Shown: one piece after another, positions 1 to 64,000 of the stretch
Layout of the letters: every line of letters begins with the position of its first letter
Numbering within the stretch: position 1 is the stretch's first letter
Origin: Escherichia phage PBECO4
Sequence record: KC295538
Reading direction: 5' to 3' (one strand)
Length of the DNA: 64,000 bases
Notes under the pieces: generated by a model
The model's input: the letters and a program-made list of their open reading frames with translations, nothing else
The model's database searches: none
What the model was told of the DNA's origin: nothing
Program-made: the position numbers and the translations under genes

Positions 1-165
1 CCACATATCGTTGTTGGTGTTGCGTCCCTAATAGTACACCCAACTTAGCTTCACACTCTAATAACAATCTGGTTTTGTATGGTAGACTTTGGAATCCTAT
101 AGTAGCATCTAATTTGGTAATTGCATAGTTGATTCGGATGAATCTTTCTTGCAATGTGATGTTGA

Positions 166-429
166 TCATTTCTTAGTACACCTCAGTGGTTGGGTCATTT
201 GATGAAAGTACAGCTTACCTCTGATTTCCAGTAGCAACTCCGCGATTAAGCGATTTACTTCTGTATCTTGATAGTTTGTTCCTAAGAATACACCCATCTT
301 TAACTCACGCATCATAATCATTTTCTTACTGTGTTGAATTTCTGGGTTGTGATAGATTGTATTACGTTTGTGCGTAATTTTTGTCATACGCTCGGTATAT
401 TCATCTTTACTTAAATTGATCATTTGCAT
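166..429 (-). CDS. small protein, family A (LGTNYQ-motif tandem paralog)
   Basis: Track ORF 166..456 trimmed to ATG at 429 (MQMINLSK..); N-term ..EY..R and C-term LGTNYQ motif shared with 16 neighbouring ORFs. Confidence 0.6.
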   Translation of the reverse strand: MQMINLSKDEYTERMTKITHKRNTIYHNPEIQHSKKMIMMRELKMGVFLGTNYQDTEVNRLIAELLLEIRGKLYFHQMTQPLRCTKK

Positions 430-458
430 GTTAATTACCCTTACATTTATTTTCAATA

Positions 459-698
459 CTATTCTTTAGTTTGTAGATATAGTTTTCTTCCAATGTATCT
501 CTTAAGTGCGATTATGTATTCATCTACATAATACTCCTGATAGTTTGTTCCTATGAATGCACCCACCTTTAACTCAAGTTTCATAATCATCTTATTTCCG
601 TGTTTAATGACTTCTCCGTGATGGATTTCATTAAGTCCAGGTGCAATTTTTACCAGGCGTTCTTTATATTTTGCTTGAGATAATTTAATCATTTTCAT
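459..698 (-). CDS. small protein, family A paralog
   Basis: Track ORF 459..725 starts on TTG; trimmed to ATG 698 (MKMIKLSQ..); FIGTNYQ motif. Confidence 0.6.
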   Translation of the reverse strand: MKMIKLSQAKYKERLVKIAPGLNEIHHGEVIKHGNKMIMKLELKVGAFIGTNYQEYYVDEYIIALKRYIGRKLYLQTKE

Positions 699-699
699 G

Positions 700-930
700 T
701 TAATTACCCTTACATTTATTTTCAATACTATTCATGAGTTCTATAAGATAGTTTTCTACCTTACCTTCCTGATAGTTAGTCCCTAGGAAGTTGCACAACA
801 CGGCTTCTATGATTTTGATTTTCCTGATATCAGGCTTCAATCTTTTGTTATTGAATATTTGAATCCTTATATCTCTGGATGCATTTAAACGTTTTTGATA
901 TTCATGGTAAGTTAAATTAATCATTTTCAT
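700..930 (-). CDS. small protein, family A paralog
   Basis: MKMINLTYHEY.. and FLGTNYQ motif; stop abuts next start. Confidence 0.6.
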   Translation of the reverse strand: MKMINLTYHEYQKRLNASRDIRIQIFNNKRLKPDIRKIKIIEAVLCNFLGTNYQEGKVENYLIELMNSIENKCKGN

Positions 931-1145
931 TTACGTTTAACCTCTCGCTGGAGGGCATCAATTAACATCAGTACAGCATTCTCTTGATAGTTTGTTCCTA
1001 AGACTGAAAGCATCTTTATCTCATTTACTAAAATCAACTTCTTTGAGGGTTCAATAATGTGACTATCATAAACGGCCTTACGTGCTGGATAAGTTTTCGC
1101 CAGTATAACATAAAATTCGTCTTTACTTAAATTAATCATTTGCAT
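927..1145 (-). CDS. small protein, family A paralog
   Basis: MQMINLSKDEF.. and VLGTNYQ motif; 4-nt overlap with neighbour. Confidence 0.6.
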   Translation of the reverse strand: MQMINLSKDEFYVILAKTYPARKAVYDSHIIEPSKKLILVNEIKMLSVLGTNYQENAVLMLIDALQREVKRK

Positions 1146-1354
1146 TTACTTTTAACCTCTTTCTGTAGAGCGTCAATCCATAGATCTACATACATTTGTT
1201 GATAGTTTGTGCCTAAGAGTGCACCTACATAGAGTTCAGTTACTAGTGCGTGCTTAAGGTTAGCTTGGATGCTCTTATCGCTTGATAAGATTTTCCTTCT
1301 GCTGGTGCATGTTTTCAGGAGTCTGATGTATTCAAAGCCTTGTAATTTTCTCAT
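1136..1354 (-). CDS. small protein, family A paralog
   Basis: LLGTNYQ motif; overlaps neighbours. Confidence 0.6.
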   Translation of the reverse strand: MRKLQGFEYIRLLKTCTSRRKILSSDKSIQANLKHALVTELYVGALLGTNYQQMYVDLWIDALQKEVKSKCK

Positions 1355-1566
1355 TCTTTTGATATCACCTTGTTACGTAAGGCACTTAACAATACGTCAG
1401 TGTAGATGTTTTGATAGTTTGTCCCTACGAAAGCACCCAACTTCATTTCAGCTATTATAACACATTTGTCCTCTTGTGCAATAGATTTGTTTAACACAAT
1501 ACTATACACTTTTGATTTGATAGTTTGTAACCTCCAATGATACTGATACTCATTAAGGATTATCAT
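1351..1566 (-). CDS. small protein, family A paralog
   Basis: FVGTNYQ motif; ATGA-type overlap. Confidence 0.6.
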   Translation of the reverse strand: MIILNEYQYHWRLQTIKSKVYSIVLNKSIAQEDKCVIIAEMKLGAFVGTNYQNIYTDVLLSALRNKVISKE

Positions 1567-1801
1567 TCTCTTTCCTCCAGATTTCGGTTCTCATGTGTTG
1601 GCAGTGTGCTTCGATGAACATATCTATTGATTTGGCAATTGCGTTTTTATCAGTGCCTGTCATCAGTACAAGCATCTCTGCCTCACTATGAATTAAACGC
1701 ATGATATCATAGGGTAATATTTCAGATACAGTGTCATAGTGTTTCTGTGCCAGTGTCTGCAATAGTTTACAATACATTTTGTGATTTAGTCTTTGTCGCA
1801 T
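1553..1801 (-). CDS. small protein, divergent family A member
   Basis: Same size and position in array; motif degraded to LMTGTDKN. Confidence 0.45.
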   Translation of the reverse strand: MRQRLNHKMYCKLLQTLAQKHYDTVSEILPYDIMRLIHSEAEMLVLMTGTDKNAIAKSIDMFIEAHCQHMRTEIWRKENDNP

Positions 1802-2058
1802 TGTTTATTCCATTCTTTTTTGGCTCTATGGGTTTTATATTGGATTTGGTTTCTCAATGCTGCCAGGTATCGTAGAATGAACAGTTCTTGATAGTTTGTT
1901 CCAATGAATTTCATAAGATAAACATCACCGTTGATAACATCCAATTCAGGTGCACCATGTAATGTATAGTTTTTTCTAAGGGTGTTAAGAATAGAGAAGA
2001 GGGCGGTTTGATACTCAGAGCTTGATAAAGTTTTCATATTTTTCCACAATTCGTTCAT
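1786..2058 (-). CDS. small protein, family A paralog
   Basis: FIGTNYQ motif; start may be internal ATG at 2037. Confidence 0.55.
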   Translation of the reverse strand: MNELWKNMKTLSSSEYQTALFSILNTLRKNYTLHGAPELDVINGDVYLMKFIGTNYQELFILRYLAALRNQIQYKTHRAKKEWNKQCDKD

Positions 2059-2272
2059 TTAGTTTTATCTGTATAAGATCCATTAGTTGTTCAAGATAAT
2101 CGGTACAATATTTCTCTTGATATTGGGTTCCCACAAAGTACAGCAACCATAGCTCATGAACTTTAACTTTCATCTCGTTCCATGAAAGTGCATCGTCATC
2201 GTAGATTACTCTTGCTTCTGGGGTGAGCTTTCGAATTCTAAGTGAATATTCATCGTTCGTCAAGTGTTTCAT
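2015..2272 (-). CDS. small protein, family A paralog
   Basis: MKHLTNDEY.. and FVGTQYQ motif. Confidence 0.6.
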   Translation of the reverse strand: MKHLTNDEYSLRIRKLTPEARVIYDDDALSWNEMKVKVHELWLLYFVGTQYQEKYCTDYLEQLMDLIQIKLNERIVEKYENFIKL

Positions 2273-2426
2273 TTACATTTATCCCTTATTAGATTTGTGA
2301 GTGCAACTATGTGTTCATGGATATAAAAATTCTGATGAGAAGTTCCAAGAAAGTACAACATCCCTCCCTCACTCTGCTCGACTTCTAGTTTAGTATCGAG
2401 TTGGTCAGATATGTTAATGAAAACCA
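2268..2426 (-). CDS. short family A paralog (52 aa, below track cutoff)
   Basis: Own translation of minus strand: MVFINISDQ...MLYFLGTSHQNFY..; fills the only gap in the array. Confidence 0.4.
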
Positions 2427-2651
2427 TTAGTTCTTTTCCTTTCTTTCTATTTGTTTCATAAGAACATTGATATACTCACCCGCAAACCTATTCTGATACT
2501 GCGTCCCCATGAATTCCAACATCCATACTTCAGCAACCTTTTCTTCAATTTCAGTCCATTGTAAGTACATCATAGTGAAGTAAATGGTGTTCTCTTTTTT
2601 TCTGGCACTCTTAGCACGGGCCTCGTATTCAAAGTTATTAATGATGTTCAT
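2427..2651 (-). CDS. small protein, family A paralog
   Basis: Track ORF 2427..2684 trimmed to ATG 2651 (MNIINNFEYEAR..); FMGTQYQ motif. Confidence 0.55.
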   Translation of the reverse strand: MNIINNFEYEARAKSARKKENTIYFTMMYLQWTEIEEKVAEVWMLEFMGTQYQNRFAGEYINVLMKQIERKEKN

Positions 2652-2865
2652 TACATTTGTCCATAATGTAATTCTTGAGTGCAACTATGTGTGCAATAAC
2701 ATACTCTTCCTGGAAGTTCGTCCCCAGTACAGCCATCATGCGTTTATCGGTGGTGTTTATCCTGTGTTCCCTTACACATAAACCTTCTTTGTGAGGAAGT
2801 GTAAAATATTTGTTTATTGCAGCAACGATAATTTTATTCTTCTCGGAGTTACTTAAATGTTTCAT
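2638..2865 (-). CDS. small protein, family A paralog
   Basis: MKHLSNSE.. and VLGTNFQ motif. Confidence 0.6.
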   Translation of the reverse strand: MKHLSNSEKNKIIVAAINKYFTLPHKEGLCVREHRINTTDKRMMAVLGTNFQEEYVIAHIVALKNYIMDKCNEHH

Positions 2866-3074
2866 AGTTTACTCCTGATATAATTCTGAAGTGCAATTAA
2901 GTATTCCCCTACATAATACACCTGAAAGTCTGTATCAAGGAATGCACCCATAAGTAAATCTTTTTCTAATACCCTTGATAAGTTAAGGTCTGCATTTGAA
3001 AGGTATATAAGTAAGATTTCACCCTGTGCGGAATTGAAACGTTTCTTATATTCTTCTGGTGTTAAAAAAATCAT
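2862..3074 (-). CDS. small protein, family A paralog
   Basis: MIFLTPEEYKKR.. and FLDTDFQ motif; 4-nt overlaps. Confidence 0.6.
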   Translation of the reverse strand: MIFLTPEEYKKRFNSAQGEILLIYLSNADLNLSRVLEKDLLMGAFLDTDFQVYYVGEYLIALQNYIRSKL

Positions 3075-3286
3075 AATTTGCTCCTGATATATTTCTCAAG
3101 AGATGACAAATACTTTTCCTCATAATACTTCTGATAGTCTGTTCCTAAGAATGCACCCAATAGTATATCATTTTCCAATACCTCGGCTAAGTTTAAATCA
3201 GAAGTCTCTTCGTATATTATGAGGATTTCAAGTTGTCTGGCAGCGATGCGTTCAGTATATTGATATGAGTTTTCTATAATAATCAT
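3071..3286 (-). CDS. small protein, family A paralog
   Basis: FLGTDYQ motif; close paralog of 2862..3074. Confidence 0.6.
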   Translation of the reverse strand: MIIIENSYQYTERIAARQLEILIIYEETSDLNLAEVLENDILLGAFLGTDYQKYYEEKYLSSLEKYIRSKL

Positions 3287-3492
3287 AATTTACTCTTTAT
3301 ATCTTGAATTAAAAATCGAATCCATTCTTCAACATAATCTTCCTGATGGTTTGTGTTCAGTACAGCCAACATGCGGATCTCTGCTCTTGCAACTTCAATT
3401 TCAGTTTTAGGAAGGTCTTTGCTGATATCCACCATTAAGTCCATGTATTTCAAGATAAGACCGTATGATTGGGTTCGTGTTATAGTTTTCAT
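3283..3492 (-). CDS. small protein, family A paralog
   Basis: VLNTNHQ motif; overlaps neighbours. Confidence 0.55.
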   Translation of the reverse strand: MKTITRTQSYGLILKYMDLMVDISKDLPKTEIEVARAEIRMLAVLNTNHQEDYVEEWIRFLIQDIKSKL

Positions 3493-3689
3493 TGTTTCCT
3501 CGTGGACAATATTTTATTTTTCAATGTATCCATATATTGAATCACCCATCTTTCCTGATAGTTAGTTCCCAAAGTAATCAAAAGGTATAACTCCATTCGT
3601 TCTACGTGTGTGTCTGTATTATAAATCTTTGTGAAGTTTTTACGTAACAGTGATTGATATTCTTCTTTATTTAAAATACGCATTTTCAT
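3489..3689 (-). CDS. small protein, family A paralog
   Basis: MKMRILNKEEY.. and TLGTNYQ motif. Confidence 0.6.
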   Translation of the reverse strand: MKMRILNKEEYQSLLRKNFTKIYNTDTHVERMELYLLITLGTNYQERWVIQYMDTLKNKILSTRKQ

Positions 3690-3883
3690 AGTTTACTCGT
3701 TATATCTTCAATTAAATACCAAATCCAATCGTTGACATACCTTTCCTGAAAGTTAGTTCCAATGAATAGTGCCATAATTAATTCACGCTTATAGGCAATA
3801 CCACGGTCATGGGACTTATACATTATCATAGCCATGTTATTGATAAGTCTTTCGTGGTGCTGTTCTTTAGTTAAAATACGCAT
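3686..3883 (-). CDS. small protein, family A paralog (first gene of array)
   Basis: MRILTKEQHHER.. and FIGTNFQ motif. Confidence 0.6.
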   Translation of the reverse strand: MRILTKEQHHERLINNMAMIMYKSHDRGIAYKRELIMALFIGTNFQERYVNDWIWYLIEDITSKL

Positions 3884-3969
3884 AGGATAAAATCCATAGG
3901 TTCATATGTGAAAAAACATCATACCCCATGTGAGGCATGATGTCAAGATGTTTTGTTCATATAAATGCA

Positions 3970-4335
3970 TTATACTTCAAATGAAATATTCCCAGTAGCA
4001 CGTGAGTCTTTACAATTCTCAATAGTAGTACATCCCAATTTTTGTATTTCACGTACCAATTCAATAGGAAGTTTAAAATCCCATTTCTTCGCTTCTTTTG
4101 CGAACGCTTTCTCGGACAGTACAACTAAGTTTTTTATACGAATCAATGAATAGATATCTGCATATTGATTTTCATCAATAGAAAATACCATTTCGTTATT
4201 GTTGCTAACAACTGATACAAGGGTGTCAGGTGCTTCAGTGATATCAGCAATGAATGATTTTATAGTAGATGTAGGTTTAAAAAACAACCATTCTACATTA
4301 AAGGAAGTACCACATTTATTAGATGATGGATTCAT
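3970..4335 (-). CDS. hypothetical protein (121 aa)
   Basis: Track ORF; sits upstream of array A, downstream of AT-rich promoter region. Confidence 0.55.
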   Translation of the reverse strand: MNPSSNKCGTSFNVEWLFFKPTSTIKSFIADITEAPDTLVSVVSNNNEMVFSIDENQYADIYSLIRIKNLVVLSEKAFAKEAKKWDFKLPIELVREIQKLGCTTIENCKDSRATGNISFEV

Positions 4336-4618
4336 AGTTCGGTGACCTCTAAAGTTGAGTTAATGTAACTAACATATAAAATATGAATGAAATATAATAT
4401 AGACTATATATTATCAGAATTATATAAAAAGTCAAGCCCCTATCACTCCTTTTTTCGAAGTCGCTAAGGTTACCCGCCCTTTAGCCCCCTACGCATTTTG
4501 CCATAGTCCAATCCCTTTTATTTCAAAAAAGTCAAGGGATTACCTATGCATTTTTTTAACGCATAATTTTAAAAACGCCTTGACTTTTTTCTGAATCAGT
4601 ACTAGATCCCTTTACGCA
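4336..4618. promoter_or_regulatory. AT-rich intergenic region with three TTGACT boxes, two in inverted orientation; probable promoter region for leftward operon
   Basis: aaaaagtcaag at ~4427 and ~4524, inverted copy ccttgactttttt at ~4587; no ORF. Confidence 0.35.
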
Positions 4619-4828
4619 TTAATCCTTCGTTACGCTAACGATTATCTGTGTATCCCCGTAGTCCTGCCATACTTCCACGCCATCGGTCGCCCTGGTTAGT
4701 CGTGCTGTCATCTGCTTAATGGTCTTAGGCTTTAGTGGAACCTGTTGCAGTACTGTACGCATAGCATCATTGACGTTATCATGTACGCCTGCAATAGTAC
4801 CTAGAACGCTGTATACTGTATAGAACAT
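4619..4828 (-). CDS. hypothetical protein
   Basis: Track ORF. Confidence 0.5.
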   Translation of the reverse strand: MFYTVYSVLGTIAGVHDNVNDAMRTVLQQVPLKPKTIKQMTARLTRATDGVEVWQDYGDTQIIVSVTKD

Positions 4829-4896
4829 ATGTATGTACTCCTGATATAGTTAAGGCCGCTACAAGGCGGCCTATGATGTTTGGTGATGTGTAACGC

Positions 4897-5298
4897 TTAC
4901 AGTCCTAAGATAGTGCGTGCTTCGTTACGTTCCGTACACAGCTGCATGATGTGAGCAAGTAAGTCCTTGCTAATGTATCCGTTGTCCATAGCTTCACGGA
5001 TAGATACATCATAAGCACCGAACCCCGTGCGAACGATACGCACATCATTCAGGTTAGTATTATAGATACCGCCGAGATCAACGGCTTCGAATACTACATC
5101 AACAGAATATTCATTGTTGCCATCGTGGAAGTTTTCCAGTGCAATAGTATTGGATACCGCCCAACGTTTGCAGTTTCCAATGATGCGGCACTGTTCCGGT
5201 TGGATAGTGCCATTACTTACAGCGTACTCCAGTGCATCTTTACCGAAAGTCCGAGCCAGTACTAAAACGTCAGCGAAGGAATTGATTGAGAAGGTCAT
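4897..5298 (-). CDS. hypothetical protein
   Basis: Track ORF 4897..5331 trimmed to ATG 5298 (MTFSINSF..) with AAGGAG 8 nt upstream; promoter+hairpin upstream. Confidence 0.65.
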   Translation of the reverse strand: MTFSINSFADVLVLARTFGKDALEYAVSNGTIQPEQCRIIGNCKRWAVSNTIALENFHDGNNEYSVDVVFEAVDLGGIYNTNLNDVRIVRTGFGAYDVSIREAMDNGYISKDLLAHIMQLCTERNEARTILGL

Positions 5299-5387
5299 GA
5301 TAAAACTCCTTAATTTAGGAGGGAGAACCATTTCCCCCTCTCTATGTAAAACATTATACTTGATTCTAAGTACTATGCAAGTACTTT
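5299..5387 (-). promoter_or_regulatory. sigma70-like promoter (TTGCAT-N16-TATAAT) + 5' UTR hairpin
   Basis: Minus strand reads ttgcatagtacttagaatcaagtataat then hairpin gagggggaaatggttctccctc then SD. Confidence 0.6.
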
Positions 5388-5720
5388 TTACATTTTAATT
5401 CCTGGATTCAGGTAACGGTGAGATCCATATTCTGGATAGGTTTCGTTCCAGTACTGTAAATCGATAGTACCTTTCGCGTTAATCTTGTCTACCAGCTTAT
5501 TCATCTTAGCGTATACTACGTCAGCATCGATGCGTTTAAAGCCAGTAGCTTTAGTGAAGTAGTAGTGATTTGCTTCACTATCATTAAGGATATACCGAGC
5601 ACCGTTTGCAGTCTGTGCGATAATGATTGAGTATTCTACTTCCCGATCCAGACCGTCGATGAATACAGATGAAACATTGGTACGGATGAAAGCTTTAACG
5701 ATAGCGATTGAAGTACTCAT
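5388..5720 (-). CDS. hypothetical protein
   Basis: Track ORF; own promoter upstream. Confidence 0.6.
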   Translation of the reverse strand: MSTSIAIVKAFIRTNVSSVFIDGLDREVEYSIIIAQTANGARYILNDSEANHYYFTKATGFKRIDADVVYAKMNKLVDKINAKGTIDLQYWNETYPEYGSHRYLNPGIKM

Positions 5721-5923
5721 TTTGAATCTCCTAACTTTGTGGGCCGTCGCACCATTGCCGCCCTACGAGATACATTATTGCAGTACTGATATACTTTGTC
5801 AATACTTTTTTATTAATAGTTTTAGTTCCACCAGCAGATAGTTACTCACCGTTATTAACTATATATTTTGGATACACTTATGCACCCTGTGGGCTGATTT
5901 GTTTCTATGCGTATATAATAGCA

Positions 5924-5951
5924 AAGGGACTGACCGGAGTCAATCCCTTTT
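5924..5951. terminator. TTGACT-containing hairpin flanked by A-run and T-run (bidirectional terminator-like, copy 1 of 12)
   Basis: aaagggactgaccggagtcaatcccttttt; same element recurs 11 more times. Confidence 0.5.
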
Positions 5952-5964
5952 TTATTCTTTTTTG

Positions 5965-6165
5965 TTAGATGATTCTCCAATCATCAACGATCATGGTAAG
6001 ATACCGAACCAGTGATTCGAGTGATTCGTGTTCTCGATAGTCTGCCGCACCGCCAGCGGTACAAGTACAGCCGATTAAGCCGTTTTGCAATTCCTTAATC
6101 TGTACATCGATAAGGTTGGCTTTAGCTTCTTTCAGTACTTCAACCAGGGCGAGAGCGATAGACAT
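5965..6165 (-). CDS. hypothetical protein
   Basis: Track ORF; promoter+hairpin at 6166..6255. Confidence 0.6.
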   Translation of the reverse strand: MSIALALVEVLKEAKANLIDVQIKELQNGLIGCTCTAGGAADYREHESLESLVRYLTMIVDDWRII

Positions 6166-6255
6166 AATGTTTTACTCCAAACTATTGGCGGGAGAACTAT
6201 TCCCCCGCTCTATGTAAAACATTATACATTACTGGTTAGTACTGTCAAATAGTTT
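6166..6255 (-). promoter_or_regulatory. sigma70-like promoter + 5' UTR hairpin
   Basis: tgtcaa/attata on + strand (TTGACA/TATAAT on minus), hairpin gcgggagaactattcccccgc. Confidence 0.6.
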
Positions 6256-6513
6256 TTATGAAATATCTTCGATGTAGTCGGCCCATTTCATTTTTTCAGT
6301 ACTGTCAATGGCTACCGGATTATTTGGATCAAACCATTCACCATTACCGCAATACATACCAACGGCTACGGTTTTATAGCCATCCTGGGCCGTACACCAC
6401 GACATTGCACGATAGATATGGCCTTTAACTGGTTGCAGTACTGGTAACGTTTTATGGTCTTCTACGTAGGCCATAGCTTGAGGATTTACCCGATATTGTG
6501 TGAATTGTTCCAT
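6256..6513 (-). CDS. hypothetical protein
   Basis: Track ORF; TTGACA-N17-TGTAAT upstream (6514..6589). Confidence 0.6.
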   Translation of the reverse strand: MEQFTQYRVNPQAMAYVEDHKTLPVLQPVKGHIYRAMSWCTAQDGYKTVAVGMYCGNGEWFDPNNPVAIDSTEKMKWADYIEDIS

Positions 6514-6589
6514 TATGTTTCCCCTTGTAGTTAGTAAAGTTATTACATCAGTACTATCAAGCTATGTCAATAGTACTGAAATAAAACTT

Positions 6590-6814
6590 TTAGATTAGAT
6601 TATTGAGGCCGTCAATGGTAGACTCACTTTCTTCTTTCTCCCATTGTCGGTAGTACTTCCATGCTTCATGATAGGTGGCGATTAGTTCATCTTTTTGATC
6701 CTGGTTACATGCCAGTACTGAATCACGGTGAGCGGTGTTATAGATAGAATCGAATGATTTCTTCTCTTCTGCCAGGTTAGCTACTTCCCGCATCAGTTCA
6801 TCAAAGTTAGCCAT
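6590..6814 (-). CDS. hypothetical protein
   Basis: Track ORF; own promoter+hairpin. Confidence 0.6.
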   Translation of the reverse strand: MANFDELMREVANLAEEKKSFDSIYNTAHRDSVLACNQDQKDELIATYHEAWKYYRQWEKEESESTIDGLNNLI

Positions 6815-6881
6815 TTTATTACTCCTTTTAGTGGGGGAGGATATCTCCCCCTATGCAAAACATTATACTTTGTTTTAGTTA
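6815..6881 (-). promoter_or_regulatory. sigma70-like promoter + 5' UTR hairpin
   Basis: hairpin gggggaggatatctccccc; atgcaaaacattatac motif. Confidence 0.55.
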
Positions 6882-7145
6882 TTATGCAAGTACTTTTTTC
6901 ATATAAACATTAAATTCTACACCGCCGTAACCTTCCACGATGATATGTTTTGCGTTATCACGTTTGCACATAGTGAAACCATCGTTTACGTGTTTTGCAT
7001 TTTCCAGGGCGACATCACCGATAGCGGCACATACAGCACTAATAACGATATTCCGCAAAGTACTGGTATCATTAGCGGTCATAGTAGTTTGCATGATTAC
7101 GTTGTCGTATACGTGTGCATTGATAGTGATTTCGATAGTGTTCAT
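6882..7145 (-). CDS. hypothetical protein
   Basis: Track ORF. Confidence 0.6.
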   Translation of the reverse strand: MNTIEITINAHVYDNVIMQTTMTANDTSTLRNIVISAVCAAIGDVALENAKHVNDGFTMCKRDNAKHIIVEGYGGVEFNVYMKKVLA

Positions 7146-7231
7146 GGTGTATCTCCTGGACTGGCGGGAGAACTATTCCCCCGCTCTATGTAAAACATTA
7201 TACGTTAATCTAACTACAATGCAAGTACTTT
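7146..7231 (-). promoter_or_regulatory. sigma70-like promoter + 5' UTR hairpin
   Basis: hairpin gcgggagaactattcccccgc; atgtaaaacattatac. Confidence 0.55.
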
Positions 7232-7423
7232 TTAAATTTTATTTCCGATATAGTCTGGCCTGTTCTTTTCGGTCATACGCTTAAGCATTTTTTGCATATG
7301 GCTTATTGCTTGTAGTGTATCCTCTTCCAGGGATGAATCGAGATAATCAGGATCATTCTTCACCTTGCAATGATTATGATAGCGTAGTACTGCCAGTACT
7401 TTTTTAACTTCTTCAACTGTCAT
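7232..7423 (-). CDS. hypothetical protein
   Basis: Track ORF; overlaps upstream gene by 4 nt. Confidence 0.55.
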   Translation of the reverse strand: MTVEEVKKVLAVLRYHNHCKVKNDPDYLDSSLEEDTLQAISHMQKMLKRMTEKNRPDYIGNKI

Positions 7424-7692
7424 AATAAGTACTCCACTTCGTTAGCTTTCAGGTTAGTATCAATCATCAATGGTTTTTTGTAGTTCACAAAACGATTAGT
7501 TTTTTCGATAGCGAATCCCATATAATCCAGCTTACTAACAGTACATTCATTCTTAAAAACTTCTTTCGCTGCATCGATGGCTGATTGCATGGATAACCGA
7601 CCATCTAAATTAATGTTTCCAAATGATCCACCAGCAGAAGTAGGATTACCGTTCATATCTTTAATGATCATAGTAGCGGAGTAGCTGGACAT
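7420..7692 (-). CDS. hypothetical protein
   Basis: Track ORF; promoter+hairpin at 7693..7776. Confidence 0.6.
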   Translation of the reverse strand: MSSYSATMIIKDMNGNPTSAGGSFGNINLDGRLSMQSAIDAAKEVFKNECTVSKLDYMGFAIEKTNRFVNYKKPLMIDTNLKANEVEYLL

Positions 7693-7776
7693 AATTTTGT
7701 TTCCTTTTAGTATCGGGGAGAACTATTCTCCCCTTGATGTAAACTATTATACAGTACTAATATACTTTGTCAATAC
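7693..7776 (-). promoter_or_regulatory. consensus sigma70-like promoter + 5' UTR hairpin
   Basis: Minus strand TTGACA (7773..7768), 16-nt spacer ending AGTACTG, TATAAT (7751..7746); hairpin ggggagaa-cta-ttctcccc 7714..7733. Confidence 0.65.
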
Positions 7777-7998
7777 TTAATTACGTTTAAAATGATATGT
7801 GCCTTTATCATCCTGTACGCCCCATACTGATTTACCATCAACACCAGTGAAGCCGGATTGTAATTCAATATGGAAACCATTATTATCAACTACAAAAACT
7901 TTTTTATTTTCATCCCGATAACATTGATATTCTGAATCAACATTAAAGGCCGCATCATTCAGAAGATTGGAAGCGTAAATGCAAGTCATTGTAGTCAT
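7777..7998 (-). CDS. hypothetical protein
   Basis: Track ORF 7777..8073 trimmed to ATG 7998 (MTTMTCIY..) with AAGGA SD; extension is translated promoter/hairpin. Confidence 0.6.
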   Translation of the reverse strand: MTTMTCIYASNLLNDAAFNVDSEYQCYRDENKKVFVVDNNGFHIELQSGFTGVDGKSVWGVQDDKGTYHFKRN

Positions 7999-8179
7999 GA
8001 TTTTATTCCTTATTGCCAGGGAGAACCGTTTCCCCCTCTCGATATAAAACATTATACTTGATTCTAAGTACAATGCAAGTACTTTTTTAAAATAGTTTTC
8101 AGTACTGAATACTTATATAATAGATACACTTCCGCACCCTATGGGTCAGTGAGTTATCTCTCAATGAATATATAATAGC

Positions 8180-8210
8180 AAAGGGACTGACCGGAGTCAA
8201 TCCCTTTTTT
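8180..8210. terminator. TTGACT-containing hairpin element (copy 2)
   Basis: aagggactgaccggagtcaatccctttttt. Confidence 0.5.
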
Positions 8211-8218
8211 AATCTTTT

Positions 8219-8803
8219 TTATCGTGTTATAGTTACGGCTTTTACATCACGCTTTTTATAGTACTGATTCCAGATATTGCGGGTTAAACCGTAATCAAGT
8301 ACTTTAATAAGGCCGTTGCGATCCTGGCCGATATTCTGTTTTCTGATATCTCTTATCGTTAGTGTTGACAGTGTATCATCAACGTGTTGTAGTGCATCAG
8401 CAAAGCGGTGCTGGCGTTCAATAGCATTACGTTTAATATTGTACTTTAATTCGTTGCACGCGTTAACGTGCTTCACACTGCCTTTACTTGCAGTACTCAA
8501 CCGATCCATAACAATAAACATATTATCAGGATCGCTTAAATGCATATGCACTTTAGCGAAGAACTGTTTCAACTGAGGGCGGTCATAGTCTAAAAAATTC
8601 CATACCCTACATTCTGTTTCATTTTGTTCTACACCCGCATCACAATTCGCGACCTTGATCACTAACCGATCATTTAAAGCGAAAACTATACGGGAAGAAC
8701 CCGCACCGATGATCTCCAGACCAGCTAACCGACAAGCTGAAAGGATCTCTTTGTTGGTTTCCATTGCTGACAGGGTACGGATGAATTTAGTATAATTACG
8801 CAT
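8219..8803 (-). CDS. protein kinase-like protein (Hanks-type fold)
   Basis: IGAGSSRIVF glycine loop, VIKV lysine, IRDIRKQNIG catalytic-loop-like, LDYG (DFG-like); start trimmed to ATG 8803 with AAGGAG. Confidence 0.55.
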   Translation of the reverse strand: MRNYTKFIRTLSAMETNKEILSACRLAGLEIIGAGSSRIVFALNDRLVIKVANCDAGVEQNETECRVWNFLDYDRPQLKQFFAKVHMHLSDPDNMFIVMDRLSTASKGSVKHVNACNELKYNIKRNAIERQHRFADALQHVDDTLSTLTIRDIRKQNIGQDRNGLIKVLDYGLTRNIWNQYYKKRDVKAVTITR

Positions 8804-8834
8804 TGCATGTTCTCCTTGAGTTAATGAAACTATC

Positions 8835-9134
8835 TTACAGTACTTTACTATCAATGGCAACTACTTTTTTTACACTAACCGCGTGAATCACTTCCTTAGT
8901 GTTTTTAGTACTGAATACTTTCGCCGTGCCTTGTTCTACTGCAATACGATAACGACCGTTAACATCAACCATATTAATAAAGTCCGGTGTACTAAACCGA
9001 GTAGTTTTACATTTCAGTACTGTTAACAGTTCCACCAGCGATGTGGTTTCTTTGATACGTTTTTCTAAAGTAATCATTTTGTTTTCCCCGTGTTGGTATG
9101 TACATATAGTACTAAAACATTTGAGTACTGTCAA
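8835..9134 (-). CDS. hypothetical protein
   Basis: Track ORF. Confidence 0.55.
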   Translation of the reverse strand: MTVLKCFSTICTYQHGENKMITLEKRIKETTSLVELLTVLKCKTTRFSTPDFINMVDVNGRYRIAVEQGTAKVFSTKNTKEVIHAVSVKKVVAIDSKVL

Positions 9135-9385
9135 CGTGATATTAGTTTTATTTTCTTATTATATTGTTGATGTTCATAAAGGTTTATCTTTCCTGTGTTC
9201 TCTATTACTATTCTGTTGTTAGTGTCTACATCGATTACACGCAGTTTTCCGTTGCTTAACTTCCTTGGTAATAGGTTACCATTAATAAACTCATTAGCAA
9301 GCTGTACGGCCTTTGTGATGATTCTCTGAGGTGCTTTATAGTGTACCCGCAAGATATTATCTTTAGATAGTTGTACCTTAATCAT
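9131..9385 (-). CDS. hypothetical protein
   Basis: Track ORF; 4-nt overlap with downstream gene. Confidence 0.55.
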   Translation of the reverse strand: MIKVQLSKDNILRVHYKAPQRIITKAVQLANEFINGNLLPRKLSNGKLRVIDVDTNNRIVIENTGKINLYEHQQYNKKIKLISR

Positions 9386-9400
9386 TTTAGTTTATCCTAT

Positions 9401-9425
9401 AAAAAAGGCGGGAACTGATCCCGCC
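9401..9425 (-). terminator. rho-independent terminator (minus strand)
   Basis: ggcgggaactgatcccgcc hairpin preceded on + by AAAAAA (U-run on minus), just 3' of gene 9448..9843. Confidence 0.6.
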
Positions 9426-9447
9426 GTGTTGTTAGTACTGCAAGTTA

Positions 9448-9843
9448 TTAGATAACCTGTCGGCGTTTACTATATACTGTTACACGATTACCCTTACGGT
9501 CGTGTCGGATCTCTTTCTGGTTGCGTACCAGTTCACTTGGACGCTTCAGGTTTGCCAGGTGATCCGCGTGAGTCCAAGCGGTATGGTTTGTCTGTACTTT
9601 GATATCAGAATCAGCGATAAACTCATCTTGTGCATCAAGTATTGACGCCAGTAAATCCGCTCGTTTTAGTTCTGCTGCTGTTAGTACTGGCTCCGGTGAA
9701 TTCACAATATCAGAGATCTCTTTGAACTGTACGGCCCAGCGTTGACCTTTCGGTGCATCTTTGCCCATGTCTTTAAATGTTTCGCCTTCCTCGCGTGCAA
9801 CAATACGGGCAGCTTCACGGGTAGCGTAGAATTTAGTAATCAT
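9448..9843 (-). CDS. hypothetical protein, paralog of 22341..22607
   Basis: Shared FATRE.ARI.AR..G.TFKDMG and DRKGNRVTVY segments. Confidence 0.6.
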   Translation of the reverse strand: MITKFYATREAARIVAREEGETFKDMGKDAPKGQRWAVQFKEISDIVNSPEPVLTAAELKRADLLASILDAQDEFIADSDIKVQTNHTAWTHADHLANLKRPSELVRNQKEIRHDRKGNRVTVYSKRRQVI

Positions 9844-9938
9844 GGTATACATCCTATTAGTTGAGTTAGTACTACAAGTTAGAGTCTATTATAAAGTACT
9901 ATCTGGGCAATGTCAAATAGTACTTTAAATGGATTCTA

Positions 9939-10262
9939 TTACATGTCTTTCTTACGTTTTACATCGTGGTAGCGAACTGTTATTTCTTTGTTGATCTCTT
10001 CCTCGATGCGGTGAATAACTGTTTCTTTCGGGTTGAAACCTATAACGGTTTCTTTAATGATCTCCAAGCCCGTGTATTCTCCTTGTGTACCGTAACCGTA
10101 AGTAAAGGTTTCATGTCCCAGGTCTTCCCAGCGGTCGCCAATTAACGCGGACACGTAGCAAGAGTGGTAAGTGTTACCGTTCCGATCAGTCCAGCGATTA
10201 ACTTTAATGTCAAAGGAGGTTACAATTTTCAGTTCTACTTTCTGGGTAAGGATCATAGCCAT
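9939..10262 (-). CDS. hypothetical protein, paralog of 16709..17032
   Basis: Shared RWTD..GNTYHSC.VS, FTYGY, C-terminal DVKRKKD. Confidence 0.6.
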   Translation of the reverse strand: MAMILTQKVELKIVTSFDIKVNRWTDRNGNTYHSCYVSALIGDRWEDLGHETFTYGYGTQGEYTGLEIIKETVIGFNPKETVIHRIEEEINKEITVRYHDVKRKKDM

Positions 10263-10352
10263 TTTTATTTCTCTCTCTCTTTGTTAGGAGGGGAACCGTT
10301 TCCCCTCGCTTGATGTAAACTATTATACAGTACTAAGATACTTTGTCAATAC
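10263..10352 (-). promoter_or_regulatory. sigma70-like promoter + 5' UTR hairpin
   Basis: tgtcaa/attata on +; hairpin gaggggaaccgtttcccctc. Confidence 0.6.
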
Positions 10353-10535
10353 TTATTTTTTGGAAAGTTTACGCATTAATTCTACGCTTTCTTGTGAACG
10401 TTTTGCTACCTGGCAATCTGTATGGGTAGTAAACATTTTTGTATAGTCTGACGGTTTGCCACCGAACCGAGCGGCACGCTCACGGGCACTTGGAACTAAT
10501 ACGATTTCTTTCTTACAGATAGTGCACTTAGCCAT
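10353..10535 (-). CDS. small Cys-containing protein (possible zinc ribbon)
   Basis: CTICKK...HTDC in 60 aa; own promoter+hairpin. Confidence 0.5.
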   Translation of the reverse strand: MAKCTICKKEIVLVPSARERAARFGGKPSDYTKMFTTHTDCQVAKRSQESVELMRKLSKK

Positions 10536-10620
10536 TTTTATTTCTCTCTCTTTGTTAGGAGGGGAACCATTCCCCCCTTGATGTAAACTATTATACAGTA
10601 CTAAGATACTTTGTCAATAC
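10536..10620 (-). promoter_or_regulatory. sigma70-like promoter + 5' UTR hairpin
   Basis: Near-identical copy of unit 10263..10352. Confidence 0.6.
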
Positions 10621-10896
10621 TTAATTATTGTAAATGCAGTGAATAGTGATAAAGTTTTTACGACCGTAAACCTGCAAATCAATATCAATGTAGTGCTTAT
10701 CAAGTACATCCTCGACGCTTAACGCGGTGTCGTGAATATCTTCGTAGAATTGAGGATCTACAATCTTGCTTAAGTCATCCGGCGTTAACTTATCGTTAAG
10801 CCATTGAACCGCCTGGATATCTGCTTCACGTTTCCAGTCTTCCAGGTTAGTAGTCAGTACTTGCTCGATTTCGTTAGCTGTCAGTAGAATCCGCAT
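10621..10896 (-). CDS. hypothetical protein
   Basis: Track ORF. Confidence 0.55.
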   Translation of the reverse strand: MRILLTANEIEQVLTTNLEDWKREADIQAVQWLNDKLTPDDLSKIVDPQFYEDIHDTALSVEDVLDKHYIDIDLQVYGRKNFITIHCIYNN

Positions 10897-11093
10897 TTTT
10901 ATGTTTCCTTATCAGTAGTTGATGTAAGTATTATACTCGTTTACTTTCTATTGTCAATCTTTTTTTATCAGGGGAGTTTTTCGTATGTCTTACTCCTGGA
11001 CTACTTAACGGGGTTACTTGTTTTGTTCCCCGTCCTGATGTAAAACATTATACTTGATTCTAAGTACAATGCAAGTACTTTTTAAAAATAGTT

Positions 11094-11258
11094 TTACTTA
11101 CTCATATTAACAGGCTTGAACGGTGGCAATGTAAGATCATGCGGGGTTAAACTATCATGCTTTGCCCACATACCGGAATCCCTACGGAATAATACCTTAT
11201 TGTTTTTTATACGATAAAAGTTACCATTATCAGTGTTTTTGTACCATATCATTTTCAT
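11094..11258 (-). CDS. hypothetical small protein (54 aa)
   Basis: Own translation MKMIWYKNTDNGNF..; GGAG SD; promoter motif upstream. Confidence 0.4.
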   Translation of the reverse strand: MKMIWYKNTDNGNFYRIKNNKVLFRRDSGMWAKHDSLTPHDLTLPPFKPVNMSK

Positions 11259-11398
11259 TTACTCCTGGTTATGTCGTTATTAAACATTATACGGGGTTAT
11301 AGATAGTTTTCAAGTATATTTCAGTACTAGCCACCAGCATATAATAGATACATTTATGCACCCTATGGGCTGATTTTTTTCTATGCGTATATAATAGC

Positions 11399-11430
11399 AA
11401 AGGGACTGACCGGAGTCAATCCCTTTTTTA
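11399..11430. terminator. TTGACT-containing hairpin element (copy 3)
   Basis: agggactgaccggagtcaatccctttttt. Confidence 0.5.
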
Positions 11431-11437
11431 ATTCTTT

Positions 11438-11587
11438 TTAAACTTCTTTCGGGTTGCGATATGTGATAGCGTTCGGGTACATTTGTTTAATGTTATTCCA
11501 TGCCTGGTTAACATTGTAACCACTTGAGCGAATCAGTTGGTTACTACCGACACCTTGAAACACTACTTCGAATAAGAATTCTTTCAT
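11438..11587 (-). CDS. hypothetical small protein (49 aa)
   Basis: Own translation MKEFLFEVVFQG..; ATGA overlap with upstream ORF. Confidence 0.4.
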   Translation of the reverse strand: MKEFLFEVVFQGVGSNQLIRSSGYNVNQAWNNIKQMYPNAITYRNPKEV

Positions 11588-11757
11588 GCTTTCACCTCGC
11601 TATCTGCTTTACCTTTACGCCAGGACATTACTAATTGTTCGCGTTGCCATAAATCGAGTGATACAAAAAGTTTTGCGGTATCACTTTTAGGATACTCGCC
11701 AGTAGTACCTAACCGATAAAACAGATCTTTCAGTACTGATAATTCTACTTGAATCAT
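11584..11757 (-). CDS. hypothetical small protein (57 aa)
   Basis: Own translation MIQVELSVLKDLFYRLG..; translationally coupled. Confidence 0.4.
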   Translation of the reverse strand: MIQVELSVLKDLFYRLGTTGEYPKSDTAKLFVSLDLWQREQLVMSWRKGKADSEVKA

Positions 11758-11863
11758 TTTATTACTCCTGATTGATTTAATACTTCTACTATTGCATGAA
11801 TGATCATAAGTACAGCTAAAACAATAATCATCGGATTCATTTGCATAAGCTGTACTCCTTCTA

Positions 11864-12076
11864 TTAATCTTTCAGCCAATGATCTTGAATGAATTTTTCA
11901 CAGAATCCCTGTTTCATGGATTCCAACAGGCGTTCGCGGTGAGCGTTTGCGAATTGCTCAGTACTATGCGTTACGCCAGGCTGATAACGTGATACCCCAT
12001 CCGGTCCGATGTATTGTACATCCCACGGTTTTTCGTTAGTATCAGACCATTTACGAACGATTAGTTGACCTTGCAT
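11864..12076 (-). CDS. hypothetical protein
   Basis: Track ORF; promoter+hairpin 12077..12159. Confidence 0.6.
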   Translation of the reverse strand: MQGQLIVRKWSDTNEKPWDVQYIGPDGVSRYQPGVTHSTEQFANAHRERLLESMKQGFCEKFIQDHWLKD

Positions 12077-12159
12077 TTTTCTTTCCTCTCAGTGGGGAGA
12101 ATCATTTCTCCCCTTCATGTAACTTATTATACAGTACTAGATTATCTTGTCAATAGTTT
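12077..12159 (-). promoter_or_regulatory. sigma70-like promoter + 5' UTR hairpin
   Basis: ggggagaatcatttctcccc hairpin; tgtcaa/attata. Confidence 0.6.
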
Positions 12160-12483
12160 TTATTCACCTTGTTTGAATTTAGTTTTCTCCATTGATTCCA
12201 TGATTGCAACCAATACGCCGTGGATCTCGCTTAACGCGGAATCACTGAAAGCATTAATGAATAGTCGATCATTCTCGCGAATATTTTTAATGTACTTTTC
12301 AGCAGTAGTTGCGAATTCATTCAACGGTAGATCAAATGCTTTATCCCATGATGGATGGCGTAATTGTAACAGTACTGGATTATCACGATCACCAGGGGAA
12401 AACGTACCAGTGATGAAACATACGCCCGGAATACTTTCGAACTGGCAACGGACTTCCTTTGTGATAGTAGTATGAATGTACAT
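12160..12483 (-). CDS. hypothetical protein
   Basis: Track ORF. Confidence 0.55.
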   Translation of the reverse strand: MYIHTTITKEVRCQFESIPGVCFITGTFSPGDRDNPVLLQLRHPSWDKAFDLPLNEFATTAEKYIKNIRENDRLFINAFSDSALSEIHGVLVAIMESMEKTKFKQGE

Positions 12484-12510
12484 TTATTGTTATCCTCTAT
12501 TAAATTAATA

Positions 12511-12705
12511 TTACAGTTTATGAATCAATTCTTTATCTAAGCGATAGCGTACATTATTAATAGTAACGGCATTGTTTTTAATGCTACGCTGTACAGGTCC
12601 ACCAGCAATAACAAATGTTGCTTTATTACCCCGAACAATGATAGCACTTCCAGGATTACCGAAATCATCTTGTACTAAAATACTTGATAAGTTTTCCATT
12701 TTCAT
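12511..12705 (-). CDS. hypothetical protein
   Basis: Track ORF; promoter+hairpin upstream. Confidence 0.55.
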   Translation of the reverse strand: MKMENLSSILVQDDFGNPGSAIIVRGNKATFVIAGGPVQRSIKNNAVTINNVRYRLDKELIHKL

Positions 12706-12780
12706 TTCCTCTTAGTAGGGGAAGATGTTTCCCCTTGATGTAAGTACTATAACACTACTGGATAGTACTGTCAATACTTT
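12706..12780 (-). promoter_or_regulatory. promoter + 5' UTR hairpin
   Basis: hairpin aggggaagatgtttcccct; tgtcaa -35. Confidence 0.5.
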
Positions 12781-13038
12781 TTATCTCATAGATCTATGCC
12801 AACAATTACGCGGGGGACGTTTAAAAGTACTATCATGATCCTCCTGGCAAGTTATGCAGTACTTACATCCCTTAACGGCCTGGCGTCGTTTCTCAGGGAT
12901 TATATCGCCGCAGTCGAGGCAATGTATCAGTGATTCTATTTGTGCGTTAATTTGCTTTCTAGCGTGGTTAACGGCGGCCTGAATCACTGCGTTAATCTCG
13001 TCTTGTTCGGCCCCATCTTTCGCGAATCCTACAGCCAT
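12781..13038 (-). CDS. TraR/DksA-family C4 zinc finger protein
   Basis: C-x2-C-G-x2-IP-x2-RR-x5-C-x2-C spacing (HCLDCGDIIPEKRRQAVKGCKYCITCQ) matches the DksA/TraR zinc finger. Confidence 0.6.
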   Translation of the reverse strand: MAVGFAKDGAEQDEINAVIQAAVNHARKQINAQIESLIHCLDCGDIIPEKRRQAVKGCKYCITCQEDHDSTFKRPPRNCWHRSMR

Positions 13039-13369
13039 TATTTTAACCTCATTATAAAAATACTATAGTACTGTAATGCGACAATAATATTACTTGTTCT
13101 TACTTTTTCCAATCCACATGATACCACATATTCATCCCCATATGTGCGGAACGATACACCATGAAAATTTTTATACACTTGCACTACTAATCATAACCTT
13201 TCGTCTAACCAACTGCATAGAATTATACTACTTTACGCAAATTGATCAAGTATTGATCAGATCATTTTTTGATCAATATTATACAGTTACATTTGTGCAC
13301 CCTATGGGTTAGTGACGTTCTCGTCTTGATGTAAGTATTATGCCAGTACTTGATGATATTGTCAATAGT

Positions 13370-13567
13370 TTATTTTAATTTTTTTCTGTCATTGATTAAT
13401 GCTTTCAGTACTATACTAATGATTTGCAATGATTCATCAATGACTATAAAATTATTCTCTTTCATTAGATGATAGTTACCATTGATTGTATATTCTAAGG
13501 AGTACTGTTTACGTTTAATTTTTGATAATGTTTCTATTTGTTTTTGTACTGATTTCATGCTAATCAT
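13370..13567 (-). CDS. hypothetical protein
   Basis: Track ORF. Confidence 0.5.
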   Translation of the reverse strand: MISMKSVQKQIETLSKIKRKQYSLEYTINGNYHLMKENNFIVIDESLQIISIVLKALINDRKKLK

Positions 13568-13672
13568 TGTTAAACGTCCTGTAACGCATTCTAACGAGAT
13601 AAACGGTTTAGTACTGGCATTGTATAGGGTAATGAATTAAAGCCCACCAGCGTTAACCAGTGGGCTATAATC

Positions 13673-13816
13673 TTACATCTTGCGGATAATCTTAACAGTA
13701 TCTTTCACCGATTTACCGTCTTGCTGGCATTGCTCGATCATTGCGTATTGTTCTGCTGTAAGATCCTCGCCAGTTTTTGCCAGTACTGCGTCGATGAATG
13801 AATCCAGTGCGATCAT
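13673..13816 (-). CDS. hypothetical small protein (47 aa)
   Basis: Own translation MIALDSFIDAVLAKTGEDL..; promoter-like region upstream. Confidence 0.4.
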   Translation of the reverse strand: MIALDSFIDAVLAKTGEDLTAEQYAMIEQCQQDGKSVKDTVKIIRKM

Positions 13817-13915
13817 TTTGTTTCTCTCTTAGGTTAAGTTAACTACTGTTTATAAAACTTATTATACAGTACTATCAAACGTTGTCAATATCTTTAATAG
13901 TACTGGTAATATATT

Positions 13916-14095
13916 TTAGCGGTAATCGTCGTATGCTTTATTCACCTGGCGAATGTAACTTTCAAAGGCTTCGTCTACCGTTTCATACTCCCGAACATAA
14001 TCACCATAGGAAACTACATACATACCTTTTTGATCTTCAAACGACATGATGATAGAATCCAGGCCGATGATTTCAGTTTTTGCGATGATAGCCAT
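13916..14095 (-). CDS. hypothetical protein
   Basis: Track ORF trimmed to ATG 14095 (MAIIAKTE..). Confidence 0.55.
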   Translation of the reverse strand: MAIIAKTEIIGLDSIIMSFEDQKGMYVVSYGDYVREYETVDEAFESYIRQVNKAYDDYR

Positions 14096-14178
14096 TTTTA
14101 ATTCCTTAGTAGTGTAGTTGATAAAAGTTATTATGCCAGTACTATCAATCAGTGTCAATAGTACTGTGATAATATTTT

Positions 14179-14391
14179 TTAGTTAATAATAGTCAGTGTA
14201 AAATTGTAATCCCCTGCCTGGTATAGTACTTTATCGCCGAACGTTCCAACACGTTTCATATTGCAATAGATACCCATAACACTTTTTACATCTTTGATAT
14301 TCCGAACGCCAGTAATATCCTTGTTTAAATGATCGTGATCAGAAAATAAAACTTGTTTTGCATTTTTCAGTACAGTGCAGATATTAGCCAT
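14179..14391 (-). CDS. hypothetical protein
   Basis: Track ORF; promoter+hairpin 14392..14485. Confidence 0.6.
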   Translation of the reverse strand: MANICTVLKNAKQVLFSDHDHLNKDITGVRNIKDVKSVMGIYCNMKRVGTFGDKVLYQAGDYNFTLTIIN

Positions 14392-14485
14392 TTTGTTTTC
14401 TCTCTGTTAGTGGGGAGAATCATTTCTCCCCTTCATGTAACTTATTATACAGTACTATAATCTATTGTCAAACTATTTTTTTATA
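14392..14485 (-). promoter_or_regulatory. sigma70-like promoter + 5' UTR hairpin
   Basis: ggggagaatcatttctcccc hairpin identical to that at 12077..12159. Confidence 0.6.
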
Positions 14486-14827
14486 TTATTCGAAATCTTC
14501 TGGACCGGACTGATAATCATCTTCACCGTATGCACTTTCTAACTTCTCGCCAGTGTGATCATCAGTTAGTGAATCATCCTCATAATTCACGTCTACGCCT
14601 ACAATGTAAAACTGGCTATCGTCTGGATCATTGAAATTAATTTTCTGAATGTTTACAATAACTGTATTGATGCCCAGGACACAGCCATCAGCCGTTACAA
14701 AGTACTGATAGTTTTCACAACCGCCTGAATTGAAACCGTAATTGATTTCGGCCCGACCATCATTTAAACGCAGTGCCTGGGCGATGATTTCGTTTTCAAA
14801 GTTAGATTGAGCAATTGAGATAGTCAT
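14486..14827 (-). CDS. hypothetical acidic protein
   Basis: Track ORF; D/E-rich C-terminus. Confidence 0.6.
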   Translation of the reverse strand: MTISIAQSNFENEIIAQALRLNDGRAEINYGFNSGGCENYQYFVTADGCVLGINTVIVNIQKINFNDPDDSQFYIVGVDVNYEDDSLTDDHTGEKLESAYGEDDYQSGPEDFE

Positions 14828-15019
14828 GATTCGTTTCCTTATTACTAGGGGAAACCGTTTCCCCTTTCGATGTAAAACATTATACGCTTATTGAGATAGT
14901 TTGCAAGTACTTTTTATCAAATACTTTAAAATAGTTTTCAGTACTCAAACATTATACAATAGATACACTCCTGCACCCTGTGGGCTAGTGAGCTATCTCT
15001 CAATGATTATATAATAACA

Positions 15020-15049
15020 AAATGGCTGACCGAAGTCAACCACTTTTTT
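15020..15049. terminator. TTGACT-containing hairpin element (copy 4, variant)
   Basis: aatggctgaccgaagtcaaccacttttttc. Confidence 0.45.
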
Positions 15050-15052
15050 CAT

Positions 15053-15187
15053 TTATTTTTTAGCTTTAAGTACTGCGGCCTTTCGTGTCATGCCTTGCTT
15101 GATGTATTCCTGTACTTTCGCTTTACGTGCTTTAGCTTTATCTGCTTTAGTTTTAGGAGTACTGTAAACTATACCGTTAGGATTCAT
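15053..15187 (-). CDS. hypothetical small basic protein (44 aa)
   Basis: Own translation MNPNGIVYSTPKTKADKAKARKAK.. Confidence 0.35.
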   Translation of the reverse strand: MNPNGIVYSTPKTKADKAKARKAKVQEYIKQGMTRKAAVLKAKK

Positions 15188-15273
15188 TTAAATCACCATA
15201 AAGAATAGATAGGTTACTAACAACGCCGCGATCAATGCACCGACCAGGGCCGAACTGTAATAAGCTAAGGATC

Positions 15274-15426
15274 TCATTTTTTAGCCTGAAAATAATGTTT
15301 AATTTGTGCGGCGGTCAGTGCACAATTACGCAGGAAGTTTTCTGTATAACTGCGGCGAGTATTAAAAGAGAATTGACCTTTACCGTTACCGATAGTTACA
15401 TCCATCCGAGCGTTGTATTGTTTCAT
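15274..15426 (-). CDS. hypothetical small protein
   Basis: Track ORF 15274..15456 trimmed to MKQYNARMDV.. Confidence 0.5.
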   Translation of the reverse strand: MKQYNARMDVTIGNGKGQFSFNTRRSYTENFLRNCALTAAQIKHYFQAKK

Positions 15427-15507
15427 TTTGTATCTCCTGTTATCGGGGAGAATCATTTCTCCCCTTCATGTAAAACATTATACAGTACTAAAAACTAATT
15501 GCAAGTA
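15427..15507 (-). promoter_or_regulatory. sigma70-like promoter (TTGCAA -35) + 5' UTR hairpin
   Basis: ggggagaatcatttctcccc; ttgcaagtatt on +. Confidence 0.6.
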
Positions 15508-15750
15508 TTATTTTAAACTTTGTGCGACTAATTTCGCACGGTCAATCATATACTGCCATTTTTGGATCTCTTCTGGCAGAAAACGATATTCACCAATAAC
15601 AATAGTGATACACTTTTCAGCTTGGTCAATGTATGTAGTATCAATCTCGACTTGAACGGGTACACGTTCGCCGTATTCAGTCCCTGGGATAATGCAATCA
15701 TTATCATAAGTTACAGTAGTAGTAGTGTCTTTGATTAAAATTGTTTCCAT
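15508..15750 (-). CDS. hypothetical protein
   Basis: Track ORF. Confidence 0.6.
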   Translation of the reverse strand: METILIKDTTTTVTYDNDCIIPGTEYGERVPVQVEIDTTYIDQAEKCITIVIGEYRFLPEEIQKWQYMIDRAKLVAQSLK

Positions 15751-15819
15751 TATACTTTCCTCGTTAGGTGTAAGGGGAACGTTTTCCCCTTCATGTAAAA
15801 CATTATACAGTACTGAAAA
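15751..15819 (-). promoter_or_regulatory. sigma70-like promoter + 5' UTR hairpin
   Basis: aggggaacgttttcccct hairpin. Confidence 0.55.
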
Positions 15820-16029
15820 CTAATTGCAAGTACTTTCCGAAAGTAAATGCTCATACGCTGCATTAACTACATTTTCAATAACCGACTGTACAGAAAGATC
15901 CCCCACGTCCTGGCTATAGTAGAAATTGCTTACAGTGGTGTCATCGTATGCAAATACTTTACCAGGTACTGCATCAATCACATACATATTAACCTTTAAG
16001 ATGTCGATCTTATCCTGTACAGTAAGCAT
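15820..16029 (-). CDS. hypothetical protein
   Basis: Track ORF. Confidence 0.55.
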   Translation of the reverse strand: MLTVQDKIDILKVNMYVIDAVPGKVFAYDDTTVSNFYYSQDVGDLSVQSVIENVVNAAYEHLLSESTCN

Positions 16030-16034
16030 ATTAA

Positions 16035-16307
16035 TTAACCTTTTAAGTACTGGCTTAAGTAGTCTTTTTGATCTTCGGTGATTGCAGTCATCTTCCCTAG
16101 TACTGGATTGATGATATAATCCCCTGTAACGTCCTGTAACGCATTCTCAGGCGGTTTAACGGCTGGGGTAGCCATAGCCATTGCCTGGACTTGTTCGACG
16201 CTGTAACGCTCATAAAGGCGGCATTCTTCCGGTGTTAACATAGCATCAGTACGCTTCATCGGTTTAATGATGCTTTCGATCTCATTCAGTACTTGATTAA
16301 CGTTCAT
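16035..16307 (-). CDS. hypothetical protein
   Basis: Track ORF. Confidence 0.55.
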   Translation of the reverse strand: MNVNQVLNEIESIIKPMKRTDAMLTPEECRLYERYSVEQVQAMAMATPAVKPPENALQDVTGDYIINPVLGKMTAITEDQKDYLSQYLKG

Positions 16308-16358
16308 GGTATAATCCCCAATATAAGCGGCCTAAATCGACCGCTAACGATGTTTTGA

Positions 16359-16628
16359 TTAATAGGTGTAAGGTTGACGCTCAAACAATGATTGTACGCT
16401 GTACGCCCCGCTAATGGGCTTCGCTGGCAAATCAATTTTATATTGTTCACGCTTAAAGATAATAAAACGGCAATTGTTTTTAACATCAAAATTGATTGAA
16501 CGTTCCAGGAGTTTTCCATCGTGCACAAATACAAGATAACCGCTTGGTACTTGTTTTGTAGAACTGGTTGCAACCATAGACCGACGAACATGTGTACCTG
16601 CATCGATTAAAGTACTGATATTTTTCAT
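16359..16628 (-). CDS. hypothetical protein
   Basis: Track ORF; preferred over overlapping 16304..16603 frame. Confidence 0.5.
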   Translation of the reverse strand: MKNISTLIDAGTHVRRSMVATSSTKQVPSGYLVFVHDGKLLERSINFDVKNNCRFIIFKREQYKIDLPAKPISGAYSVQSLFERQPYTY

Positions 16629-16708
16629 TTTACTATCCTCTTAAGTTGATTTAATTTCTTTCCCCTATGCAGACACTGTATCAAAGTATCTGCATAAAGT
16701 AAAGCTAA

Positions 16709-17032
16709 TTAAAGATCTTTTTTACGTTTTACATCCTGTACAGTACAATGCAACGGGATAGACAAATCATTACACAAACGAGTAAGGGAGGTTTCAACAG
16801 TATCAAGCCCGTCTACTGATTCCTTTAAGAGATCAAACGCCGTTTGTTGATATGCATCTTCATAGCCATAAGTAAATGATTCAACCGCCAGATCATTCAA
16901 ACCGTTATCCAGTTCAACGCTTACATGACAAGAATGATAAGTATTGCCATATGAATCAGTCCAACGTTTACCGTCAACATTGATTGCATGGATTGCAGCC
17001 AGGGAAACGGTATTGATGATAGTTTTAGCCAT
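16709..17032 (-). CDS. hypothetical protein, paralog of 9939..10262
   Basis: Shared RWTD.YGNTYHSCHVS, FTYGY, DVKRKKDL. Confidence 0.6.
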   Translation of the reverse strand: MAKTIINTVSLAAIHAINVDGKRWTDSYGNTYHSCHVSVELDNGLNDLAVESFTYGYEDAYQQTAFDLLKESVDGLDTVETSLTRLCNDLSIPLHCTVQDVKRKKDL

Positions 17033-17123
17033 TTTAGTATTCCTTAAATTAATATGTGTCGTCTTGATAAAATCTATTATGCCAGTACTATCAAACTATG
17101 TCAATAGTACTGTGATAATATTT

Positions 17124-17336
17124 TTACTTACTTTCTTTCGCTGCTTTATATGTTGCCACTGCCATAACCACATCAGCACGAACAAAGTTTTTAACCGTGT
17201 CACTGTAATAATTGATCGCATCATCTATATCTGCGAACGTCCGATACATACCGCACCAAGATACTTTATAACCTTCTTTCACTTCTGCCAGTTTAACGAT
17301 AGTCTTGTTAACTTTGATTTTAGTAATGATAGCCAT
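17124..17336 (-). CDS. hypothetical protein
   Basis: Track ORF trimmed to ATG 17336 (MAIITKIKV..). Confidence 0.55.
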   Translation of the reverse strand: MAIITKIKVNKTIVKLAEVKEGYKVSWCGMYRTFADIDDAINYYSDTVKNFVRADVVMAVATYKAAKESK

Positions 17337-17423
17337 TTTAGTTTCCTCATTATCAGGGAGAACCATTTCTCCCCTTGATGTAATGTATTATACTTTATTC
17401 GATTTACTTTGCAAGTACTTTTT
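17337..17423 (-). promoter_or_regulatory. sigma70-like promoter + 5' UTR hairpin
   Basis: gggagaaccatttctcccc hairpin. Confidence 0.55.
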
Positions 17424-17651
17424 TTAATTTAATTCATCCAGGCAAAGGATACGCTCAACGCCCAAATCAGTTAAACTAATCGACGGCACTTGATAGGTTT
17501 CAATGTATGCTACACTTGCCCACTGACCGAACTCATTAACGGCCCAGGTATTCATTGCATTTTGCAATTCCGCACCTGCCTTGTTAGTAATGACTGCAAC
17601 TACTTGTTCGTTGCCAGTAGTACCAGATACGCGAGTAATGATAATAGCCAT
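17424..17651 (-). CDS. hypothetical protein
   Basis: Track ORF trimmed to ATG 17651 (MAIIITRVSG..). Confidence 0.55.
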   Translation of the reverse strand: MAIIITRVSGTTGNEQVVAVITNKAGAELQNAMNTWAVNEFGQWASVAYIETYQVPSISLTDLGVERILCLDELN

Positions 17652-17888
17652 TGTTTTGATTCCTTTGATTTGGAAGGAGAACCGTTTCCCCCTCTCGATG
17701 TAAAACATTATACGCTAATCTCTTAATCGTGCAAGTACTTTTTATTACTTTTTGCAAAATACTTTAAACGCTCTCAATCGCATTCTAACGACCTTAACGC
17801 CACCAGCTAGGGCGATGTATCAGATAATCAGTTTAATGCGTTAGAATCGATTCTAGGCGGTGCTGGTGGACTGGAATACTACAGACAC

Positions 17889-17915
17889 AAAAAAGCCCAC
17901 TGTTTAAGGTGGGCT
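17889..17915 (-). terminator. rho-independent terminator (minus strand)
   Basis: agcccactgtttaaggtgggct hairpin with A-run on + (U-run on minus), 3' of gene 17937..18419. Confidence 0.6.
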
Positions 17916-17936
17916 AGTGATTCAGTACTTTAATTG

Positions 17937-18419
17937 TTATGCTTCAACTTTGCGATGAGCTTCGATCCATTCCTCGCGAGTCATACCGCTTTCTTTGATA
18001 GCGTCCAGTACTACCGCAATGCAGTTACCGCGTACAGGAATCATATGTTCTTCCCCGTTATCAAGTACTACAGTAACACGTTCTTGAATCCATTTTTTAG
18101 GTTTAGATTCTGGCTTATCTTCACCATACTTAACCGCCAGGGCTTTATGTGCCATTTCTACAACTACTTCCAGATCCAATCCAGCCACCGCCGCCTGGAT
18201 ACTTTCGATTGTTGCTTGCAGTTCGGCTTCACGGGCTTTTTTCTGTTCTTCCAGTTCTGCTACCTTTTTGGCTTGCAGTTCTTTAGCTTCACTGTACGCA
18301 ATGTTAAAATTGTTGCGTACTGCTTTCATGGTATCGTTATCCAGGTCAGCCAACAATTCAGCAGCAATAACAGTATCGTTTGAAATCAGTGCTTTCAGGA
18401 ATGATTTTACATTAGCCAT
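17937..18419 (-). CDS. hypothetical protein (predicted coiled-coil segment)
   Basis: Track ORF trimmed to MANVKSF..; central AKELQAKKVAELEEQKKAREAELQ heptad-like stretch. Confidence 0.6.
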   Translation of the reverse strand: MANVKSFLKALISNDTVIAAELLADLDNDTMKAVRNNFNIAYSEAKELQAKKVAELEEQKKAREAELQATIESIQAAVAGLDLEVVVEMAHKALAVKYGEDKPESKPKKWIQERVTVVLDNGEEHMIPVRGNCIAVVLDAIKESGMTREEWIEAHRKVEA

Positions 18420-18623
18420 TTTATAAATCCTCAATTAAAGTTTAGTTTACGTTTATTAGTGTATCAAAGTTTTATCGACGTGTCCAGTTTTTCGTTCGAC
18501 TTACTGGCGGTCTACTTAGTGCTCCCCGTCTTGATGTAATACATTCTACGCCTTTTTGTGGTAATGTCAACTACTATTTTAAAACTATTTTTAAAGTATG
18601 CAGTACTACGATAATACAAAAAC

Positions 18624-18650
18624 AAAAAAGCCCACTGTTTAAGGTGGGCT
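18624..18650 (-). terminator. rho-independent terminator (minus strand)
   Basis: Second copy of agcccactgtttaaggtgggct with A-run. Confidence 0.6.
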
Positions 18651-18667
18651 AGTGATTCAGTACTATA

Positions 18668-18967
18668 TTATAAACAGTTAATTACTCCGGTGTGCGTTAC
18701 TTTCTCAGTATCCATAACCGTGACCGATCCACGCTTAGTACTTACATCGTAATAAATTGTCGTGCTACCTTTTTCGTCTTCTTCATGGAACGGGCCGCTT
18801 TTAAATGCTTCTGGCTGGATCTCTAAATCCTTTAAAACAATCTCGCCAGTACTTTCATCTGTCATCGCAACAGTGCACTGAATGAATTTTTCACTACTTA
18901 CATCTAACGACGCATTAACAGCGAAAGAGGAAACAGATAAAGCCAGGGCGATGATTGCAATTTTCAT
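18668..18967 (-). CDS. small secreted protein (signal peptide)
   Basis: MKIAIIALALSVSSFAVNA N-terminus. Confidence 0.6.
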   Translation of the reverse strand: MKIAIIALALSVSSFAVNASLDVSSEKFIQCTVAMTDESTGEIVLKDLEIQPEAFKSGPFHEEDEKGSTTIYYDVSTKRGSVTVMDTEKVTHTGVINCL

Positions 18968-19051
18968 TTGATTATCCTTAGTTACCAGGGGGAACCGCTC
19001 CCCCGTGCGATGTAAAATATTGTACAGTACTAAAAACTAATTGCAAGTACT
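18968..19051 (-). promoter_or_regulatory. sigma70-like promoter + 5' UTR hairpin
   Basis: agggggaaccgctccccct hairpin. Confidence 0.55.
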
Positions 19052-19288
19052 TTATGATTTTTTATAAAACATTTCGGCAGTAATATTTTTACCCGTTGGT
19101 TGTACTTTATCCAGAATTTTTTGATGCCCTGGCCGTCCAAATGAATATGATCCGTAAACCGTAAACCAGTAGTTACCCTCAGTGTTTACATGTACAGCAC
19201 AATAGGGAACGCCCCGCGATTCATCACCAATAAAGTGTGATACCGTTCCCGTTACATTAGCAGACGTTGATTTGATTTGTTCAAGCAT
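19052..19288 (-). CDS. hypothetical protein
   Basis: Track ORF. Confidence 0.55.
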   Translation of the reverse strand: MLEQIKSTSANVTGTVSHFIGDESRGVPYCAVHVNTEGNYWFTVYGSYSFGRPGHQKILDKVQPTGKNITAEMFYKKS

Positions 19289-19397
19289 TTTCTTATTCCT
19301 TAGTTACCAGGGGGAACCGCTCCCCCTATGCAAAACATTATACGCGTTTAAAAACTAATAGCAAGTATTTTAATAAAAAGTATTTGAAAAATAATTG

Positions 19398-19426
19398 TTG
19401 ACAACTGCATCCAGTACTGGCATAAT
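19398..19426 (+). promoter_or_regulatory. + strand sigma70-like promoter (TTGACA-N17-CATAAT) driving a short noncoding transcript
   Basis: ttgaca 19398..19403, cataat 19421..19426; downstream box ctaacccaccgggtgc; no + strand ORF. Confidence 0.45.
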
Positions 19427-19500
19427 TACTACATCAAGACGAAACAGTCACTAACCCACCGGGTGCCGAGATCCGTCTATTAAATGATTCAGTACTTAAC

Positions 19501-19524
19501 AATAAAGGGGATCAATCGATCCCC
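19501..19524 (-). terminator. hairpin terminator (minus strand; may also stop the + strand transcript)
   Basis: ggggatcaatcgatcccc with flanking A/T runs immediately 3' of gene 19531..19752. Confidence 0.5.
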
Positions 19525-19530
19525 TATGTA

Positions 19531-19752
19531 TTACTTAGTAAGGTATAAACAGAAGTCACCTTTATTTGCTACGCCGCCAGTGTAACGCGATGAATAGTTA
19601 GAAACGTCCTGGACTTCTGCTATTACCAGTGTATCATCATTCAATTCGTCGCAGAAGCAAACGGCTGGATCTTTTACGCCGATCTTGTCGGCATGTTCCC
19701 GCATAGATTTAACCAGTGCTTCCAGTTGAGAAAGAGTAGTGATATTAGCCAT
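19531..19752 (-). CDS. hypothetical protein
   Basis: Track ORF trimmed to ATG 19752 (MANITTLSQ..). Confidence 0.55.
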   Translation of the reverse strand: MANITTLSQLEALVKSMREHADKIGVKDPAVCFCDELNDDTLVIAEVQDVSNYSSRYTGGVANKGDFCLYLTK

Positions 19753-19836
19753 TGTATTTTCCTCATTACCAGGGAGAACCATTTCTCCCCTCTATGTAAA
19801 CTATTATACAGTACTGAAAACTAATTGCAAGTACTT
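19753..19836 (-). promoter_or_regulatory. sigma70-like promoter + 5' UTR hairpin
   Basis: gggagaaccatttctcccc hairpin. Confidence 0.55.
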
Positions 19837-20025
19837 TTAATTAAATTCCATAAAATCATTCTCAACGTGCACAACAATTTGATTGTTTTTAAAGTCCGCA
19901 GCGAACTCGATGCAATCATAAACCGCTTTTTGTGTTACAATGCTATGAGTACCAATCGGATTAATAGGGGATTGAATTGTTTCAATCTCGTTCCCTTGCT
20001 CATTAACAATTAAAATATTAAACAT
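19837..20025 (-). CDS. hypothetical protein
   Basis: Track ORF. Confidence 0.5.
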   Translation of the reverse strand: MFNILIVNEQGNEIETIQSPINPIGTHSIVTQKAVYDCIEFAADFKNNQIVVHVENDFMEFN

Positions 20026-20081
20026 CGCTGTTACTCCTGGGTAGTGTTAACTCGATATAAAGTATTATACGCCTTTATTGC

Positions 20082-20324
20082 TTAGTGTCCAGTACTTTTT
20101 AAAACATATTCATAAACACTACGCACATCATTGATCATCGCCTGGCGGTTAGCAGGTAACGCACCAGGATCGCCACTATCCCAGGCATTGATAAAACTCC
20201 CCAAATCATGAAAGATTTTATTCTGTAAGCCGATTAACTGCAATTCTTTTTCTTCAAGCTCTTTGATACGGTCAATTAAAAGACTCATTAGATAATCCTC
20301 AGTACTTAATTGTAAGATCCGCAA
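20082..20324 (-). CDS. hypothetical protein
   Basis: Track ORF. Confidence 0.5.
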   Translation of the reverse strand: MRILQLSTEDYLMSLLIDRIKELEEKELQLIGLQNKIFHDLGSFINAWDSGDPGALPANRQAMINDVRSVYEYVLKSTGH

Positions 20325-20632
20325 CGGTTACAATAGTGCCCGTCTTCCTCGTCATCGTCAACGAATTGACCGACGAAATTATCTACTTTCTCTTTGAGAT
20401 TCTGATAATTGTTTTCAACTTCCTTTAGACGTTCCTGGTAGTATTCCAGGGCTTGCACATACGCCGCCTCAGCCGTTTTCGCTCTTAAGGCTAAATTCAT
20501 GCCACGCGTTTCATCGTACATCCAAAAGCCATCGGTGCACTCACTGATTGACAATGATTTGGTTAACACTTTATAGTCAATTACTTTGCTCATTAGATAA
20601 TCCTCAGTAAAGGCGGGAACCACACCCGCCAT
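20306..20632 (-). CDS. hypothetical protein
   Basis: Track ORF; C-terminal CNRC. Confidence 0.5.
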   Translation of the reverse strand: MAGVVPAFTEDYLMSKVIDYKVLTKSLSISECTDGFWMYDETRGMNLALRAKTAEAAYVQALEYYQERLKEVENNYQNLKEKVDNFVGQFVDDDEEDGHYCNRCGSYN

Positions 20633-20649
20633 TGATTCAGTACTGAATG

Positions 20650-20889
20650 TTACATTCCAACCATTGCAGCACGGATCGCCGTAGTGCTATACTTGAATCC
20701 GTCCGGTGTTGTAGTAGTACCGTTGGCTTTTAATCTGCGGTACATACATTGGGCCGCAATATCTTTAGTTTTACATTGTGCGATGCAACTTTGAGCAAGC
20801 CGATATAATGACTCACCGTTATTAATCCACAATGAAACATTCCAATGAGTTTTGTTTTTGTGCCCGTTGTAAGTTTTAGTAGTAGCCAT
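20650..20889 (-). CDS. hypothetical protein, paralog of 22698..22937
   Basis: Shared GHKNKTHWNVSLWINN..LYRLAQ and C-terminal TPDGFKYSTTAIRAAMVGM. Confidence 0.6.
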   Translation of the reverse strand: MATTKTYNGHKNKTHWNVSLWINNGESLYRLAQSCIAQCKTKDIAAQCMYRRLKANGTTTTPDGFKYSTTAIRAAMVGM

Positions 20890-20985
20890 TTTTAAATCCT
20901 CGTTTAATTGAGCGGGAGAACCATTCCCCCGCCTCGATATAAAGTATTATACGCTTTTAAACTTAGTTTGCAAGTACTTTTTAAA
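20890..20985 (-). promoter_or_regulatory. sigma70-like promoter + 5' UTR hairpin
   Basis: gcgggagaaccattcccccgc hairpin. Confidence 0.55.
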
Positions 20986-21597
20986 TTAATATGCGATTGA
21001 TTCTACTACGTCATCAATAACATTGAATTGATACTCGTTACCCTCGATCAGTGCCGTGATGTTCTCAGTAGTGAATTGATCCTCATATGCATTCTCTAAA
21101 TCACGGTACAACTTGCGGGACAATTCACGAATAGTATCAGTGAGTAGTTCCTCAAGCTCATTAACTAACGTTTCTTGTTTTGCGGTTAAATCAGTGTAAG
21201 CCGATTCAATGTACCCGCTTACAGTATTCTCATGCGAGTAGTGGGAGTGCGAACGCTTTACACTCATCGCCAAATCATCTTCATTCAGCAAGTGACGGAT
21301 TGAGCGATACTTAGTTAATGCTCTTACCTTGCGTAAAAACTTCACTGCGTCAACGTGGTCAGTACTGATTGATGCACCGTCACCCTGGGACCAAAAACCA
21401 CTGAATTGTATTTCAGCTTCATTAATGCCATATTCCGGTAGTACTGTTTCTTTATAGTATTCAATTTCACTTTCAGAAAAATAATTGTCGTTTGAGTTTT
21501 TTTCACGTTCCCGAACCAGTTCGATAGCTGACGTTTGTTGTTCTGCGTTCAATTCAGAAAAATCCATAACGAAAGTAGTAGTAGTGATAGTTTTCAT
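20986..21597 (-). CDS. hypothetical acidic protein (203 aa)
   Basis: Track ORF. Confidence 0.6.
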   Translation of the reverse strand: MKTITTTTFVMDFSELNAEQQTSAIELVREREKNSNDNYFSESEIEYYKETVLPEYGINEAEIQFSGFWSQGDGASISTDHVDAVKFLRKVRALTKYRSIRHLLNEDDLAMSVKRSHSHYSHENTVSGYIESAYTDLTAKQETLVNELEELLTDTIRELSRKLYRDLENAYEDQFTTENITALIEGNEYQFNVIDDVVESIAY

Positions 21598-21819
21598 TTT
21601 GTAACCCTCATTCAGTAGTTGATGTAAGTATTATACGCTTTTAAAAACATTTGTCAAACTATTTTATCAGGGGAGTTTTTCGTGTGCCTTACTCCTGGGC
21701 TACTTAACGGGAAGTTACTTATTTCGTTCCCCGTCCTGATGTAAAACATTATACGCCTTTAAACATAGTTTGCAAGTACTTTTTAAAAATAGTTTTCAGT
21801 ACTGAATATTAAAAAAGTA

Positions 21820-21848
21820 TTGACAGCATTATCAAGTACTGGCATAAT
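21820..21848 (+). promoter_or_regulatory. + strand sigma70-like promoter (TTGACA-N17-CATAAT) driving a short noncoding transcript
   Basis: ttgaca 21820..21825, cataat 21843..21848; downstream ctaacccaccgggtgc box then atagatacactcccgcaccctatgggct box. Confidence 0.45.
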
Positions 21849-22022
21849 ATACCACATGACAACAGCTAACCCACCGGGTGCACAATTGTAACTATACTAA
21901 ACTAATTTTTCTATAGATACACTCCCGCACCCTATGGGCTACGGCTTATCTGCCAATGAATACATTATGCCAGTACTGACAAAATAAGTCAATACCGGCA
22001 ATTGTAAAGATTTGTAAACTAC

Positions 22023-22253
22023 TTATACTGCAATCGCGTCCAGGCTATAATAATAATAAGTGCCGTATTGGTGTACTTTATTACCTTTTATTTCAGTACT
22101 GAATGAATCCGAACGATTTGCATATGATGTTAATTTAAAGTACTTTGATTTGCTGATACGTTGCCATACACCACAGATCCGCTGTAAGTAAGTAGTTTTA
22201 TTCGTGGTAGTATCTTTTACGGTTTTAACTTCAGTCATATACATATTAGTCAT
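22023..22253 (-). CDS. hypothetical protein
   Basis: Track ORF. Confidence 0.55.
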   Translation of the reverse strand: MTNMYMTEVKTVKDTTTNKTTYLQRICGVWQRISKSKYFKLTSYANRSDSFSTEIKGNKVHQYGTYYYYSLDAIAV

Positions 22254-22340
22254 TTTTATTACTCCAGGTTATAGGCGGGAAGAGTTCCCGCTCTCGATGT
22301 AAAACATTATACGCCTTTAAACATAGTTTGCAAGTACTTT
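22254..22340 (-). promoter_or_regulatory. sigma70-like promoter + 5' UTR hairpin
   Basis: gcgggaagagttcccgc hairpin. Confidence 0.55.
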
Positions 22341-22607
22341 TTATTCAAGTACTGCAATCTTTTTAGTACGGTACACGGTCACGCGGTTGCCCTTTCGGTC
22401 GAGCTTTATTTCTACCACTCGACGCGATACACTATCGGGACTTTTTAAGGCCGCTAACCAGTACTGTAATGATCTGGCTGTACTACGCTTTACAATGGCC
22501 CAACGTTTACCACGTTCCGATTGTACGCCCATATCTTTAAACGTTGCCCCGTCCTGGCGTGCGGCGATCCGAGCTTGTTCACGCGTCGCAAAATACTTAA
22601 TATTCAT
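22341..22607 (-). CDS. hypothetical protein, paralog of 9448..9843
   Basis: Trimmed to ATG 22607 (MNIKYFATREQARIAARQDGATFKDMG..). Confidence 0.6.
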   Translation of the reverse strand: MNIKYFATREQARIAARQDGATFKDMGVQSERGKRWAIVKRSTARSLQYWLAALKSPDSVSRRVVEIKLDRKGNRVTVYRTKKIAVLE

Positions 22608-22697
22608 GCTGTTGCCCTTATCGTTGGTGTATGAATAAAACACTATTATAAAGTACTATCGCAAAAAATGATAGTACTTTAAATAAATTCTATTCTA

Positions 22698-22937
22698 TTA
22701 CATTCCAACCATCGCCGCACGGATCGCAGTAGTGCTATACTTAAAGCCGTCCGGTGTTTTATCTTGTCCAGTCTGTTCTAAAAATAGCATCATATGACGG
22801 GCCGCATCATTACGATTAGTATTGGCGGCAATAAAGTCCTGGGCCAACCGATACAATCCCTCATCGTTATTAATCCAAAGGCTTACATTCCAATGAGTTT
22901 TGTTTTTGTGACCTAAGAACATTTTTGATTTAGCCAT
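22698..22937 (-). CDS. hypothetical protein, paralog of 20650..20889
   Basis: Trimmed to ATG 22937 (MAKSKMFLGHKNKTHWN..). Confidence 0.6.
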   Translation of the reverse strand: MAKSKMFLGHKNKTHWNVSLWINNDEGLYRLAQDFIAANTNRNDAARHMMLFLEQTGQDKTPDGFKYSTTAIRAAMVGM

Positions 22938-23019
22938 TTTTTTAATCCTCTTATATAGTGGGGAACTATTCCCCACCTGATGTAAAGTATTATACGCTTT
23001 TAAATTTAGTTTGCAAGTA
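22938..23019 (-). promoter_or_regulatory. sigma70-like promoter + 5' UTR hairpin
   Basis: gtggggaactattccccac hairpin. Confidence 0.55.
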
Positions 23020-23253
23020 CTATTTTTTCAGTACTGGTAAACCTTTGATCTCACCTGGCTGTACTTCCTCAAAGGCGACCGCCATCATACGGCTATCATC
23101 TTCCTTACATTCTTCCATCGCATCACAAAAATGATTAATAACGTCCGGTGCAACGTCAACCACATCAAACAAGCCAACCTCAGTGCAACGGCTTAAAGCG
23201 TTTAATAGGTCAGTCAGTGCAACGGATTGAGAAACAGTTAAAATAGTACTCAT
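23020..23253 (-). CDS. hypothetical acidic protein
   Basis: Track ORF. Confidence 0.55.
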   Translation of the reverse strand: MSTILTVSQSVALTDLLNALSRCTEVGLFDVVDVAPDVINHFCDAMEECKEDDSRMMAVAFEEVQPGEIKGLPVLKK

Positions 23254-23347
23254 ACAATTAATCTCTTAATTATAGTGGGGAACTATTCCCCACCTGATGT
23301 AAAACATTATACGCTTTTAAACTTAGTTTGCAAGTACTTTATTAAAC
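23254..23347 (-). promoter_or_regulatory. sigma70-like promoter + 5' UTR hairpin
   Basis: Same hairpin as 22938..23019. Confidence 0.55.
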
Positions 23348-23710
23348 TTATTTGTAAATTTTGCCACTGTCAGCCCATACCAGGAAACGAGGCATATTAT
23401 CCCATGCATCTTGTTTTAAATTTAAACCGTGCAATTCCTCAGTAGTTGCCATCCCTGGTACTGGCTTACTACACACCGCGAAATTTTCGCCCATATACTG
23501 ATAAACCATCGTCAAATCATTTGAGATCATCTTATGGATCATCGCATCAAGCATCACGGTAGCGGCGTATTGTTCACGCTTAAGCGGCAGCATTTTAATC
23601 AGTTCGCGGTATGCGTCAATGTGAGTTTTAACCGTTGCCGCCGGAAGATCTTTCATCTCGTCGCGGAAGTTAACCAGGTTAGCAATAATTTTGGTGATTT
23701 GAGTTGCCAT
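23348..23710 (-). CDS. hypothetical protein
   Basis: Track ORF trimmed to ATG 23710 (MATQITKIIA..). Confidence 0.6.
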   Translation of the reverse strand: MATQITKIIANLVNFRDEMKDLPAATVKTHIDAYRELIKMLPLKREQYAATVMLDAMIHKMISNDLTMVYQYMGENFAVCSKPVPGMATTEELHGLNLKQDAWDNMPRFLVWADSGKIYK

Positions 23711-23800
23711 CGTTTTAATCTCTCTTAAAGTGTAGCGGGAACACTTCCCGCTCTCGATGTAAAACATTATACGCTTTTATCAGTACGGTGCAAGTACTTT
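23711..23800 (-). promoter_or_regulatory. sigma70-like promoter + 5' UTR hairpin (last unit before noncoding hub)
   Basis: gcgggaacacttcccgc hairpin. Confidence 0.55.
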
Positions 23801-23825
23801 CTACAAATACTTTTAAAATAGTTTT

Positions 23826-23917
23826 CTTTCTATATAGGAGTACTATTATTCAGTACTGAATCAATCCAGGGGAACTATCTTTCTATATAGGAGTACTATT
23901 ATTCAGTACTGAATCAA
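23826..23917. repeat. 39-bp direct repeat x2
   Basis: ctttctatataggagtactattattcagtactgaatcaa at 23826..23864 and 23879..23917. Confidence 0.7.
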
Positions 23918-24069
23918 CCAAATCACTACTACACCCCATAAAACGGCCTCAGACGCATTCTAACGCATTAATACACCTAAGCTATACATTTGCACCACTC
24001 CCAACAATCCAGGGCGTTACGGGCCGTTTAAACGCGTTAAATTATTTTCAATTATTTTGTTTTTAGGTA

Positions 24070-24097
24070 TTGACTTGATCCTGAAAAAGCGTATAAT
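24070..24097 (+). promoter_or_regulatory. + strand promoter (TTGACT-N16-TATAAT)
   Basis: ttgact 24070..24075, tataat 24092..24097; downstream gggtgcgg ... ccgcaccc long-range inverted repeat. Confidence 0.45.
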
Positions 24098-24284
24098 TAC
24101 TACATAGACGCGAGAAAGCGGAAACCCCAGAGGGTGCGGAATTACGCCCAAAATTCAAGATATAAAAAAAGGATACACTCCCGCACCCTAGCAGGTAAAC
24201 GCACTTTCTCAGTACTGAATTATAGTACCATAGTCCGGCCCAGGATGGCAAGCAAATTAATTAAAACTTTTTTCATCCAGGGTA

Positions 24285-24312
24285 TTGCTTTATTTTTCCA
24301 GTACTGTATAAT
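24285..24312 (+). promoter_or_regulatory. + strand promoter with TTGCTTTA box upstream of TATAAT (resembles a T4 MotA-box middle promoter)
   Basis: tattgctttat 24283..24293, tataat 24307..24312; downstream cccaccgggtgc box. Confidence 0.35.
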
Positions 24313-24533
24313 AGTTCCATCAAGTCGAGAAAGACTCAAGCCCACCGGGTGCATAGTTACGCCCAAAATTCAGTACTGAAAAAATTTTTAAAAATATCCG
24401 TCCAGGCCGTTGACATTGCCCCCAGTTTATAAGATAATGATTCCAGATTCAGAAAAATCTAACTCCAGATACTGCGGGGAAACTATCCCCACGCGGTAGG
24501 GGAACTATTGGAAAAAACAAAATAAAATTTTGA

Positions 24534-24680
24534 TTTAGCCGTCTATACTTCCAGACGTGTAACCATCTAGCCGTTTAGCCGTCCAAACGTCTAGCCATCC
24601 AGCCATCCAGAAATCTAGCCGTTTAGCCGTCTAGATGGATAGCCATCTTTACTTCCAGACTTCTGGAGGGCTAGACATAT
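24534..24680. repeat. iteron-like cluster of ~8 short direct repeats (TAGCCGT/TAGCCAT) flanked by tacttccagac repeats
   Basis: ctagccgtttagccgtc, ctagccatccagccatccag, ctagccgtttagccgtctag; tacttccagac at ~24546 and ~24651. Confidence 0.6.
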
Positions 24681-25705
24681 CTACGTCCAAAATCCACCCA
24701 GGGTAACTACGCCCAAAATCCGTCAGTACTATACCATAGATCTATCTTTTGAAAGGGAGTATTCAGTACTGCCACAATAGCCCTCACTATGTTACCCTAG
24801 GAGGATGAAGACTATCATGTAGTACTGAATACTGTTAGAGGGAATCCACCAGCTTGTGCTGGTGGCATAATGCTTTAGATTAAAATCAGTACTGACACCA
24901 TTCTGTTAATATCAGTACTGTTATTACGATTTTCATATGAGGTTCAAAAAGATGTACCACCACAGGAGGAACTATCTTTTCTGTACTGTCTCACGACAGG
25001 AGGTAGAGTAAATGAATTGTTCGCAGCAACTCATCACCCTATGTAGAACATTATACAGTACTGAATCATAATGTCAATAGCTTTCTTTCATTATTCAGTA
25101 CTGATATTCTTGAGAACTACCCGACTACAAACATCATTATATCCCACAAATCATAAACGTCCCAACGTAAATTTCAACTTTCGAAGATCCAACTTTTATT
25201 TCATAGGTACTCCAAAATTTTTAGGATCGAGATTTAGGATGGAGTACTAACCAACTTTTTGCTGGAGCCTCAAGGGGTAATGGAATTTTACCCCGAAGGG
25301 TAAAGGGGTAATTGAAATTAAGGTGAAAGTAATAATTCAGTACTAATCATTGCGTGATTACTTTTGATTACATTTGATGTAATTTGAAAAATGGAAAAGG
25401 AGCTTGGAAACTACAAAGTACGGCAGACTTCCTCTGCCTACTTAGTGGCATATCAGTACTGAATCCTTCCCGTGCATTCTTGAGCATTCTTGTCTATACT
25501 AATCAGTACTGAATCATATATAATCATTCTGTGATTCTACGGTGCTCATATAAATGTTTATATATGATTACTTATGACTACCTATGATTACGGGGTTTAG
25601 CCTGGGGAGAATCCTAGTGATCGCATTTGTCCAGGCTGAATTTTAACAATTCGCCTGTACATAAAGGTTGTTCACTAGGAGCTTCCCCTGTCTACTTGTG
25701 TTTAA

Positions 25706-25897
25706 TTACTTCCTATATATAAGCATTAAGATATAGTAGTACTGATTATACTGTACATTCTCTTTAATATTATAAGGGTCTATAGCAATCTCGGTACATC
25801 TGTTAAATGCATATCTATTAAATGCCAGTGGAATTATAGATCTAATCCATACTTGTTCATTTTCTTTTAGTTTACTTATATAGAAGTTTTTATACAT
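25706..25897 (-). CDS. small protein, family B tandem paralog
   Basis: ~60 aa; N-term M.KEFY-like, C-term hydrophobic ..LIYRK; one of ~17 tandem copies. Confidence 0.55.
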   Translation of the reverse strand: MYKNFYISKLKENEQVWIRSIIPLAFNRYAFNRCTEIAIDPYNIKENVQYNQYYYILMLIYRK

Positions 25898-25912
25898 AGT
25901 ATTCTCTATTAA

Positions 25913-26095
25913 TTAATATGATAGTACTAGTGTTAGTACTGAGCACAATTGTTCTTTGTAGTTCTTAGGGTATATAGAATCTTTTATGCACTCATTGAAG
26001 TGCCATAGGTATAATCTTGGGTCGCATTCTTTATATATTCTTACGGGGACGAATGTTAGTTTTCGTATATAGAATTCTTTATGTTCTTTATTCAT
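25913..26095 (-). CDS. small protein, family B paralog
   Basis: MNKEHKEFYIRKL.. Confidence 0.55.
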   Translation of the reverse strand: MNKEHKEFYIRKLTFVPVRIYKECDPRLYLWHFNECIKDSIYPKNYKEQLCSVLTLVLSY

Positions 26096-26096
26096 A

Positions 26097-26285
26097 TTAG
26101 TACCTGAATATAAGTAGGATTATGTTATAGTACTGGTTAGTACTGCAATGATTCTCTATACATCGATTAACAGTTATGGAATAGCTATATCTGGCGTAAG
26201 CATTATCCAGCGGGATTTTACATTGAGCACTTAGAGAAAGTACAGTAGGTAGTGTATTCAAATAGAAGTCTTTGTAATTATTCAT
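26097..26285 (-). CDS. small protein, family B paralog
   Basis: MNNYKDFYLNTL.. ..LLIFRY. Confidence 0.55.
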   Translation of the reverse strand: MNNYKDFYLNTLPTVLSLSAQCKIPLDNAYARYSYSITVNRCIENHCSTNQYYNIILLIFRY

Positions 26286-26487
26286 ACAGGAATAGTATAC
26301 CTATGATACCTGAGTACAGGTTAGTACTGTTACCATCTTCGTTTGCGTTTAAAGTCATTTGAATACAATTATTGTAGCATACTCTGCCGAAAAATGTATT
26401 AGTACTTAAAGGTGGAGTAGTCCTTAGAAACATTTGTTCTGAGGGGCTTATGTATTTGGAGTAGAATTCTTTATGTTCTTTATTCAT
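26278..26487 (-). CDS. small protein, family B paralog
   Basis: MNKEHKEFYSKYISPSEQ.. ; near-duplicate of 29118..29327. Confidence 0.55.
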   Translation of the reverse strand: MNKEHKEFYSKYISPSEQMFLRTTPPLSTNTFFGRVCYNNCIQMTLNANEDGNSTNLYSGIIGILFLYE

Positions 26488-26492
26488 ATTAG

Positions 26493-26678
26493 TTAGTGTC
26501 TGTATATAAGTAATAGTAAGAATACGTACTGCACATCTTCATCTTTAGTATTGAGTACTGTACGTATTGCGTCATTAAACAAGAATATAGTACTTGGGTC
26601 ATGAAAATTTAAAGGGGTTCTGGGTACGGCATGTTTGTAGTTCCCTTTAACAAATTGTGTGTAGTATTCTCTATGCAT
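26493..26678 (-). CDS. small protein, family B paralog
   Basis: MHREYYTQF.. ..LLLIYRH. Confidence 0.55.
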   Translation of the reverse strand: MHREYYTQFVKGNYKHAVPRTPLNFHDPSTIFLFNDAIRTVLNTKDEDVQYVFLLLLIYRH

Positions 26679-26679
26679 A

Positions 26680-26865
26680 TTAGTACCTATATATTAGGGC
26701 GAGAATGTAGTACAATTCATATGGAATGTAATTTGGGGTGATCGCACACTGTGTATGGTAAATGAATTGTTCGGTATTTTTCTTATCCTTGATATCTATT
26801 GGGATTTGTGGTATAAGCATTTTGGAGTTTAGATCGAGATGGCTTAAGTAGAATTCTTTATGCAT
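26680..26865 (-). CDS. small protein, family B paralog
   Basis: MHKEFYLSHL.. ..LALIYRY. Confidence 0.55.
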   Translation of the reverse strand: MHKEFYLSHLDLNSKMLIPQIPIDIKDKKNTEQFIYHTQCAITPNYIPYELYYILALIYRY

Positions 26866-26874
26866 ATTGTTCTC

Positions 26875-27063
26875 TTAGAATACGAAAGCTAGGTACAGGG
26901 TATGATACAGTACTCGATGATAGCTGTCAAAATCTAGTATACATGCTTTAGTGCACATAGTAAAGTACACTTTATCGTTTTGTGCATTGATACCGCGAGG
27001 TTTATCTAATAGATTAGTTCTGAGGTACATTGGGAAATATTTTGTGTAGTATTCTTTATGCAT
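26875..27063 (-). CDS. small protein, family B paralog
   Basis: Trimmed to MHKEYYTKYF.. Confidence 0.5.
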   Translation of the reverse strand: MHKEYYTKYFPMYLRTNLLDKPRGINAQNDKVYFTMCTKACILDFDSYHRVLYHTLYLAFVF

Positions 27064-27064
27064 A

Positions 27065-27247
27065 TTAGTACCTGAATATAAGTAGGATAGTGTTATATAG
27101 CTGGTCATAACTACTACTATTTTCTATACTTCGTTCTATGCAGTTATTGAATCCCAGTACTGCCAAATCGTTATCCAGGGGGACTTTGTATCTGGTGTAG
27201 TGTTCAAAAATGCTGGGGAGAAATTGTGTGTAGTATTCTTTGTGCAT
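27065..27247 (-). CDS. small protein, family B paralog
   Basis: MHKEYYTQFL.. ..LLIFRY. Confidence 0.55.
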   Translation of the reverse strand: MHKEYYTQFLPSIFEHYTRYKVPLDNDLAVLGFNNCIERSIENSSSYDQLYNTILLIFRY

Positions 27248-27248
27248 A

Positions 27249-27434
27249 TTAGTACTTATATATTAGTAAAAGGATGTGATACAGTACTCGATTATAGTCT
27301 TCAATATATATCGAGGATTTAGTGCACTGAATGAAGTAGTCTTTTTCGTAGTTTTTTTCTATACCCAATGCAACGTTTGGTACAAGGTGTTGGAGATACA
27401 TTGGGAGTTTCTCTATGTAGTATTCTTTATACAT
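27249..27434 (-). CDS. small protein, family B paralog
   Basis: MYKEYYIEKL.. ..LLIYKY. Confidence 0.55.
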   Translation of the reverse strand: MYKEYYIEKLPMYLQHLVPNVALGIEKNYEKDYFIQCTKSSIYIEDYNRVLYHILLLIYKY

Positions 27435-27443
27435 ATATTATCC

Positions 27444-27641
27444 TTAGTACTGGAACGCAAGGTACAGGGTGTGGTACAGTTGTACTTGATAATTGTTTTC
27501 ATTAGCTTCTTCATTAAGTACTTGTTCAGTACATGTACGGAAGTAATCAGCTTCATATATACAGTCAATACCGCGAGGTTCATCTTCTAATAGATTTCCT
27601 TGTAGAAACTTTGGTAGTTCTTTTATGTAGAATTCTTTATA
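27444..27641 (-). CDS. small protein, family B paralog
   Basis: Trimmed to MYKEFYIKELPKF.. Confidence 0.5.
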   Translation of the reverse strand, partial: YKEFYIKELPKFLQGNLLEDEPRGIDCIYEADYFRTCTEQVLNEEANENNYQVQLYHTLYLAFQY

Positions 27642-28308
27642 CATAGTTTGTAATATACGTAATGAGGTGATGCATTTTCTTATTAGTACTGATAATTTCC
27701 TGTACATGTTTTGTCAGATTGTACGCGTTTTTATAGAGTGCTGGATTATCGATTACAGTACTGTACATGAATAGTTCTTCCTCGGATAATTCTTTGCCTT
27801 GTAATTCTTTGAGGAATTGTAGTACTGTATCAGTTTCTTCTGTACGTTGTGCTTGCCAGAAGTGCATATTCTCGTGTACTTTTTCTGCATCAGTAGAGTA
27901 TATGCCACCCATTTGGAATTGTGCTGTATTGACATCGTGGGAGGTGTTACAATTCCCGAAGAAGTATGTATTCCCGAAGTATAGCATTAAAGTGCACGGG
28001 GTATTATCCAACTGCATATTGATGATGAAGGATGCGTTCTTTAGTACCTTTGTGCTCGTATTAGTACTCAATACTTTTAAATCAGTATTATAGATATTCA
28101 TATAATGAACAGCTATATTATTTTTCTTCATGTACAATTCAAGGTTCTTTGATACGTTAACTCCATTTGTACTGGATTTTTCCTTTTTATTTCGTTTCTT
28201 TAGTACATTCGGGTGATACGTATATGCAGATGTAACTGATTCTGCCTGAATACTATTGAGGTACTTAAAGTGCTTAAGGTATTGTTTGCTGTGTGCATTA
28301 AGTTTCAT
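27637..28308 (-). CDS. hypothetical protein (223 aa) embedded in family B array
   Basis: Track ORF; overlaps next start; no family motif. Confidence 0.55.
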   Translation of the reverse strand: MKLNAHSKQYLKHFKYLNSIQAESVTSAYTYHPNVLKKRNKKEKSSTNGVNVSKNLELYMKKNNIAVHYMNIYNTDLKVLSTNTSTKVLKNASFIINMQLDNTPCTLMLYFGNTYFFGNCNTSHDVNTAQFQMGGIYSTDAEKVHENMHFWQAQRTEETDTVLQFLKELQGKELSEEELFMYSTVIDNPALYKNAYNLTKHVQEIISTNKKMHHLITYITNYV

Positions 28309-28325
28309 TTGGTTTCCTTTATATA

Positions 28326-28502
28326 GATGCCAGGGCGAGGATTTCCCTGTAGGGATTATCTTGTGTTAGTACAGCATAAATGCAGCTATTGAGATTAATA
28401 TTTTTAGTACTTTTTGTTCCTAGTTTGTAGTACTTCACGAAGGTGTCGTACATGAAACGGTCTTTTATGGTTATACGTTCTCTATAGAATTGTTGCATAG
28501 TA
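28326..28502 (-). CDS. short family B-like paralog (58 aa)
   Basis: Own translation MQQFYRERITIKDRFMYDTF.. Confidence 0.35.
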
Positions 28503-28506
28503 TTCC

Positions 28507-28689
28507 TTAAATAGCGATTAGTTTCATTACTTCTCTGTATGTGTACTTTTCGTTTTGTGCATCTCTTGTGACGACATATAGGAAGGTGTGTTTATCTTTT
28601 TTGTTCCCGCAATTGTAGAAAATATTGAACTTATTGAAGTTGAATCTTTCGGCGTGTTGTAGTTTAGTTAAATAGAATTCTATGTTCAT
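28507..28689 (-). CDS. small protein, family B paralog
   Basis: MNIEFYLTKL.. Confidence 0.5.
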   Translation of the reverse strand: MNIEFYLTKLQHAERFNFNKFNIFYNCGNKKDKHTFLYVVTRDAQNEKYTYREVMKLIAI

Positions 28690-28697
28690 TTTCTTCC

Positions 28698-28883
28698 TTA
28701 CATTTCAATAAGTTTCAGTACTGCTCGGTACGTGTACTTAGTTGTCAGTGCTTCTTTAATAGAAATACAGAAGTAATGTTGTTTGTCTCTTATACTGCCG
28801 CGTTTGTAGTACCACACATGGGAGTTGTGACTGTACTTGTCTCTGTCGGATAGTTGTTGGTAGTAGTAGCTTATATGATTCAT
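28698..28883 (-). CDS. small protein, family B paralog
   Basis: MNHISYYYQQL.. ; paralog of 28507..28689 (..TKYTYR.V.KLI..). Confidence 0.5.
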   Translation of the reverse strand: MNHISYYYQQLSDRDKYSHNSHVWYYKRGSIRDKQHYFCISIKEALTTKYTYRAVLKLIEM

Positions 28884-28930
28884 TGTAATTAGCCTTACTA
28901 TGTTAAAGTACTCGGTCCCTGGTGTACCTT

Positions 28931-29125
28931 TTAGAACTTAAAGATGAGGTTCAGGATAGAGCGGTACTTAGTTGCAGGGAACGTATGTTCTATTGCATAA
29001 CGTGTCACCATCCTGAAATCGTAATTATAATACAGATTATCCTTTCTCATAGGTGGTGCTAAAGAGAATGATAGCTGTTCTTGTTTGGGTAGTTTACTAC
29101 AATAGAAATCTTTATGATTATTCAT
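28931..29125 (-). CDS. small protein, family B paralog
   Basis: MNNHKDFYCSKL.. Confidence 0.5.
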   Translation of the reverse strand: MNNHKDFYCSKLPKQEQLSFSLAPPMRKDNLYYNYDFRMVTRYAIEHTFPATKYRSILNLIFKF

Positions 29126-29327
29126 AGAAATATATTAGTCCTATTAAACCTGAGTACATAATATTTTTGTTATTACATTCGATTGCTTCTATAGTACTAC
29201 GTATACAATTATTAAAGCAATCTCTGGCGTGTGGTGTATCTATACTTAAAGGTGATACACTCCTTAGAAACAATTGTTCTTCGTTGCTAAGGTATTTGGT
29301 GTAGAATTCTTTATGTTCAGTATTCAT
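29118..29327 (-). CDS. small protein, family B paralog
   Basis: MNTEHKEFYTKYLSNEEQ.. Confidence 0.55.
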   Translation of the reverse strand: MNTEHKEFYTKYLSNEEQLFLRSVSPLSIDTPHARDCFNNCIRSTIEAIECNNKNIMYSGLIGLIYFYE

Positions 29328-29328
29328 A

Positions 29329-29532
29329 TTAGTACTCGATTAAAAGGGCAAGGATATAATAGTATTGCATACTTTCTGCCCCTTGTAAAGCATTTCTTAT
29401 GATATTACTCCTGTACGAGTTCAGGAGTTTAGGACAACGTTTGTAGTGTATAAAAGTATTTTGTGTATACAGTAGGCTTTCTCGTAGACCTTTTGTTGGT
29501 AGTGCATCGATGTAGTACTGTTCAATGTTCAT
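29329..29532 (-). CDS. small protein, family B paralog
   Basis: MNIEQYYIDAL.. Confidence 0.5.
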   Translation of the reverse strand: MNIEQYYIDALPTKGLRESLLYTQNTFIHYKRCPKLLNSYRSNIIRNALQGAESMQYYYILALLIEY

Positions 29533-29756
29533 ATAGATAGCAGTACTAAGATTTTTGATAATTGTTTATTGCTATCCCCGCAGATGTTGCTGTGTAAAAT
29601 ACTCACAATGAGGGTATCAATTGCATTGTTCATCATAAGGGTGCATCCTGGACTATTATAATTTTTTAGCTCAATTAGCCACGAACTATCCGCGAGAAAT
29701 TCCCCGTACTCTAGTTCATTTAGAGTATTGAGGTAGTACTTAAGAGTATTTGTCAT
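29529..29756 (-). CDS. small protein, family B paralog (first gene of array)
   Basis: MTNTLKYYLNTL..; TTGACA-N17-TACTAT promoter upstream on minus strand. Confidence 0.5.
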   Translation of the reverse strand: MTNTLKYYLNTLNELEYGEFLADSSWLIELKNYNSPGCTLMMNNAIDTLIVSILHSNICGDSNKQLSKILVLLSI

Positions 29757-29858
29757 GTGTAGTTCTCCTTATATTCCTTCTATAGTACACCAGTACTGAA
29801 AGGATGTCAAGGGTTTTCTTTATGGGGTAAATATGATATAATGAATAAGGAGGGAAAT
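29757..29858. promoter_or_regulatory. divergent promoter region between family B array (minus) and RCC1-like array (plus)
   Basis: Minus: ttgacatcctttcagtactggtgtactat; plus: gatataatg + aaggaggg SD before ATG 29859. Confidence 0.5.
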
Positions 29859-31061
29859 ATGTTACCTTTTGGAAGAATGGTTAAGTACGCAAATATTGCA
29901 CCAGGTCCAGAACCTGTAGAGTTCTCAGATGTTTTACAACAACATTATACAAACTGTATGTATCTACATAACCCAACTAATACTTTATATGGTTATGGTA
30001 GTAATAACATGTATCAATTTGGTCTTGGGAATTCAGCAGCAGTTTCGTCATTTACAGTACTTGCAAGGAACTGTGCAGCCTTTTGGCTTGGTGTTCAAGG
30101 TTCGTTGATGATTGATTTGGATAATAAAATATACTACACTGGGTCTGTGGCTGCATTTTCTGATTATGGAGATGCAACACCTGTTAATGGTTATTTGACA
30201 ACATGGACTGATGTTACTGTTGCATTTAATAAAATAGGTGTTATGGCTAATATGATCAAGAGTGTATATATAGGTGAAAGTACTAGAATATTATTAACCG
30301 ATGGTAGAGTAATTGCGTGTGGAAGAAATACCAATGGTGAATGTGGCTCTGGTAATAAAAATTCCATCCCTACACTCACAGTTATGACTAATATGGGTGA
30401 AGTTACACATATGGCATGTTCATTACAAGGAACGCACTATATCAAATCAAATAAAGATGCATGGTTTTGTGGTAAGGATAACTTTGGTGAAAGTGGATGT
30501 GGTGGTAGTTCTGTTGTATATTTGAACAAATTCGTGATTAGTAATGTAGAACATATTAGTACTACATACGATGTTACTTGGTGGTTTACTACTGGTGGGT
30601 CTGTATATTATAGCGGGGCTAACAGTACTGGACAAGCGGGTAATGGTACGACTACATCGGTAAATCAGCTAACACCAATTAGGAACACATCGGTCACGGT
30701 TGATGTAAGTAAGTACAGTACTTTTATTTGTCCAAGTAATATGGGAAATGCATCAATTGGTGCACCTATGGCACAATACGCACCATATGTTAGAAGTAGT
30801 GGTGCTAACTCATATGGTCAAGAAGGTAATGGAACTAATACATTAGTTAGAACTTGGAATATTTTTAATCTTAGTGCAATAAGTGGTGGTTATGAAAATG
30901 TTCTTATGGCATCTAAAGATTGGAGCAGAACCATAATAATTACTAAAGATTATAAATTATATGCATGTGGTGGCTGGAATGGAAATGGTGGTAGATTGCC
31001 AGATGGCACTTATAGTATTACTACACTAACATTAATGCCAACGCAGTTATGGCAACAATAG
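29859..31061 (+). CDS. RCC1-like repeat beta-propeller protein, paralog 1
   Basis: Starts MLPFGRMVKYANIAPGP after AAGGAGGG SD; repeated G.N..GQ.G-type motifs (YQFGLGN, TGQAGNGTT, YGQEGNGTN). Confidence 0.7.
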   Translation: MLPFGRMVKYANIAPGPEPVEFSDVLQQHYTNCMYLHNPTNTLYGYGSNNMYQFGLGNSAAVSSFTVLARNCAAFWLGVQGSLMIDLDNKIYYTGSVAAFSDYGDATPVNGYLTTWTDVTVAFNKIGVMANMIKSVYIGESTRILLTDGRVIACGRNTNGECGSGNKNSIPTLTVMTNMGEVTHMACSLQGTHYIKSNKDAWFCGKDNFGESGCGGSSVVYLNKFVISNVEHISTTYDVTWWFTTGGSVYYSGANSTGQAGNGTTTSVNQLTPIRNTSVTVDVSKYSTFICPSNMGNASIGAPMAQYAPYVRSSGANSYGQEGNGTNTLVRTWNIFNLSAISGGYENVLMASKDWSRTIIITKDYKLYACGGWNGNGGRLPDGTYSITTLTLMPTQLWQQ

Positions 31062-31069
31062 GAGGGAAT

Positions 31070-32179
31070 ATGTTACCTTTTGGAAGAATAATTAGGTATG
31101 GAAATATTGTCCCTGGTCCTAAAAAAATAATTAAAGTTGGTGCTTCTACACAAGGTCAATTCTTATTGACTGATTCACATGATTTATATTACATAGGTAG
31201 AAATCAAGGTGGTGAATCTGGAAATGGTAATACCAACACGGTGTCTTCGTGGACATTAGTAAGTGCAGATGTTTCTAATTTTTTCGTGGGTGATCGTACA
31301 CTTGTTATTATTAAAAATGATAATACTATATGGACATCAGGTCAAACGTACTGGTTCTCATCTTCTACAACTACTTCTTACAGTACTGTATTAGTTGAAA
31401 GGACTAGTTGGTTTACCAATGCTATACCAGTCAGTGAAATTGCTAATATTGTATGCACAAATGGTTTAATATTTGTACTTAGCACTAATTCAGTACTCTA
31501 TGGTGCAGGAGATAATGGATATCGTGGTTCTTTGGGTATTGGTTCATCATCAATTTACACATTAACTCAATGTGCTACGAACGTTCGTAAAGTAATGACC
31601 AATGCGAATGATAGTATGTATCTTACATTAGATAATAAGCTATATAGTTCTGGATGGAATAGTAGTGGGCAGCATGGTACGGGGAACCAAACACAAATTA
31701 ACACTTGGGGATTGCGTAGTTCTGGTGTAATCGATGCAGCCATTGGTGGTAATGCATTAAATTACTATAATGGTACATCATATTTCGTATGTGGTCAAAC
31801 TCCAAACTTTCTTAGTTCAGGTACGACTACATTCCGTGCAGTTCCTTTAAGTACTTTGCCTAATAGTTCTCCGTTGTTTATGACGAATTCACCTGCCTTA
31901 AATACTGCTACACAAATGGTAATTACTAGTACATATCAGAAGGGTGTTGGGGCGAACCGTGGTTTGGGATTAAACAATTCTCAAACTGGTGCTATATATA
32001 GTGCTACCAATTTACAATTACCCGTTGAAGTTAGTGAGATTAGGGATGTTCTTTTTAGTGATGGTTTGACATCGATATTAACCAAAAATGGAGACGTGTA
32101 TAGTACTGGATCGTATTACGCCATTCCAGGTGCAATCGAGGATGTTGCAGTCTTTACTAAAATTGATTTACCAAAATAA
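31070..32179 (+). CDS. RCC1-like repeat beta-propeller protein, paralog 2
   Basis: MLPFGRIIRYGNIVPGP; SGQHGTGN, RGSLGIG motifs; coupled to paralog 1 with no cassette. Confidence 0.7.
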   Translation: MLPFGRIIRYGNIVPGPKKIIKVGASTQGQFLLTDSHDLYYIGRNQGGESGNGNTNTVSSWTLVSADVSNFFVGDRTLVIIKNDNTIWTSGQTYWFSSSTTTSYSTVLVERTSWFTNAIPVSEIANIVCTNGLIFVLSTNSVLYGAGDNGYRGSLGIGSSSIYTLTQCATNVRKVMTNANDSMYLTLDNKLYSSGWNSSGQHGTGNQTQINTWGLRSSGVIDAAIGGNALNYYNGTSYFVCGQTPNFLSSGTTTFRAVPLSTLPNSSPLFMTNSPALNTATQMVITSTYQKGVGANRGLGLNNSQTGAIYSATNLQLPVEVSEIRDVLFSDGLTSILTKNGDVYSTGSYYAIPGAIEDVAVFTKIDLPK

Positions 32180-32185
32180 CATAAT

Positions 32186-32210
32186 GCCAGTACTCTGTAC
32201 TGGCTTTCTT
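32186..32210 (+). terminator. cassette hairpin + T-run (terminator) preceding TATAAC/SD of next paralog
   Basis: gccagtactctgtactggc followed by tttctt. Confidence 0.55.
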
Positions 32211-32249
32211 ATTTGTATTAAATATAGTATAACAAATAAAGGAGGGAAT

Positions 32250-33389
32250 ATGTTACCTTTTGCAAGAATGGTTAAGTACGGGAATATCGCACCTGAACTG
32301 ATTCTACCTAAAAACAGGTTACAATGTTCTGCTGATGCCAAATTTTATTTACACACAAATGGTAATCTATATTGGTTTGGTTCTTCAGCATATGGACAAA
32401 GTGGTAATGGTTCATTGGACTCTTCAACTGAATGGACTCTTGTCAACTCAAATGTTACACGATATTGGGGTGGGGTACAAGGAACAATTGCTATAAAGAA
32501 AGATGGTACTATTTGGTACACTGGTAGACGTACTGTTATTCCAATACTATCTTCAAACACTAACGGCGTTTGGGTTGATATAACACAGAACTTTACTGAT
32601 TTCGGTGTCAGTGCAGATGATATTGATAGTGTTGTGATATCTTCGTGTATGCGTGTATTTTTAAAAAATGGAAAGTGGTTCTACTGTGGTGCTGGTACTG
32701 GTGGTGTTTTTGGGAATGGATCAACTTCAAGCGTTTCACGATTCACCTATAGTACAATAGAAAATGTTATCAGTGCTGGTTGTGCAATATATAGTACTGG
32801 ATTAGTACTAAATGATGGTTCATATTGGTATGCAGGTAGAACGTTTGTATCAGGAACGACGACACAAAACTTGCTCACATTTACACAAGATACTTCGATT
32901 AGTAATGCAATTAAAGCAGTCAATACAAATGAAACTTCTTATATATTTCTTAATGATGGTAATGTTAAAGTTGCATCTATTAACGACTATGGACAAGCAG
33001 GTACAGGAAATAGGTCAGTAGCCCCAATGAGTACATTAATTCCAAATTTATCATTCCAAGGAGAAGTGGAGTTGGTGGGTGAGCTTGGGACAAACCTTAC
33101 CGGACCATCCTGTATAATTAATAATAATAATAAGTTATTTTCATGTGGCCTTAATTCAAATGGTCAATGTGGTATTGGTACAACTGATATGTATATAACA
33201 TCATTCGCTGAAATGGATCTTACTGCATTAGAAGGTAGTAATCTTAGTAGTTTTTGTAAGAGCTATTCTTATACGATGTTAGTTGACGAATATAATAATT
33301 TATACACATGTGGTGTACCCAATCTTACTGGAATGTCTTCAACTACTGTACCAACAAGGGTTCCTGATTCACTTCTACCGTGGAAATAA
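32250..33389 (+). CDS. RCC1-like repeat beta-propeller protein, paralog 3
   Basis: MLPFARMVKYGNIAPE; YGQSGNGS, NDYGQAGTGN, NSNGQCGIGT. Confidence 0.7.
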   Translation: MLPFARMVKYGNIAPELILPKNRLQCSADAKFYLHTNGNLYWFGSSAYGQSGNGSLDSSTEWTLVNSNVTRYWGGVQGTIAIKKDGTIWYTGRRTVIPILSSNTNGVWVDITQNFTDFGVSADDIDSVVISSCMRVFLKNGKWFYCGAGTGGVFGNGSTSSVSRFTYSTIENVISAGCAIYSTGLVLNDGSYWYAGRTFVSGTTTQNLLTFTQDTSISNAIKAVNTNETSYIFLNDGNVKVASINDYGQAGTGNRSVAPMSTLIPNLSFQGEVELVGELGTNLTGPSCIINNNNKLFSCGLNSNGQCGIGTTDMYITSFAEMDLTALEGSNLSSFCKSYSYTMLVDEYNNLYTCGVPNLTGMSSTTVPTRVPDSLLPWK

Positions 33390-33395
33390 TATAAT

Positions 33396-33420
33396 GCCAG
33401 TACACTGTACTGGCTTTCTT
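33396..33420 (+). terminator. cassette hairpin + T-run
   Basis: gccagtacactgtactggc tttctt. Confidence 0.55.
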
Positions 33421-33460
33421 ATTTGTATTAAATATAGTATAATGAATAAAGGAGGGAAAT

Positions 33461-34609
33461 ATGTTACCTTTTGCAAGAATGATGAATTATGGGAATATTG
33501 CCCCTGGTAAGGATAGGCGTTTTAAAATATATTCAAGTGATTCTATGTATCTTCATGATACTTATACTAATAAGTTGTATGCATCTTCTGCGACGAATTG
33601 GGGTACTGGAACAGGTGTAGCATCGAGTAAATTTATTCTTTGTGCGGAGAATGTTAAACGAGTTCTATTGGAAGATAACAGTAGTAGTTGTCAATTGTAT
33701 GAAGAGAAAGGTACTGGAAAAGTTTTTATCACTGGTAACACGAAGGCATTCACTGGTGTAACTGATACAAAAACTTTGTGGACGGACTGTACTACGTGGA
33801 TAACATCAGGTGGTATTAATGTTTCTGATATAAAATACATGAGTAGTTTTAATGATATGAAGGTGAATTTGATAACAAACGATGGTACGTTGTATTGTTG
33901 TGGAGTTAACAATAACTCGAACCTATCATCATTTGGTGATGGTACAAACATTAATTCTTTTAACACATTCAAAAGGGTAGATACTATAACTTCGGTCAAA
34001 AAGGCAGTTGGTAACATATACCTAAAAGAAGATAATACTTTATGGGGTTGTGGTTTTAACTATTACTATCAGTTAGGTACAGGTAATCAAACTTCTATTA
34101 CTGGGGTGACGATGATTTCTTCAGATGTTATAGATTTTGATGTAAGTTATCAGAGTACATTTTTTATTAAATCGGATAATAATTTGTACGCTTGTGGTAA
34201 ACAGTTCGGTGCACAATACGGGAACGAATTTGGCACAGGTGGTACTTCTTCATCTACCGATATACAATACAAAACTCCGACATTATTGAGTTCAGGAGTT
34301 TATACTCTATATACTTGTGTTAGTAACATGGCATCACATATAGTTAAAGGTGATGAAGTTCTATACGCATCTGGGTCGAATGGATTTGGTCAATTAGGTG
34401 TTGGTAATAATATTAATCAGTACTCATATACTCCTTCGTATACTTCGTTTAATAGTTCGTGTAATTTGGTACGCACTCCATCTGGTTCACTTATACTTAC
34501 GGACACTGAGAAATTATATTATTGTGGGTATGCTATGGTAGTAATGGGGGGAATTGCTGGACAAAACATTCTTAGTTATACAGAAGTTGATATGTCATTT
34601 ATACAATGA
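33461..34609 (+). CDS. RCC1-like repeat beta-propeller protein, paralog 4
   Basis: MLPFARMMNYGNIAPGK; YYQLGTGNQ, NGFGQLGVGNN. Confidence 0.7.
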   Translation: MLPFARMMNYGNIAPGKDRRFKIYSSDSMYLHDTYTNKLYASSATNWGTGTGVASSKFILCAENVKRVLLEDNSSSCQLYEEKGTGKVFITGNTKAFTGVTDTKTLWTDCTTWITSGGINVSDIKYMSSFNDMKVNLITNDGTLYCCGVNNNSNLSSFGDGTNINSFNTFKRVDTITSVKKAVGNIYLKEDNTLWGCGFNYYYQLGTGNQTSITGVTMISSDVIDFDVSYQSTFFIKSDNNLYACGKQFGAQYGNEFGTGGTSSSTDIQYKTPTLLSSGVYTLYTCVSNMASHIVKGDEVLYASGSNGFGQLGVGNNINQYSYTPSYTSFNSSCNLVRTPSGSLILTDTEKLYYCGYAMVVMGGIAGQNILSYTEVDMSFIQ

Positions 34610-34615
34610 TTTAAT

Positions 34616-34640
34616 GCCAGTACACTGTACTGGCTTTCTT
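34616..34640 (+). terminator. cassette hairpin + T-run
   Basis: gccagtacactgtactggc tttctt. Confidence 0.55.
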
Positions 34641-34680
34641 ATTTGTATTAAATATAGTATAATGAATAAAGGAGGAATTT

Positions 34681-44543: not shown

Positions 44544-44887
44544 TCCTCCGGTATCTTGTTTCGAAGTTCAATCATAACACAACATAGTTTAATGAACAAG
44601 TAAAAAACTACACATATCATACCCAATGTACCGTAAACTGCGGAAAATGCGGGTAGTACCTTTCCTGTGAGTGTTGCCACAATACATGCCATCAATGTTG
44701 ATGCAAACATCGATTGATTAATGACAGAATTCATAAAATCTTCACCTTTACGTTTATAGAATTGTCTTTTAAAATACCATCCTAGAAACATAACTACCCA
44801 AAATGTTACATAAGTTGTTAAAATAATCCCTGCAAGTGAATGTGCAACTGGACTACTCCTTAAAAACTCAAGATAAGCTTCAAACAT
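44540..44887 (-). CDS. small integral membrane protein, family C paralog
   Basis: Hydrophobic; tail ..LRNKIPEE. Confidence 0.55.
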   Translation of the reverse strand: MFEAYLEFLRSSPVAHSLAGIILTTYVTFWVVMFLGWYFKRQFYKRKGEDFMNSVINQSMFASTLMACIVATLTGKVLPAFSAVYGTLGMICVVFYLFIKLCCVMIELRNKIPEE

Positions 44888-45225
44888 TAGAAGTCTCCGC
44901 GAATTTTATCTCTACCATGAATAATGAGATGGATTAAGTATACACCTAACCAAATGAACAACCCCAAGAATACAATATATTGTGAGATTGAGTTCAAGTG
45001 AGGATTAGCACAATAAATTAAGTGTGCCATAAGACCAACAATTGCAAACAAACCTTGAACAAGTGTGTAAAGAATTAGTGATGAATTCCTTACTGGATAC
45101 AGTTTAAAAACAATTTTCTTTTTAAAATACCATAGTACTACAACTAGTGCATGATAAAAGAAAAAACCAAAAAGATAAATCAAAGTAATACTAATCATTG
45201 TATCTGATTTAAAAAATTCTAACAT
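44887..45225 (-). CDS. small integral membrane protein, family C paralog
   Basis: Hydrophobic; tail ..GRDKIRGDF. Confidence 0.55.
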   Translation of the reverse strand: MLEFFKSDTMISITLIYLFGFFFYHALVVVLWYFKKKIVFKLYPVRNSSLILYTLVQGLFAIVGLMAHLIYCANPHLNSISQYIVFLGLFIWLGVYLIHLIIHGRDKIRGDF

Positions 45226-45290
45226 TGGAAATCCTCTGATATTAAACTTCTGTTATAGTACTACACGTTGTTAGTACTGTCAATATTGAA

Positions 45291-46061
45291 TTAAATTTTT
45301 TCAAGGAACAAGTTTTCGCACTGTTCTTCCCAATCGTATGGGTTGTTGTTATATACTGCCGAAATCAACAGTGGCATACGCAGTGAAGGTGAACGAAGAG
45401 AATCTTCGTGCTTCAACATCCAGTTCAGAATTGCTTTACTACCATTACGGTTAATACCCTTAGATTCTAAAATGTTAGTCTTATTCATCACGTTCTCAAT
45501 GTGAATCATGATATCGCTTTTGGTCTGAATCTGTAAGTCAACGTATACAGAACGAGACATAAGAGCAGCATAGTGAGCAGACATTTTCGTTTTAGCTTTA
45601 GAATCTAATGCTAAATCTTTGTTAGTAATGAATACAATACGACCGTTGAAATCAAAGCTGTTAGGGATACCGTTGGTGCTCAGGTACTTAGAGCTAGTCA
45701 TATAAGACACGGTACGCTTACCACTATCTAGTACTGCTTTGAGCAGGTTCATACCGTCTTCTGAATCAAAGATGCTGTCCATATCATCCAGTACTAATAC
45801 GTTGGTGCTATGACGATTCTTGTACAGAACTTCGTACAGAGCCAGAGTAGTCATTTTACCACTGATGGTAGCTACGTTCCATTCTGCTGCGTCATGAGCT
45901 TTCTGGAGGCGTTTAGACAGGGTGTAAGTCTTACCAACACCAGGAGCACCACTGACAACCATACTTTTTACAGTACTGCTATCGTCGAGCAAACACTCAA
46001 GAGCAACCATCATGGAGTTGAAGTTTTTCTGAATTTGAATGCTACGTGCTTCTCTGGTCAT
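45291..46061 (-). CDS. P-loop NTPase (Walker A/B ATPase)
   Basis: Walker A GAPGVGKT and Walker B-like VLVLDDMD; promoter with TTGACT-hairpin unit upstream. Confidence 0.65.
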   Translation of the reverse strand: MTREARSIQIQKNFNSMMVALECLLDDSSTVKSMVVSGAPGVGKTYTLSKRLQKAHDAAEWNVATISGKMTTLALYEVLYKNRHSTNVLVLDDMDSIFDSEDGMNLLKAVLDSGKRTVSYMTSSKYLSTNGIPNSFDFNGRIVFITNKDLALDSKAKTKMSAHYAALMSRSVYVDLQIQTKSDIMIHIENVMNKTNILESKGINRNGSKAILNWMLKHEDSLRSPSLRMPLLISAVYNNNPYDWEEQCENLFLEKI

Positions 46062-46096
46062 TTCGTTATCCTCATCAGTTGATGAAATAATTATAG

Positions 46097-46125
46097 CAAA
46101 AAGGGCTGACCGAAGTCAACCCTTT
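46097..46125. terminator. TTGACT-containing hairpin element (copy 5), TATAAT follows on minus strand
   Basis: aaaaagggctgaccgaagtcaaccctttttat; minus strand gggTTGACTtcggtcagccctttttgcTATAAT. Confidence 0.55.
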
Positions 46126-46236
46126 TTATAAACATATTTAATACACACAATTACCCATATCAATATTTTTACCATTATAGGTAATAATATATTTTATCTT
46201 ATTAGGTTTAATAACAAAAACTTTTAATTTTTGTAT

Positions 46237-46464
46237 TCAATTTATCATTTGAAAAATAGTATACGAACCACTTCCATCTTTAAATACTTCTTGACTTTCA
46301 AACATAAACTTCTTTCCATCTATTTTTGCTGTTTGTGTTGTTACATCCAAATACAAATTGTAGATAGTGTCAGTTTTTGTGGATTTACATGTTGTTGATG
46401 CTTCAGTTTTTGCATTCACTGTTGTTGATAAACACATTAACAAAACTAACATTAACTTTTTCAT
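46237..46464 (-). CDS. small secreted protein (signal peptide)
   Basis: MKKLMLVLLMCLSTTVNA. Confidence 0.6.
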   Translation of the reverse strand: MKKLMLVLLMCLSTTVNAKTEASTTCKSTKTDTIYNLYLDVTTQTAKIDGKKFMFESQEVFKDGSGSYTIFQMIN

Positions 46465-46484
46465 TTTAATTAACCTCTTTTGTT

Positions 46485-47624
46485 TTACAAAATTACTTCA
46501 CCAAAAATACCATTGATATCACGTTCAATGATGTATTCACCTTCATGTTCAGCTAAGAACTTTTTAATGGCTTCGTTAACTTTAGGACGATGAATGTTGT
46601 TGAATGTTTCAGTGCAACCATCTCCCTTTTCATAATAACCTTTATTATATAGTTTACCACATAACGCAATTGTATGTATTATTATTTCCAATTCTCTAGC
46701 AAGTTTCCCACCCACATTCTTATGAAATAAAATGGAAATTTCATTACTCCAAAAATTATCTACTTTATATATTTTTTTATAAGATAAGTTTTGTGGACTT
46801 AATCTTGCTTTAATAGTTTTGTTTGTAATACCAGCTTTATCCGAATTTTTTGCATAATCATTGTGAATATAAAATCTTCCAGGCTTGGAAGTTTTAAATC
46901 CTTTTACTGCACACGTGGGACAACCAGAACCAGACAGATGTGAATTTGGTGTTTGTTGAAATTCACCATGTTCTTTGCATATTATAATAGAGGTTACTTG
47001 GTTGTTAATGTAGTCATATAAAGAATAATCATACTTATTTCCGTGTATAAGATGTGATTTTTTTATAAATTCACCTAAAGTTTGTTTTAAAGTTTGTTTC
47101 GTGCATTCTTGACAACCAATTTTACCAGTAGCTAAGTCAGTAATTGTGGGTTTTTTTATATCACCACAATCATTACATACTACTTCAATTTTAGTTCTAC
47201 TAGGAAGTGTAGAGTTAAACGAAGTTATTCCACTATAAGTAAATTTATCATAACCATATTTTTTGTTGATGACACTAATATGATTAATGGTGTAATATGG
47301 AATATTAATAATATTGTAAAAAATCTTCCCATTAAATCCCTGCCTAATAAAATTCGTGCAGGTGGCTCCAATAACTAACATACCATCGTTATTCACTACA
47401 AGTTTGGTTTTTGATTTAGATATATAATCTTGTGATCTATTGATATAGAATCCAAGAACTCTTGGATCATTTATTTCACCCATAATACTAATAGGATCTT
47501 GAGCAATGTTGGATTTTTTTACAAAATTTATATCTTCGGCTTTCATCCACTCAAAAAGCATTCCATGCTCTTCATAAAAATAAACTTTTTCACCATCTTC
47601 ATTAAAATAGTACTGTTCAAACAT
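46485..47624 (-). CDS. Cys-rich protein with putative zinc-binding motifs (possible nuclease-like; function unknown)
   Basis: CNDCGD...GCQEC and CKEHGEF..HLSGSGCPTC clusters in 379 aa. Confidence 0.5.
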   Translation of the reverse strand: MFEQYYFNEDGEKVYFYEEHGMLFEWMKAEDINFVKKSNIAQDPISIMGEINDPRVLGFYINRSQDYISKSKTKLVVNNDGMLVIGATCTNFIRQGFNGKIFYNIINIPYYTINHISVINKKYGYDKFTYSGITSFNSTLPSRTKIEVVCNDCGDIKKPTITDLATGKIGCQECTKQTLKQTLGEFIKKSHLIHGNKYDYSLYDYINNQVTSIIICKEHGEFQQTPNSHLSGSGCPTCAVKGFKTSKPGRFYIHNDYAKNSDKAGITNKTIKARLSPQNLSYKKIYKVDNFWSNEISILFHKNVGGKLARELEIIIHTIALCGKLYNKGYYEKGDGCTETFNNIHRPKVNEAIKKFLAEHEGEYIIERDINGIFGEVIL

Positions 47625-47853
47625 TACTTAAAACTCCTTTCCAGTACTGAACCCGTCCAGCACCATTAATCTTAGCTTGAATCTTATCTTTTTCGACAAG
47701 ACCTTCTTTGAAATCTATGGACGTATTATCGCACTTAATTACATCTAAGTCAAGTACTTCTTGTGTACTTAATGAAGTATTATCTGCAATTTGTTGTAAA
47801 GTAATTACATCAGTACCGAAGAATTCAGCTAATCGTATAAAAGATAGTTTCAT
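47617..47853 (-). CDS. hypothetical protein
   Basis: Track ORF; overlaps downstream gene start. Confidence 0.55.
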   Translation of the reverse strand: MKLSFIRLAEFFGTDVITLQQIADNTSLSTQEVLDLDVIKCDNTSIDFKEGLVEKDKIQAKINGAGRVQYWKGVLSNV

Positions 47854-47887
47854 TTGTTACCTCTTGTGTTGATGAAATAATTATAGC

Positions 47888-47915
47888 AAAAAGGGCTGAC
47901 CGAAGTCAACCCTTT
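47888..47915. terminator. TTGACT-containing hairpin element (copy 6)
   Basis: aagggctgaccgaagtcaacccttt. Confidence 0.5.
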
Positions 47916-47918
47916 ATG

Positions 47919-48278
47919 TTATTCTAATTCACTCATAGTACTAATAGTTAATCCCATTTCTTCTGCAATGTTGCATAACAGACCAACTGCATTGCGAAGA
48001 ATATCAGTGTTATCCACCGAGAATGATGAGTTTTCATTTACCGTTGAAGACTCAATGTAGTACTCAAAATAACGAGAAGTTGAACGCACAACTTTAACAC
48101 CTTCATACTTCTGTAGTTCAGAGTTGATACGCTCGATGAGCGAATCTTCCAGTACTCGATAGTCACCATTCATTCCACGTTTCCATCCATCAGCAGGACG
48201 GAAATAAAAAGTTTTTGTACGTTGAATTGTTGAGATTGTTAGTGGGTTGTATTCCGCGATTTCACTTAAAGATGCCAT
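47919..48278 (-). CDS. hypothetical protein
   Basis: Track ORF. Confidence 0.55.
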   Translation of the reverse strand: MASLSEIAEYNPLTISTIQRTKTFYFRPADGWKRGMNGDYRVLEDSLIERINSELQKYEGVKVVRSTSRYFEYYIESSTVNENSSFSVDNTDILRNAVGLLCNIAEEMGLTISTMSELE

Positions 48279-48340
48279 ATTGTATTCCTCATTTTCTTTG
48301 TTACATGATACTGAAAGATAAAACTGGTGTCAATGTTTTT

Positions 48341-48775
48341 TTAGATCATAGAACGATAATACTCAGGTAACTCAACATCAGTAAATTTATACCACTTAGG
48401 CTTCATCTGGAGCTTCTCAATCAAACGCTCACGAGAGGTTTTAATTTCTGATTCAGATGGTACGTAATCATTACAAAACTCAGCAGGGAAGCTGCTAATG
48501 TCGTTTACTTCAGTGTTTTGAATCTTCATACCACGACGCAAACATTCGTTGACAATATCGATATGACGCTTCTGTAAGTACAGCAACTTGTCGTAAAAGA
48601 ATGTCACATGACCTGAACCCAACAGATAAGTACTGTTAATTTTGAAATCACGTACACGCTTACGTGCTTGAACGTGTTTTTGTACAGCACCAAATACACG
48701 TGGGAGTTCACGATATTCAGCCATCAGGTGTTGGTCAGCAAGTTCTTTAACGTGTACTAAGTTAATGCGTGTCAT
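48341..48775 (-). CDS. denV: endonuclease V (pyrimidine dimer DNA glycosylase/AP lyase), T4 DenV homolog
   Basis: N-terminus [27 protein letters not shown] and [10 protein letters not shown] segment match T4 endonuclease V as I recall it; similar length. Confidence 0.85.
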
Positions 48776-48822
48776 GTATTCATCCTCTCGTTTCGATGAA
48801 ATGATTATAGCAAAAAGGGCTG

Positions 48823-48850
48823 ACCGAAGTCAACCCTTTTCTTTATTCAA
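48823..48850. terminator. TTGACT-containing hairpin element (copy 7)
   Basis: aaaaagggctgaccgaagtcaaccctttt. Confidence 0.5.
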
Positions 48851-49112
48851 TGATCCCCAACTTCACAATCTCATACCCGTCCAGATAGCCATATGAACAC
48901 TCAGGAGTTTCATAGGATGAACCATCATGGATACCCTGGCATTGACTTTTAGAATTCTCAAGAAGTCGTTGCAGTACTGATACGTCCTCAAGAACGTAAC
49001 ACAAGGATACATCTGGGTCTTCCACGATACAGTACTCCAACATATCAAACGTATCAATCGAAATTTCAACCTTGGCAAATCGTTTCTTTTCTTTATTATA
49101 CAGTGCGTACAT
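48843..49112 (-). CDS. hypothetical protein
   Basis: Track ORF 48843..49130 trimmed to MYALYNKEKK.. Confidence 0.5.
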   Translation of the reverse strand: MYALYNKEKKRFAKVEISIDTFDMLEYCIVEDPDVSLCYVLEDVSVLQRLLENSKSQCQGIHDGSSYETPECSYGYLDGYEIVKLGIIE

Positions 49113-49113
49113 A

Positions 49114-49485
49114 TTAATCTCCATAATCAAGTTTAACTAACTTACCACCCAGATACCCAAAGTTTTCTGGCTTCACATCTGAATAGAAGAAGTCAGTACT
49201 TAACTCTGAATTTAATGCTAAAGCACACAACTCCACCCAAAATAAACCCCTATGTTGCACTGGCTTACAACGTTTCTGTACTGTTATTAAACCAGTGCAT
49301 GATGACCACAAAGTAGGGCAGATACCACTATCACTACGATTGGAGTACTGCATCCATGAACGTTCATTGAGGTTAGCTATCATTCCAGTTAGGAATAACT
49401 TCCAGCTTTTGAAGGTTGGAATCTTAATAGCGTATTCCCCAATGAGGATAACAGTTCGGGTTGCACCTTTCAAGTCTATGTTCAT
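49114..49485 (-). CDS. minimal protein kinase-like protein
   Basis: YAIKIP (VAIK-like), DVKPENFG (catalytic loop-like), KLDYGD (DFG-like). Confidence 0.5.
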   Translation of the reverse strand: MNIDLKGATRTVILIGEYAIKIPTFKSWKLFLTGMIANLNERSWMQYSNRSDSGICPTLWSSCTGLITVQKRCKPVQHRGLFWVELCALALNSELSTDFFYSDVKPENFGYLGGKLVKLDYGD

Positions 49486-49487
49486 AT

Positions 49488-49664
49488 TAATAAGAATCAG
49501 ATTCCCAGTACTCGATTGCTTCTTTCAGCAATTCTTTAGCACGTTGTTTTGCAATGCGAGCGGGAAACTGATATGTGTACATTAACTGACGCTTCACTTC
49601 ATTCAGTGAAAGCTGTTCATGGTACAGTGCATCCATCAGTCGATTACGAGTACGTAGTTTCATA
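49488..49664 (-). CDS. hypothetical small protein (58 aa)
   Basis: Own translation MKLRTRNRLMDALYHEQLSL.. Confidence 0.35.
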
Positions 49665-49674
49665 TAAGTTATCC

Positions 49675-50229
49675 TTATTTCAAAGAATCATAGTAAGCAG
49701 TGTCAAAGATTGGAGTCATAATAACATAGTCAATACGGTCAATGTAAGTTGAACTCCACATTTCTGGTTTGTCATATAACTGACGCTCGCGTTCATTCAT
49801 ACGAGTCAGTACTTCTTCCAATTTACTACGTGAATCCATCAATGTATTACTCGAACCATAAGTGAAGTACTCAGTCCAATGATATTCATATTCAGTACTG
49901 ATAGATTGAATAGTACCATCTTTGAAATGAGCTAAGGCATAACCTTTCTCTACAAAGTTATCAGGTGGAAGAACACCATCTGGATTAGTTTTCAATGCTT
50001 GTGCTAACTTTTCTTTAATTTCAGTTAACGTGCATACTGAACGAATGTTCTTCAGGTTTGATACTTGAAAATCACTGTACTTTCCAAAGAAAAATACACG
50101 CCAATCTTTAGGTTCATTATCAGATACGGTAGCATCAGGGTGATGGGCGAGTAAACGAAGAAGGCCAGCTTTGTGACCGTTAATGTAGATTTCATGGATG
50201 TGGTTAGCAGTTTTCTTAAAAGTAATCAT
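49675..50229 (-). CDS. hypothetical protein (184 aa)
   Basis: Track ORF. Confidence 0.6.
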   Translation of the reverse strand: MITFKKTANHIHEIYINGHKAGLLRLLAHHPDATVSDNEPKDWRVFFFGKYSDFQVSNLKNIRSVCTLTEIKEKLAQALKTNPDGVLPPDNFVEKGYALAHFKDGTIQSISTEYEYHWTEYFTYGSSNTLMDSRSKLEEVLTRMNERERQLYDKPEMWSSTYIDRIDYVIMTPIFDTAYYDSLK

Positions 50230-50305
50230 GGTAGTTCCTCGATTGTAGGGATGAGAAGTTCATCCCCTTGATAAGCATTATACAGTACTGAATGTGTTTG
50301 TCAAC

Positions 50306-50701
50306 TCAAAATAAATTCATTTCATGTGCGTATTGTGGTTCAAGATAAGATAAGTTTTTGAAACTGTCTTTCAATTCTGCATCATCTACGTACACAGTAC
50401 CAGGTACATTCCCCATAGTGAAGCCAACCCAAACAGTCATGTTTCCAGTTCCTAAGCGGGGCATTGATAGCGTCCCGTCAGGTGAAACATCAAACGCTAC
50501 ACTAAAGTCATCCGTTACAACTTCCGAACCATTTTCCAGAATAATACAACCACGTTCTTTAAGCTTCTGAATGTGGATAGCAGCCTCTACAGCACGTTTA
50601 AAGTTATAATAAGACTCTTTATCCTCGAACATTGATTGTTTAACCAGACGCTTGTTTAGCTCGGTTACTTTGTGCATTTGACGCATTACTTCAACTCCCA
50701 C
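50306..50701 (-). CDS. hypothetical protein
   Basis: Track ORF. Confidence 0.55.
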   Translation of the reverse strand: MGVEVMRQMHKVTELNKRLVKQSMFEDKESYYNFKRAVEAAIHIQKLKERGCIILENGSEVVTDDFSVAFDVSPDGTLSMPRLGTGNMTVWVGFTMGNVPGTVYVDDAELKDSFKNLSYLEPQYAHEMNLF

Positions 50702-50940
50702 AGTTGTAGAATTTCATAAGAGCCTGGTGGTGCTGGATTGATAATCTCAGGGTATTCAGTACTGTTAGGATTACCACCAGCATTGAACTCAGCAAGTAAT
50801 AATTCGAGTTCATTCCTATCATGTACAACAAACACGCAATATCCAGTTCCTTCTTCAAGAACTGTAGTTGACCCCGCACAATCCCATACGGTATCAATAC
50901 ATAATAATTCTTTAGTGTTTTTATTACGCAACGCAAACAT
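50686..50940 (-). CDS. hypothetical protein
   Basis: Track ORF; preferred over overlapping 50691..50993. Confidence 0.5.
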   Translation of the reverse strand: MFALRNKNTKELLCIDTVWDCAGSTTVLEEGTGYCVFVVHDRNELELLLAEFNAGGNPNSTEYPEIINPAPPGSYEILQLWELK

Positions 50941-50949
50941 ATATGTCTC

Positions 50950-51294
50950 CTATCGATTCGGCATATTCTTTCGTAGTCGCAAGAGAAATTCAACCACTGA
51001 CCATGTTGTAATGAAGGCTATATAAGTTGCAAGGAATCCAGTAAGAATAAATGCAACCAGCGTACTACCATTTGGGGAATCAGTTTTAATGCCGATGACA
51101 CCATCGGCTACAGTGAAACATGTAGCCATTAATGTGTAACCTACGTACAACACAAAGAAAAACTCATTCTCCATTGAAGGATAGAAACGGTTAAACACTT
51201 TATAAAATTTAAAGTACAGTAGGATTATACCAACAAAGGCATAGAATGTAAACAGTGTTGTTATAATATATGAGATTAGGTTCAAATTATACAT
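50950..51294 (-). CDS. small integral membrane protein, family C-like paralog
   Basis: Trimmed to MYNLNLISY..; tail ..LRKNMPNR. Confidence 0.55.
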   Translation of the reverse strand: MYNLNLISYIITTLFTFYAFVGIILLYFKFYKVFNRFYPSMENEFFFVLYVGYTLMATCFTVADGVIGIKTDSPNGSTLVAFILTGFLATYIAFITTWSVVEFLLRLRKNMPNR

Positions 51295-51295
51295 A

Positions 51296-51643
51296 TCAAC
51301 GCTCCGGTAGATTATCACGTAATGTTTTAATTCGATGATACATTTTCATACCAATATTACCAAAGATACCATATCCAAGTACTAAAATGTATGCAATAAG
51401 CATAGTAATAATTACTATAGTGCCAAAACTATAATGTACACTACTGATACCCATTGTAGTTTCAACGATTATTTGAGAAACTGAAAGAATCAAAAGTACA
51501 ACTACAATTGGATGATTTGGGTACATTCGGTTGAACAACGTTTTGTACTTAAAGAAGCACAGTACTCCACCGAATAAGAAGTAAACAATGTAAATGCAAG
51601 CAACAGCATAGGCAAACATGTTAGTGTAATAAATCATTACCAA
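51296..51643 (-). CDS. small integral membrane protein, family C-like paralog
   Basis: Hydrophobic; tail ..LRDNLPER. Confidence 0.55.
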   Translation of the reverse strand: MVMIYYTNMFAYAVACIYIVYFLFGGVLCFFKYKTLFNRMYPNHPIVVVLLILSVSQIIVETTMGISSVHYSFGTIVIITMLIAYILVLGYGIFGNIGMKMYHRIKTLRDNLPER

Positions 51644-51646
51644 TCC

Positions 51647-51985
51647 TTACTTTTCAGGGATATTAGAACGCCATATATCAATGCGATGAACTAGTCCAAA
51701 GAACAACCATACTGGAACGGCAGCTATCATAACAACAAATGAAAACCCAGTCAAGACCGATACCAGATTTAATTCATCAGTACTATACCCACATATCAGT
51801 ACTTCTAATATTCCCCACGTACATGCACAAAACATCAAGAATGAAATTGGGGCATCATAGTAGATACGTTCATATAAAGTAGTGTATCGGAAGAATGCAA
51901 TAATGTAGCAAAACATATAATACACCCAAACCAAAGATACTACATAAAATGATACTTTGTTTATTAATTCAAAATATTGTTCCAT
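51647..51985 (-). CDS. small integral membrane protein, family C-like paralog
   Basis: Hydrophobic; tail ..WRSNIPEK. Confidence 0.55.
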   Translation of the reverse strand: MEQYFELINKVSFYVVSLVWVYYMFCYIIAFFRYTTLYERIYYDAPISFLMFCACTWGILEVLICGYSTDELNLVSVLTGFSFVVMIAAVPVWLFFGLVHRIDIWRSNIPEK

Positions 51986-51987
51986 TT

Positions 51988-52269
51988 TTACCCCAATATA
52001 TATTCAGAGAGTAATGTATTAGCTTCATCTTTGTTCTTAAGGTAATACATGTAATATAGATTCGGTTCACCATCTTTAGCACTCAAATCGAAGTACTTTA
52101 AACTATGTACTTTCATAGTAAAAACAAATAATGACTTAAAACCAATCTCACCGTACTTAATAAACAGTTCATCCAAATGAATGTAACTTTTTGATTTGGA
52201 TAATTCTTTAACGTCTGCATCAATTTCAGATAAAAGATGCTTACCTATTAAGTTTTCAAATGAACGCAT
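51988..52269 (-). CDS. hypothetical protein
   Basis: Track ORF. Confidence 0.55.
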   Translation of the reverse strand: MRSFENLIGKHLLSEIDADVKELSKSKSYIHLDELFIKYGEIGFKSLFVFTMKVHSLKYFDLSAKDGEPNLYYMYYLKNKDEANTLLSEYILG

Positions 52270-52331
52270 GATTTTTATCCTTTACCGCAATTTTTATGGT
52301 TTATTAAGAATACACCAGAATATCAGTTCTG

Positions 52332-52973
52332 TCAATAAAAAACTGGATCTTCTTCAGTAATTGGTATTTCTCTACGTACATCACACGAAAGAGGATCAGT
52401 AATGAATACATTCCCATCTTTATCCATCATCACATTACTTGAATGAATGTCTGGTACAAAACGCCCGTGAAACTCTTTCATGATGTTAGCAGCGACCGTC
52501 GCAATAGCAATCTCTTCAGAATTTCCACGCATATCATTCACTGAAGTAGCGTACTGACCAGCATGTGCATAAGAATATAAATCTCCAATTTTAGTACTAA
52601 CAAAGTCATCATAATTATTTTTTTGTTTAATTATAGGATAGTACTTGTCCATCTCATACCATCCAAAGTTTCCTTGTTCGTTTGCACTGTAGATCACTGG
52701 AAGAAACTTGGTTCCTGCGTTTTCAATGCAGTACTTTGCATAAGCACGAAAACCATCCCAGCGTGAAGTGGTTACTTTAAATGCACGCCCAGGATAGTTT
52801 TTATGTTCAACTACTACAGAGTACATCCCCATTCCAAGCAAAGTAAGTCCAGCAGCTTTAACTTGTGGAAAGATTACGCGTTCAGCATAAGGAATATCAA
52901 ACTCCATCGCACAACGAGTTTTTGATGGACGCAAAATGTCAATTAAAGTTTTGAATATTTCTTGCTTAGTCAT
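52332..52973 (-). CDS. atypical kinase-like protein (phosphotransferase fold)
   Basis: LGMGMYSVVV glycine loop-like, RAFKV lysine, DIHSSNVMMDKDGNVFITD resembling D.H..N...IID of APH/Kdo-kinase-type enzymes; start trimmed to MTKQEIF.. Confidence 0.45.
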   Translation of the reverse strand: MTKQEIFKTLIDILRPSKTRCAMEFDIPYAERVIFPQVKAAGLTLLGMGMYSVVVEHKNYPGRAFKVTTSRWDGFRAYAKYCIENAGTKFLPVIYSANEQGNFGWYEMDKYYPIIKQKNNYDDFVSTKIGDLYSYAHAGQYATSVNDMRGNSEEIAIATVAANIMKEFHGRFVPDIHSSNVMMDKDGNVFITDPLSCDVRREIPITEEDPVFY

Positions 52974-53010
52974 TACTTTATCCTCTGTAGTTAATATCAA
53001 CATCATAACA

Positions 53011-53037
53011 AAAAAGGCTGACCGAAGTCAACCCTTT
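53011..53037. terminator. TTGACT-containing hairpin element (copy 8)
   Basis: aaaaaaggctgaccgaagtcaaccctttt. Confidence 0.5.
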
Positions 53038-53042
53038 TATTA

Positions 53043-53489
53043 TCATTTACAGTTTTCTATAACTATTGCACGTTTTAGTATTTTACTTTCATAAACATAC
53101 TTAAGATGACCTTCTTCACGAATACGATTGAACACATATCCTAGTTTATCTTTTAGTACTGAAGCGGTATCAATGTCAAGATTAACTTCAACCCCTCCTG
53201 TTAATTTAACTTTATATGTAAAGCTAAAAGCATCACCAGATTCAACCAATGGGACTACTTGTTCATACGTATTCAACATAACTCGTTCATCATTAACTAA
53301 ATTATATATTACTATATCACAAGTTTTTACCCCAATTTCCTCTAATGTAGGAGCATTATCTACTATAACATCTTTTACTGTATTTGCAACCTGTTTAGCA
53401 TCTGCTGCATATACATTAAAACTAAAAAGTACTAAAATAATACTTAAAAAAATACTTTTTCTATTATATATCCTTATTTTATTTTACAT
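53043..53489 (-). pseudogene. signal-peptide protein interrupted by in-frame TAA at codon 2 (track ORF 53043..53279 is the downstream remnant)
   Basis: Minus strand ATG (53489..53487) TAA (53486..53484) then open frame NKIRIYNRKSIFLSIILVLFSFNVYAADAK.. continuous with MLNTYEQ.. at 53279. Confidence 0.4.
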
Positions 53490-53580
53490 GTCATATCGGG
53501 TTGTGCTGGTTTATTATTTTTAAACGGATTAGGTTTTTTATTCTTTCTTTTTATCTTTTAAAGGTTTTTTGTCTTCTTTT

Positions 53581-53799
53581 TTATTCTTTATCTTTGTCTT
53601 TTTTATTTTTATCAGGTTCAGAGGGAGTATTACATTGTGCTGGGGGTTGATTAGTTGGAGTACAGCTATTGTCTGATGGGAGTATTACTTCTTTACAATT
53701 GTAAAATAGTAAACTTTTATTTGTGGTTAAATTATGAAAACGATAGTTACGTTCATTATTATAATAAATTGTTTTAGTACTTTCAATGTCATTGCACAT
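53581..53799 (-). CDS. hypothetical protein
   Basis: Track ORF; K/D-rich tail. Confidence 0.45.
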   Translation of the reverse strand: MCNDIESTKTIYYNNERNYRFHNLTTNKSLLFYNCKEVILPSDNSCTPTNQPPAQCNTPSEPDKNKKDKDKE

Positions 53800-53809
53800 T
53801 GCTACTGAA

Positions 53810-54061
53810 TCACCGGAACTCTTTTTCTATTCCCATTACATCAGTCTTACGCTCAGATAGTATACCTGAAGTATATGAATCTTTGTTGTCAAACGCATTA
53901 AATCCAATAGTTCTGTCGGTGTCGTGTATTATTCCTTTTGTGTATGAGGTAGTATAGAACTCCCCATTTCTGAAATCCTGCCTTGCTACTGAGCAATGAT
54001 AATCTGCACCATAAGCAGTACTGGAAAATAATACAATTCCAAATATAATATATTTTTTCAT
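53810..54061 (-). CDS. small secreted protein (signal peptide)
   Basis: MKKYIIFGIVLFSSTAYGADYHC. Confidence 0.55.
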   Translation of the reverse strand: MKKYIIFGIVLFSSTAYGADYHCSVARQDFRNGEFYTTSYTKGIIHDTDRTIGFNAFDNKDSYTSGILSERKTDVMGIEKEFR

Positions 54062-54098
54062 TGTAATCCCTCTTCTTAATTCCTCTTTTGTATTTACA

Positions 54099-54127
54099 AA
54101 AAAAGGCTGACCGAAGTCAACCTTTTA
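54099..54127. terminator. TTGACT-containing hairpin element (copy 9)
   Basis: aaaaggctgaccgaagtcaacctttt. Confidence 0.5.
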
Positions 54128-54132
54128 AATGT

Positions 54133-55644
54133 TTATTTTTTATCCTTTCCAACACCACTGTCGTACTCTTTGAATGAGTTATCAAGTGTAGTTAGTGCAT
54201 ACTCATATGCTTCTGGTGATTCAATGTCAACATCATCTGCACCATTTACTAAATCAGCCCACGCCTTTTGAAGTTTACGAGCATTGTTACCAACATTATC
54301 TTTAATCCAACTAATGTTTTTGTTGATACTTTTACGATCAGCACCTGCTTTTTTGCCAATCTCGGATATCCACATCATTAGCTTTTGAAGTTCATGAATT
54401 GATTTATCGGTCATTTCAAGATGTTCTTCTTCCATACCTTCGGAATCAGATGAACCAACGTCAATTCCATGTTTAGCTAATAGTTTACCAAGTTCAAAGA
54501 ATGCAGCTTCAGCAGGGAAGTCATAACCTTTCTCTTTGTAGTTATTCCATGCACTATCAAACTCGTCAACAAAACGGTTAGCATAATCTGGATTTTTAAC
54601 TAATGCTTTATATACTGCAATTGCATGTTCAAAACCTTCTTTATCTGACCCAAACTCTTCCATCTCAGGACGATGAATGTATCCATCCATATCAACGGTA
54701 TCAGGTAGTTCTTCTTGCTCAGGCTCAACATCTTTCTGTTCAACTGCACCCTCTTCATCTGCACGCTTTAGATAACCATCTGGTGTTACCTTCTCACCAT
54801 GTTCTGCTTCATACTTTTTCATAGTGTTGAATGCAGCATCCATAGCTGTTACGAAGCGACTTTTCTCACCTTGTACATAAGATTTAAGTGCACTGTTAAC
54901 TGCATCTGATACGAGCTTAACCTTATCGTCTTTACCTTCTAAACGGTTTTCAAGTTTAGCCAGTACATTCTTGACTTGCTGGGCATTAGCACGGTCCGCT
55001 TTACCAATATTATCAAAAGTTTTAAGAATACCATCAAGACTTGCTTCACCCTGTTCAGGTTCTTTGGAATCTTCTTTGTGTGTACCTTCAAGTGCACGCA
55101 TGATAGTACTGAATACTTCAGTTGGTTCAGTGCTCTTATTACCTTTCATTACATCAAGTACAGCTTGTGCTTTACCTTTGAGTTCTTCTTTAGGAACTGC
55201 CTGTAGTGCTTTGACAATACCCTGAATCAACTGTGGTTTGTTAGCAAAGATCTTACCTAAGTTATCTGATAACTCTTTAACAGGGTTAGCAGCTTTAGGT
55301 ACTTCTGCTTTTGGTTCTTCTTTAGGAACTGCTTGTTCTTTCTCAGCACGTTCCATATCAGCTAGGCGTTGTTTTTGTGTAGCATTAAGAAGTCCCAATG
55401 AATTAACATAACGTAGCTTTTCTAGCTCAGTCATGTTCTCAGTACTCTTAACTTCACCTGCTTCTGCGTTTGCTTTACCAGCTAGACCAGTTCCTTGGTT
55501 ACGTGACCCACGTGAACCTTGACCTGCTTGATAACTATTTGGACGGCGGTTGCGTTCACTCCATTTATCAGAGTGACCAGCCATGTTACCACCATTTTTA
55601 TCAGTAAAATTACTTGGCATTTGATTTCTCTCCATAGATTTCAT
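54133..55644 (-). CDS. large hydrophilic protein (503 aa), paralogous segment shared with 55890..56273
   Basis: Charged K/E-rich; shared YVNSLGLL / YLDSLGLL and ..KALQAVPKEELKGKA / ..KLKVTPKEHFKATV segments. Confidence 0.6.
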   Translation of the reverse strand: MKSMERNQMPSNFTDKNGGNMAGHSDKWSERNRRPNSYQAGQGSRGSRNQGTGLAGKANAEAGEVKSTENMTELEKLRYVNSLGLLNATQKQRLADMERAEKEQAVPKEEPKAEVPKAANPVKELSDNLGKIFANKPQLIQGIVKALQAVPKEELKGKAQAVLDVMKGNKSTEPTEVFSTIMRALEGTHKEDSKEPEQGEASLDGILKTFDNIGKADRANAQQVKNVLAKLENRLEGKDDKVKLVSDAVNSALKSYVQGEKSRFVTAMDAAFNTMKKYEAEHGEKVTPDGYLKRADEEGAVEQKDVEPEQEELPDTVDMDGYIHRPEMEEFGSDKEGFEHAIAVYKALVKNPDYANRFVDEFDSAWNNYKEKGYDFPAEAAFFELGKLLAKHGIDVGSSDSEGMEEEHLEMTDKSIHELQKLMMWISEIGKKAGADRKSINKNISWIKDNVGNNARKLQKAWADLVNGADDVDIESPEAYEYALTTLDNSFKEYDSGVGKDKK

Positions 55645-55676
55645 TTTTTTCTCTATGTCTATATTTATAGTATAAA

Positions 55677-55704
55677 GAAAAGGCTGACCGAAGTCAACCT
55701 TATT
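55677..55704. terminator. TTGACT-containing hairpin element (copy 10)
   Basis: aaaaggctgaccgaagtcaacctta. Confidence 0.5.
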
Positions 55705-55710
55705 TTGTTA

Positions 55711-55824
55711 CTTAGATTGTTCTTGTGCAGGTGGATTTACTTTTTGATCCACTACATAGAATACACCACCAACCAGTACTGCGGCGATGAGTGCAGCAAC
55801 TACAAATTTTAAACCTTGCATATA
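55711..55824 (-). CDS. small hydrophobic peptide (37 aa)
   Basis: Own translation MQGLKFVVAALIAAVLVGGVFYVV..; bracketed by two hairpin elements. Confidence 0.35.
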
Positions 55825-55860
55825 TGATACCTCAGTTATATTGAGAAGTTATGATACAAC

Positions 55861-55888
55861 AAAGGGCTGACCTTAGTCAACCCTTTTT
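55861..55888. terminator. TTGACT-containing hairpin element (copy 11, variant loop)
   Basis: aaagggctgaccttagtcaaccctttttat. Confidence 0.5.
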
Positions 55889-55889
55889 A

Positions 55890-56273
55890 TTACTTCTTGA
55901 ACTTATGTTTTTCACTTTCGATTGCATTCACGATTTCATCATGAATTTTACGAAGATTGTGAGTTTTCTTGAGAGAATCATGCAATGCACGGAATGCAGA
56001 GTGTACAGTTGCTTTAAAGTGCTCTTTAGGAGTTACTTTAAGTTTCTCGATAATATCACGTACATAGATTGGGTGATCCTCAAACACACGATTAAGCTCA
56101 TGACCTAGTGATTCTAGGCTAAATGCTTTTTCACGGGATGGACGATCATGTGCAAGACTTTGGTCTGGTTTTAGAAGACCTAGTGAATCTAGATACTTGT
56201 GCTTATGTGCATTGTCTAGACCAGAAATATCAACATCATGTGATGGATCTTTCTTATTCCATTTATCAACCAT
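55890..56273 (-). CDS. hypothetical protein, paralog of N-terminal part of 54133..55644
   Basis: DKW, LDSLGLL, PKEHFKA shared motifs. Confidence 0.55.
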   Translation of the reverse strand: MVDKWNKKDPSHDVDISGLDNAHKHKYLDSLGLLKPDQSLAHDRPSREKAFSLESLGHELNRVFEDHPIYVRDIIEKLKVTPKEHFKATVHSAFRALHDSLKKTHNLRKIHDEIVNAIESEKHKFKK

Positions 56274-56388
56274 TTTTATAACTCCTATAAGAGATAAATT
56301 TTACTATAATATTTATAGTTCCGTTGTCATTTATATCGAATGACATAAAACATTATATCATAATAAGAATGGTTGTCCCAAAGTTAAA

Positions 56389-56832
56389 TTAGTACTGACC
56401 AAGTTCAGATGTAAAAATAAATGCATCCATGTCTTCCAACGTAAGTTTTAAGTCTGGTACATACTTAAGAATAACGCACTCTGGCTTCTTAATAGCAGCT
56501 TGATAAGCAGCAATGGCAAGGGATTCCAATTGCTGTGCTGTATAATTTTTACGTTCTGCATTAAAAACTTTGTTTTTGATATCACCACCTGGGAGTTTTT
56601 CAAACTCACGCATAACTGCGGTAAGAACATCGTCAGCAGTGTTACTATATACCCATTGGGGTAATTGCATTACATTATAAATCACACCACTATCATCCAT
56701 CAAAGAGATCCATTTGTACCCATCACTAGCACTGAACAAACGCCCTTTTAGTACTGTGTTATTAGTTAAATTTACAAATGCAAAAATATCTTGTTCGTTA
56801 AGTTCAATACTATTAACATTTACCCAACTCAT
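56389..56832 (-). CDS. hypothetical protein
   Basis: Track ORF trimmed to MSWVNVNSIELNEQ.. Confidence 0.55.
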   Translation of the reverse strand: MSWVNVNSIELNEQDIFAFVNLTNNTVLKGRLFSASDGYKWISLMDDSGVIYNVMQLPQWVYSNTADDVLTAVMREFEKLPGGDIKNKVFNAERKNYTAQQLESLAIAAYQAAIKKPECVILKYVPDLKLTLEDMDAFIFTSELGQY

Positions 56833-56845
56833 TACGATTCCCCAT

Positions 56846-57442
56846 TCATAAATCACGAACAATATTCATTAAACACAATTTAGGTTTTATAGCATTCAAC
56901 ACCCATATGCATTCTTTGTAAGTAGCTATTATATCATCTAAATGCTCAGTTACAATGCTTTCTTGAAAATATTCTTCATCATTGAGCTTTGCTAATTTAG
57001 TAACATCACACGTAGGCACTATAGGTCTGGATTGTACACCCATTCCATTATTGATATTAGTGAAATGTACAAAATGGTACTTCACTACACCTTTATCTAG
57101 ATTTATTATACATGACAAATTTTCCAACTCAGTTAGTTTTTTATTACAAGTAACATTAATGAAACCAGCATTATAGGCTCTATAATCATCTACTGATATC
57201 TCAAAATCATTACGTTCAAATATAAGTGAAATGAGTTGGTCCAGTGGTTTGACATTCATATATTTTAATGAATTTACGTATGATACTTCAATCTTAGATG
57301 AAATTATCTTTTTACTAAGTGCAGTTAAATCTTTGTTAGATTTAACTGTTAAAACAATAGGTTTAAACCTAGAACTTTTGTTCTTTTTTGATACTTTAAA
57401 ACGACCTTTACGATTCATAATTTCCTCAATTAATAATTTCAC
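56846..57442 (-). CDS. hypothetical protein (198 aa)
   Basis: Track ORF. Confidence 0.55.
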   Translation of the reverse strand: MKLLIEEIMNRKGRFKVSKKNKSSRFKPIVLTVKSNKDLTALSKKIISSKIEVSYVNSLKYMNVKPLDQLISLIFERNDFEISVDDYRAYNAGFINVTCNKKLTELENLSCIINLDKGVVKYHFVHFTNINNGMGVQSRPIVPTCDVTKLAKLNDEEYFQESIVTEHLDDIIATYKECIWVLNAIKPKLCLMNIVRDL

Positions 57443-57647
57443 ATTTAACGTGTGGTTTATATAGCATAATTAACCCATTTTTAAGTACAATGATTGTTGC
57501 TCTGTTAGTAATCGAAACGTTTTTAATTATACTTTTTTTATATGTTTCAACATATTTCTCTTCATAATTTATACATTTAACATATTCTTTTTGTTTAGCA
57601 CTTACAACAGTACTGAATAATATCAGTACAAGTACTATATATTTCAT
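57426..57647 (-). CDS. small secreted protein (signal peptide)
   Basis: MKYIVLVLILFSTVVSAKQ. Confidence 0.5.
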   Translation of the reverse strand: MKYIVLVLILFSTVVSAKQKEYVKCINYEEKYVETYKKSIIKNVSITNRATIIVLKNGLIMLYKPHVKCEIIN

Positions 57648-57699
57648 TACTATACCTTATAAACAAAAAGGAATTCATTTAAGAATTCCTATTTTACAA

Positions 57700-57993
57700 T
57701 CATTTATCTAACATACCATTGTGCAAACGTTCATATACTTCAGTTCGACGCAAATTAACAATATCTTCTGCGTATTTTAATGTAAATGCCCATGCTTTTG
57801 GATGTACGTTAAGCTTCATACGAATTCGATTTTTCATCAACTCTCCACTTAAACGAATAAATTCGTGTACACCACGACTACCGTATTCAGTAATTAAATC
57901 ATTAATGTACATATCACGAAGAGTTTCATCTGCACATTCTTTAACCATTTCTACGTCAGCGACGATGCTTTCATTAACTGAAGTACTGATCAT
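57700..57993 (-). CDS. hypothetical protein
   Basis: Track ORF. Confidence 0.55.
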   Translation of the reverse strand: MISTSVNESIVADVEMVKECADETLRDMYINDLITEYGSRGVHEFIRLSGELMKNRIRMKLNVHPKAWAFTLKYAEDIVNLRRTEVYERLHNGMLDK

Positions 57994-58005
57994 TTTTAAT
58001 TTACC

Positions 58006-58272
58006 TTATTTAAATTCGACTGTAATTTTATCACCTTCAACTACGAACTTACAGTTGTAGCGACGTGCCATATCCATGTACATATGCTCAGAGTACCAAG
58101 GAACATCAATAATCGGATGCTCTGCATATTGTAAAACTTCACGGTCGCCCACTGTAGTAATGATGAAAGGAATGTTCATCTCTCGTAAAAACAGTTCAGC
58201 ACCAGGAGAACGATTAATAAATTCAGTATCATTACGTAAAGTAAATCCATTATATTGTAATTTAAGCTTCAT
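58006..58272 (-). CDS. hypothetical protein
   Basis: Track ORF. Confidence 0.55.
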   Translation of the reverse strand: MKLKLQYNGFTLRNDTEFINRSPGAELFLREMNIPFIITTVGDREVLQYAEHPIIDVPWYSEHMYMDMARRYNCKFVVEGDKITVEFK

Positions 58273-58286
58273 ATGTTATCCTCTAT

Positions 58287-58631
58287 TCAATACCATTCTT
58301 TAAAACCATTAAGTTCGGCTACGTGAGTGATTATAACACATATAACATTCAGGTCAAGTATAATTTGATCATAATTTAATTTTATACGATCATCATTATA
58401 TGCTCTAAAAACTACATCGTAATCAAAGAAATTTGCGTTTTCATCATTCATTGAAACGATTCGGTATCTACGTCTTCCATCTGTATTGAATATAGTTAAA
58501 CACTGTTGAAACTTTCTCATTAACTGTTTAGATAGGATATTATAATATTCAATATCTTTTTGTGAATTACGTGGGTCATCAGGAAGATAGAATGAAACAA
58601 ATTTCTTTAATTCTATTTGAGTTTTATCCAT
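58287..58631 (-). CDS. hypothetical protein
   Basis: Track ORF; overlaps upstream gene. Confidence 0.55.
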   Translation of the reverse strand: MDKTQIELKKFVSFYLPDDPRNSQKDIEYYNILSKQLMRKFQQCLTIFNTDGRRRYRIVSMNDENANFFDYDVVFRAYNDDRIKLNYDQIILDLNVICVIITHVAELNGFKEWY

Positions 58632-59064
58632 ATATTACCTCATTTGTTTCTCTTTTACTTTGTCGGAACTCATCCTTTGCTTCCTTAACTGACATGATAC
58701 GAACTAATTTAGCACTACCGCAATAGTACTGAACCTGATTACGACCAATGTCTACATGGTGGTCTGGAACTTCATATACAGATATAGCAAACCCAGCACG
58801 ATGCAATTTACCTAAGTCCATAGTGAAGAATCTGAACAAATCTTTCAAACTTTGACAGCCAAATACCCATCCACTTTTGATTGAATAAATCCCATCCTCA
58901 GTTGGTTCAGGTTGGAATTGAGAAGGTGTAGTCATGAGCAAACGGTCAAATCCATTTTTAGTACTGTATCTGGTTGAATACCGTGCAAACGGACCTACAG
59001 TTCGTGCAGGATCTAAGTTAGGTTCAATGTAACTAAATTTAAGTTCAAAACGATATACATACAT
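58624..59064 (-). CDS. hypothetical protein
   Basis: Track ORF; hairpin element upstream. Confidence 0.55.
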   Translation of the reverse strand: MYVYRFELKFSYIEPNLDPARTVGPFARYSTRYSTKNGFDRLLMTTPSQFQPEPTEDGIYSIKSGWVFGCQSLKDLFRFFTMDLGKLHRAGFAISVYEVPDHHVDIGRNQVQYYCGSAKLVRIMSVKEAKDEFRQSKRETNEVIYG

Positions 59065-59100
59065 AATTAAAATCCTCTAATTTATTAAGAGAATTATAAC

Positions 59101-59127
59101 AAAAAAGGCTGACCGAAGTCAACCTTT
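59101..59127. terminator. TTGACT-containing hairpin element (copy 12)
   Basis: aaaaaaggctgaccgaagtcaaccttt. Confidence 0.5.
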
Positions 59128-59310
59128 GTTTTGAAGTTCTTGAACTAATTGTCGTACTTCGTTAATATTTTTACACTGCTTTACAGTGAAGTAATCATAC
59201 TTACGACCATAGGTTCTTGGGTCATCACCTTCCATATACTGCTGCACATCAAAGATTTGTAAGTAGGGATGCTGCATAACACGAATATTATCACTTTGAT
59301 AAATCAACAT
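59119..59310 (-). CDS. hypothetical protein
   Basis: Track ORF 59119..59364 trimmed to MLIYQSDNIRV.. to avoid overlap. Confidence 0.45.
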   Translation of the reverse strand: MLIYQSDNIRVMQHPYLQIFDVQQYMEGDDPRTYGRKYDYFTVKQCKNINEVRQLVQELQNKG

Positions 59311-59314
59311 AATA

Positions 59315-59665
59315 TCAATCCTTATATTTACACAAGCCACCAAAACTAGTTTCTTTAGCACCACGACGCATCATAACTAATTTAGCATATTGTGTGCCAT
59401 TACTATCTTCATATACATCTACTTCAATAAACGCTAAGAAGTTAGGGTCTGTGTCGTTAGAAAACTCAGTGAAGCTAATGTCGCCTACTGTATGCTCTTT
59501 AACAAACGTATATGATTGTCCATCAATATATACAATATCTCGATCGTCACTATCACCTTGATAGATATGTTTAATATTACCATCTGTACAAACTAAACCT
59601 TCCAATGGTTCAGCATATGACAATCCACACATTAACATACATACAAAAAATAAAATAATTTTCAT
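59315..59665 (-). CDS. small secreted protein (signal peptide)
   Basis: MKIILFFVCMLMCGLSYAEP. Confidence 0.55.
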   Translation of the reverse strand: MKIILFFVCMLMCGLSYAEPLEGLVCTDGNIKHIYQGDSDDRDIVYIDGQSYTFVKEHTVGDISFTEFSNDTDPNFLAFIEVDVYEDSNGTQYAKLVMMRRGAKETSFGGLCKYKD

Positions 59666-59667
59666 GA

Positions 59668-60045
59668 TTATTTTCCTCCAACGTTAAGTGATTTCTTGTA
59701 CTGATATTCTTTATAAGTACTATACCATATATCACCAACGTAAATCAAGTACCACGTAGCAGGATAAAGAGCCAATCCAGTACTGATGTATACGAACTTT
59801 TGGTCAAGGACATCAAATACATACAGAAGGAAAGTTACTCCCATAATGCAAGAACAAATTAACCACAAGTTATAAGCAATCGAATCGCAAGCAAAAATAG
59901 AATCAAGCTTAGAAATTAGGACATATTTGTTTGTTAAAATGAAATGAATTACTGCAACTAAACAATATCCTGCCATAAAAATAGAAATTAAAAAAGACAG
60001 AATAATTGGAATATTCAACAACAAAAGTAAAATAGTGTTTACCAT
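59668..60045 (-). CDS. small integral membrane protein
   Basis: Hydrophobic multi-pass profile. Confidence 0.55.
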   Translation of the reverse strand: MVNTILLLLLNIPIILSFLISIFMAGYCLVAVIHFILTNKYVLISKLDSIFACDSIAYNLWLICSCIMGVTFLLYVFDVLDQKFVYISTGLALYPATWYLIYVGDIWYSTYKEYQYKKSLNVGGK

Positions 60046-60055
60046 TTTTTAAGTC

Positions 60056-60415
60056 CTATATTTCACAGTGTAAGTTCAATTTATCTATATCTAGGTCACG
60101 GCGTACCGATGAGTCCAAGTAAATTACTATATAGATATCACCATTACCAGTTCTTGGGTCTACAATTAATATTACGTTTGCTAATGTACCAGAATCATCT
60201 CTATAAGTCGAGATTTTTTTATTACCGATAATACTTTCTACTTTAAAACGATAAATCACACCATCAACAACTATATTTTTACCATTTCTAGGGTCGTTAG
60301 TCAATACATGCCACGTTCCCTTAGTACTACGACAATATGTTTCTGCTGCTGCACCATAACTAAAACATGAAAATAATGCACACACAAGTGCTATTAATTT
60401 TATATAACTCTTCAT
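60056..60415 (-). CDS. small secreted protein (signal peptide)
   Basis: MKSYIKLIALVCALFSCFSYGAAAE. Confidence 0.55.
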   Translation of the reverse strand: MKSYIKLIALVCALFSCFSYGAAAETYCRSTKGTWHVLTNDPRNGKNIVVDGVIYRFKVESIIGNKKISTYRDDSGTLANVILIVDPRTGNGDIYIVIYLDSSVRRDLDIDKLNLHCEI

Positions 60416-60493
60416 AACAAACCTCTAACGAGAAATACTTCTGTACTATATATATGTACAGAAGTATTTAATACTATAGAGATATTTTCACTG

Positions 60494-60820
60494 TTACATC
60501 TTATTCGTGAACTTGAATTTGATAATATCAATCCAAATTTTAACATTTCCTGCAAATAGTGCTTTGATTAGCCACATAATTGCAACAAAGTTCTCAACTA
60601 AATCCAAAGTTTTAACTACTGCACCGAGTGGGAAGATAAAACTCAAAACCCATACAATTACTGAAACCACAACGACTGCATAGAAAATACGCACAATCGG
60701 TGAATCAAGCATAAACAACTCAGAGAACTCTTTTTTATCATTATCATCAGTAATAAAGCATTCGTAAACCAGAAGCCAAATCAGAATTAAAGACGGAATT
60801 GAAATTAGTACTGATAGCAT
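60494..60820 (-). CDS. small integral membrane protein
   Basis: Hydrophobic profile. Confidence 0.55.
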   Translation of the reverse strand: MLSVLISIPSLILIWLLVYECFITDDNDKKEFSELFMLDSPIVRIFYAVVVVSVIVWVLSFIFPLGAVVKTLDLVENFVAIMWLIKALFAGNVKIWIDIIKFKFTNKM

Positions 60821-60877
60821 ATTTTTTACCTCAAGTTTAAGTGTTAAGTTTCAGACTACAGGAACCATTATACAGTA

Positions 60878-61120
60878 CTACGAACGTTTGTCAACATTTG
60901 TTTCTTCAATAAGCATAAGATAACTTAACACGAAGAGTAATACCGAAATAATATCAATAACCGTAAAGCTCACGGGAATAATAATAGACACTAGAACGAG
61001 TGCCACGTTTAGCAAGAATACAGTAGTGAGATCTACCATCGTTCGTCTAGTGGCTAATGCCACTAGTGTAGGATAGAACATAAACAATAGTGCAACAACA
61101 AAACTTAGTACTAGATACAT
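60878..61120 (-). CDS. small integral membrane protein
   Basis: Hydrophobic profile. Confidence 0.55.
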   Translation of the reverse strand: MYLVLSFVVALLFMFYPTLVALATRRTMVDLTTVFLLNVALVLVSIIIPVSFTVIDIISVLLFVLSYLMLIEETNVDKRS

Positions 61121-61791
61121 TTCTTTTTCACCTTAATAAAATTATAACACAAAACCACATCAACATCTGGCTCATCACACAAGTACTCAAAACGTTCTTT
61201 ACTTCGTTTAGTACCGATATACTCACCATTCTTATGCCAACGCCATCCACCATCCTTTGGTTGTTCAGACTTCAGTACTGGGTGATAGCACAAGACAATT
61301 TCTTCTGGACCTTCAATTAGGTTCTTGTACTTCTTCATAATCTGTTCAAGCGTATCTGCTACACCATAAGATGAATGCATAAGATAAGACTCAGGACGTG
61401 GACGTCCACTTGGTAGAATATCATCAGTACTATTAAAGATAGCACGGAAGTCTTCAGATGTGTATAGACTTCCATCTTCATGGATCATTGGGTATTCATC
61501 CACGACATCGTAATCAGTGAAGTGTTCAATTGCATGTGCAGGTCGATAACCTGCAAGGATACCTGCATGTTTAGTCTGGACAATAGTCATAACAGATGTA
61601 TTGTTGTTTACATTTGGATCATGAATTTCAGCCCAAAACGGATGATTTGGATCAAAAGTTGCATTTACCAATGTACACTCACCAATGTAGTCAAACATAG
61701 TTTCCTTGAAGTTTAAAGAAACTCCACGTAATGCCCAGTCAGGTGAAGTGATGAAATTAAGATTAACTAACATAAGTATCCTCAGATGCAA
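61111..61791 (-). CDS. hypothetical protein (226 aa)
   Basis: Track ORF. Confidence 0.6.
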   Translation of the reverse strand: MHLRILMLVNLNFITSPDWALRGVSLNFKETMFDYIGECTLVNATFDPNHPFWAEIHDPNVNNNTSVMTIVQTKHAGILAGYRPAHAIEHFTDYDVVDEYPMIHEDGSLYTSEDFRAIFNSTDDILPSGRPRPESYLMHSSYGVADTLEQIMKKYKNLIEGPEEIVLCYHPVLKSEQPKDGGWRWHKNGEYIGTKRSKERFEYLCDEPDVDVVLCYNFIKVKKKCI

Positions 61792-61805
61792 TTTTTTTGA
61801 TGTGG

Positions 61806-62021
61806 TTATTGTATCAAAGATGTATCGATTTGTACAACATTTATTGTAACTATTTCGTACATATAGTCAGGTGCATTGAACTCAGCATACCACTCAATGA
61901 TCTCACAAGCAGCATCAACTTGGTTGTTCGCATTAACACGTCTTGCATAGGTACTAGACATTTTATATCTACCATTTACATACACGTTATATACACCATG
62001 ACACCACCACATCTTAGTCAT
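61806..62021 (-). CDS. hypothetical protein
   Basis: Track ORF. Confidence 0.5.
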   Translation of the reverse strand: MTKMWWCHGVYNVYVNGRYKMSSTYARRVNANNQVDAACEIIEWYAEFNAPDYMYEIVTINVVQIDTSLIQ

Positions 62022-62232
62022 TTATACTAGGCCATACTTTGTATTGTAAGTTCTGGTATTGAAATTTACCAATTTCATTTTTCTTACGGAATGATTCATC
62101 TACTTGAATTTCCGCATCGTACTGACCATCAGCCTGTACAACGTACTTAAATTCTTCTACGTGTGAAAAACGTAGACCTTCACCTTCTGGTTTATAGACT
62201 TGTACTAAACCTTCAACTAGATATAAATTCAT
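62014..62232 (-). CDS. hypothetical protein
   Basis: Track ORF. Confidence 0.5.
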   Translation of the reverse strand: MNLYLVEGLVQVYKPEGEGLRFSHVEEFKYVVQADGQYDAEIQVDESFRKKNEIGKFQYQNLQYKVWPSIND

Positions 62233-62235
62233 TTA

Positions 62236-62457
62236 TCATTCCTCATCACTTTCAGTTAGTATAATGCTATGTACAGTTTCCACATAGCGGTGTGTTTTGG
62301 GTGTGTTATACTTTGTAATTTCATCAAACAATTTAAACAGTGCATCTACTTCACTAAGAGCACGAATGAATACATCCATCTTGGTGACTACTCTGGAAAA
62401 CCCGCGTATGTTATTAAATTCAGAGACGTGTTCATACACAACATAGTATCTATTCAT
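62236..62457 (-). CDS. hypothetical protein
   Basis: Track ORF. Confidence 0.5.
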   Translation of the reverse strand: MNRYYVVYEHVSEFNNIRGFSRVVTKMDVFIRALSEVDALFKLFDEITKYNTPKTHRYVETVHSIILTESDEE

Positions 62458-62972
62458 ATATTAAAAAGTTCCATGAATTCATTGAATAAAGAAGTTCTAA
62501 TGCACATAACAAATTCAAAATCAACATCTATGGTGTCAAGTAGTTTGAACAACTTTGGTACTAATGGATCATTCACCTCAAAGTTATGAATCAAACTTTG
62601 TTGAAACACATTTTCTTCAGTACTATAATCAATAACAAAATATTCAGCAATACCAGGTGGTGTGTAAACATCATATAAAATATGGCGGTGATGATTTGTT
62701 TTAGAACTAGGGGAATATATAAGTTCTATTTCATAAGATTTATCAGCACTGCGTGCGTAACAAACAATATCAGTACTCGTTATTTCTGAACCATCACTTC
62801 TCTCTGAAAAACAAACATCAGCATAGCGTTTTCCAGAGAGATTCAAAAGGTCATGAGTTGTTTTACCATAACAGAAATCAGTTTCAATGCGTATCACATC
62901 TTGATATTCAATTGGTCTTGTATCGCGGCGTTCACGATTAAACACTAATTTCAACAACTCATTAATATCCAT
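62454..62972 (-). CDS. hypothetical protein (172 aa)
   Basis: Track ORF. Confidence 0.6.
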   Translation of the reverse strand: MDINELLKLVFNRERRDTRPIEYQDVIRIETDFCYGKTTHDLLNLSGKRYADVCFSERSDGSEITSTDIVCYARSADKSYEIELIYSPSSKTNHHRHILYDVYTPPGIAEYFVIDYSTEENVFQQSLIHNFEVNDPLVPKLFKLLDTIDVDFEFVMCIRTSLFNEFMELFNI

Positions 62973-63172
62973 TATTTCGCCTCGATAACCTTAAGGTTAA
63001 CAAAATCACCTTTTACTTTCATGCATTTGAATTCAGTGCGAGTTTCATCCCCACTATCGCGAGGCCAATGAGTGGCAGAGTAGCACTGGTCTGGTGTTTT
63101 ATATACACCTTCACCAATAGTACGAGTGATTTCACCATTGGTGAGAACTACTGCGAGATATAAAGTAAACAT
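62972..63172 (-). CDS. hypothetical protein
   Basis: Track ORF 62972..63229 trimmed to MFTLYLAVVLTNGE.. Confidence 0.5.
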   Translation of the reverse strand: MFTLYLAVVLTNGEITRTIGEGVYKTPDQCYSATHWPRDSGDETRTEFKCMKVKGDFVNLKVIEAK

Positions 63173-63325
63173 GATATTCGCCTTAGAATAATTTATTAAT
63201 AATAATAGCACCCAACGCAAGAACTGCAATAATTACAGATACCCACATTACTGCATTCACTGTACCAGTAAGTTCTTTATCAAACTCCCTGCACTTCTTG
63301 CGGTAATCTTCCCACTCTTTGTTAT

Positions 63326-63541
63326 TCACACTGCCACTCCTAATAGGTCGGTAGCTTTCTTGAGTACTACGTCAATGGTTTCCAGTACTGCACCTTTGTG
63401 TTCAATTGATACAATATTATTATAAGTATCAAGGTCCAAGTACTCCATATATTCAGTTTTGAATACACGAACATCAGTACTAGTGATTTTAATATCACAA
63501 CCTTTATCCCAAATAACCTGCATCATTTCATTGGTAGTCAT
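63326..63541 (-). CDS. hypothetical protein
   Basis: Track ORF. Confidence 0.55.
   Translation of the reverse strand: MTTNEMMQVIWDKGCDIKITSTDVRVFKTEYMEYLDLDTYNNIVSIEHKGAVLETIDVVLKKATDLLGVAV

Positions 63542-64000: not shown

Follow-up and report, generated by a model that had tools for sequence, protein, structure and literature searches.

The closest described counterparts of the element reported here are the promoter-early stem-loop (PeSL) cassettes of the T4-type phages RB49 and phi1 (Arbiol et al. 2010, PMC2839356), and PeSLs have also been found in PST/T4 and nt-1/KVP40 (Comeau et al. 2014, PMC4122927). Those of RB49 and phi1 have been tested functionally through lacZ fusions, reporter activity, and mini-circle formation, and a subclass in which the stem-loop overlaps the −35 element has been described (PMC2839356; PMC4122927). 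Also relevant are CBB and GAP32, which belong to the same group as the phage studied here. In the part of the account available to us (Buttimer et al. 2017, PMC5259590), RpoD-like early promoters with an UP-like element are predicted in these phages. They have the consensus that we find here (TTGAC. and TATAAT separated by 17/18 nt, after an A-rich element), and they too occur mostly in the terminal repeat and in the early region of small ORFs. That part of the account treats them as promoters only, lists terminators apart, and makes no mention of a −35 within a hairpin. We found no description of the element in the literature on the Rak2/121Q-like group.

Here we describe an element of about 40–45 bp that occurs 12 times in the window, that is, in the whole 64,000-nt stretch of DNA that was analysed, which comes from a 121Q/Rak2-like jumbo coliphage (Asteriusvirus). 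We think it likely that every copy is a PeSL-type composite cassette, lying between early genes of the same strand, which would terminate the upstream transcript and start the next one. At the sequence level it resembles PeSLs in combining a repeated, intergenic, sigma-70-like early promoter and an AT-rich upstream region with a stable stem-loop of the terminator or attenuator kind that adjoins or overlaps the promoter. Unlike the described PeSL phages, however, the carriers are Rak2/121Q-like jumbo phages that are only distantly T4-like, and one tight sequence class dominates, whereas RB49 and phi1 have five positional subclasses.

Copy number and position of the element

A search of the window with the query GGGCTGACCGAAGTCAACCC, allowing at most three mismatches, returned 12 matches, every one of them on the plus strand, and no match was found in any of 100 dinucleotide-preserving shuffles. 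The earlier note on this DNA had reported a 12-fold repeat, and the number is indeed exactly 12, in a single orientation, with none expected by chance. The positions that it gave are right to within a few bases when the A-run is counted, except for 48823, which falls inside the element at 48804–48841. When a covariance model of the 12 copies was run on the window with filters off, it recovered the same 12 and nothing further above noise, its next-best matches being the reverse strands of the same sites (18–30 bits vs 56–71). The gene strand is the minus strand for all 12 copies (Table 1). They form two clusters, at 5.9–15 kb and 46–59 kb, among ORFs of 37–503 aa, and the covariance model found none at 16–45 kb of the window. 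The majority of the ORFs around the copies have no Pfam match, and the concentration of the element in hyperplastic regions rich in small ORFans is another feature shared with PeSLs.

Read along the minus strand, the order of parts is stop codon, A-run, the hairpin GGGTTGAC-UUCG-GTCAGCCC, T-run, TGnTATAAT, Shine-Dalgarno sequence, and ATG. Like PeSLs, the element thus lies after the stop codon of one small gene and ahead of the Shine-Dalgarno sequence and start codon of the gene that follows. The 5' arm of the stem supplies the −35 hexamer, TTGACT, and the 3' arm together with the T-run makes up the 17–18 nt spacer, so that the overlap of stem-loop and promoter is total here, unlike in PeSLs; the stem is also TTGAC-based, in contrast to the Gn-loop-Cn stem of PeSLs. 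The gap between stop codon and stem measures −7 to 18 nt in 11 of the 12 copies, the value of −7 arising from overlap with a doubtful GTG-start ORF. From the end of the stem to the ATG there are 36–42 nt in seven of the eight right-hand copies, and in the eighth, copy 8, the likely ATG lies about 43 nt after the stem.

Table 1. Positions and features of the 12 copies of the element in the window (core start, first position of the match to the search query; −10, promoter hexamer).
Copy	Element	Core start	Strand	Hairpin	Promoter	Leader motif	Context and ends of homology
1	5915–5950	5927	−	stem GGGATTGAC/GTCAGTCCC, one additional A-T pair; UCCG loop	−35 TTGACT at 5943–5938; 17-nt spacer; TG and TATTAT	GCCCACAGGGTGC, 5894–5882, downstream of element	second promoter about 110 nt downstream
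2	8172–8207	8184	−	same variant as copy 1; UCCG loop	17-nt spacer; TATTAT	8146–8134	
3	11391–11426	11403	−	same variant as copy 1; UCCG loop	17-nt spacer; TATTAT	11370–11358	
4	15011–15046	15023	−	outer pair T-A for G-C (both sides changed); UUCG loop	17-nt spacer; TATTAT	14985–14973	
5	46090–46128	46103	−	consensus form AAAAAGGGTTGACTTCGGTCAGCCCTTTTTGCTATAAT			41 nt upstream of ATG of AAA-ATPase-like gene 45291–46061; homology with five relatives ends at 46126–46130
6	47880–47915	47893	−	consensus form			6 nt past stop codon of ORF 47919–48278
7	48804–48841	48817	−	consensus form			upstream of denV-like pyrimidine dimer glycosylase gene 48341–48775; homology with slurp01 and WPEC3 ends at 48842–48851
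8	53002–53038	53015	−	outer pair G·U	−10 TATGAT		upstream of protein-kinase-like gene 52332–53006; homology with UE-S1 ends at 53050
9	54093–54126	54104	−	outer pair A-U; T-run of 7 T	−10 degenerate, TAAATA		homology with SD-15_S21 ends at 54126
10	55669–55701	55681	−	outer pair A-U	17-nt spacer; −10 TATACT		upstream of 503-aa gene 54133–55644
11	55851–55886	55864	−	loop UAAG	−10 TATCAT		
12	59093–59127	59106	−	outer pair A-U	TG and TATAAT		41 nt upstream of ATG of ORF 58624–59064

Structure and conservation of the hairpin

The hairpin of the sense (minus) strand has a stem of 8–9 pairs (9–14 bp with the A-U extension), of which 4–6 are G-C, a loop of 4 nt, and a predicted stability of −12.4 to −19.5 kcal/mol. 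An intrinsic terminator has a G+C-rich stem of at least 5 bp, a loop of 3–8 nt, and a U-rich tract directly after it, all of which are present. The G+C-clamped stem, the UNCG-type 4-nt loop, the U-run, and the position just past a stop codon are those of canonical intrinsic (Rho-independent) terminators, but the U-run is 3–7 nt long here, shortened by the −10 element. The tails read TTTTTG(C/T)T in copies 5, 6, 7, and 12, TTTTTTG or TTTTTTT in copies 8 and 9, TTTTGT in copy 4, TTTGCT in copies 1–3, TTTGTT in copy 11, and TTTTCT in copy 10. As the U-run has only three U in copies 1–3 and 11 and is UUUUC in copy 10, termination at these copies may be partial or weak. A simple terminator scanner reports just 2 of the 12 copies, because the T-run is absorbed into the A-T stem extension. 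Other groups' GenBank records agree: ARNold-based annotation in phage G17 and terminator features in UE-S1 both place gene-strand terminators at these hairpins.

The stem is under selection. Three pairs have changed on both sides among the window copies (G-C, A-U, and U-A), and stem pairing is kept in 92–97% of cells (97% for the 93 instances in other phage contigs). Some of the phage instances were collected around exact 18-mer matches, which biases sequence conservation in this set upward. Three of the four possible UNCG tetraloops and five of the eight possible GNRA tetraloops are represented among the 21 distinct loop sequences, a preference that reflects selection at the RNA level and would be hard to attribute to a DNA-binding protein.

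These observations bear on whether the element is a promoter only, with an inverted repeat that is a by-product of its A-rich UP region, −35, and T-rich spacer, or that acts at the DNA level, for instance through cruciform extrusion that tunes promoter strength, with no termination of RNA. Although a sigma-70 spacer requires no set sequence, the 3' arm hardly varies and changes in step with the 5' arm. The loop variants favour classes that are stable in RNA. The conserved G·U wobble fits RNA and would be a mismatch in a DNA cruciform, and the elements stand 6–18 nt past stop codons. Furthermore, the identical 18-mer hairpin occurs 22 times with a terminator-like T-tail in bacterial genomes (Acinetobacter, Exiguobacterium, Vibrio, and Bacteroidetes), where it is predicted to be a plain, stand-alone terminator. 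We therefore regard a promoter alone as improbable, even though the promoter features are near-universal, the U-runs of some copies are short, and strong promoters without a hairpin also occur in the window (TTGACA-16-TATAAT at 60894 and 50304).

The earlier note had further proposed that, with an A-run on one side and a T-run on the other, the hairpin can terminate transcription in both directions. The two runs are roughly symmetric and are placed as in bidirectional intrinsic terminators, the A-run upstream and the T-run downstream, and the covariance model does score the reverse strand weakly. The G·U wobble makes the hairpin itself strand-asymmetric: on the plus strand, where the conserved T·G pair turns into an A·C mismatch, it reaches −6.4 to −13.5 kcal/mol, which is 5–9 kcal/mol weaker than on the sense strand. 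In viral contigs this asymmetric wobble version is far commoner than the perfect palindrome (39 loci vs 5). A bidirectional terminator would have comparable hairpins and U-tracts on both strands and lie between convergent genes; here the ORFs adjoining the copies are all on the minus strand, with no plus-strand ORF beside any copy, and there is therefore no convergent transcription to stop. Judging from these features, an equal stop in sense and antisense directions is extremely unlikely, and the A-run makes better sense as an UP-like, AT-rich stretch ahead of the promoter, which lengthens the stem as well.

Promoter geometry

On the minus strand, TTGACT lies in the 5' arm of all 12 copies, and a −10-like hexamer (at least 4/6 match to TATAAT) follows 17–18 nt downstream in 11 of them, namely TATAAT and TATTAT in four copies each and TATGAT, TATCAT, and TATACT in one each. 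The TATAAT that the earlier note reported about 18 nt after TTGACT in several copies is confirmed by these counts. In addition, nine of the 12 copies have a TG at −15/−14. Copy 9 has TAAATA in place of a good −10; bifunctionality may therefore not extend to all copies, and this one may be mostly a terminator. In copies 1–3 the additional A-T pair comes with a T-run cut from 5 to 3, and the −35/−10 spacing therefore stays at 17–18 nt. The same geometry is seen among distinct phage instances, of which 91/96 have a hexamer with at least a 4/6 match to TATAAT 17–18 nt after the −35 and 75/96 have the TG. When the comparison is extended to the identical hairpin in bacteria, TAnnnT is found at 17–18 nt in 3 of 22 bacterial occurrences vs 44 of 48 in phages (Fisher P = 1.7e-10). 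The promoter geometry, like the stem, is under selection.

If the hairpin served solely to terminate transcription or to stabilise mRNA 3' ends, the TTGACT ... TATAAT pair would be incidental in AT-rich intergenic DNA. Public records label the hairpins solely as terminators or stem_loop, and the number of promoter-like sites that a simple promoter scan finds in the AT-rich region is close to that for shuffled sequence (97 vs 90.9). We nevertheless give this reading very little credence, given the coupling of the −10 and TG to the hairpin in phages and the rarity of such a hexamer beside the identical hairpin in bacterial terminators. The compensation of the added stem pair by a shorter T-run, the fixed distance to the Shine-Dalgarno sequence and ATG, and the RpoD-like promoters with an UP-like element predicted for the related phage CBB in the available part of its description (PMC5259590) also argue against it. 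The core idea of the earlier note, that the terminator hairpin carries the −35 of the next gene, is supported by all of the computational evidence: the fixed anatomy, the stem covariation, the stable tetraloops, the GenBank terminator annotations, and a −10 coupled at 17–18 nt in phages and not in the bacterial copies.

Occurrence in other phages

The complete 348-kb genome of 121Q contains seven exact 18-mers, all within the stretch homologous to the window, and the exact 18-mer is present in CBB and GAP32. The very same sequence is also found in KVP40-like Vibrio phages and in Aeromonas phage 65, and the element occurs in phages of both Gram-negative and Gram-positive hosts.

This distribution makes a shared regulator unlikely, which matters for the possibility that the palindrome TTGAC-N4-GTCAg is the operator of a dimeric regulator bound over the −35 and spacer. 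Such a regulator could be a phage protein or a host protein of the FNR/CRP family (compare TTGA-N6-TCAA, which the site resembles). It would switch the early promoters off or on, a role compatible with promoter function, and large lytic phages are known to require early-promoter shut-off. The half-sites TTGAC and GTCAG hardly vary from one instance to another, and the palindrome would be centred near −29.5, a typical repressor position. However, the half-sites are asymmetric, with a G where an A is needed in about 10/11 instances, neither the covariation of the outer stem nor the preference for stable RNA tetraloops would be expected of an operator, and no candidate regulator was identified, all of which makes this reading very unlikely. 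For an FNR/CRP-family operator of the TTGAT-N4-ATCAA type in particular, the asymmetry of TTGAC/GTCAG does not fit, nor does a centre at about −29.5 in place of the −41.5 or −61.5 used for activation.

Recombination at the elements

Comparison with six relatives gave 36 clusters of homology breakpoints, of which seven lie within the intervals of the elements, 4% of the region in total (P of about 5e-4, a value that ignores the general intergenic bias of breakpoints and comes from relatives that are mutually non-independent). The other 29 fall outside the elements, which are one route of shuffling and not the sole one. Copies 5 and 6 flank a 1.8-kb cassette of three ORFs (46.1–47.9 kb), and copies 10 and 11 flank a 183-bp cassette (55.68–55.86 kb) with a 37-aa ORF. 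Both cassettes are absent from UE-S1, which has, at each site, a single hybrid element where the window has two, its left flank fitting one window copy and its right flank the other. These recombination junctions lie inside the element, and in this respect too it is like PeSLs, at which close relatives differ by indels and replacements through crossovers within the element.

Proposed mechanism and implications

We infer termination, initiation, and their efficiency from the sequence as follows. Once the polymerase arrives from the upstream gene, the A-run, GGGUUGAC-UUCG-GUCAGCCC, and the U-run would fold at the RNA level into an 8–9 bp G+C-clamped hairpin with an extra-stable tetraloop, followed by U's. 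The hairpin would act as an intrinsic terminator, or at least as an attenuator, releasing the transcript 6–18 nt past the stop codon, at a point inside the spacer of the next promoter where the U-run is cut short by the −10. At the DNA level, the same bases would form a strong host sigma-70 promoter, with the A-run as an UP-like element, the 5' arm as the −35, the 3' arm and T-run as the 17–18 bp spacer, and TGnTATAAT as an extended −10. The predicted start site is some 7 nt past the −10, which would give a leader of about 20 nt with GAGG, followed by the ATG. This is most likely a known phage design, the PeSL, here in a very compact form. If so, each gene or small group of genes would be an insulated, self-sufficient unit, and the repeated cassettes of about 45 bp would also be places where homologous recombination lets related phages gain, lose, and swap gene cassettes.

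A repeated hairpin element in two regions of the PBECO4 window

The earlier note had listed twelve occurrences of a repeated hairpin, and these are borne out: a search with GGGCTGACCGAAGTCAACCC allowing up to three mismatches returned 12 matches, all on the plus strand, and the same search gave no match in any shuffled sequence. The listed start at 48823 is off by about 10 nt, yet lies within the element. A covariance model built from the 12 copies (named here by core start) and run unfiltered recovered the same 12 at 56-71 bits, and this search of the window found no additional or degenerate copies, the remaining hits being the elements' own reverse strands at 18-30 bits. The distribution is complete, with four copies at 5.9-15 kb (copies 1-4), eight at 46-59 kb (copies 5-12, the right-hand copies), and none between. 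A simple terminator scanner listed two of the 12 copies, a result that we set aside as an artefact in which the stem was extended into the A/T runs.

In megablast searches, the 45-56 kb part of the window was piecewise 95-99% identical to Asteriusvirus phages including 121Q, CRJP21, slurp01, and G17, which are Rak2-like jumbo myoviruses of ~350 kb. The 4-16.5 kb part corresponds to positions 3341-13596 of phage fEgEco12, which has an experimentally confirmed direct terminal repeat of 20,993 bp (PMC13070987); as it maps inside this repeat, it therefore represents the terminal-repeat, early region. An Rfam scan of the whole window at gathering thresholds returned no match, and ARAGORN identified no tRNA or tmRNA within it.

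The ORFs neighbouring the elements are all on the minus strand. Read on this strand, the consensus begins with a stop codon, 6-18 nt of A-rich sequence, (A)AAAA, GGGTTGAC, TTCG, and GTCAGCCC, and continues with TTTTT, GC, TATAAT, ~10 nt, GAGG, ~7 nt, and ATG. The stem comprises 8 pairs, one of them T·G, and is closed by a UUCG loop. The -35 hexamer TTGACT takes five bases from the end of the 5' arm and its sixth from the start of the loop, the 17-18 nt spacer is formed by the 3' arm and the T-run, and the extended -10 reads TGnTATAAT. The -10 hexamers are TATAAT and TATTAT (four copies each) and TATGAT, TATCAT, and TATACT (one each), copy 54104 has only TAAATA at this position, and TG precedes the -10 in 9 of the 12 copies. 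The ATG follows the stem end by 36-42 nt in seven of the eight right-hand copies; in copy 53015 the likely start is ~43 nt past the stem, and the ORF finder chose an earlier ATG. We take the A-run and GGG to approximate the proximal UP-element subsite, reportedly given as AAAAAARNR by Estrem et al. in 1999. Every base would have a job, as part of the UP-like A-run, G3 clamp, -35, cUUCGg loop, complement, U-run, TG, or -10. Terminator and promoter share essentially all of their bases, in an unusually economical form.

Features of the PBECO4 window (positions in nt)
Feature	Position	Strand	Remark
Hairpin element, copies 1-4	5927, 8184, 11403, 15023	minus	core starts
Hairpin element, copies 5-12	46103, 47893, 48817, 53015, 54104, 55681, 55864, 59106	minus	core starts
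Cassette 1	46103 and 47893		elements flank three ORFs; single element in UE-S1
Cassette 2	55681 and 55864		elements flank a 37-aa ORF; single element in UE-S1
CCCA-YM-GGGTGC	5882-5894, 8134-8146, 11358-11370, 13297-13309, 14973-14985, 21927-21939	minus
CCCA-YM-GGGTGC	19454-19466, 21869-21881, 24125-24137, 24340-24352	plus
Second promoter family	15446-15513, 14413-14480, 12095-12162, 10291-10358, 7166-7233	minus	examples
ORF-poor stretch	24000-25700		~1.7 kb
Short overlapping ORFs	24063-24251, 24134-24379		at start of ORF-poor stretch
Iteron-like array	24536-24634		~12 copies of 8-nt unit TAGCCGTC
Run of ~20 ORFs	25706-29756	minus	60-77 aa
Nine consecutive ORFs	29841-40876	plus	~360-430 aa

Selection on both the RNA hairpin and the promoter

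When the 12 copies are aligned without gaps, three pairs of the stem show changes on both sides (G-C to A-U, G-C to U-A, and A-U to G-C), and the resulting 10 compensatory cells were reached in 0 of 500 shuffles. In copies 1-3 the stem gains one A-T pair and the T-run is cut from 5 to 3, while the promoter spacing is still 17 nt despite the longer stem, so both constraints act simultaneously. In a wider sample of 93 additional instances, drawn from 35 phage loci, pairing is kept in 97.4% of cells, with covariation again at the two variable outer pairs. There are 21 distinct loop sequences, including three UNCG loops (UUCG, UCCG, UACG) and five GNRA loops (GAGA, GAAA, GUAA, GCGA, GCAA), classes that between them account for only 12 of 256 tetramers. 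With a GNRA loop the -35 becomes TTGACG, so the promoter survives the loop change. This bias towards stable tetraloops argues for a function in RNA over a purely DNA-level palindrome.

The proposal that the hairpin terminates in both directions is not supported. The predicted folding energy of the sense-strand RNA hairpins is -12.4 to -19.5 kcal/mol, compared with a weaker -6.4 to -13.5 kcal/mol on the plus strand, where the conserved U·G is turned into A·C. In unbiased IMG/VR scans, the wobble version GGTTGACTTCGGTCAGCC was found in 39 loci (57 matches) and the perfect palindrome with GTCAA in 5 loci. The wobble, we infer, restricts the element to one direction, as the opposite strand lacks TTGAC and the antisense hairpin is weak.

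A hexamer that agrees with TATAAT at four or more of six positions lies 17-18 nt past the -35 in 91 of 96 distinct phage instances, and TG occupies -15/-14 in 75 of them. In 185,579 genomes of bacteria and archaea, the exact 18-mer of the core hairpin occurs at 50 places. At 22 of these it is followed by a terminator-like T-tail (Acinetobacter, Exiguobacterium, Vibrio, Bacteroidetes, and others), and the remaining places have G+C-rich, apparently coding surroundings. TAnnnT was found at 17-18 nt in 3 of the 22 T-tailed bacterial copies versus 44 of 48 phage copies (Fisher P = 1.7e-10). The hairpin alone is therefore an ordinary cellular terminator, and its fusion to a -10 is phage-specific. 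The dual reading of the hairpin as terminator and -35, also put forward in the earlier note, is thus well supported by comparative sequence evidence, from which we infer that the element probably functions as both terminator and promoter.

Two other readings of the palindrome were considered. An FNR/CRP box was rated low, with the asymmetry, position, loop classes, and host range of the element against it. A mobile element of the MITE or REP kind was rejected, as the unit is ~45 nt, has no terminal repeats or target duplications, and is always in register with gene ends.

Existing annotation and comparison with PeSLs

The G17 GenBank record annotates the hairpins on the gene strand as 'putative transcriptional terminator ... 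determined by ARNOLD', and the element positions that we found at the G17 locus coincide with these features. The same hairpins are annotated as terminators in the UE-S1 record, and one is given as 'stem_loop, discovered using ARNold' in the record of Cronobacter phage GAP32. For CBB, 18 RpoD-like promoters with an UP-like element have been predicted, and these cluster in the terminal repeat and in the early region of small ORFs (PMC5259590). We found no text in the literature on this phage group that unites the terminator and promoter readings; the words promoter, terminator, stem-loop, and hairpin are absent from the papers on Sharanji, fEgEco12, UE-S1, and RaK2, and a literature search with the literal element sequence returned only an unrelated regulon paper.

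A similar arrangement, the promoter-early stem-loop (PeSL), has been described in T4-type phages (Arbiol et al. 2010, PMC2839356; Comeau et al. 2014, PMC4122927). These cassettes recur between genes and unite an early promoter close to the sigma-70 consensus, AT-rich upstream DNA, and a stem-loop, which in lacZ constructs gave termination equal to rrnB T1. They lie in hyperplastic regions amid ORFans, mediate modular shuffling that includes excised mini-circles, and fall into five positional subclasses, in one of which the stem-loop overlaps the -35 (PMC2839356, PMC4122927). Every PeSL feature that can be tested in sequence is found in the PBECO4 element, which on these grounds is a PeSL-type cassette, in a phage group for which we found no description of one.

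Recombination at the elements

To map breakpoints, we compared the window at 44-60.5 kb with the homologous loci in six relatives by local blastn. Collinearity is broken at 36 distinct breakpoint clusters, and 7 of these fall inside the 80-nt element intervals, which take up 4% of the sequence compared (binomial P about 5e-4, a rough value, because breakpoints prefer intergenic DNA anyway and the six relatives are not independent). The breakpoint at 46126-46130 is common to five phages, each with different upstream genes. In UE-S1, the single elements that take the place of cassettes 1 and 2 have the promoter-side flank of the first window copy and the terminator-side flank of the second, hybrid flanks that in sequence are the signature of homologous exchange inside the repeat.

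Leader motif and other repeats in the window

Downstream of copies 1-4, at about +20, lies the invariant motif CCCA-YM-GGGTGC, which occurs 10 times on both strands of the window against 0.62 expected. It is always ~20-35 nt downstream of a sigma-70-like -10, at several promoter types besides copies 1-4, and is kept across Rak2-like genera (GAP32, RaK2, K64-1, CBB, and Erwinia and Xanthomonas jumbo phages). For the motif after copies 1-4, RNAalifold predicted no more than an invariant 4-bp hairpin that has a 3-nt loop and no covariation, an unconvincing structure, and the motif had no Rfam match. Its placement is reminiscent of nut-type or other leader signals. At 1520-1960 of GAP32, the hairpin promoter and a CCCATAGGGTGC leader open a ~400-nt stretch with no annotated ORF that is closed by an annotated Rho-independent terminator, and which is therefore a candidate non-coding RNA.

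A second repeated promoter family has at least 13 copies on the minus strand at 4000-17000. It consists of TTGACA or TTGCAA, N17, TATAAT, ~10 nt, a 5' leader hairpin without a U-run (GGGGAGAA-TCAT-TTCTCCCC), and then a Shine-Dalgarno sequence. Copies 1-4 lie ~110 nt upstream of a promoter of this family, forming tandem promoters. The palindromic octamer CAGTACTG occurs 56 times in the whole window (0.79 expected) and is densest at 19-25.5 kb, often in promoter spacers immediately upstream of the -10 (CAGTACTGTATAAT, AGTACTGGCATAAT) and often also in ORF-free DNA. The ORF-poor stretch has many such sites and, save for two short overlapping ORFs, none of at least 60 aa; it lies at the cumulative GC skew minimum, where the gene strand switches, and could be a terminal-repeat boundary, origin, or packaging region. 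The two ORF runs beyond it look like tandem paralogue arrays; for the plus-strand run, a neighbouring gene in WPEC3 carries the annotation 'regulator of chromosome condensation / ATS1 superfamily'. In a record titled Bdellovibrio bacteriovorus strain kdesi chromosome, the element at 2599-2616 and its flanks are identical to Stenotrophomonas phage RAS14 over the ~80 nt shown, which suggests phage-derived or contaminating sequence in that assembly.

Distribution across phage lineages and significance

The same 18-35 nt, coupled to a -10 in the same way, are present in RaK2, K64-1, GAP32, CBB, and fHe-Yen9-04, in KVP40-like Vibrio phages such as VH7D, on a 235,229-bp phage contig that is presumably Aeromonas phage 65, in the Vequintavirinae CR3, CR8, CR9, and PBES02, in RAS14, and in the Gram-positive Herelleviridae Brochothrix A9 and Bacillus BCPG3, the latter differing slightly in its loop. 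As every base of the element has a job, convergence across lineages is plausible. The leader start CATCGAAAC is common to several lineages, and this shared sequence hints at exchange rather than convergence.

A joint reading that we consider improbable would make the ~45-nt module more than a PeSL confined to one family: a near-universal minimal terminator–promoter fusion that large lytic phages of widely differing lineages share through horizontal exchange or convergence, among them Rak2-like jumbo phages, T4-like Straboviridae, Vequintavirinae, and the Gram-positive Herelleviridae A9 and BCPG3. The conserved G·U wobble would enforce strand polarity, the terminal-repeat copies would be coupled to the nut-site-like +20 leader motif CCCA-YM-GGGUGC, and transcripts bearing this motif would read through downstream cassette terminators. 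If true, such nut-like read-through would be a built-in switch from immediate-early to delayed-early expression.

Most genes of the Rak2/121Q-like jumbo phages, which are phage-therapy candidates, lack a known function. In public records the element sites are given solely as terminators or stem-loops; treating them as combined terminator–promoter cassettes delimits the early transcription units and explains in part how small early genes are gained and lost, in mosaic fashion, among closely related isolates. Because every terminator base also serves the promoter, the element is near-maximally compact, about the most compact insulated expression signal that could be designed and a ready-made part for synthetic biology. 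The presence of the same 18-35 nt in phages of both Gram-negative and Gram-positive hosts makes convergence on an optimum versus horizontal spread of a cassette a testable question.

What the first reader, a model, noticed from the sequence alone, without database searches (positions are those of the whole stretch)
8219..8803. Small Hanks-type protein kinase-like gene among the early-type genes
A ~194-aa protein carries a glycine loop (IGAGSSRIVF), a VIKV lysine motif, a catalytic-loop-like IRDIRKQNIG and a DFG-like LDYG. Phage kinases are known in a few systems (for example T7 gp0.7) for host takeover, and the position among promoter-per-gene early genes fits that role.
Basis: partly seen in the sequence, partly recalled or inferred. 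Interest (0 to 1): 0.6.

Follow-up and report, generated by a model that had tools for sequence, protein, structure and literature searches.

The report
Minimal kinase-fold early gene, jumbo phage
This is a real 194-residue gene of a giant E. coli/Salmonella phage that folds like a stripped-down protein kinase with the core catalytic residues intact; databases already label its orthologues "putative protein kinase", but nobody has tested what it phosphorylates.

Summary
Window 8219-8803 (minus strand) is a 194-aa gene under purifying selection, with a strong ribosome-binding site and a terminator hairpin. All four motifs are present.

It is not a full Hanks-type kinase:
- It ends 24 residues after the DYG motif, so it has no activation segment and no helices F-I.
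- It scores below Pfam's threshold.
- It shows no detectable sequence relationship to T7 gp0.7. The true gp0.7 homologue is another gene, at 52332-53006.

The window comes from an Asteriusvirus jumbo phage. The gene lies in the region equivalent to the ~21-kb direct terminal repeat, among about 50 small co-directional genes served by consensus sigma-70 promoters.

Most likely it is an early host-directed phosphotransferase, probably a protein kinase. Its substrate is unknown.

The kinase call is not new. Several GenBank records, a UniProt entry and one paper already name orthologues as protein kinases. What is new here is the wider family picture (PHROG 4301, absent from Pfam): tandem arrays, copies inside a tape-measure protein, and unusual invariant residues. 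Interest is moderate.

The parts
8219..8803 (-). CDS of the 194-aa minimal protein-kinase-like protein (member of PHROG 4301). Model layout: N-terminal helices 4-26; beta1-3 30-52 (G-loop G33-R38, K50); alphaC 55-73 (Q60, N61, E64); beta5 96-100; helices 107-120 and 130-145; catalytic loop D152-N157; D170-Y-G172; last helix 175-182.
8812..8817 (-). Shine-Dalgarno sequence AAGGAG, 8 nt upstream of the ATG at 8803
   Evidence: read from the sequence
8832..8860 (-). Weak promoter-like site directly upstream (TTGCCA-17-TAAGAT, 9/12) with a TG before the -10. It looks like a degenerate copy of the AGTACTGTATAAT module found in the perfect promoters of this region. Function not shown.
9106..9134 (-). 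Promoter-like site TTGACA-17-TACTAT (10/12) upstream of the 80-aa ORF that precedes the kinase-like gene; probable start of a two-gene transcript
8835..9077 (-). Upstream 80-aa ORF, probably co-transcribed. No family match. Annotated as a hypothetical protein in phages G17 and Sharanji.
8180..8207 (-). Terminator-like hairpin (12-bp stem, -19.5 kcal/mol, z = -4.5) 12 nt after the stop codon. Phage G17 annotates a terminator at the same place. The hairpin overlaps the -35 of the next promoter-like site.
4448..25442 (-). Stretch equivalent to the 21,525-bp direct terminal repeat of Escherichia phage vB_Ec-M-J. The physical left end of that genome maps to window 25442. It holds about 50 small minus-strand genes transcribed inward from the terminus, and the kinase-like gene lies ~16.6 kb from the end.

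Best explanation
The gene encodes a catalytically competent, minimal protein-kinase-like (PKL) phosphotransferase of an Asteriusvirus jumbo phage.

It keeps the N-lobe (Gly-rich loop, beta3 Lys50, alphaC Glu64), the hinge, helices D and E, the catalytic loop (Asp152 ... Asn157) and the Mg-binding Asp170-Tyr-Gly172. It then ends after one short helix. It therefore has no activation segment and none of the C-lobe's substrate-docking helices. T7 gp0.7 is truncated in the same way, as are the effector kinases OspG and SteC.

The gene sits in the region equivalent to the ~21-kb direct terminal repeat, so a packaged genome would carry two copies. It lies in an array of small genes behind consensus sigma-70 promoters. 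Host RNA polymerase should therefore transcribe it as soon as the DNA enters the cell.

The inferred mechanism is that it binds Mg-ATP between the lobes and transfers the gamma-phosphate to host (or phage) targets early in infection. The targets are most probably proteins on Ser/Thr, and the purpose would be host takeover or counter-defence.

Shown here: the gene is real and under selection; the fold; conservation of the catalytic residues; the genomic position. Inferred: kinase activity, a protein substrate, early timing and biological role.
For: Fold:
- AF2 model pLDDT 94.1, pTM 0.90.
- Foldseek against PDB finds kinases at E~1e-4.

Sequence:
- All 60 listed hits of the profile search against PDB are protein kinases, and D152, N157 and D170 align with the HRD-Asp, Asn and DFG-Asp of MKK4 and PKC.
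- K50 aligns with the essential K256 of SteC (PMC13395416).
- The PADLOC Ser/Thr kinase family PD-T4-6 scores 1.2e-4.
- The depositors of Klebsiella phage Muenster report HHpred 99.9% to 6J5T_M for the homologue.

Conservation:
- S36, R38, K50, G57, Q60, D152, G159, D170 and G172 are invariant in 121 sequences, and E64 is present in 120 of 121.
- N157 is invariant in the 12 closest homologues, down to ~40% identity.
- dN/dS is 0.04-0.14.

Context:
- The gene lies in the equivalent of the terminal repeat. The repeat was confirmed by restriction digests in fEgEco12 (PMC13070987).
- Records that include both repeats carry two copies of the gene.
- There are 13 perfect sigma-70 promoters against 0.15 expected.
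- Relatives sit in the same kind of small-gene array.

Analogy:
- T7-kinase-family models align over ~183 of 194 columns (TMq ~0.55).
- T7 kinase is a proven early, promiscuous anti-defence kinase (PMC13645617; PMC12345140).
- Family members occur fused to a second kinase-like domain, which gives a weak hit to Pfam Kinase-PolyVal (P0183), and embedded in a tape-measure protein (P0081). Both fit a host-directed role at entry.
Against: - No biochemical or expression data exist for this gene or for any family member.
- It scores below Pfam's Pkinase threshold (18.1 against 31.7 bits).
- TM-scores to solved kinases are modest at 0.38-0.48.
- The protein lacks every element that canonical kinases use to bind peptide substrates.
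- The Lys of HRDxK is not conserved. In the wider family the catalytic-loop Asn is mostly replaced by Ser.
- Invariant R38, Q60 and N61 are not canonical kinase features and remain unexplained.
- The gene's own promoter-like site is weak (9/12).
- I could not read model coordinates, so the K50-E64 salt bridge and the active-site geometry were not checked.
Confidence: 0.55

Rival explanations
1. It is an active PKL-fold phosphotransferase, but its substrate is not a protein. It could be a small molecule, a nucleotide or second messenger, an envelope or LPS component, or a nucleic acid. Aminoglycoside phosphotransferases, Kdo kinase and the archaeal tRNA kinase ArkI work in this way.
For: - There is no activation segment, P+1 loop or helices F-I.
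- The invariant R38 in the phosphate-binding loop and the Q60-N61 pair are not protein-kinase features and could form a binding site for a different substrate.
Against: - All 60 listed hits of each sequence and profile search against PDB are protein kinases, and the Pfam and PADLOC matches point the same way. None is an APH, choline-kinase or Kdo-kinase family.
- Proven protein kinases (T7 gp0.7, OspG, SteC) are truncated in the same way.
- A fusion to a second kinase-like domain with a weak Kinase-PolyVal hit points to the same functional class.
Confidence: 0.22
2. It is a pseudokinase or nucleotide-binding scaffold. It would bind ATP or a host partner and act by sequestration or allostery, without transferring phosphate.
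For: - It is very small and lacks the regulatory and substrate-binding parts of a kinase.
- The Lys of HRDxK is missing and the His and Arg of HRD are not conserved.
- In most of the wider family the catalytic-loop Asn is replaced.
- The minimal kinase OspG needs a partner to be active (PMC13395416).
Against: The residues that pseudokinases typically lose are the ones retained. K50, D152 and D170 are invariant in 121 sequences spanning ~20-95% identity, and E64 is kept in 120 of them. N157 is invariant within this clade.
Confidence: 0.1
3. The kinase resemblance is a chance coincidence of short motifs in an unrelated small phage protein.
For: The single-sequence scores are weak: Pfam E=0.0018, below threshold, and PDB phmmer E~0.01.
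Against: - The motifs occur in the right order and spacing.
- A confident model built without templates has the kinase fold.
- The motif residues are exactly those that are invariant across the family.
- Independent annotators reached the same call by HHpred at 99.9%.
Confidence: 0.02

Closest known systems
T7 gp0.7 protein kinase (T7K) and its homologues such as JSS1_004
   Same: Both are phage-encoded, in an early-gene position, and transcribed by host RNA polymerase. Both have a minimal kinase domain that stops ~20-27 residues after the Mg-binding Asp. Viral-structure search aligns T7K-family models over ~183 of 194 columns (TMq 0.53-0.59). T7K is shown to phosphorylate much of the host proteome and to disarm defence systems.
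   Different: There is no detectable sequence relationship (BLASTP E=5; hhalign probability 0.3%). This gene has DYG rather than the T7K-specific DPV motif and has no shut-off domain. The phage carries a genuine T7K homologue elsewhere, at window 52332-53006, so this is a second, independent kinase-like gene.
Eukaryote-like (Hanks-type) Ser/Thr protein kinases, Pfam PF00069
   Same: It has a Gly-rich loop, beta3 Lys, alphaC Glu, catalytic-loop Asp and Asn, and a DFG-like DYG. The best sequence matches are MKK4/6/7, PKC and bacterial PknB/Stk1.
   Different: It is 194 aa against ~260 aa. Subdomains VIII-XI (APE, helix F Asp, helices G-I) are absent. The third Gly of the loop is an invariant Arg. 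The His, Arg and Lys of HRDxK are not conserved. It scores below Pfam's gathering score.
Minimal bacterial effector kinases SteC and OspG/NleH
   Same: They are very small kinase domains with a depleted C-lobe (OspG is 196 aa, from my own knowledge). A 121-sequence profile finds the SteC N-lobe as its best PDB hit (E=0.0055), with GSGSYGTVY...VVKIPVNERGI aligned to GSSRIVF...VIKVANCDAGV and K50 placed on the essential K256.
PHROG 4301 and already annotated orthologues in Rak2-like jumbo phages
   Same: This is direct membership (E=3e-42). Orthologues at 35-99% identity occur in Asteriusvirus, Alcyoneusvirus (RaK2, K64-1, Muenster) and in jumbo phages of Erwinia, Xanthomonas, Salmonella and Yersinia. 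Several are already named '(putative) protein kinase', and the Sharanji paper lists WNN14351.1 as 'another protein kinase, function unknown'.
   Different: PHROG itself lists the family as 'unknown function', Pfam has no model for it, and no member has been studied experimentally.

Membership tests
Hanks-type eukaryote-like protein kinase (PF00069) | Score at or above Pfam's gathering threshold for Pkinase | tested here: not met
   18.1 bits against a cut-off of 31.7, E=0.0018. Distant family members score even lower.
Hanks-type eukaryote-like protein kinase (PF00069) | Subdomains I-III: Gly-rich loop GxGxxG, beta3 Lys, alphaC Glu | tested here: met
   G33-A-G35-S-S-R38-I-V40 (the third Gly is replaced by an invariant Arg). 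K50 is invariant and E64 is present in 120/121 sequences. K50 aligns with PKC K371 and SteC K256.
Hanks-type eukaryote-like protein kinase (PF00069) | Subdomains VIb and VII: catalytic loop HRDxKxxN and the DFG motif | tested here: met
   D152 is invariant. N157 is invariant in the closest 12 sequences but mostly Ser in the wider family. D170 and G172 are invariant. All align with the corresponding residues of MKK4 and PKC. The His, Arg and Lys of the motif are not conserved.
Hanks-type eukaryote-like protein kinase (PF00069) | Subdomains VIII-XI: activation segment with APE, helix F Asp, helices G-I with the conserved Arg | tested here: not met
   The protein ends 24 residues after D170. The model shows only one short helix (175-182) after DYG.
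Protein-kinase-like (PKL) fold superfamily | Two-lobe fold: five-stranded N-lobe sheet plus helix C, hinge, helical core carrying the catalytic loop and the Mg-binding loop | tested here: met
T7 gp0.7 (T7K) kinase family | Detectable sequence homology to the T7K kinase domain (PHROG 15752 / 2828) | tested here: not met
   BLASTP E=5 and hhalign probability 0.3%. The PHROG scan lists only 4301 as significant. The window's other kinase gene does meet this criterion (1.2e-98).
T7 gp0.7 (T7K) kinase family | DPV motif in place of DFG | tested here: not met
   The sequence has D170-Y-G172, which is the canonical DFG type. The T7K motif is described in PMC13645617.
PHROG 4301 (phage family of unknown function) | Significant full-length match to the family profile | tested here: met
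   E=3.2e-42, residues 19-188.
Active protein kinase (functional class) | ATP-dependent phosphorylation of protein substrates | not testable with these tools
   This needs biochemistry or phosphoproteomics. No published data were found for any family member.

The most novel reading that the evidence does not exclude
PHROG 4301 may be a large, phage-restricted, so far uncurated family of minimal kinases. A profile search finds 1,740 representative clusters at E<=1e-3, and Pfam has no model.

The family has its own signature: G-S-S-R in the phosphate loop, G-x-x-Q-N-x-x-E leading into helix C, and G-D-x6-G. Its chemistry or targets may differ from those of T7 kinase.

Under this reading the family is a dedicated entry-stage effector. 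It would be supplied in double dose from the terminal repeat, as tandem arrays of up to four copies in one polypeptide, or ejected as part of the tape-measure protein. Its target would be a specific host component, or a non-protein substrate such as a defence-system signalling nucleotide, rather than the proteome at large.
Probability: 0.2. Interest if true: 0.65.

Novelty: new member of a known kind. Interest (0 to 1): 0.38.

Why it matters
Phage kinases have recently gained attention as broad counter-defence tools: T7 kinase disarms retrons, DarTG, Dnd and CRISPR components by mass phosphorylation. Asteriusvirus and Rak2-like jumbo phages carry a diverged T7K homologue and also this second, sequence-unrelated minimal kinase, placed in the equivalent of the terminal repeat, a region rich in consensus sigma-70 promoters.

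If the protein is active, three things follow:
- Jumbo phages would deploy two distinct kinases.
- It would be one of the smallest kinase folds available for asking how a kinase without an activation segment selects substrates.
- Hundreds of 'hypothetical' phage proteins would gain an annotation.

If it turns out to have a non-protein substrate, it could reveal a new takeover or anti-defence chemistry. As it stands, this is a sound but already anticipated annotation with no functional data.

Tried and rejected
1. **T7 gp0.7 membership.** Rejected. There is no sequence similarity, and the real homologue is at 52332-53006.
2. **First AF2 run with 12 sequences.** It gave a poor C-terminal half (pLDDT ~50) and was not used for fold search. 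I replaced it with a 121-sequence run.
3. **Pfam scans of distant and multidomain family members.** No family passed threshold. The only extra leads were a weak Kinase-PolyVal hit in the second domain of P0183 and a sub-threshold YggL hit.
4. **NCBIfam.** Nothing useful.
5. **Paralogues in the window.** HMMs built from A1-A3 find only this gene.
6. **Ser/Thr/Tyr depletion of terminal-repeat proteins,** the signature reported for T7K-encoding phages. The values are 16.7% in the repeat, against 18.8% for other small ORFs and 23.4% for large ORFs. The direction fits, but crude ORF calls and differences in protein class confound it, so I treat it as inconclusive.
7. **Bacterial genome scan.** Alignments A3 and A2 were too divergent for the tool. 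A1 patterns found only 3 loci, all in metagenome-assembled genomes. This suggests the family is rare outside phages, but the sensitivity was low.
8. **Supplementary table of the T7K paper,** to identify its phage G17 hit. It is not held in the library.
9. **Active-site geometry.** Model coordinates are not exposed, so I could not check it.

Full report
**What is there**

The window is part of an Asteriusvirus jumbo myovirus. It shares 94-98% nucleotide identity with Salmonella phage SD-1_S14 and with Escherichia phages G17, Sharanji, UB and SP27, whose genomes are ~350 kb.

The finding corresponds to a minus-strand ORF with ATG at 8803 and its stop at 8219-8221, encoding 194 aa. The longer TTG-initiated ORF in the mechanical list is an artefact. 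The ATG is preceded by AAGGAG at an 8-nt spacing, the upstream 80-aa gene stops at 8835, and phages G17, Sharanji and vB_Ec-M-J all annotate the same 585-nt CDS.

A 12-bp hairpin follows the stop codon by 12 nt (-19.5 kcal/mol, z = -4.5). G17 annotates a terminator at that position. Among orthologues dN/dS is 0.04-0.14.

**Is it kinase-like?**

Single-sequence evidence is weak but consistent:
- Pfam Pkinase gives E=0.0018, which is below the gathering score.
- All 60 listed PDB phmmer hits are protein kinases.
- PADLOC's Ser/Thr kinase family PD-T4-6 gives 1.2e-4.
- PHROGs places the protein firmly in family 4301, annotated 'unknown function' (3e-42).

A profile of 12 homologues raises the best PDB hit to 3e-4 (MKK4). 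It aligns D152, N157 and D170 with the HRD-Asp, the catalytic-loop Asn and the DFG-Asp.

An exhaustive profile search found 1,740 representative clusters at E<=1e-3. A second indexed search gave 308 proteins. None had a precomputed Pfam kinase domain, and many sit on contigs of 180-470 kb.

With 121 of these as alignment, AlphaFold2 produced a confident model (pLDDT 94.1, pTM 0.90). The first run with 12 sequences had been poor in the C-terminal half.

- Foldseek gave the same families at E~1e-4, with modest TM-scores of 0.38-0.48.

The fold is therefore protein-kinase-like, but divergent.

**Catalytic residues**

Over 121 sequences (~20-95% identity to the query) the invariant positions are S36, R38, K50, G57, Q60, D152, G159, D170 and G172. 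G35, S37, N61 and E64 are nearly invariant.

These map onto the kinase core as follows:
- the phosphate-binding loop (G33-A-G35-S-S-R38-I-V40)
- the beta3 lysine (K50)
- the helix C glutamate (E64)
- the catalytic aspartate (D152)
- the Mg-binding D-x-G (D170, G172)

K50 aligns with the essential K256 of the Salmonella effector kinase SteC, whose N-lobe is the best PDB hit of the 121-sequence profile (E=0.0055; PMC13395416).

N157 is invariant in the Asteriusvirus/RaK2-type clade but is mostly Ser in the wider family.

Three invariant residues, R38, Q60 and N61, have no counterpart in canonical kinases, and I cannot explain them.

**What it is not**

The protein ends 24 residues after D170. 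The model shows one short helix after DYG and nothing equivalent to the activation segment, APE motif or helices F-I. It therefore fails the strict definition of a Hanks-type kinase and Pfam's threshold. It is a minimal PKL protein of the kind represented by T7 gp0.7, OspG and SteC.

It is not a T7 gp0.7 homologue by sequence, and it has DYG where T7K has DPV.

The window contains the genuine T7K homologue at 52332-53006. This is 224 aa, matches PHROG 15752 at 1.2e-98, is 27% identical to T7 gp0.7 (E=5e-9), carries an ...ITDP... motif, and has no shut-off domain. It probably corresponds to the 'jumbophage' T7K homologues of G17 and Munch noted in PMC13645617 and to Sharanji WNN14432.1. The two kinase-like genes show no significant similarity to each other.

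In the viral structure library, T7K-family models still align with this model over ~183 of 194 columns (TMq 0.53-0.59). The closest matches are unannotated or kinase-annotated proteins of RaK2, PBECO4, CBB and RP12.

**Genomic setting**

The 21,525-bp direct terminal repeat annotated in Escherichia phage vB_Ec-M-J maps colinearly onto window 25442 down to ~4448. The kinase-like gene is number 42 of 53 small co-directional genes in that repeat and lies ~16.6 kb from the physical end.

Several lines support the repeat and the gene's place in it:
- In fEgEco12 (95% identical protein at 16,161-16,742) the 20,993-bp repeats were predicted by PhageTerm and confirmed by restriction digests.
- The Alcyoneusvirus homologue in phage Muenster lies inside its 20,030-bp terminal repeat.
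- Records that include both repeats carry the gene twice.

The window has 13 perfect TTGACA-N16-18-TATAAT sites against 0.15 expected. All are on the minus strand, and 11 lie in the repeat-equivalent stretch.

The gene itself is served by a 10/12 site upstream of the preceding 80-aa ORF and by a degenerate 9/12 site with a TG extension directly upstream.

The CBB paper proposed that such RpoD-promoter regions of short ORFs, which extend into the terminal repeat, are the early genes of Rak2-like phages (PMC5259590). More distant homologues sit in the same kind of small-gene arrays and on jumbo-phage-sized contigs.

Early expression is thus well motivated but not measured.

**Mechanism**

The best-supported reading is an active minimal phosphotransferase made at the start of infection from a gene present in two copies per packaged genome. 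It would bind Mg-ATP through the G-loop, K50-E64, N157 and D170, and use D152 as catalytic base. I put about 0.55 on the full statement with protein substrates, and about 0.8 on it being a catalytically active PKL enzyme of any substrate class.

Arguments for protein substrates:
- Every significant sequence-level hit is to a protein kinase.
- Proven protein kinases share this truncated architecture.
- One family member is fused to a second kinase-like domain that gives a weak Kinase-PolyVal hit.

Arguments for caution:
- Structure search does not separate protein kinases from APH or SAICAR-synthase-type enzymes.
- All peptide-docking elements are missing.
- The family-specific invariant residues are unexplained.

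A pseudokinase role is unlikely, because the residues that pseudokinases lose are invariant here.

**Novelty**

The kinase call itself is already public:
- K64-1 RefSeq: 'protein kinase'.
- Muenster and fENko-Kae01: 'putative protein kinase', with HHpred 99.9% to 6J5T_M.
- ph0011, Turkey5 and fEgEco12 also carry kinase names.
- UniProt L7TKF0 of PBECO4: 'Protein kinase domain-containing protein'.
- The Sharanji paper lists the orthologue WNN14351.1 as 'another protein kinase, function unknown'.

Most records still say 'hypothetical protein', PHROGs says 'unknown function', and I found no experimental work.

What this analysis adds:
- the family-wide conservation pattern
- the demonstration that it is a second kinase, distinct from the T7K homologue
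- the mapping to the terminal repeat
- unusual architectures elsewhere in the family: four tandem copies in one 923-aa protein, and copies embedded in a 3,248-aa tape-measure protein

I rate it as a new member of a known kind and of moderate interest.

Noticed in passing
window 52332-53006 (minus strand): A second kinase gene of 224 aa. It is a genuine T7 gp0.7 (T7K)-type kinase without the shut-off domain: PHROG 15752 at E=1.2e-98, 27% identity to T7 gp0.7 at E=5e-9, and an ITDP motif at the T7K DPV position. The phage therefore encodes two kinase-like proteins that are unrelated in sequence.
   Followed up: partly
window ~4448-25442: This stretch is colinear with the 21.5-kb direct terminal repeat of phage vB_Ec-M-J, and that genome's physical end maps to window 25442. 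About 1.7 kb next to the terminus (23768-25442) has no sizeable ORF. Beyond 25442 the window continues into other small minus-strand genes, as expected if the source record is a permuted or collapsed assembly.
   Followed up: partly
window 6221-25077, plus 50277-50304 and 60867-60894 (minus strand): There are thirteen perfect sigma-70 consensus promoters (TTGACA-N16-17-TATAAT) against 0.15 expected. Most share the extended module AGTACTGTATAAT. Repeated intergenic cassettes combine a terminator hairpin with the next promoter, for example at 8172-8207.
   Followed up: partly
proteins P0021, P0026, P0027, P0028 (metagenomic relatives): Single polypeptides of 640-920 aa carry three to four tandem copies of this kinase-like domain. 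PHROG 4301 matches four stretches in P0021. I do not know of a described counterpart among phage kinases.
   Followed up: partly
protein P0081 (3,248 aa): Its N-terminus is a tail tape-measure protein (PHROG 4211, E=1e-49). At least two copies of the kinase-like domain follow it. This suggests that some phages deliver the domain with the ejected tape-measure protein.
   Followed up: partly
protein P0183 (433 aa): A fusion of a PHROG 4301 domain (residues ~44-247) with a second, different minimal kinase-like domain at the C-terminus. The second domain gives a weak hit to Pfam PF18762 Kinase-PolyVal and has motifs GAGVWG...VLKIT...DMHQENFG...IFDIT.
   Followed up: no
window 29841-42100 (plus strand): A run of ten consecutive plus-strand ORFs of ~300-430 aa (nine of them 358-433 aa) lies just past the small-gene region. 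Their similar size and tandem arrangement suggest a paralogous gene family. I did not examine them.
   Followed up: no
L008 (Klebsiella phage Muenster) 563-811; L004 4351-4599: RelE/YafQ/ParE-like toxin genes lie a few genes upstream of the kinase-like gene in Muenster and in a metagenomic relative. JGI names one longer family member (P0181) as RelE-like, although Pfam finds nothing in it. A possible functional link was not tested.
   Followed up: no

Follow-up and report, generated by a model that had tools for sequence, protein, structure and literature searches.

The window, a 64,000-nucleotide stretch of Escherichia phage PBECO4 (KC295538), is from an Asteriusvirus, a jumbo coliphage of the 121Q/G17/BF17 type, as judged by its megablast matches (BF17, WPEC5, JP4, G17 and 121Q). 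The direct terminal repeat (DTR) of fEgEco12 was previously determined physically and measures 20,993 bp (PMC13070987). The physical left end of that genome (its position 1) corresponds to window position 25,442 and the inner end of its DTR to approximately position 4,470, giving an equivalent repeat in the window at 4470..25442 (unstranded). This ~21-kb direct terminal repeat is crowded with small early genes, mostly with their own host-type (sigma70) promoter and about one promoter per gene, and it holds all six genes considered here. An excess of the motif AGTACT is also present, for which we found no description in the Asteriusvirus papers.

Reading the letters alone, an earlier note had proposed three dispersed pairs of related genes in this region, and alignment shows that all three pairs are real homologues that match far better than chance. 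The six open reading frames were confirmed at the proposed coordinates, all on the minus strand, and genes of the same length are annotated in G17, 121Q, BF17 and fEgEco12. Pair 1 consists of P1a (9939..10262) and P1b (16709..17032), each of 107 aa, which align without gaps at 40 of 107 identical residues (37%; BLASTP E 3e-27) and share the motifs RWTD..GNTYHSC.VS, FTYGY and DVKRKKD. Pair 2 consists of P2a (9448..9843; 131 aa) and P2b (22341..22607; 88 aa), the latter being the third gene counted from the physical left genome end. Compared as the reading frames 9448-9852 and 22341-22643, they are 35% identical (E 2e-19) with one 45-residue gap, which corresponds to a central linker present in P2a and absent from the short copy P2b, and they share ATRE.ARI.AR, TFKDMG and DRKGNRVTVY. 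Pair 3 consists of P3a (20650..20889) and P3b (22698..22937), both of 79 aa and with the motifs GHKNKTHWNVSLWINN and TPDGFKYSTTAIRAAMVGM; 52 of 79 residues are identical (66%; E 3e-37, 20650-20889 against 22698-22976). Both members of each pair fall into a single PHROG (6246, 8127 and 871 for pairs 1, 2 and 3), the six matches having E values of 3.9e-26 to 7.2e-40. The two P3 proteins also match Pfam DUF7249 (PF23907) at 52.6 and 47.8 bits (E 9.8e-14 and 3.1e-12) against a gathering threshold of 27 bits, and 711 homologues of this family were found. A sensitive all-against-all comparison of the 43 genes at 8.2-23.7 kb, which was also extended to the reading frames of the whole window, recovered only these three related pairs among the 43. 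Additional pairs suspected by eye, such as 13916-14098 and 17124-17336, were not significant among these 43 genes.

Given short genes in an AT-rich region full of repeats, the similarities might have been due to chance, low complexity, spurious reading frames or an assembly that duplicated part of the terminal repeat. We consider this refuted by the full-length E values of 1e-19 to 1e-37 and the PHROG and DUF7249 matches; moreover, the copies are 35-66% identical to each other, whereas an assembly duplicate would be near-identical, and dN/dS between orthologues lies well below 1. Across all six genes this ratio was 0.04-0.52, revealing that each is under purifying selection, and all six are functional. 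Within pairs, synonymous divergence is saturated for pairs 1 and 2 (pS 0.77 and 0.88), and dS is 0.89 for pair 3. Searches of Pfam, NCBIfam and PDB sequences gave no match for P1 or P2 and only DUF7249 for P3, and an AF2 model of the DUF7249 family (pLDDT 87, four helices) had no significant structural neighbour. The P1, P2 and P3 proteins probably have a role in host takeover or in countering host defences.

We then compared the sequences upstream of the six genes. The earlier note held that each copy keeps its own promoter-hairpin unit, which is right in that all six genes have a sigma70-like -10 element of their own, but a stable 5′ hairpin accompanies only P1a, P3a and P3b (-14.5 to -15.7 kcal/mol; z-scores of -2.3 to -2.9 for the three units tested) and P2b lacks a recognizable -35 element. 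All of these upstream elements lie on the minus strand, like the genes. The P1a unit (10263..10349) has TTGACA-17 nt-TATAAT at 10349-10322, followed by the GAGGGGAAACGGTTCCCCTC hairpin (-14.5 kcal/mol, z -2.5) and a Shine-Dalgarno sequence, while P1b has a promoter of a different type (17033..17104; TTGACA-17 nt-CATAAT, family D20) without a hairpin, a type found also at the unrelated gene 13916-14098. The promoter of P2a (9844..9926; TTGACA...TATAAT at 9916-9888) sits between the inverted-repeat arms AGTACTAT and ATAGTACT and has no G/C hairpin. Upstream of P2b, the region 22608..22700, with TATAAT at 22650-22645 and the inverted repeat AGTACTATC/GATAGTACT, is homologous to that of P2a as far as the preceding stop codon (ATGTAATAGAAT). 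The P3a unit (20890..20973) and the P3b unit (22938..23016) have nearly the same promoter, TTGCAA-16 nt-TATAAT (20973-20946 and 23016-22989), with the hairpins GGCGGGGGAATGGTTCTCCCGC and GTGGGGAATAGTTCCCCAC, respectively. A further hairpin without a promoter, GGCGGGTGTGGTTCCCGCC, lies 3′ of P3a at 20612..20630, also on the minus strand.

These units belong to a larger set. Roughly 40 minus-strand promoters of sigma70 consensus extend from ~3.9 to 25.2 kb, slightly past the DTR equivalent, and exact TTGCAA..TATAAT matches number 10 where 0.26 are expected. Twenty-four units passed a filter requiring a hairpin of -10 kcal/mol or stronger that begins 10-13 nt after the -10 element; these hairpins, stem-loops in which a G-run precedes a C-run, have energies of -10 to -16 kcal/mol. 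A few units whose -35 hexamer deviates were overlooked by the scan. Stem sequences vary among units while pairing is retained. This structural claim rests on individual folds because RNAalifold, run on a sequence-only alignment with the stems out of register, captured covariation at just 5 pairs. Hairpins of the main class follow the -10 element downstream and would form part of a transcribed 5′ leader, where they may act as RNA; they carry no U-run, and we rejected them as intrinsic terminators on that ground. In a minor class (TTGACTTCGGTCAGCC-T-run-TATAAT) and in the P2 promoters the stem is located between -35 and -10. Elsewhere there are true terminators, one of them upstream of 9131-9385, where GGCGGGATCAGTTCCCGCC precedes TTTTTT. 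The promoter-plus-hairpin architecture is also found in Phapecoctavirus, EJP2 and RaK2.

The earlier note interpreted the pairs as duplications that diverged within this region, and pair 2 bears this out. P2a and P2b are both present in G17, BF17, 121Q, phAPEC6 and EJP2 and are fixed in every Asteriusvirus locus examined, while RaK2 has a single copy, ORF353, syntenic with P2a; the downstream neighbour of P2a (9131-9385) is likewise homologous to RaK2 ORF354. Considering as in-paralogues two copies that are mutual closest relatives, or that are both fixed and syntenic, pair 2 is a pair of in-paralogues. Together with the saturated synonymous sites and the homologous promoter regions, this fits an old duplication that would predate the genus and would have carried its promoter along. 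A chimera of P2a and P2b in EJP2 (EJP2_516) is consistent with the two loci having exchanged sequence after the duplication.

The same history could be proposed for all three pairs, that is, an ancestor copied each gene within its genome along with its promoter-hairpin unit and the copies diverged in place. Pair 2 and the almost identical promoters of P3a and P3b speak for this proposal; however, the P3 promoter type is common to several unrelated neighbouring genes and is for that reason uninformative on co-duplication, and the promoters of P1a and P1b differ in type. In pairs 1 and 3, moreover, the slot of the second copy is polymorphic. P1a is found in every Asteriusvirus locus examined, with orthologues in G17, BF17, 121Q and phAPEC6 that are 92-98% identical (dN/dS 0.06-0.25). 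The P1b slot of phAPEC6, in contrast, carries a Phapecoctavirus-type allele (gp525c, 114 aa) between identical flanks, with junctions in the 5′ UTR just past the promoter and in the conserved DVKRKKDL codons. P3b is the orthologue of 121Q gp267, whereas P3a is a variable cassette that is missing from 121Q, G17 and fEgEco12, where unrelated genes fill its slot; in 121Q the occupant is the counterpart of window gene 19052-19288. Neither pair 3 nor the second slot of pair 1 shows the in-paralogue relationship seen for pair 2.

The closest relatives of the second copies lie outside the genus, in the unrelated Phapecoctavirus. Each copy of pairs 1 and 3 is nearer to a Phapecoctavirus gene than to its partner in the same genome; the neighbour-joining trees were built from 10-11 short sequences, without bootstrap support. 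P3a is 92.1% identical at the nucleotide level to a gene of Phapecoctavirus vB_EcoM_118_SA_NWU (NWU118), over exactly the 240-nt coding sequence, and its dS to that gene (0.19) is below its dS to the genus-mate BF17 (0.28). At the protein level, identity between P3a and P3b is 66%, against 90% and 94%, respectively, to genes from the other genus, the latter in ESCO13. Polymorphic slots and nearer Phapecoctavirus relatives together suggest, from sequence comparison, that the copies of pairs 1 and 3 were acquired separately or exchanged as alleles out of a common gene pool, and did not arise by duplication in situ. We therefore judge intragenomic duplication unlikely as an account of all three pairs. 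It is also possible that pairs 1 and 3 go back to an ancient duplication after which both lineages spread widely by horizontal transfer, as all homologues ultimately descend from one ancestor.

Comparison of gene order with related phages agreed with the modular gene gain suggested in the earlier note, in that the region evolves by gain, loss and replacement of single genes. Indels between close relatives are single-gene cassettes, and of the 44 synteny breakpoints found against G17, BF17 and 121Q, 36 are no more than 15 nt from an intergenic spacer (37% expected), although the three genomes share history, so the events are not independent and the binomial p-value is inflated. When the P3a slot was aligned explicitly in four genomes, the sequences parted at the 3′ edge of one hairpin and came together again at the following one, so that the P3a unit forms the left junction of the cassette and the promoterless hairpin its right junction; the exact place within these repeated units is not resolvable by alignment. 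Replacement junctions lie in promoter/hairpin units or in conserved gene ends, and conserved coding ends are crossover sites too. At least 6 genes are shared with Phapecoctavirus at the DNA level, and in these inter-genus cases no crossover was mapped inside a unit. The hairpin appears dispensable for exchange, because three of the six genes lack one.

We consider it likely that the three pairs are homologues produced by shuffling of gene cassettes and not by simple local duplication. The conserved promoter/hairpin units and conserved gene ends would provide short stretches of homology, and recombination at these, within one genome or between co-infecting phages, would insert, delete, relocate or replace single genes. 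Pairs 1 and 3 each have one stable copy, and their remaining copy occupies a hot spot, a slot filled in sister phages by other alleles or by unrelated genes. With slot alleles common to Asteriusvirus and Phapecoctavirus, the two copies would represent two alleles drawn from an early-gene pool of E. coli myoviruses.

Why a genome would keep both alleles is a separate matter, and one answer compatible with cassette shuffling is that they differ in specificity for a variable host or defence target, so that two alleles broaden the range. All six genes are under purifying selection and lie in the early terminal-repeat region, and in P3 the differences cluster at residues ~25-60, the two ends being invariant. 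Across two genera the a and b alleles have remained discrete types; NWU118 and ESCO13 carry an a-type or a b-type allele in one identical slot whose flanks are nearly identical, and the gene of NWU118 is itself a mosaic. Yet many sister phages have only one P3 copy, which evidently suffices, and the sequence and structure searches yielded no function, target or structural homologue, leaving this answer rather doubtful. More speculatively, though with slightly better prospects, promoter-plus-5′-hairpin units could be an exchange currency common to Asteriusvirus, Phapecoctavirus and probably rV5-like phages. Hairpins would then be preferred crossover sites, perhaps by way of excised circles of a gene plus its unit, early host-takeover alleles would cross genera during co-infection, and target specificity would give rise to the two-allele genomes. 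Alleles of the same small early genes do circulate between unrelated coliphage genera at the DNA level, and annotated ‘paralogues’ in such regions are not to be taken for local duplications. Candidates for host-range or anti-defence functions, of interest to phage biology and therapy, are the polymorphic slots together with the P1, P2 and P3 (DUF7249) families.

The layout of this region resembles that of phage T5, in which the pre-early genes, many of them small host-takeover genes with host-type promoters, lie in the long terminal repeat at the genome end. The likeness, which we compared for layout only, is that of small early genes with host-type promoters inside a long direct terminal repeat. 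At the internal-protein locus of T4, as summarized by Comeau et al., alternative small genes are swapped between related phages with a proposed effect on host range (Repoila et al. 1994, cited in PMC4122927). The genes and the lineage differ from those studied here, where exchange also crosses genera. A closer parallel is offered by the promoter-early stem-loop (PeSL) elements, regulatory cassettes of T4-like phages (Arbiol, Comeau & Krisch 2010, PMC2839356; Comeau et al. 2014, PMC4122927). As in PeSLs, strong early promoters of sigma70 consensus are combined with a polyG/polyC stem-loop, the combination recurs from spacer to spacer among the small ORFan genes of a hyperplastic region, and junctions of single-gene insertion, deletion or replacement between close relatives lie in or beside the units. 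PeSL recombination between neighbouring units excises mini-circles, detected by inverse PCR on infected cells or virions (PMC2839356), and similar circular intermediates may arise here. In contrast to the stem-loops of RB49 and phi1, which usually lie between -35 and -10 or overlap the -10 element and act as terminators, those in the window are mainly downstream of -10. PeSLs are hosted by T4-like (Tevenvirinae-type) phages. The region described here is instead a direct terminal repeat, and its host is an Asteriusvirus, one of the RaK2-like jumbo phages; the unrelated genus Phapecoctavirus (Stephanstirmvirinae) also has units with this architecture. In the Asteriusvirus literature we found no description of promoter/hairpin units or of paralogue pairs. 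By analogy, the modular shuffling described here is apparently of the PeSL type, known in T4-like phages and seemingly not yet described for the present lineage. If this is true, the result is no new kind of system but a refinement of a known evolutionary mode, in which PeSL-style shuffling, documented to date in T4-like phages, would also operate in the early region within the terminal repeat of RaK2-like jumbo phages.

The earlier note had claimed three pairs of related small genes, and we could corroborate all three, with BLASTP alignments well above chance. All six open reading frames were found on the minus strand, at 9939-10262 and 16709-17032 (pair 1, P1a and P1b), 9448-9843 and 22341-22607 (pair 2, P2a and P2b), and 20650-20889 and 22698-22937 (pair 3, P3a and P3b). 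P1a and P1b align without gaps over 107 of 107 residues at 37% identity (E 3e-27). P2a and P2b, compared as 9448-9852 and 22341-22643, are 35% identical with a single 45-residue gap (E 2e-19), and P3a and P3b, compared as 20650-20889 and 22698-22976, are 66% identical over 79 residues (E 3e-37). Each pair belongs to one PHROG (6246, 8127 and 871, respectively), both members of pair 3 match Pfam DUF7249, and the 43 genes at 8.2-23.7 kb contain no further significant pairs. By the Nei-Gojobori method, dN/dS against orthologues in G17, BF17 and 121Q was 0.04-0.52 for all six genes, and all are therefore functional coding genes. Comparison of the paralogues with each other shows saturated synonymous sites in pairs 1 and 2 (pS 0.77 and 0.88) and a dS of 0.89 in pair 3. 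Separate from these pairs, the window holds three big arrays of tandem paralogues, one with about 15 genes of ~70 aa at 166-3883 (minus strand), one with about 12 of ~60 aa at 25706-29327 (minus strand), and one with about 10 of ~400 aa at 29841-42100 (plus strand), whose 121Q counterparts are annotated as RCC1-like ‘putative DNA condensation protein’.

The region matches the Asteriusvirus jumbo coliphages BF17, WPEC5, JP4, fEgEco12, G17 and 121Q at 89-98% identity, in patches. The copy number of every gene is doubled in 370-384 kb records relative to 350-kb records, because the region sits in a long direct terminal repeat. In fEgEco12, whose ends were determined experimentally, this repeat is 20,993 bp (PMC13070987); position 1 of that genome corresponds to window position 25,442 and the inner repeat end to ~4,470, making P3b gene 2 and P2b gene 3 from the physical left end. 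Some 750-900 nt inward of the left-end equivalent (25,442), a run of at least ~9 degenerate 8-nt tandem repeats (CGTCTAGC/CATCCAGC...) occupies 24540-24691, within a ~1.7-kb stretch that has no annotated genes in relatives; it may be linked to the terminus or to packaging. Two other minus-strand genes have fEgEco12 counterparts with putative database annotations, ‘protein spackle’ for 18668-18967 (99 aa, signal-peptide-like N-terminus) and serine/threonine kinase for 8219-8806.

The early, terminal-repeat position of the paired genes suggests, as a conjecture, host-takeover or anti-defence roles for their products. P3b is modelled with confidence as four helices, and the model has no significant structural neighbours. 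The prediction for P2a has a beta-alpha-beta-beta module at the N-terminus, then a helical linker, and a beta-hairpin at the C-terminus, a model with no significant match, and sequence searches with P1 gave no hits.

Between 3.9 and 25.2 kb the minus strand carries about 40 sigma70-consensus promoters (TTGCAA or TTGACA, a 16-17 nt spacer, and TATAAT), and the exact TTGCAA..TATAAT form occurs 10 times against 0.26 expected. An explicit filter for stems that begin 10-13 nt past the -10 recovered 24 promoters with a G-run/C-run hairpin (-10 to -16 kcal/mol) followed by a Shine-Dalgarno sequence and ATG; a few units whose -35 hexamer is a variant escaped the scan. Stem sequence varies from unit to unit while pairing is retained. 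We rejected this main-class hairpin as a canonical terminator, the U-run being absent; in the RNA it could stabilise the 5′ end, act as an insulator or serve as a processing site. The proposal that each paralogue keeps its own promoter-hairpin unit holds for P1a (-14.5 kcal/mol), P3a (-15.7 kcal/mol) and P3b (-15.4 kcal/mol), all with z between -2.3 and -2.9, and fails for P1b, P2a and P2b, which have a promoter and no hairpin; the -35 of P2b is not recognisable. The P1b promoter is of the type found at an unrelated gene, 13916-14098 (family D20).

The same note had read the pairs as duplication with divergence, and here the pairs part ways. This reading fits pair 2. Every Asteriusvirus locus examined has both P2a and P2b, in syntenic positions, and RaK2, K64-1, Hallingskeid and Munch have a single copy. 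The N-terminal 38 residues of RaK2 ORF353 are almost identical to P2a, and the next gene, ORF354, is homologous to window gene 9131-9385, which makes P2a the positional orthologue of ORF353 and P2b the added copy. P2b is missing the variable central linker and retains the conserved modules on either side, of ~43 residues at the N-terminus and ~35 at the C-terminus. Homology between the upstream regions of the two genes reaches the stop codon that ends the preceding gene (ATGTAATAGAAT). Pair 2 is consistent with an ancient duplication in which the promoter was copied too. At the P2b position of the divergent Asteriusvirus EJP2, downstream of a P3 gene and behind the same promoter, lies a chimera, P2a-like in its leader and N-terminal two thirds and P2b-like at its C-terminus, revealing exchange between the two P2 loci.

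The three families are often adjacent, with P2 always directly downstream of a P1 or P3 gene in the window and EJP2. Neighbouring family genes lie at 9448-10262 and 22341-22937 in the window and in comparison loci L006 (6026-6721), L007 (4944-5654) and L002 (3546-4240). P1a ends in ...DM* (ATGTAATAGAAT), like the P3b-P2b junction, and other P1 genes end in ...DL*; this suggests sequence exchange between the two P2 loci that extends into the preceding gene.

Pair 3 departs from the duplication reading, its members probably being two alleles of one shared pool. P3b (121Q gp267) was found in every relative examined. P3a was found in BF17 and phAPEC6, and by tblastn in WPEC5, SD-15_S21 and EC22.5-2 (95-99% identity, records with at least two family copies); it is absent from 121Q, G17 and fEgEco12, where unrelated genes fill the slot downstream of the 612-nt gene. 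The P3a protein is 90% identical to that of a gene in the Phapecoctavirus vB_EcoM_118_SA_NWU (NWU118), with DNA 92.1% identical over exactly the 240-nt coding sequence; dS is lower in this comparison (0.19) than against the P3a counterpart in the genus-mate BF17 (0.28). P3b is likewise 94% identical to a protein of the Phapecoctavirus ESCO13. NWU118 and ESCO13 carry their P3-family genes in one shared slot with nearly identical flanks, a-type in one and b-type in the other, and in NWU118 the gene has a mosaic sequence, b-like for the first ~40 nt and a-like after. A neighbour-joining tree of the family gives two allele clades with both genera mixed in each. This allele sharing and clade mixing argue that P3a and P3b are probably alleles of a shared pool that came to occupy two loci, and not products of a recent duplication within the genome.

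For pair 1, P1a is conserved among the Asteriusvirus loci examined, P1b was found in G17, BF17 and 121Q, and several genomes have only a single match. The P1b slot of phAPEC6 has identical flanks and is occupied by gp525c, a 114-aa Phapecoctavirus-type P1-family gene that is 78% identical in nucleotide sequence to an NWU118 gene; divergence runs from the 5′ leader right after the promoter to the conserved DVKRKKDL codons. In Phapecoctavirus, the P1-family gene lies directly upstream of the P3-family gene.

Modular gene gain, as the note had proposed, is upheld by the comparison with G17, BF17 and 121Q, from which the window differs by single-gene cassettes of ~190-510 nt inserted, deleted or replaced. 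Of the 44 breakpoints in this comparison, 36 fall no more than 15 nt from an intergenic spacer, against 37% expected; the breakpoints are non-independent and the p-value is indicative. Around the P3a slot, the sequences of four genomes have the upstream hairpin in common, split at its 3′ edge and rejoin at the next hairpin; the promoter flanks the cassette on one side in some of them and on the opposite side in others. Window gene 19052-19288 occupies this slot in 121Q. Gene 23020-23253 is not in G17, and its flanking units are 86% identical over 88 nt. The promoter-plus-hairpin architecture also occurs in EJP2, RaK2 and Phapecoctavirus (12 units in 8.2 kb), where some hairpins are nearly identical; no fewer than six window genes match this 8.2-kb locus at the DNA level, in a different order. 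We infer, as the best reading, that homologous recombination would take place at the conserved units and at gene ends that are conserved, within genomes and between co-infecting phages, possibly through circular intermediates.

No other hexamer in the window comes near the over-representation of the palindrome AGTACT (266 observed against 22 expected, 12-fold; 0 of 100 shuffles reach 266). The palindrome is distributed over 4598-64000, with none in 1-4597 and none in the tandem gene array immediately beyond the terminal repeat, and is denser in spacers (11.4 per kb) than in coding sequence (3.4 per kb), where all three frames are used. Density is similar in G17, BF17, 121Q, EJP2 and RaK2 (the palindrome also occurs in comparison loci L001 and L004-L008) and just 0-1 per 8 kb in Phapecoctavirus; P1a, P1b, P3a and P3b, whose families are common to Phapecoctavirus, have zero against ~4 expected. 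AGTACT looks like a lineage-wide DNA-level signal, a candidate protein binding site or modification target, and we found no literature on its excess.

A second repeated unit, TTGACT(T/C)CGGTCAG(C/T)C-T-run-TAT(A/T)AT, has a short hairpin and T-run between -35 and -10 and occurs at 5915-5943, 8172-8200, 11391-11419 and 15011-15039, with six more between 46 and 59 kb. It has the layout of classical promoter-early stem-loops (PeSLs), a putative composite terminator/promoter. PeSLs of T4-like phages combine a strong early promoter with a polyG/polyC stem-loop, with indel junctions at the units and mini-circle intermediates (PMC2839356; PMC4122927). The main-class units of the window are partial members of this class. 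They share with PeSLs a repeated sigma70 early promoter, a G-run/C-run stem-loop, a position between small ORFan genes and indel junctions at the units. However, the PeSL stem-loop lies between -35 and -10 and is a terminator, whereas the main-class hairpin lies in the leader, and the lineage is not T4-like. We came across no account of the units or the paralogues in papers on RaK2-like or Asteriusvirus phages. The phenomenon adds a further case to a known mode of evolution, together with an inter-genus allele exchange of modest interest.

Follow-up and report, generated by a model that had tools for sequence, protein, structure and literature searches.

A YbiI-like zinc-finger protein of the DksA/TraR family encoded in the terminal repeat of Asteriusvirus jumbo coliphages

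Proteins of the DksA/TraR zinc-finger family insert into the RNA polymerase (RNAP) of bacteria. The DxxDxA motif is critical for the function of TraR, DksA and Orf73, Gre factors carry DxxExA, and TraR R48 and R49 contact the rim helices and β′ Si3 (PMC9239242). All five of the phage TraR homologues tested bind RNAP, two of them with an incomplete DxxDxA, and some intermediate-length C4 "DksA homologues" that lack the motif do not act like DksA (PMC9239242). For YbiI, an Escherichia coli member of the family with a solved structure (2KGO), the literature on function holds nothing beyond a remark of 2009, given as data not shown in the source, that the protein at high level rescues dksA auxotrophy (PMC2613031). 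Our literature search found no paper linking Asteriusvirus to DksA and none on DksA-like proteins of virulent phages.

The window analysed here, a stretch of 64,000 nucleotides of Escherichia phage PBECO4 (KC295538), carries on its minus strand an 85-aa open reading frame (ORF) that the sequence-only reading had placed at 12781-13038 and assigned to the TraR/DksA-type C4 zinc fingers. The location proved exact: the frame opens with ATG, closes with TAA and is preceded by a GAGG Shine-Dalgarno sequence that is identical in five Asteriusvirus genomes, and the peptide quoted in that reading, HCLDCGDIIPEKRRQAVKGCKYCITCQ, corresponds to residues 39-65 of the product (Table 1). The assignment was borne out as well. 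On residues 39-68, Pfam PF01258 (zf-dskA_traR) scores 41.2 bits (E 1.6e-10), above its gathering score of 24.9, and PHROG 54, "DksA-like zinc-finger protein", is matched at E 1.1e-18; the match is well outside what chance would give. The cysteines, C40-x2-C43-x17-C61-x2-C64, do not vary in 58 homologues and fall on C37, C40, C58 and C61 of TraR, so that the CxxC-x17-CxxC spacing is the same as in TraR and DksA. The mismatch in spacing that the sequence-only reading had named as its refutation is thus not seen. Between them lie the IPExRR residues I47, P48, E49, R51 and R52, of which R51 and R52, likewise invariant in the 58 homologues, are the equivalents of TraR R48 and R49 in an HMMER alignment. 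The family call is thus correct, yet public records of relatives already carry it, several Asteriusvirus entries labelling the gene "DksA-like zinc-finger protein" or "TraR/DksA C4-type zinc finger protein".

By its profile and structure-database matches, the protein sits on the YbiI branch of the family. The top NCBIfam model is NF008243 (YbiI family/PRK11019; 81.4 bits over residues 1-72, cut-off 96), followed by the TraR subfamily model TIGR02419 (52.5 bits, cut-off 59.7) and the TraR model NF010268 (30.1 bits, cut-off 108), the score lying under the curated cut-off in all three of these specific models; the DksA model NF033459 is matched at E 0.049 only. A sequence search of the PDB returned YbiI as the best solved match (2KGO; E 2e-12, residues 1-74) and F-plasmid TraR as the next (5W1S/6N57; E 1e-5, residues 18-71), with identical cysteine spacing and IPExRR over the aligned segment. 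The same residues, 18-71, aligned at a probability of 99.4% when hhalign was run against a profile of six TraR homologues that included lambda Orf73 and VP882 Orf61.

An AlphaFold2 (AF2) model built on 58 homologues (mean pLDDT 73) predicts three helices, a long one at residues 8-32, a short one at 49-54 and another at 62-71, along with a zinc ribbon and an unstructured tail; the pLDDT is ~52 for residues 1-10. The best PDB match of this model in Foldseek is TraR in its RNAP complex (6N57_M; TM 0.66, rmsd 3.2 Å, 67 columns), DksA being a weaker structural match. The three-element fold of TraR, made of an N-terminal helix, a zinc globule and a C-terminal helix, is present in the model, the C-terminal helix being shorter. 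TraR (5W1S, 6N57) and its phage homologues lambda Orf73, P2 Orf82 and VP882 Orf61 share with the protein described here the small three-part architecture, the cysteine spacing and the arginine pair; their genes, too, are carried by phages or mobile elements, in the company of early or regulatory genes. The phage protein differs from TraR at the N-terminus, which has three additional residues, begins with a non-helical stretch that contains glycine and lacks DxxDxA; in a 14-residue invariant basic tail that has no TraR counterpart; and in its carrier, which is a virulent jumbo phage rather than a temperate phage or plasmid. DksA (1TJL, 5VSW, 7KHI) has the same zinc-finger motif and spacing and, like the phage protein, an acidic element whose predicted place is the secondary channel, but it has 151 aa, a coiled coil of two helices and residues that bind ppGpp, whereas the phage protein has 85 aa and a single helix. 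By inspection, D74-R-A76-A-Q78-E-E of DksA resembles D8-x-A10-x-Q12-[DE]-E of the phage protein.

The main departure from TraR lies at the tip. The DxxDxA motif was not found in the N-terminus of the phage protein, which starts MAVGFAKDGAEQ instead and at the tip reads GFAKDGAEQ, with an aromatic residue in place of the first Asp. Residues 1-17 could not be placed in a consistent register against DxxDxA by MAFFT, HMMER and hhalign, the profile alignments beginning at residue 18, and an alignment of the tip onto the motif was therefore rejected. By inspection only, D8-x-A10 could match the second half of DxxDxA about one residue off register, an offset that falls within the loop-length variation among homologues. 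The segment is acidic (D8, E11, D13 and E14), as are the tips of TraR and DksA. A DksA-like protein of Ralstonia phage RS138, ORF29, has D-E-A at positions 8-10 (MFSNRTLDEAS...) together with a YbiI-like ARIPTGES loop, and its N-terminus looks intermediate between the TraR and YbiI types.

The unusual tip is a property of the larger clade. A profile search of 1.8 billion proteins yielded 149 YbiI-like cluster representatives, 116 of them with the CxxC-x17-CxxC finger; among these 116, an N-terminus of the G[FWY]AxDG type occurs in 86 and DxxDxA in only 4. The phage protein and YbiI accordingly have in common the N-terminal MAxG[FW]AxDGA motif of the YbiI family, the finger, IPExRR and the absence of DxxDxA, and they are of similar length (85 and 88 aa). 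They differ in bit score, the 81 bits of the phage protein lying under the equivalog cut-off of 96, in gene location (a chromosomal gene for YbiI, a phage gene in an early region here) and, most visibly, in the C-terminus. The bacterial tail YNRRGSKDSQLR (YNRRGSKDSQL[RK]), found in 51 of the 149 representatives, is absent from the phage protein, where FKRxPRNCWHRSMR stands; RNCWHRSMR replaces the bacterial tail in 45 of 45 phage-type clusters. The phage tail is predicted to be unstructured (pLDDT 50-65 in the AF2 model). Tail type co-varies with one face of the N-terminal helix, on which E11, E14 and H25 are invariant in phage proteins versus V11, Q14 and R25 in bacterial YbiI. A second metal site formed by H25, C79 and H81 was considered on the strength of this co-variation alone and rejected, the AF2 model giving it no support. 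All phage-type proteins collapse to one representative at 50% clustering. The modestly interesting aspect of the locus is, on these comparisons, the anatomy of the clade: no DxxDxA, an invariant tip shared with YbiI and an invariant tail confined to phages. The location in the terminal repeat of a virulent jumbo phage, in its probable early region, adds to this.

The phage-type protein occurs in Asteriusvirus jumbo coliphages, in the related Salmonella phage 7t3 group and in several T4-like genera, the T4-like carriers being Moonvirus, Dhakavirus and phages of Yersinia, Klebsiella and Edwardsiella. In Mosigvirus TH58, only 28 C-terminal residues of the zinc-finger protein (IYCVGCQSMHDEIFKREPRNCWHRSMR) are left, joined to an N-terminal part unrelated to it in a chimeric 63-aa ORF. 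PHROG 25948 represents this remnant, and phrog_25948, the second PHROG match of our protein, was for that reason rejected as a separate domain. At the zinc-finger locus the window is 99% identical to Asteriusvirus genomes such as CRJP21, BF17 and slurp01. CRJP21 has two copies of the gene, at 11111-11368 and 357260-357517, both within an exact direct terminal repeat (DTR) of 20,152 bp, which corresponds to 4467..25442 of the window and places the zinc-finger gene inside it. The window reads through both DTR boundaries, indicating a collapsed or circularly permuted assembly. A terminal repeat of 20,993 bp has been confirmed in fEgEco12 by PhageTerm and restriction digests (PMC13070987).

The DTR region is an array of ~50 small co-oriented genes and contains 10 perfect (12/12) sigma-70 promoter sequences (TTGACA-16/17-TATAAT), all on the coding (minus) strand, versus one in a control 20 kb of the window. 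Because the zinc-finger gene lies in a DTR so packed with consensus coding-strand promoters, its early transcription by host RNAP is plausible. The nine neighbouring genes matched only PHROGs of unknown function (9/9). Several other repeated elements were seen in the window. A recurring TTGCAA-16-TATAAT class is present in the DTR in ~10 copies. A hairpin, AAAGGGATTGACTCCGGTCAGTCCCTTT followed by GCTATTATAT, occurs on the minus strand in three identical copies (5923-5950, 8180-8207 and 11399-11426), with a variant at 15019-15046 and related sequences at 55680-55701 and 59104-59127; its stem holds TTGACT with TATTAT 17 nt on, a promoter-like pair, and the element looks like a combined terminator and promoter. 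Between ~32100 and 39700, segments of ~100 nt recur about every 1.2 kb (32174, 33393, 34610, 37125, 38348 and 39604) and match the junctions of tandem paralogous hypothetical genes of ~380-400 aa in CRJP21 (gp_571-579).

The sequence-only reading had also credited the gene with its own promoter, and this stands only in part. Good promoter matches do lie upstream, ~185 nt (13249..13222, 10/12) and ~300 nt (13365..13337, 11/12) from the gene, but both are beyond a 48-aa ORF, and the site directly upstream of the zinc-finger ATG reaches only 9/12, reading TTGAAT-17-TATTAT in divergent relatives. The sequence at 13365..13337 is identical among five Asteriusvirus genomes and is the strongest candidate promoter for the zinc-finger unit. 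A promoter and terminator scan found no terminator-like site between these promoters and the zinc-finger gene and none 3′ of the gene. In Salmonella phage 7t3, no promoter was found directly upstream of the homologue, where a terminator-like hairpin stands. Since the strong promoters lie 5′ of the 48-aa ORF, no terminator ends the unit and 7t3 does without a direct promoter, the arrangement of signals indicates that the zinc-finger gene belongs to a small promoter-served unit and has no private promoter. The 48-aa ORF keeps its length in the divergent JNE01 allele, with conservative substitutions despite a DNA identity of only ~60%, and is probably the real first cistron of the unit. As a conserved partner gene it was rejected, the upstream ORF of Dhakavirus being unrelated to it and a 195-aa gene taking its place in 7t3.

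Table 1. Features of the zinc-finger locus (window positions)
Feature	Position	Strand	Basis
Zinc-finger CDS, 85 aa, YbiI-like DksA/TraR C4	12781..13038	-	ORF; Pfam, PHROG, NCBIfam and PDB matches; purifying selection
Invariant N-terminal motif MAVGFAKDGAEQ, residues 1-12, where TraR has its DxxDxA tip	13003..13038	-	Alignments, codon comparison
Zinc-ribbon core, residues 40-64, CLDC-x17-CITC including IPExRR	12847..12921	-	Alignments, HMMER against TraR
Phage-specific invariant basic tail FKRxPRNCWHRSMR, residues 72-85	12784..12825	-	Alignments, codon comparison, AF2
Shine-Dalgarno GAGG, 8 nt 5′ of the zinc-finger ATG	13047..13050	-	Read from the sequence
48-aa ORF, GTG start, TAA stop overlapping the zinc-finger ATG (TAATG); phrog_38664	13038..13184	-	ORF list
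Weak promoter-like TTGGAA-17-TATTAT (9/12), within the 48-aa ORF, 46 nt before the zinc-finger ATG	13084..13112	-	Promoter scan
Promoter-like TTGATC-16-TATAAT (10/12), overlapping a GATC cluster	13222..13249	-	Promoter scan
Near-consensus sigma-70 promoter-like TTGACA-17-(TG)CATAAT (11/12, extended -10), then ACTTACATCAAG	13337..13365	-	Promoter scan
Promoter-like sequence TTGACA-17-TATAGT serving the next gene, its start 7 nt past the stop codon of the zinc-finger gene	12746..12774	-	Promoter scan

Two Asteriusvirus alleles of the 48-aa ORF share 44% amino acid identity in the first 32 residues while their last 16 codons are identical at the DNA level. This pattern points to a mosaic patch or else to constraint on the nucleotides themselves, imposed by the ribosome-binding site and promoter of the zinc-finger gene. 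In CRJP21, ELP-22, E9.1, JP4 and fEgEco12, a 357-nt acetyltransferase gene lies between the zinc-finger gene and the next gene; it is absent from the window. The promoter-like sequence at 12746-12774 is a hybrid with its junction at 12760-12764, its -35 half being that of the ELP-22 promoter before the acetyltransferase gene and its -10 half and leader those of the one after it, which points to loss or gain of the acetyltransferase cassette by recombination between two early promoters. Such an event would resemble the shuffling of promoter-stem-loop cassettes in T4-type phages.

Further upstream, a 33-bp stretch at 13243-13275 holds three TGATCA sites (four GATC), out of only 15 TGATCA in all 64 kb. 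The cluster overlaps the promoter-like sequence at 13249..13222, divergent relatives have five GATCAA copies there, and it might represent an array of operators or an element sensitive to Dam/SeqA. Among five Asteriusviruses, the leader at 13230-13336 (minus strand) hardly varies, less than the genes on either side of it, and contains a small hairpin, GACGAGAACGTC, followed by a minimal start-stop ATG-TAA (13292..13287) at the place where other cassettes hold a gene. A scan of the whole 64-kb window at Rfam gathering thresholds and a tRNA scan gave no matches; the conserved stretch of ~300 nt upstream thus corresponds to no known RNA. A structured leader or small RNA at 13185-13330 was unsupported, with a folding z of -2.2 and a centroid unlike the minimum free energy structure.

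From the family matches, the fold, the docking residues, the selection on both termini and the genomic context, it is reasonably likely, in our judgement, that the zinc-finger protein binds the RNAP secondary channel with a TraR-like outcome. The reported rescue of dksA auxotrophy by YbiI and the RNAP binding of all five phage TraR homologues speak for this reading; the missing tip motif, the scores under the specific NCBIfam cut-offs, the C4 homologues that lack DxxDxA and do not act like DksA, and the invariant tail, foreign to TraR and modelled at low confidence, speak against it. Host RNAP would probably transcribe the DTR genes, this one included, immediately after infection, most likely from 13365..13337 and/or 13249..13222 into one message that also covers the 48-aa ORF. 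On the pattern of TraR and lambda Orf73, the acidic N-terminal helix (residues ~8-32) would insert into the secondary channel, the globule of the zinc ribbon, which bears the invariant IPExRR, would dock on the β′ rim helices and Si3, and the C-terminal part would touch the β lobe. Such binding would alter the kinetics of the open complex, so that host promoters with short-lived open complexes, such as those of rRNA and ribosomal protein genes, would be depressed and the phage's consensus promoters spared. From what is established about DksA/TraR-sensitive promoters, consensus promoters with AT-rich discriminators are expected to be insensitive; the phage promoters, in which TATAAT or CATAAT is followed by ACTTACATCAAG, should be so because their discriminators are AT-rich. 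Because the protein belongs to the YbiI branch and lacks DxxDxA, we only infer RNAP binding and inhibition of rRNA promoters, and with GFAKDGAEQ at the tip in place of that motif the strength or the nature of the effect may differ from that of TraR.

Among the rival readings, an ORF without function, open by chance or decaying as a pseudogene, has next to no probability. The truncated remnant in Mosigvirus TH58, which keeps the last 28 residues only, does show that the gene is dispensable in some phages, but the full-length protein is kept in two phage lineages with invariant termini, the family match is significant and the Shine-Dalgarno sequence is good. Codon comparison with the Dhakavirus CLB_P2 homologue gives 30 synonymous and 29 non-synonymous differences overall, with 7 and 0 in the N-terminus (codons 1-12), 18 and 28 in the middle (codons 13-71) and 4 and 1 in the tail (codons 72-85). 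This pattern of conservation refutes the pseudogene reading and confirms a genuine coding gene under selection, with the strongest purifying selection at both termini of the protein, as would be expected if the termini contact the conserved host RNAP. In another rival reading, the zinc ribbon serves a different target, such as a nucleic acid or another host protein, with which the invariant termini of the YbiI clade would engage, and it resembles DksA and TraR through a shared fold only. Some C4 proteins of the DksA/TraR type indeed do not act on RNAP (PMC9239242), the YbiI clade is one in which only 4 of 116 representatives carry DxxDxA, and its invariant tails, YNRRGSKDSQLR in bacteria and the strongly basic RNCWHRSMR in phages, are its own, with no counterpart in TraR. 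We nevertheless regard such a target as decidedly unlikely, given that the RNAP-docking residues (IPExRR and G57) and the acidic N-terminal helix are conserved, that the best structural match is RNAP-bound TraR, and that complementation of dksA by YbiI has been reported.

A protein that enters the secondary channel could also act there in another manner than TraR, either as a passive competitor or as a direct effector of the active site or of elongation. Rnk is a passive competitor, and exclusion of DksA, GreA and GreB is proposed likewise for the zinc-finger protein. What speaks for such a role is that the fold and docking residues are TraR-like while the tip is different and invariant, being three residues longer than that of TraR with GFAKDG for DxxDxA, and that E11 and E14 are fixed in the phage-type proteins versus V11 and Q14 in bacterial YbiI. 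TraR S2 sits 4.3 Å from the catalytic Mg2+ (PMC6970531), so a longer N-terminus would have to reach into the active site or fold back, and the acidic pair D8-x-x-E11 of the phage clade is Gre-like, given the DxxExA of Gre factors (PMC9239242). However, this likeness to Gre was drawn by inspection only, the tip is modelled at a pLDDT of ~52 over residues 1-10, and the reported complementation of dksA by YbiI at high dose suggests DksA-like action rather than mere blocking; we consider a role of this kind unlikely. In a more specific version, which we hold to be doubtful, the phage clade, found in several T4-like genera as well as in Asteriusvirus-like jumbo phages, would descend from YbiI and be an RNAP effector with a mechanism of its own, marked by the invariant MAVGFAKDGAEQ tip and the invariant RNCWHRSMR tail. 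The longer, glycine-hinged tip with D8-x-x-E11 could then act directly at the active site. The basic tail with its Cys, Trp and His, which co-varies with the helix face E11, E14 and H25, could clamp onto that N-terminal helix or else onto another surface, of RNAP or of nucleic acid. The outcome would be unlike the kinetic tuning by TraR and DksA, for example an outright shut-off or a block of Gre and DksA access.

At present, the result chiefly confirms a label already found in public records. The TraR-like reading, which we prefer, would carry further. To our knowledge, the known cases of TraR-type reprogramming of transcription come from a plasmid and from temperate phages; if the zinc-finger protein does bind RNAP, this ppGpp-independent mode of redirecting host transcription would extend to virulent phages of the jumbo and T4-like kinds. 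One of the ~50 anonymous genes in the Asteriusvirus terminal repeat would then gain its first function, and there would be a handle on the large bacterial YbiI family, which has the same unusual tip.

Follow-up and report, generated by a model that had tools for sequence, protein, structure and literature searches.

The octamer 5'-GCTGGTGG-3' (Chi) is recognised by the RecBCD enzyme of enteric bacteria, as is well established, and a Chi on the top strand works on RecBCD that has come in from the right (PMC12315714). Phage P1 carries 50 Chi sites, needs RecA and RecBCD, and recombines its terminal direct repeats into a circle (PMC12315714); in LLS, Chi sites are clustered terminally and oriented (Zheng et al. 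2025, PMC12315714). Chi is not mentioned in the papers describing fEgEco12 (PMC13070987) and Sharanji (PMC11895373). A literature search found no paper joining Chi with jumbo phages.

DNA injection by phage T5 takes place in two steps and depends on A1/A2. Repeat Region 3 of T5 has been proposed to contain the injection stop signal (iss) (Davison 2020, bioRxiv 10.1101/866236).

The locus described here has in common with P1 and LLS a strong over-representation of the host Chi octamer, and with LLS the location of Chi near a genome end in the orientation suited to RecBCD entering there. It differs from both in belonging to a virulent jumbo myovirus of ~350 kb whose ~21-kb direct terminal repeats are fixed, in having Chi almost wholly within the repeat, and in that both ends are served, with two outward-facing pairs. 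Chi arrays were already known in kind from P1 and LLS, and the jumbo-phage case adds to them, with a mechanism that we infer by analogy. With Repeat Region 3 of T5 the locus shares a motif core (here called M) followed by AG and CGTTT, located in the noncoding part of a long direct terminal repeat (DTR) with pre-early or early genes; in both cases M is on the sense strand right past a terminator, and a second, inverted copy is present. This occurrence of M across phage families is a new observation. The locus is a real, non-random, composite intergenic module of the terminal repeat and not an RNA hairpin.

Position of the spacer in the terminal repeat

The analysed DNA, a stretch of 64,000 nucleotides (the window), was assigned from its closest records to an Asteriusvirus (121Q-like) jumbo phage of the 121Q/PBECO4/G17 group; the closest record was Salmonella phage SD-1_S14 (99.4%), and the recorded hosts of relatives are E. 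coli and Salmonella. The window was aligned to fEgEco12 and vB_Ec-M-J, in which position 1 corresponds to window position 25442 and the DTR end to window position ~4467, in reverse orientation. The DTR of fEgEco12 (20,993 bp) was verified by PhageTerm and restriction digests (PMC13070987), and that of vB_Ec-M-J is annotated at 1-21525 (OQ718158); from the alignment to these termini, window position 25442 is the left physical end. Between ~5 and 25 kb of the window every gene is on the minus strand, in an array of small cassettes; in each, a sigma-70-type promoter and a conserved 5'-UTR hairpin precede a short ORF, which is followed by a terminator.

The stretch under study had been described in the original prediction as noncoding and situated between a promoter and a terminator, and this was confirmed: it is a minus-strand spacer running from the terminator at 17915..17894 to the promoter at 17734..17707. 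The flagged region is kept in 36 Asteriusvirus records at 88-100% identity. The setting comprises the following features.

~4467-25442, minus strand: one copy of the ~21-kb DTR with its early-gene cassette array (alignment to fEgEco12 and vB_Ec-M-J)
17937..18419, minus strand: upstream early gene, 160 aa, hypothetical in relatives (phrog_27871, E = 3.5e-92)
17894..17915, minus strand: intrinsic terminator, AGCCCACCTTAAACAGTGGGCT followed by T6 (terminator scan; annotated terminator at the same site in G17)
17707..17734, minus strand: sigma-70-type early promoter, TTGCAC / 16 nt / TATAAT (repeat families D1, D2, D12)
17424..17651, minus strand: downstream early gene, 75 aa, no assigned function (ORF; phrog_13850, E = 3.5e-42)

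The promoter belongs to a family of early promoters with 27 copies and is followed by the 5'-UTR hairpin of that family. A 50-aa gene like 121Q_278 is found next to the spacer in 121Q, G17 and CMSTMSU and is absent from the window. A 30-aa plus-strand ORF at 17752-17844, annotated in SD-1_S14, was dismissed as not credible, having a TTG start, running antisense to all its neighbours and being unannotated in most relatives. The tRNA/tmRNA scan found none.

Chi octamers in the spacer and in the terminal repeat

A second inverted repeat, interleaved with the first and missed in the original prediction, consists of CCACCAGC at 17800-17807 and GCTGGTGG at 17862-17869; these are outward-facing copies of the E. 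coli Chi octamer, one on each strand. The Chi sites of the DTR are listed below, with directions of activity given by the orientation rule.

17862..17869, plus strand: Chi, active for RecBCD moving from high to low window coordinates
17800..17807, minus strand (gene-sense): Chi, active for RecBCD moving from low to high coordinates
24846..24865, no single strand: terminal pair of Chi forming a palindrome, CCACCAGC-TTGT-GCTGGTGG, 0.58 kb inside the left physical end
5828..13651, minus strand: six more sense-strand Chi, starting at 5828, 7628, 9032, 11331, 12599 and 13644

Exact Chi octamers numbered 11 in the window against 0.65 expected (0/100 shuffles reached 11), and 10/11 are in the DTR. 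Among octamers with at least 6 copies, Chi was the top-ranked over-represented word of the DTR (10 observed, 0.36 expected under a third-order Markov model), ahead of words from the 27-copy promoter family. When 168 words of the same composition were counted, the best after Chi had 4 copies; the 24 one-mismatch neighbours of Chi had 3 copies altogether. The same concentration was found in relatives: 11 of 28 Chi in a complete 351,992-bp genome are inside its 21.3-kb DTR, a density tenfold that of the remaining genome (binomial P = 3e-7), the counts for fEgEco12 were 12 at positions 1-20,993 and 0 at 20,994-50,000, and TH47 has 10 in the DTR and 0 in the flanks retrieved. Beyond the DTR of the 351,992-bp relative, 17 Chi were observed against ~3.4 by extrapolation of the shuffle expectation, an excess of ~5-fold, so some general bias may contribute.

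Chi of the DTR and of the E. coli chromosome are the same octamer and show a strand bias that matches the direction of RecBCD arrival. They differ in density (a Chi every ~2 kb in the DTR, and every 4.6 kb in E. coli K-12 according to PMC12315714), in that the DTR has only 36-39% G+C, and in that many DTR Chi are intergenic. DTR Chi were found in varied contexts, namely within coding sequence (two reading frames), in the loop of a terminator, in DNA upstream of a promoter and in a palindrome of the leader, and the flanks had nothing in common. Purines at positions 4-7 of the 3' flank, reported as enhancing (PMC5041463), were present at 21/40 of these positions in DTR Chi by our own count from the site flanks, which is unremarkable.

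All DTR Chi (10/10) were unchanged in vB_Ec-M-J, fEgEco12, ECO103 and TH47 wherever the sites were aligned through, with variation in the neighbouring bases; G17 was the exception to this invariance. Within the spacer, the minus-strand Chi was the same in 9/9 aligned relatives and in EJP2 despite varying adjacent bases. The plus-strand Chi was kept in 7/9 relatives; 121Q and G17 carry mutations in it, so the phages can do without this half of the pair. The terminal pair was kept in all relatives examined, its spacer flipping between TTGT and ACAA.

Sense and antisense Chi of the DTR stand at 8:2 in the window and in TH47, 10:2 in fEgEco12, and 9:2 in vB_Ec-M-J and ECO103. Placed on the verified termini and read by the rule in PMC12315714, the sense Chi (8-10) face the right physical end, the first of them ~1.36 kb inside. 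Antisense Chi are exactly two and face the left end, at 0.58 kb and 7.6 kb inside, the latter in the studied region. Thus oriented, the minus-strand Chi of the spacer would be served by entry at the right physical end of the genome and the plus-strand Chi by entry at the DTR end at 25442, 7.6 kb away; in each pair the incoming enzyme would meet the recognisable member first. That antisense Chi facing the left end number only two counts against the Chi model.

Motif M and its copies

M, with the consensus CGTTAGAATGCG-N4-AG-N2-CGTTT, is common to three minus-strand copies, spans ~25-44 nt and reads as three CG-initiated decamers of the CGTTnA type in helical phase (10 nt). The following copies were located.

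13572..13596, minus strand: M copy A, immediately before the start codon (ATG, 13567) of a 65-aa gene
17766..17790, minus strand: M copy B, CGTTAGAATGCGATTGAGAGCGTTT, the sequence flagged in the original prediction
17839..17869, plus strand: M copy C, inverted and diverged, TTTAATG-CGTTAGAAT-CGATTCTAGG-CGGTGCTGGTGG, the third block being replaced by Chi
23941..23965, minus strand: M copy D, in the untranslated DTR leader ~1.5 kb from the left physical end

All elements flagged beforehand exist, some a few bases away from where they had been placed. The motif given for ~17793 is TCGCATTCTAACG at 17778-17790, its first base being T and not A; its inverse near ~17840 was found as CGTTAGAATCG at 17839-17849, together with the palindrome that the two were said to flank (TAGAATCGATTCTA, 17842-17855). 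The further copies given for ~13594 and ~23950 are exact occurrences of ACGCATTCTAACG at 13584-13596 and 23953-23965. Recurrence of the motif held up statistically: the 12-mer CGTTAGAATGCG on the minus strand has 3 copies in the window and 0.00 in 100 shuffles, and the 9-mer CGTTAGAAT has 4 copies against 0.70 (0/100 shuffles reached 4). The refuting condition set at the time, that neither further copies nor conservation in relatives would be seen, did not hold: copies are confined to the DTR, conserved in relatives and common to T5-like phages. The window has three sense copies and one diverged inverted copy of M, all within the DTR, and a 352-kb relative has exactly 3, each of them a sense-strand copy within the DTR.

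Copy A is ~35 nt past a terminator that carries Chi. Copy B stays with the downstream promoter even in EJP2, in which the upstream gene differs, and is mutated in TH47 and CMSTMSU. In copy C, the stretch TTAATGCGTTAGAAT equals copy D at every position and the remainder resembles the T5-like variant GCGATCTAGGACG; this copy is cut short in G17 by a 12-nt deletion. Copy D gave an 84%, 44-nt blastn match to T5-like phages.

No conserved RNA structure was found in M (18 sequences from two phage families, -3.35 kcal/mol, no covariation), so M looks like a motif of sequence and not of structure, and most likely it is a candidate protein-recognition sequence. The suggestion of a protein-binding site was in this respect the better half of the earlier guess, the other inverted repeat of the region being the RecBCD recognition sequence. 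Several other roles were tried and rejected. A host chromosomal site was discarded on a single chance-level match among bacterial genomes (596 Gb), and regulation of the gene downstream of copy A on the finding that homologues of this gene in other jumbo genera are without M. TAGAAT as part of a sigma-70 promoter had no acceptable -35 by eye at any copy, and the promoter scan had no promoter at the TAGAAT positions among the sites listed. A MITE-like origin of the inverted pair was set aside, no target-site duplication being seen and the arms being unequal. M was not found in the other jumbo genera checked, and a literature search for the motif as a string gave nothing relevant.

Comparison with T5-like phages

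A scan of IMG/VR found M in 121Q, in T5 itself (9350-9374) and in ~20 T5-like contigs. In T5-like phages it is located at the beginning of Repeat Region 3, which is untranslated, ~55 nt past the terminator of the last ORF transferred in the first step. M was nearly invariant in 18 distinct T5-like variants, with variation in the internal spacers; the set was retrieved through flanking sequence and carries no bias towards M. T5 has a second copy of M, degenerate and inverted, near IRD.

The two settings also differ. T5 has one M and one degenerate inverted copy 3 kb off, whereas Asteriusvirus has three direct copies and a diverged inverted copy 48 nt off. Beyond M, T5 has a LexA-box-like palindrome, DnaA boxes in pairs and IRD'/IRC', none of which is present in the Asteriusvirus window: no DnaA-box consensus was found near any M copy (9 in the whole window, 13.5 expected), and no LexA-type palindrome near the M copies in the window. 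No homologous gene flanks M in the two groups; the ORFs of the T5 DTR had no tblastn match in an Asteriusvirus genome, and those of the window DTR no homologue in T5-like DTR loci. A shared phage-encoded protein binding M was rejected, as protein homology between the T5 DTR ORFs and the Asteriusvirus genome was lacking in either direction.

Alternative explanations

The main idea of the original prediction was a long RNA hairpin, or DNA cruciform, acting as a regulatory structure or small RNA. The necessary repeats are present, namely a 9-bp perfect inverted repeat (ATTCTAACG/CGTTAGAAT), an 8-bp inverted repeat and a 14-nt palindrome, and the 9-bp repeat is used in the minimum free energy structure. 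This structure is, however, no more stable than those of shuffled sequences (z = -1.02 for the plus and -0.23 for the minus strand), and the two inverted-repeat pairs interleave, so no single hairpin holds both. Compensatory changes numbered 0 in three candidate helices among 9 relatives, and in the two inverted-repeat helices 9/9 variant cells disrupt pairing; one arm has lost 12 nt in G17, and the other carries mutations in TH47 and CMSTMSU. The site is past a strong terminator and before the next promoter, and Rfam gave no match at the gathering score, with below-threshold matches of a permissive local scan only over the terminator. A hairpin or cruciform is hardly credible on these results. 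The palindrome itself has a simpler probable origin.

17842..17855, unstranded: palindrome TAGAATCGATTCTA, not conserved as a hairpin

In EJP2 it aligns to the stem of a complete terminator (GCCTGTAGAATCAATTCTACGGGC, then T6), and for this reason is probably a decayed terminator stem; compared with the EJP2 terminator it is without the G+C stem extension and the T-run, and it is found ~40 nt downstream of a complete terminator. Its innermost pair is broken in 4/8 relatives with no compensation. The same alignment would fit a spacer that is a non-functional relic of cassette shuffling, composed of a decayed terminator and duplicated promoter-upstream DNA with repeats left over from recombination, as would the coming and going of cassettes nearby (the 121Q_278-like 50-aa gene) and the tolerance of the 12-nt deletion in G17. 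We consider this improbable for the spacer as a whole, given that the minus-strand Chi is invariant in every relative and matched in position in a distant genus, that Chi and M statistics are far past chance, and that M is conserved across phage families. Very improbable, too, is a conserved mini-ORF, in which M would be ATG CGN NNN AGR NCG TTT and encode a leader or regulatory peptide M-R-x-R-x-F. Variation at codons 2 and 4 and at the stop (TAG/TAA) looks synonymous, with peptides MRSRTF, MRFRTF, MRLRAF and MRYRAF in T5-like phages and MRYRTFNND, MRLRAFKVFCKK and MRLRPFYGV in the window. Yet there is no Shine-Dalgarno sequence, AAG replaces ATG in one T5-like lineage and in the inverted copy of T5, the jumbo-phage peptides differ in length and C-terminus, the sites are downstream of terminators, and a degenerate middle decamer explains the variation equally well.

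Possible, though on balance doubtful, is that the divergent M pair is the functional core, an operator-like or anchoring site for a host or phage DNA-binding protein, and that Chi is incidental. By analogy with the T5 region near iss, such a protein would control the adjacent early promoter or early DNA entry. Consistent with this are the confinement of M to the DTR, on the sense strand downstream of terminators, its presence in two unrelated long-DTR phage groups infecting the same hosts, its near-invariance in the 18 T5-like variants with variable spacers, the three CG-initiated decamers at 10-nt phase, the inverted second copy in T5 as well, and the lack of RNA structure. On the other side, M is not a motif of bacterial genomes, DTR proteins of T5-like phages and Asteriusvirus show no homology, the DnaA-box pairs and LexA-like palindrome of T5 are missing here, TH47 and CMSTMSU have mutations in copy B and G17 a shortened copy C, and other jumbo genera checked do not have M. 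A role of M as the core does not exclude the Chi explanation. Both would be combined if M were the site of a host factor (or of a shared phage factor that escaped recognition) used by long-DTR enterobacterial phages within the first minutes after infection, which might anchor, pause or shield the entering repeat; the studied region would then be a bidirectional module of divergent M sites, each coupled to an outward Chi, and RecBCD end protection or recombination would be tied to the injection-stop step of T5. This combination is rather unlikely.

Proposed role of the Chi array

The preferred reading, to which we assign a probability of roughly 0.6 on the sequence evidence, is that the spacer is a RecBCD/Chi-driven processing element of the terminal repeat beside a probable protein-binding element, M. 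The Chi pair here is likely part of a conserved Chi cluster used when linear DNA enters the cell. The sequences themselves show the counts, the conservation and the orientation relative to verified termini given above; the interaction with RecBCD and its outcome, as well as protein binding to M, we infer. The pair would act within an array of 10-12 Chi sites confined to the DTR. On entry of the linear genome, RecBCD would load on the free ends and degrade inward until a correctly oriented Chi turned it recombinogenic, RecA then being loaded on the 3' tail. Since every Chi of the array is within the repeat, the RecA-coated 3' tail would be homologous to the other repeat copy and could pair with it, so that the DNA would end up as a circle or concatemer rather than being destroyed.

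Chi-rich phages of the LLS paradigm are without a recombination module, whereas Asteriusvirus is annotated with its own RecA-like recombinase (Sharanji paper, PMC11895373); this suggests that the absence of an own recombination module, a feature of the P1/LLS type, may fail here. A RecBCD inhibitor or an end-protecting protein, if encoded by the phage, would make Chi redundant.

If the preferred reading is true, phages of ~350 kb rely on host RecBCD, Chi and RecA to rescue and join their terminal repeats on entry. Sensitivity to recB, recC and recA backgrounds and to RecBCD-linked defences would be predicted, a rationale for the great length of the repeat would be provided, and the 'Chi-rich phage' strategy would reach beyond temperate P1 and lambdoid phages and take in virulent jumbo phages, several of which, among those related to the phage analysed here, are under development for therapy. 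The cross-family motif M would offer a short, defined candidate for dissecting the untranslated region of T5.

Chi layout in distant phages

The Chi layout was compared with that of jumbo phages of other hosts. In Klebsiella phage fENko-Kae01 (DTR 1-19,736 by PhageTerm), which has ~29% ANI with fEgEco12 (PMC13070987), the DTR contains 12 sense Chi and 2 antisense Chi, and the 25 kb that follow contain 2 Chi. The phage has a terminal Chi palindrome at 484-503 and its second antisense Chi at 7.0 kb. Six genomes, this distant genus included, have 8-12 sense Chi to 2 antisense Chi. In Yersinia phage fHe-Yen9-04, six sense Chi are found in the first 13 kb and 0 in the 13 kb that follow; the layouts in the Klebsiella and Yersinia phages indicate that the arrangement is conserved beyond the genus.

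Transcription signals and repeated words

Window 5344-25090 carries 27 early promoters of one family on the minus strand (AAAGTACTTGCA/TTGACA, 16 nt, TATAATGTTTTACATC), and most of them are directly followed by a conserved G+C hairpin, GGGGAGAAnnnTTCTCCCC, at the transcript's 5' end. A terminator family, AAAGGGCTGACCGAAGTCAACCCTTTT, has 12 members (window 5923-59150) and is common to the direct terminal repeat (DTR) and the region past 46 kb.

The hexamer AGTACT occurs 266 times in window 1-64000 versus about 22 expected from base composition, and the palindrome CAGTACTG 56 times versus about 0.7. Copies of these words were found throughout the window with a peak density at 20-28 kb (for example, in the stretches 24886-24920 and 23827-23917), many of them in promoter spacers and intergenic DNA, and they could represent a binding site or a promoter element.

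The untranslated DTR leader and phage T5

The untranslated 1.7-kb leader of the DTR (window 23750-25442) contains the following features:

~23827-23917: ~38-nt unit, duplicated
24070-24097, plus strand: promoter, opposing the terminator below
24189..24170, minus strand: terminator, opposing the promoter above
24540-24691: degenerate repeats, period 8 nt (CGTCTAGCC / ATCCAGCC)

In phage T5 (L040), motif M, the DTR motif shared with the untranslated DTR region of T5-like phages, is adjoined by ACTGTATAAATATACAGT (3448-3470; contig ~9404-9426), which conforms to the CTGT-N8-ACAG pattern of a LexA box; the Davison preprint on this T5 region nowhere uses the word LexA.

Chi sites

The terminal palindromic pair of Chi, the host RecBCD recognition octamer, was located at window 24846-24865, at 578-597 in fEgEco12 and at 321643-321662 in the ECO103 genome. 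Its 4-nt spacer reads TTGT in some genomes and the reverse complement, ACAA, in others; therefore, the entire 20-mer was flipped, as expected for palindrome-mediated inversion. A Chi-bearing terminator hairpin, AGCCCACTGGTTAACGCTGGTGGGCT, is kept across Asteriusvirus (window 13634-13659) and the distant Klebsiella phage fENko-Kae01 (L067; ~19340-19365), and in the latter phage four more Chi lie within promoter spacers (3711, 9192, 16840 and 18721). Two Chi are present in the T5 DTR, each in the sense orientation (contig ~8127 and 8689). Outside the DTR, 17 Chi were counted in the ECO103 genome (L010-L017) versus a shuffle expectation of about 3.4, an approximately 5-fold excess; these include a trio spaced about 255 nt apart (342196, 342451 and 342709) and two sites 21 nt apart (171126 and 171147).

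Gene arrays and cassette turnover

Between the promoter near the non-coding spacer (~17760-17880) and the 75-aa early gene, an extra 50-aa gene (121Q_278) is present in 121Q, G17, CMSTMSU and fEgEco12 but is lacking in the window and in TH47, as scored by comparing window 17651-17705 with 355-507 of L003/L004. This difference is a gain or loss at the cassette level, directly adjoining the spacer. On the plus strand, a paralogous gene array at window 29800-39720 consists of 7-8 tandem units of ~1.2 kb; at the start of each, the promoter, ribosome-binding site and N-terminus (ATGTTACCTTTTGGAAGAATG...) are conserved.
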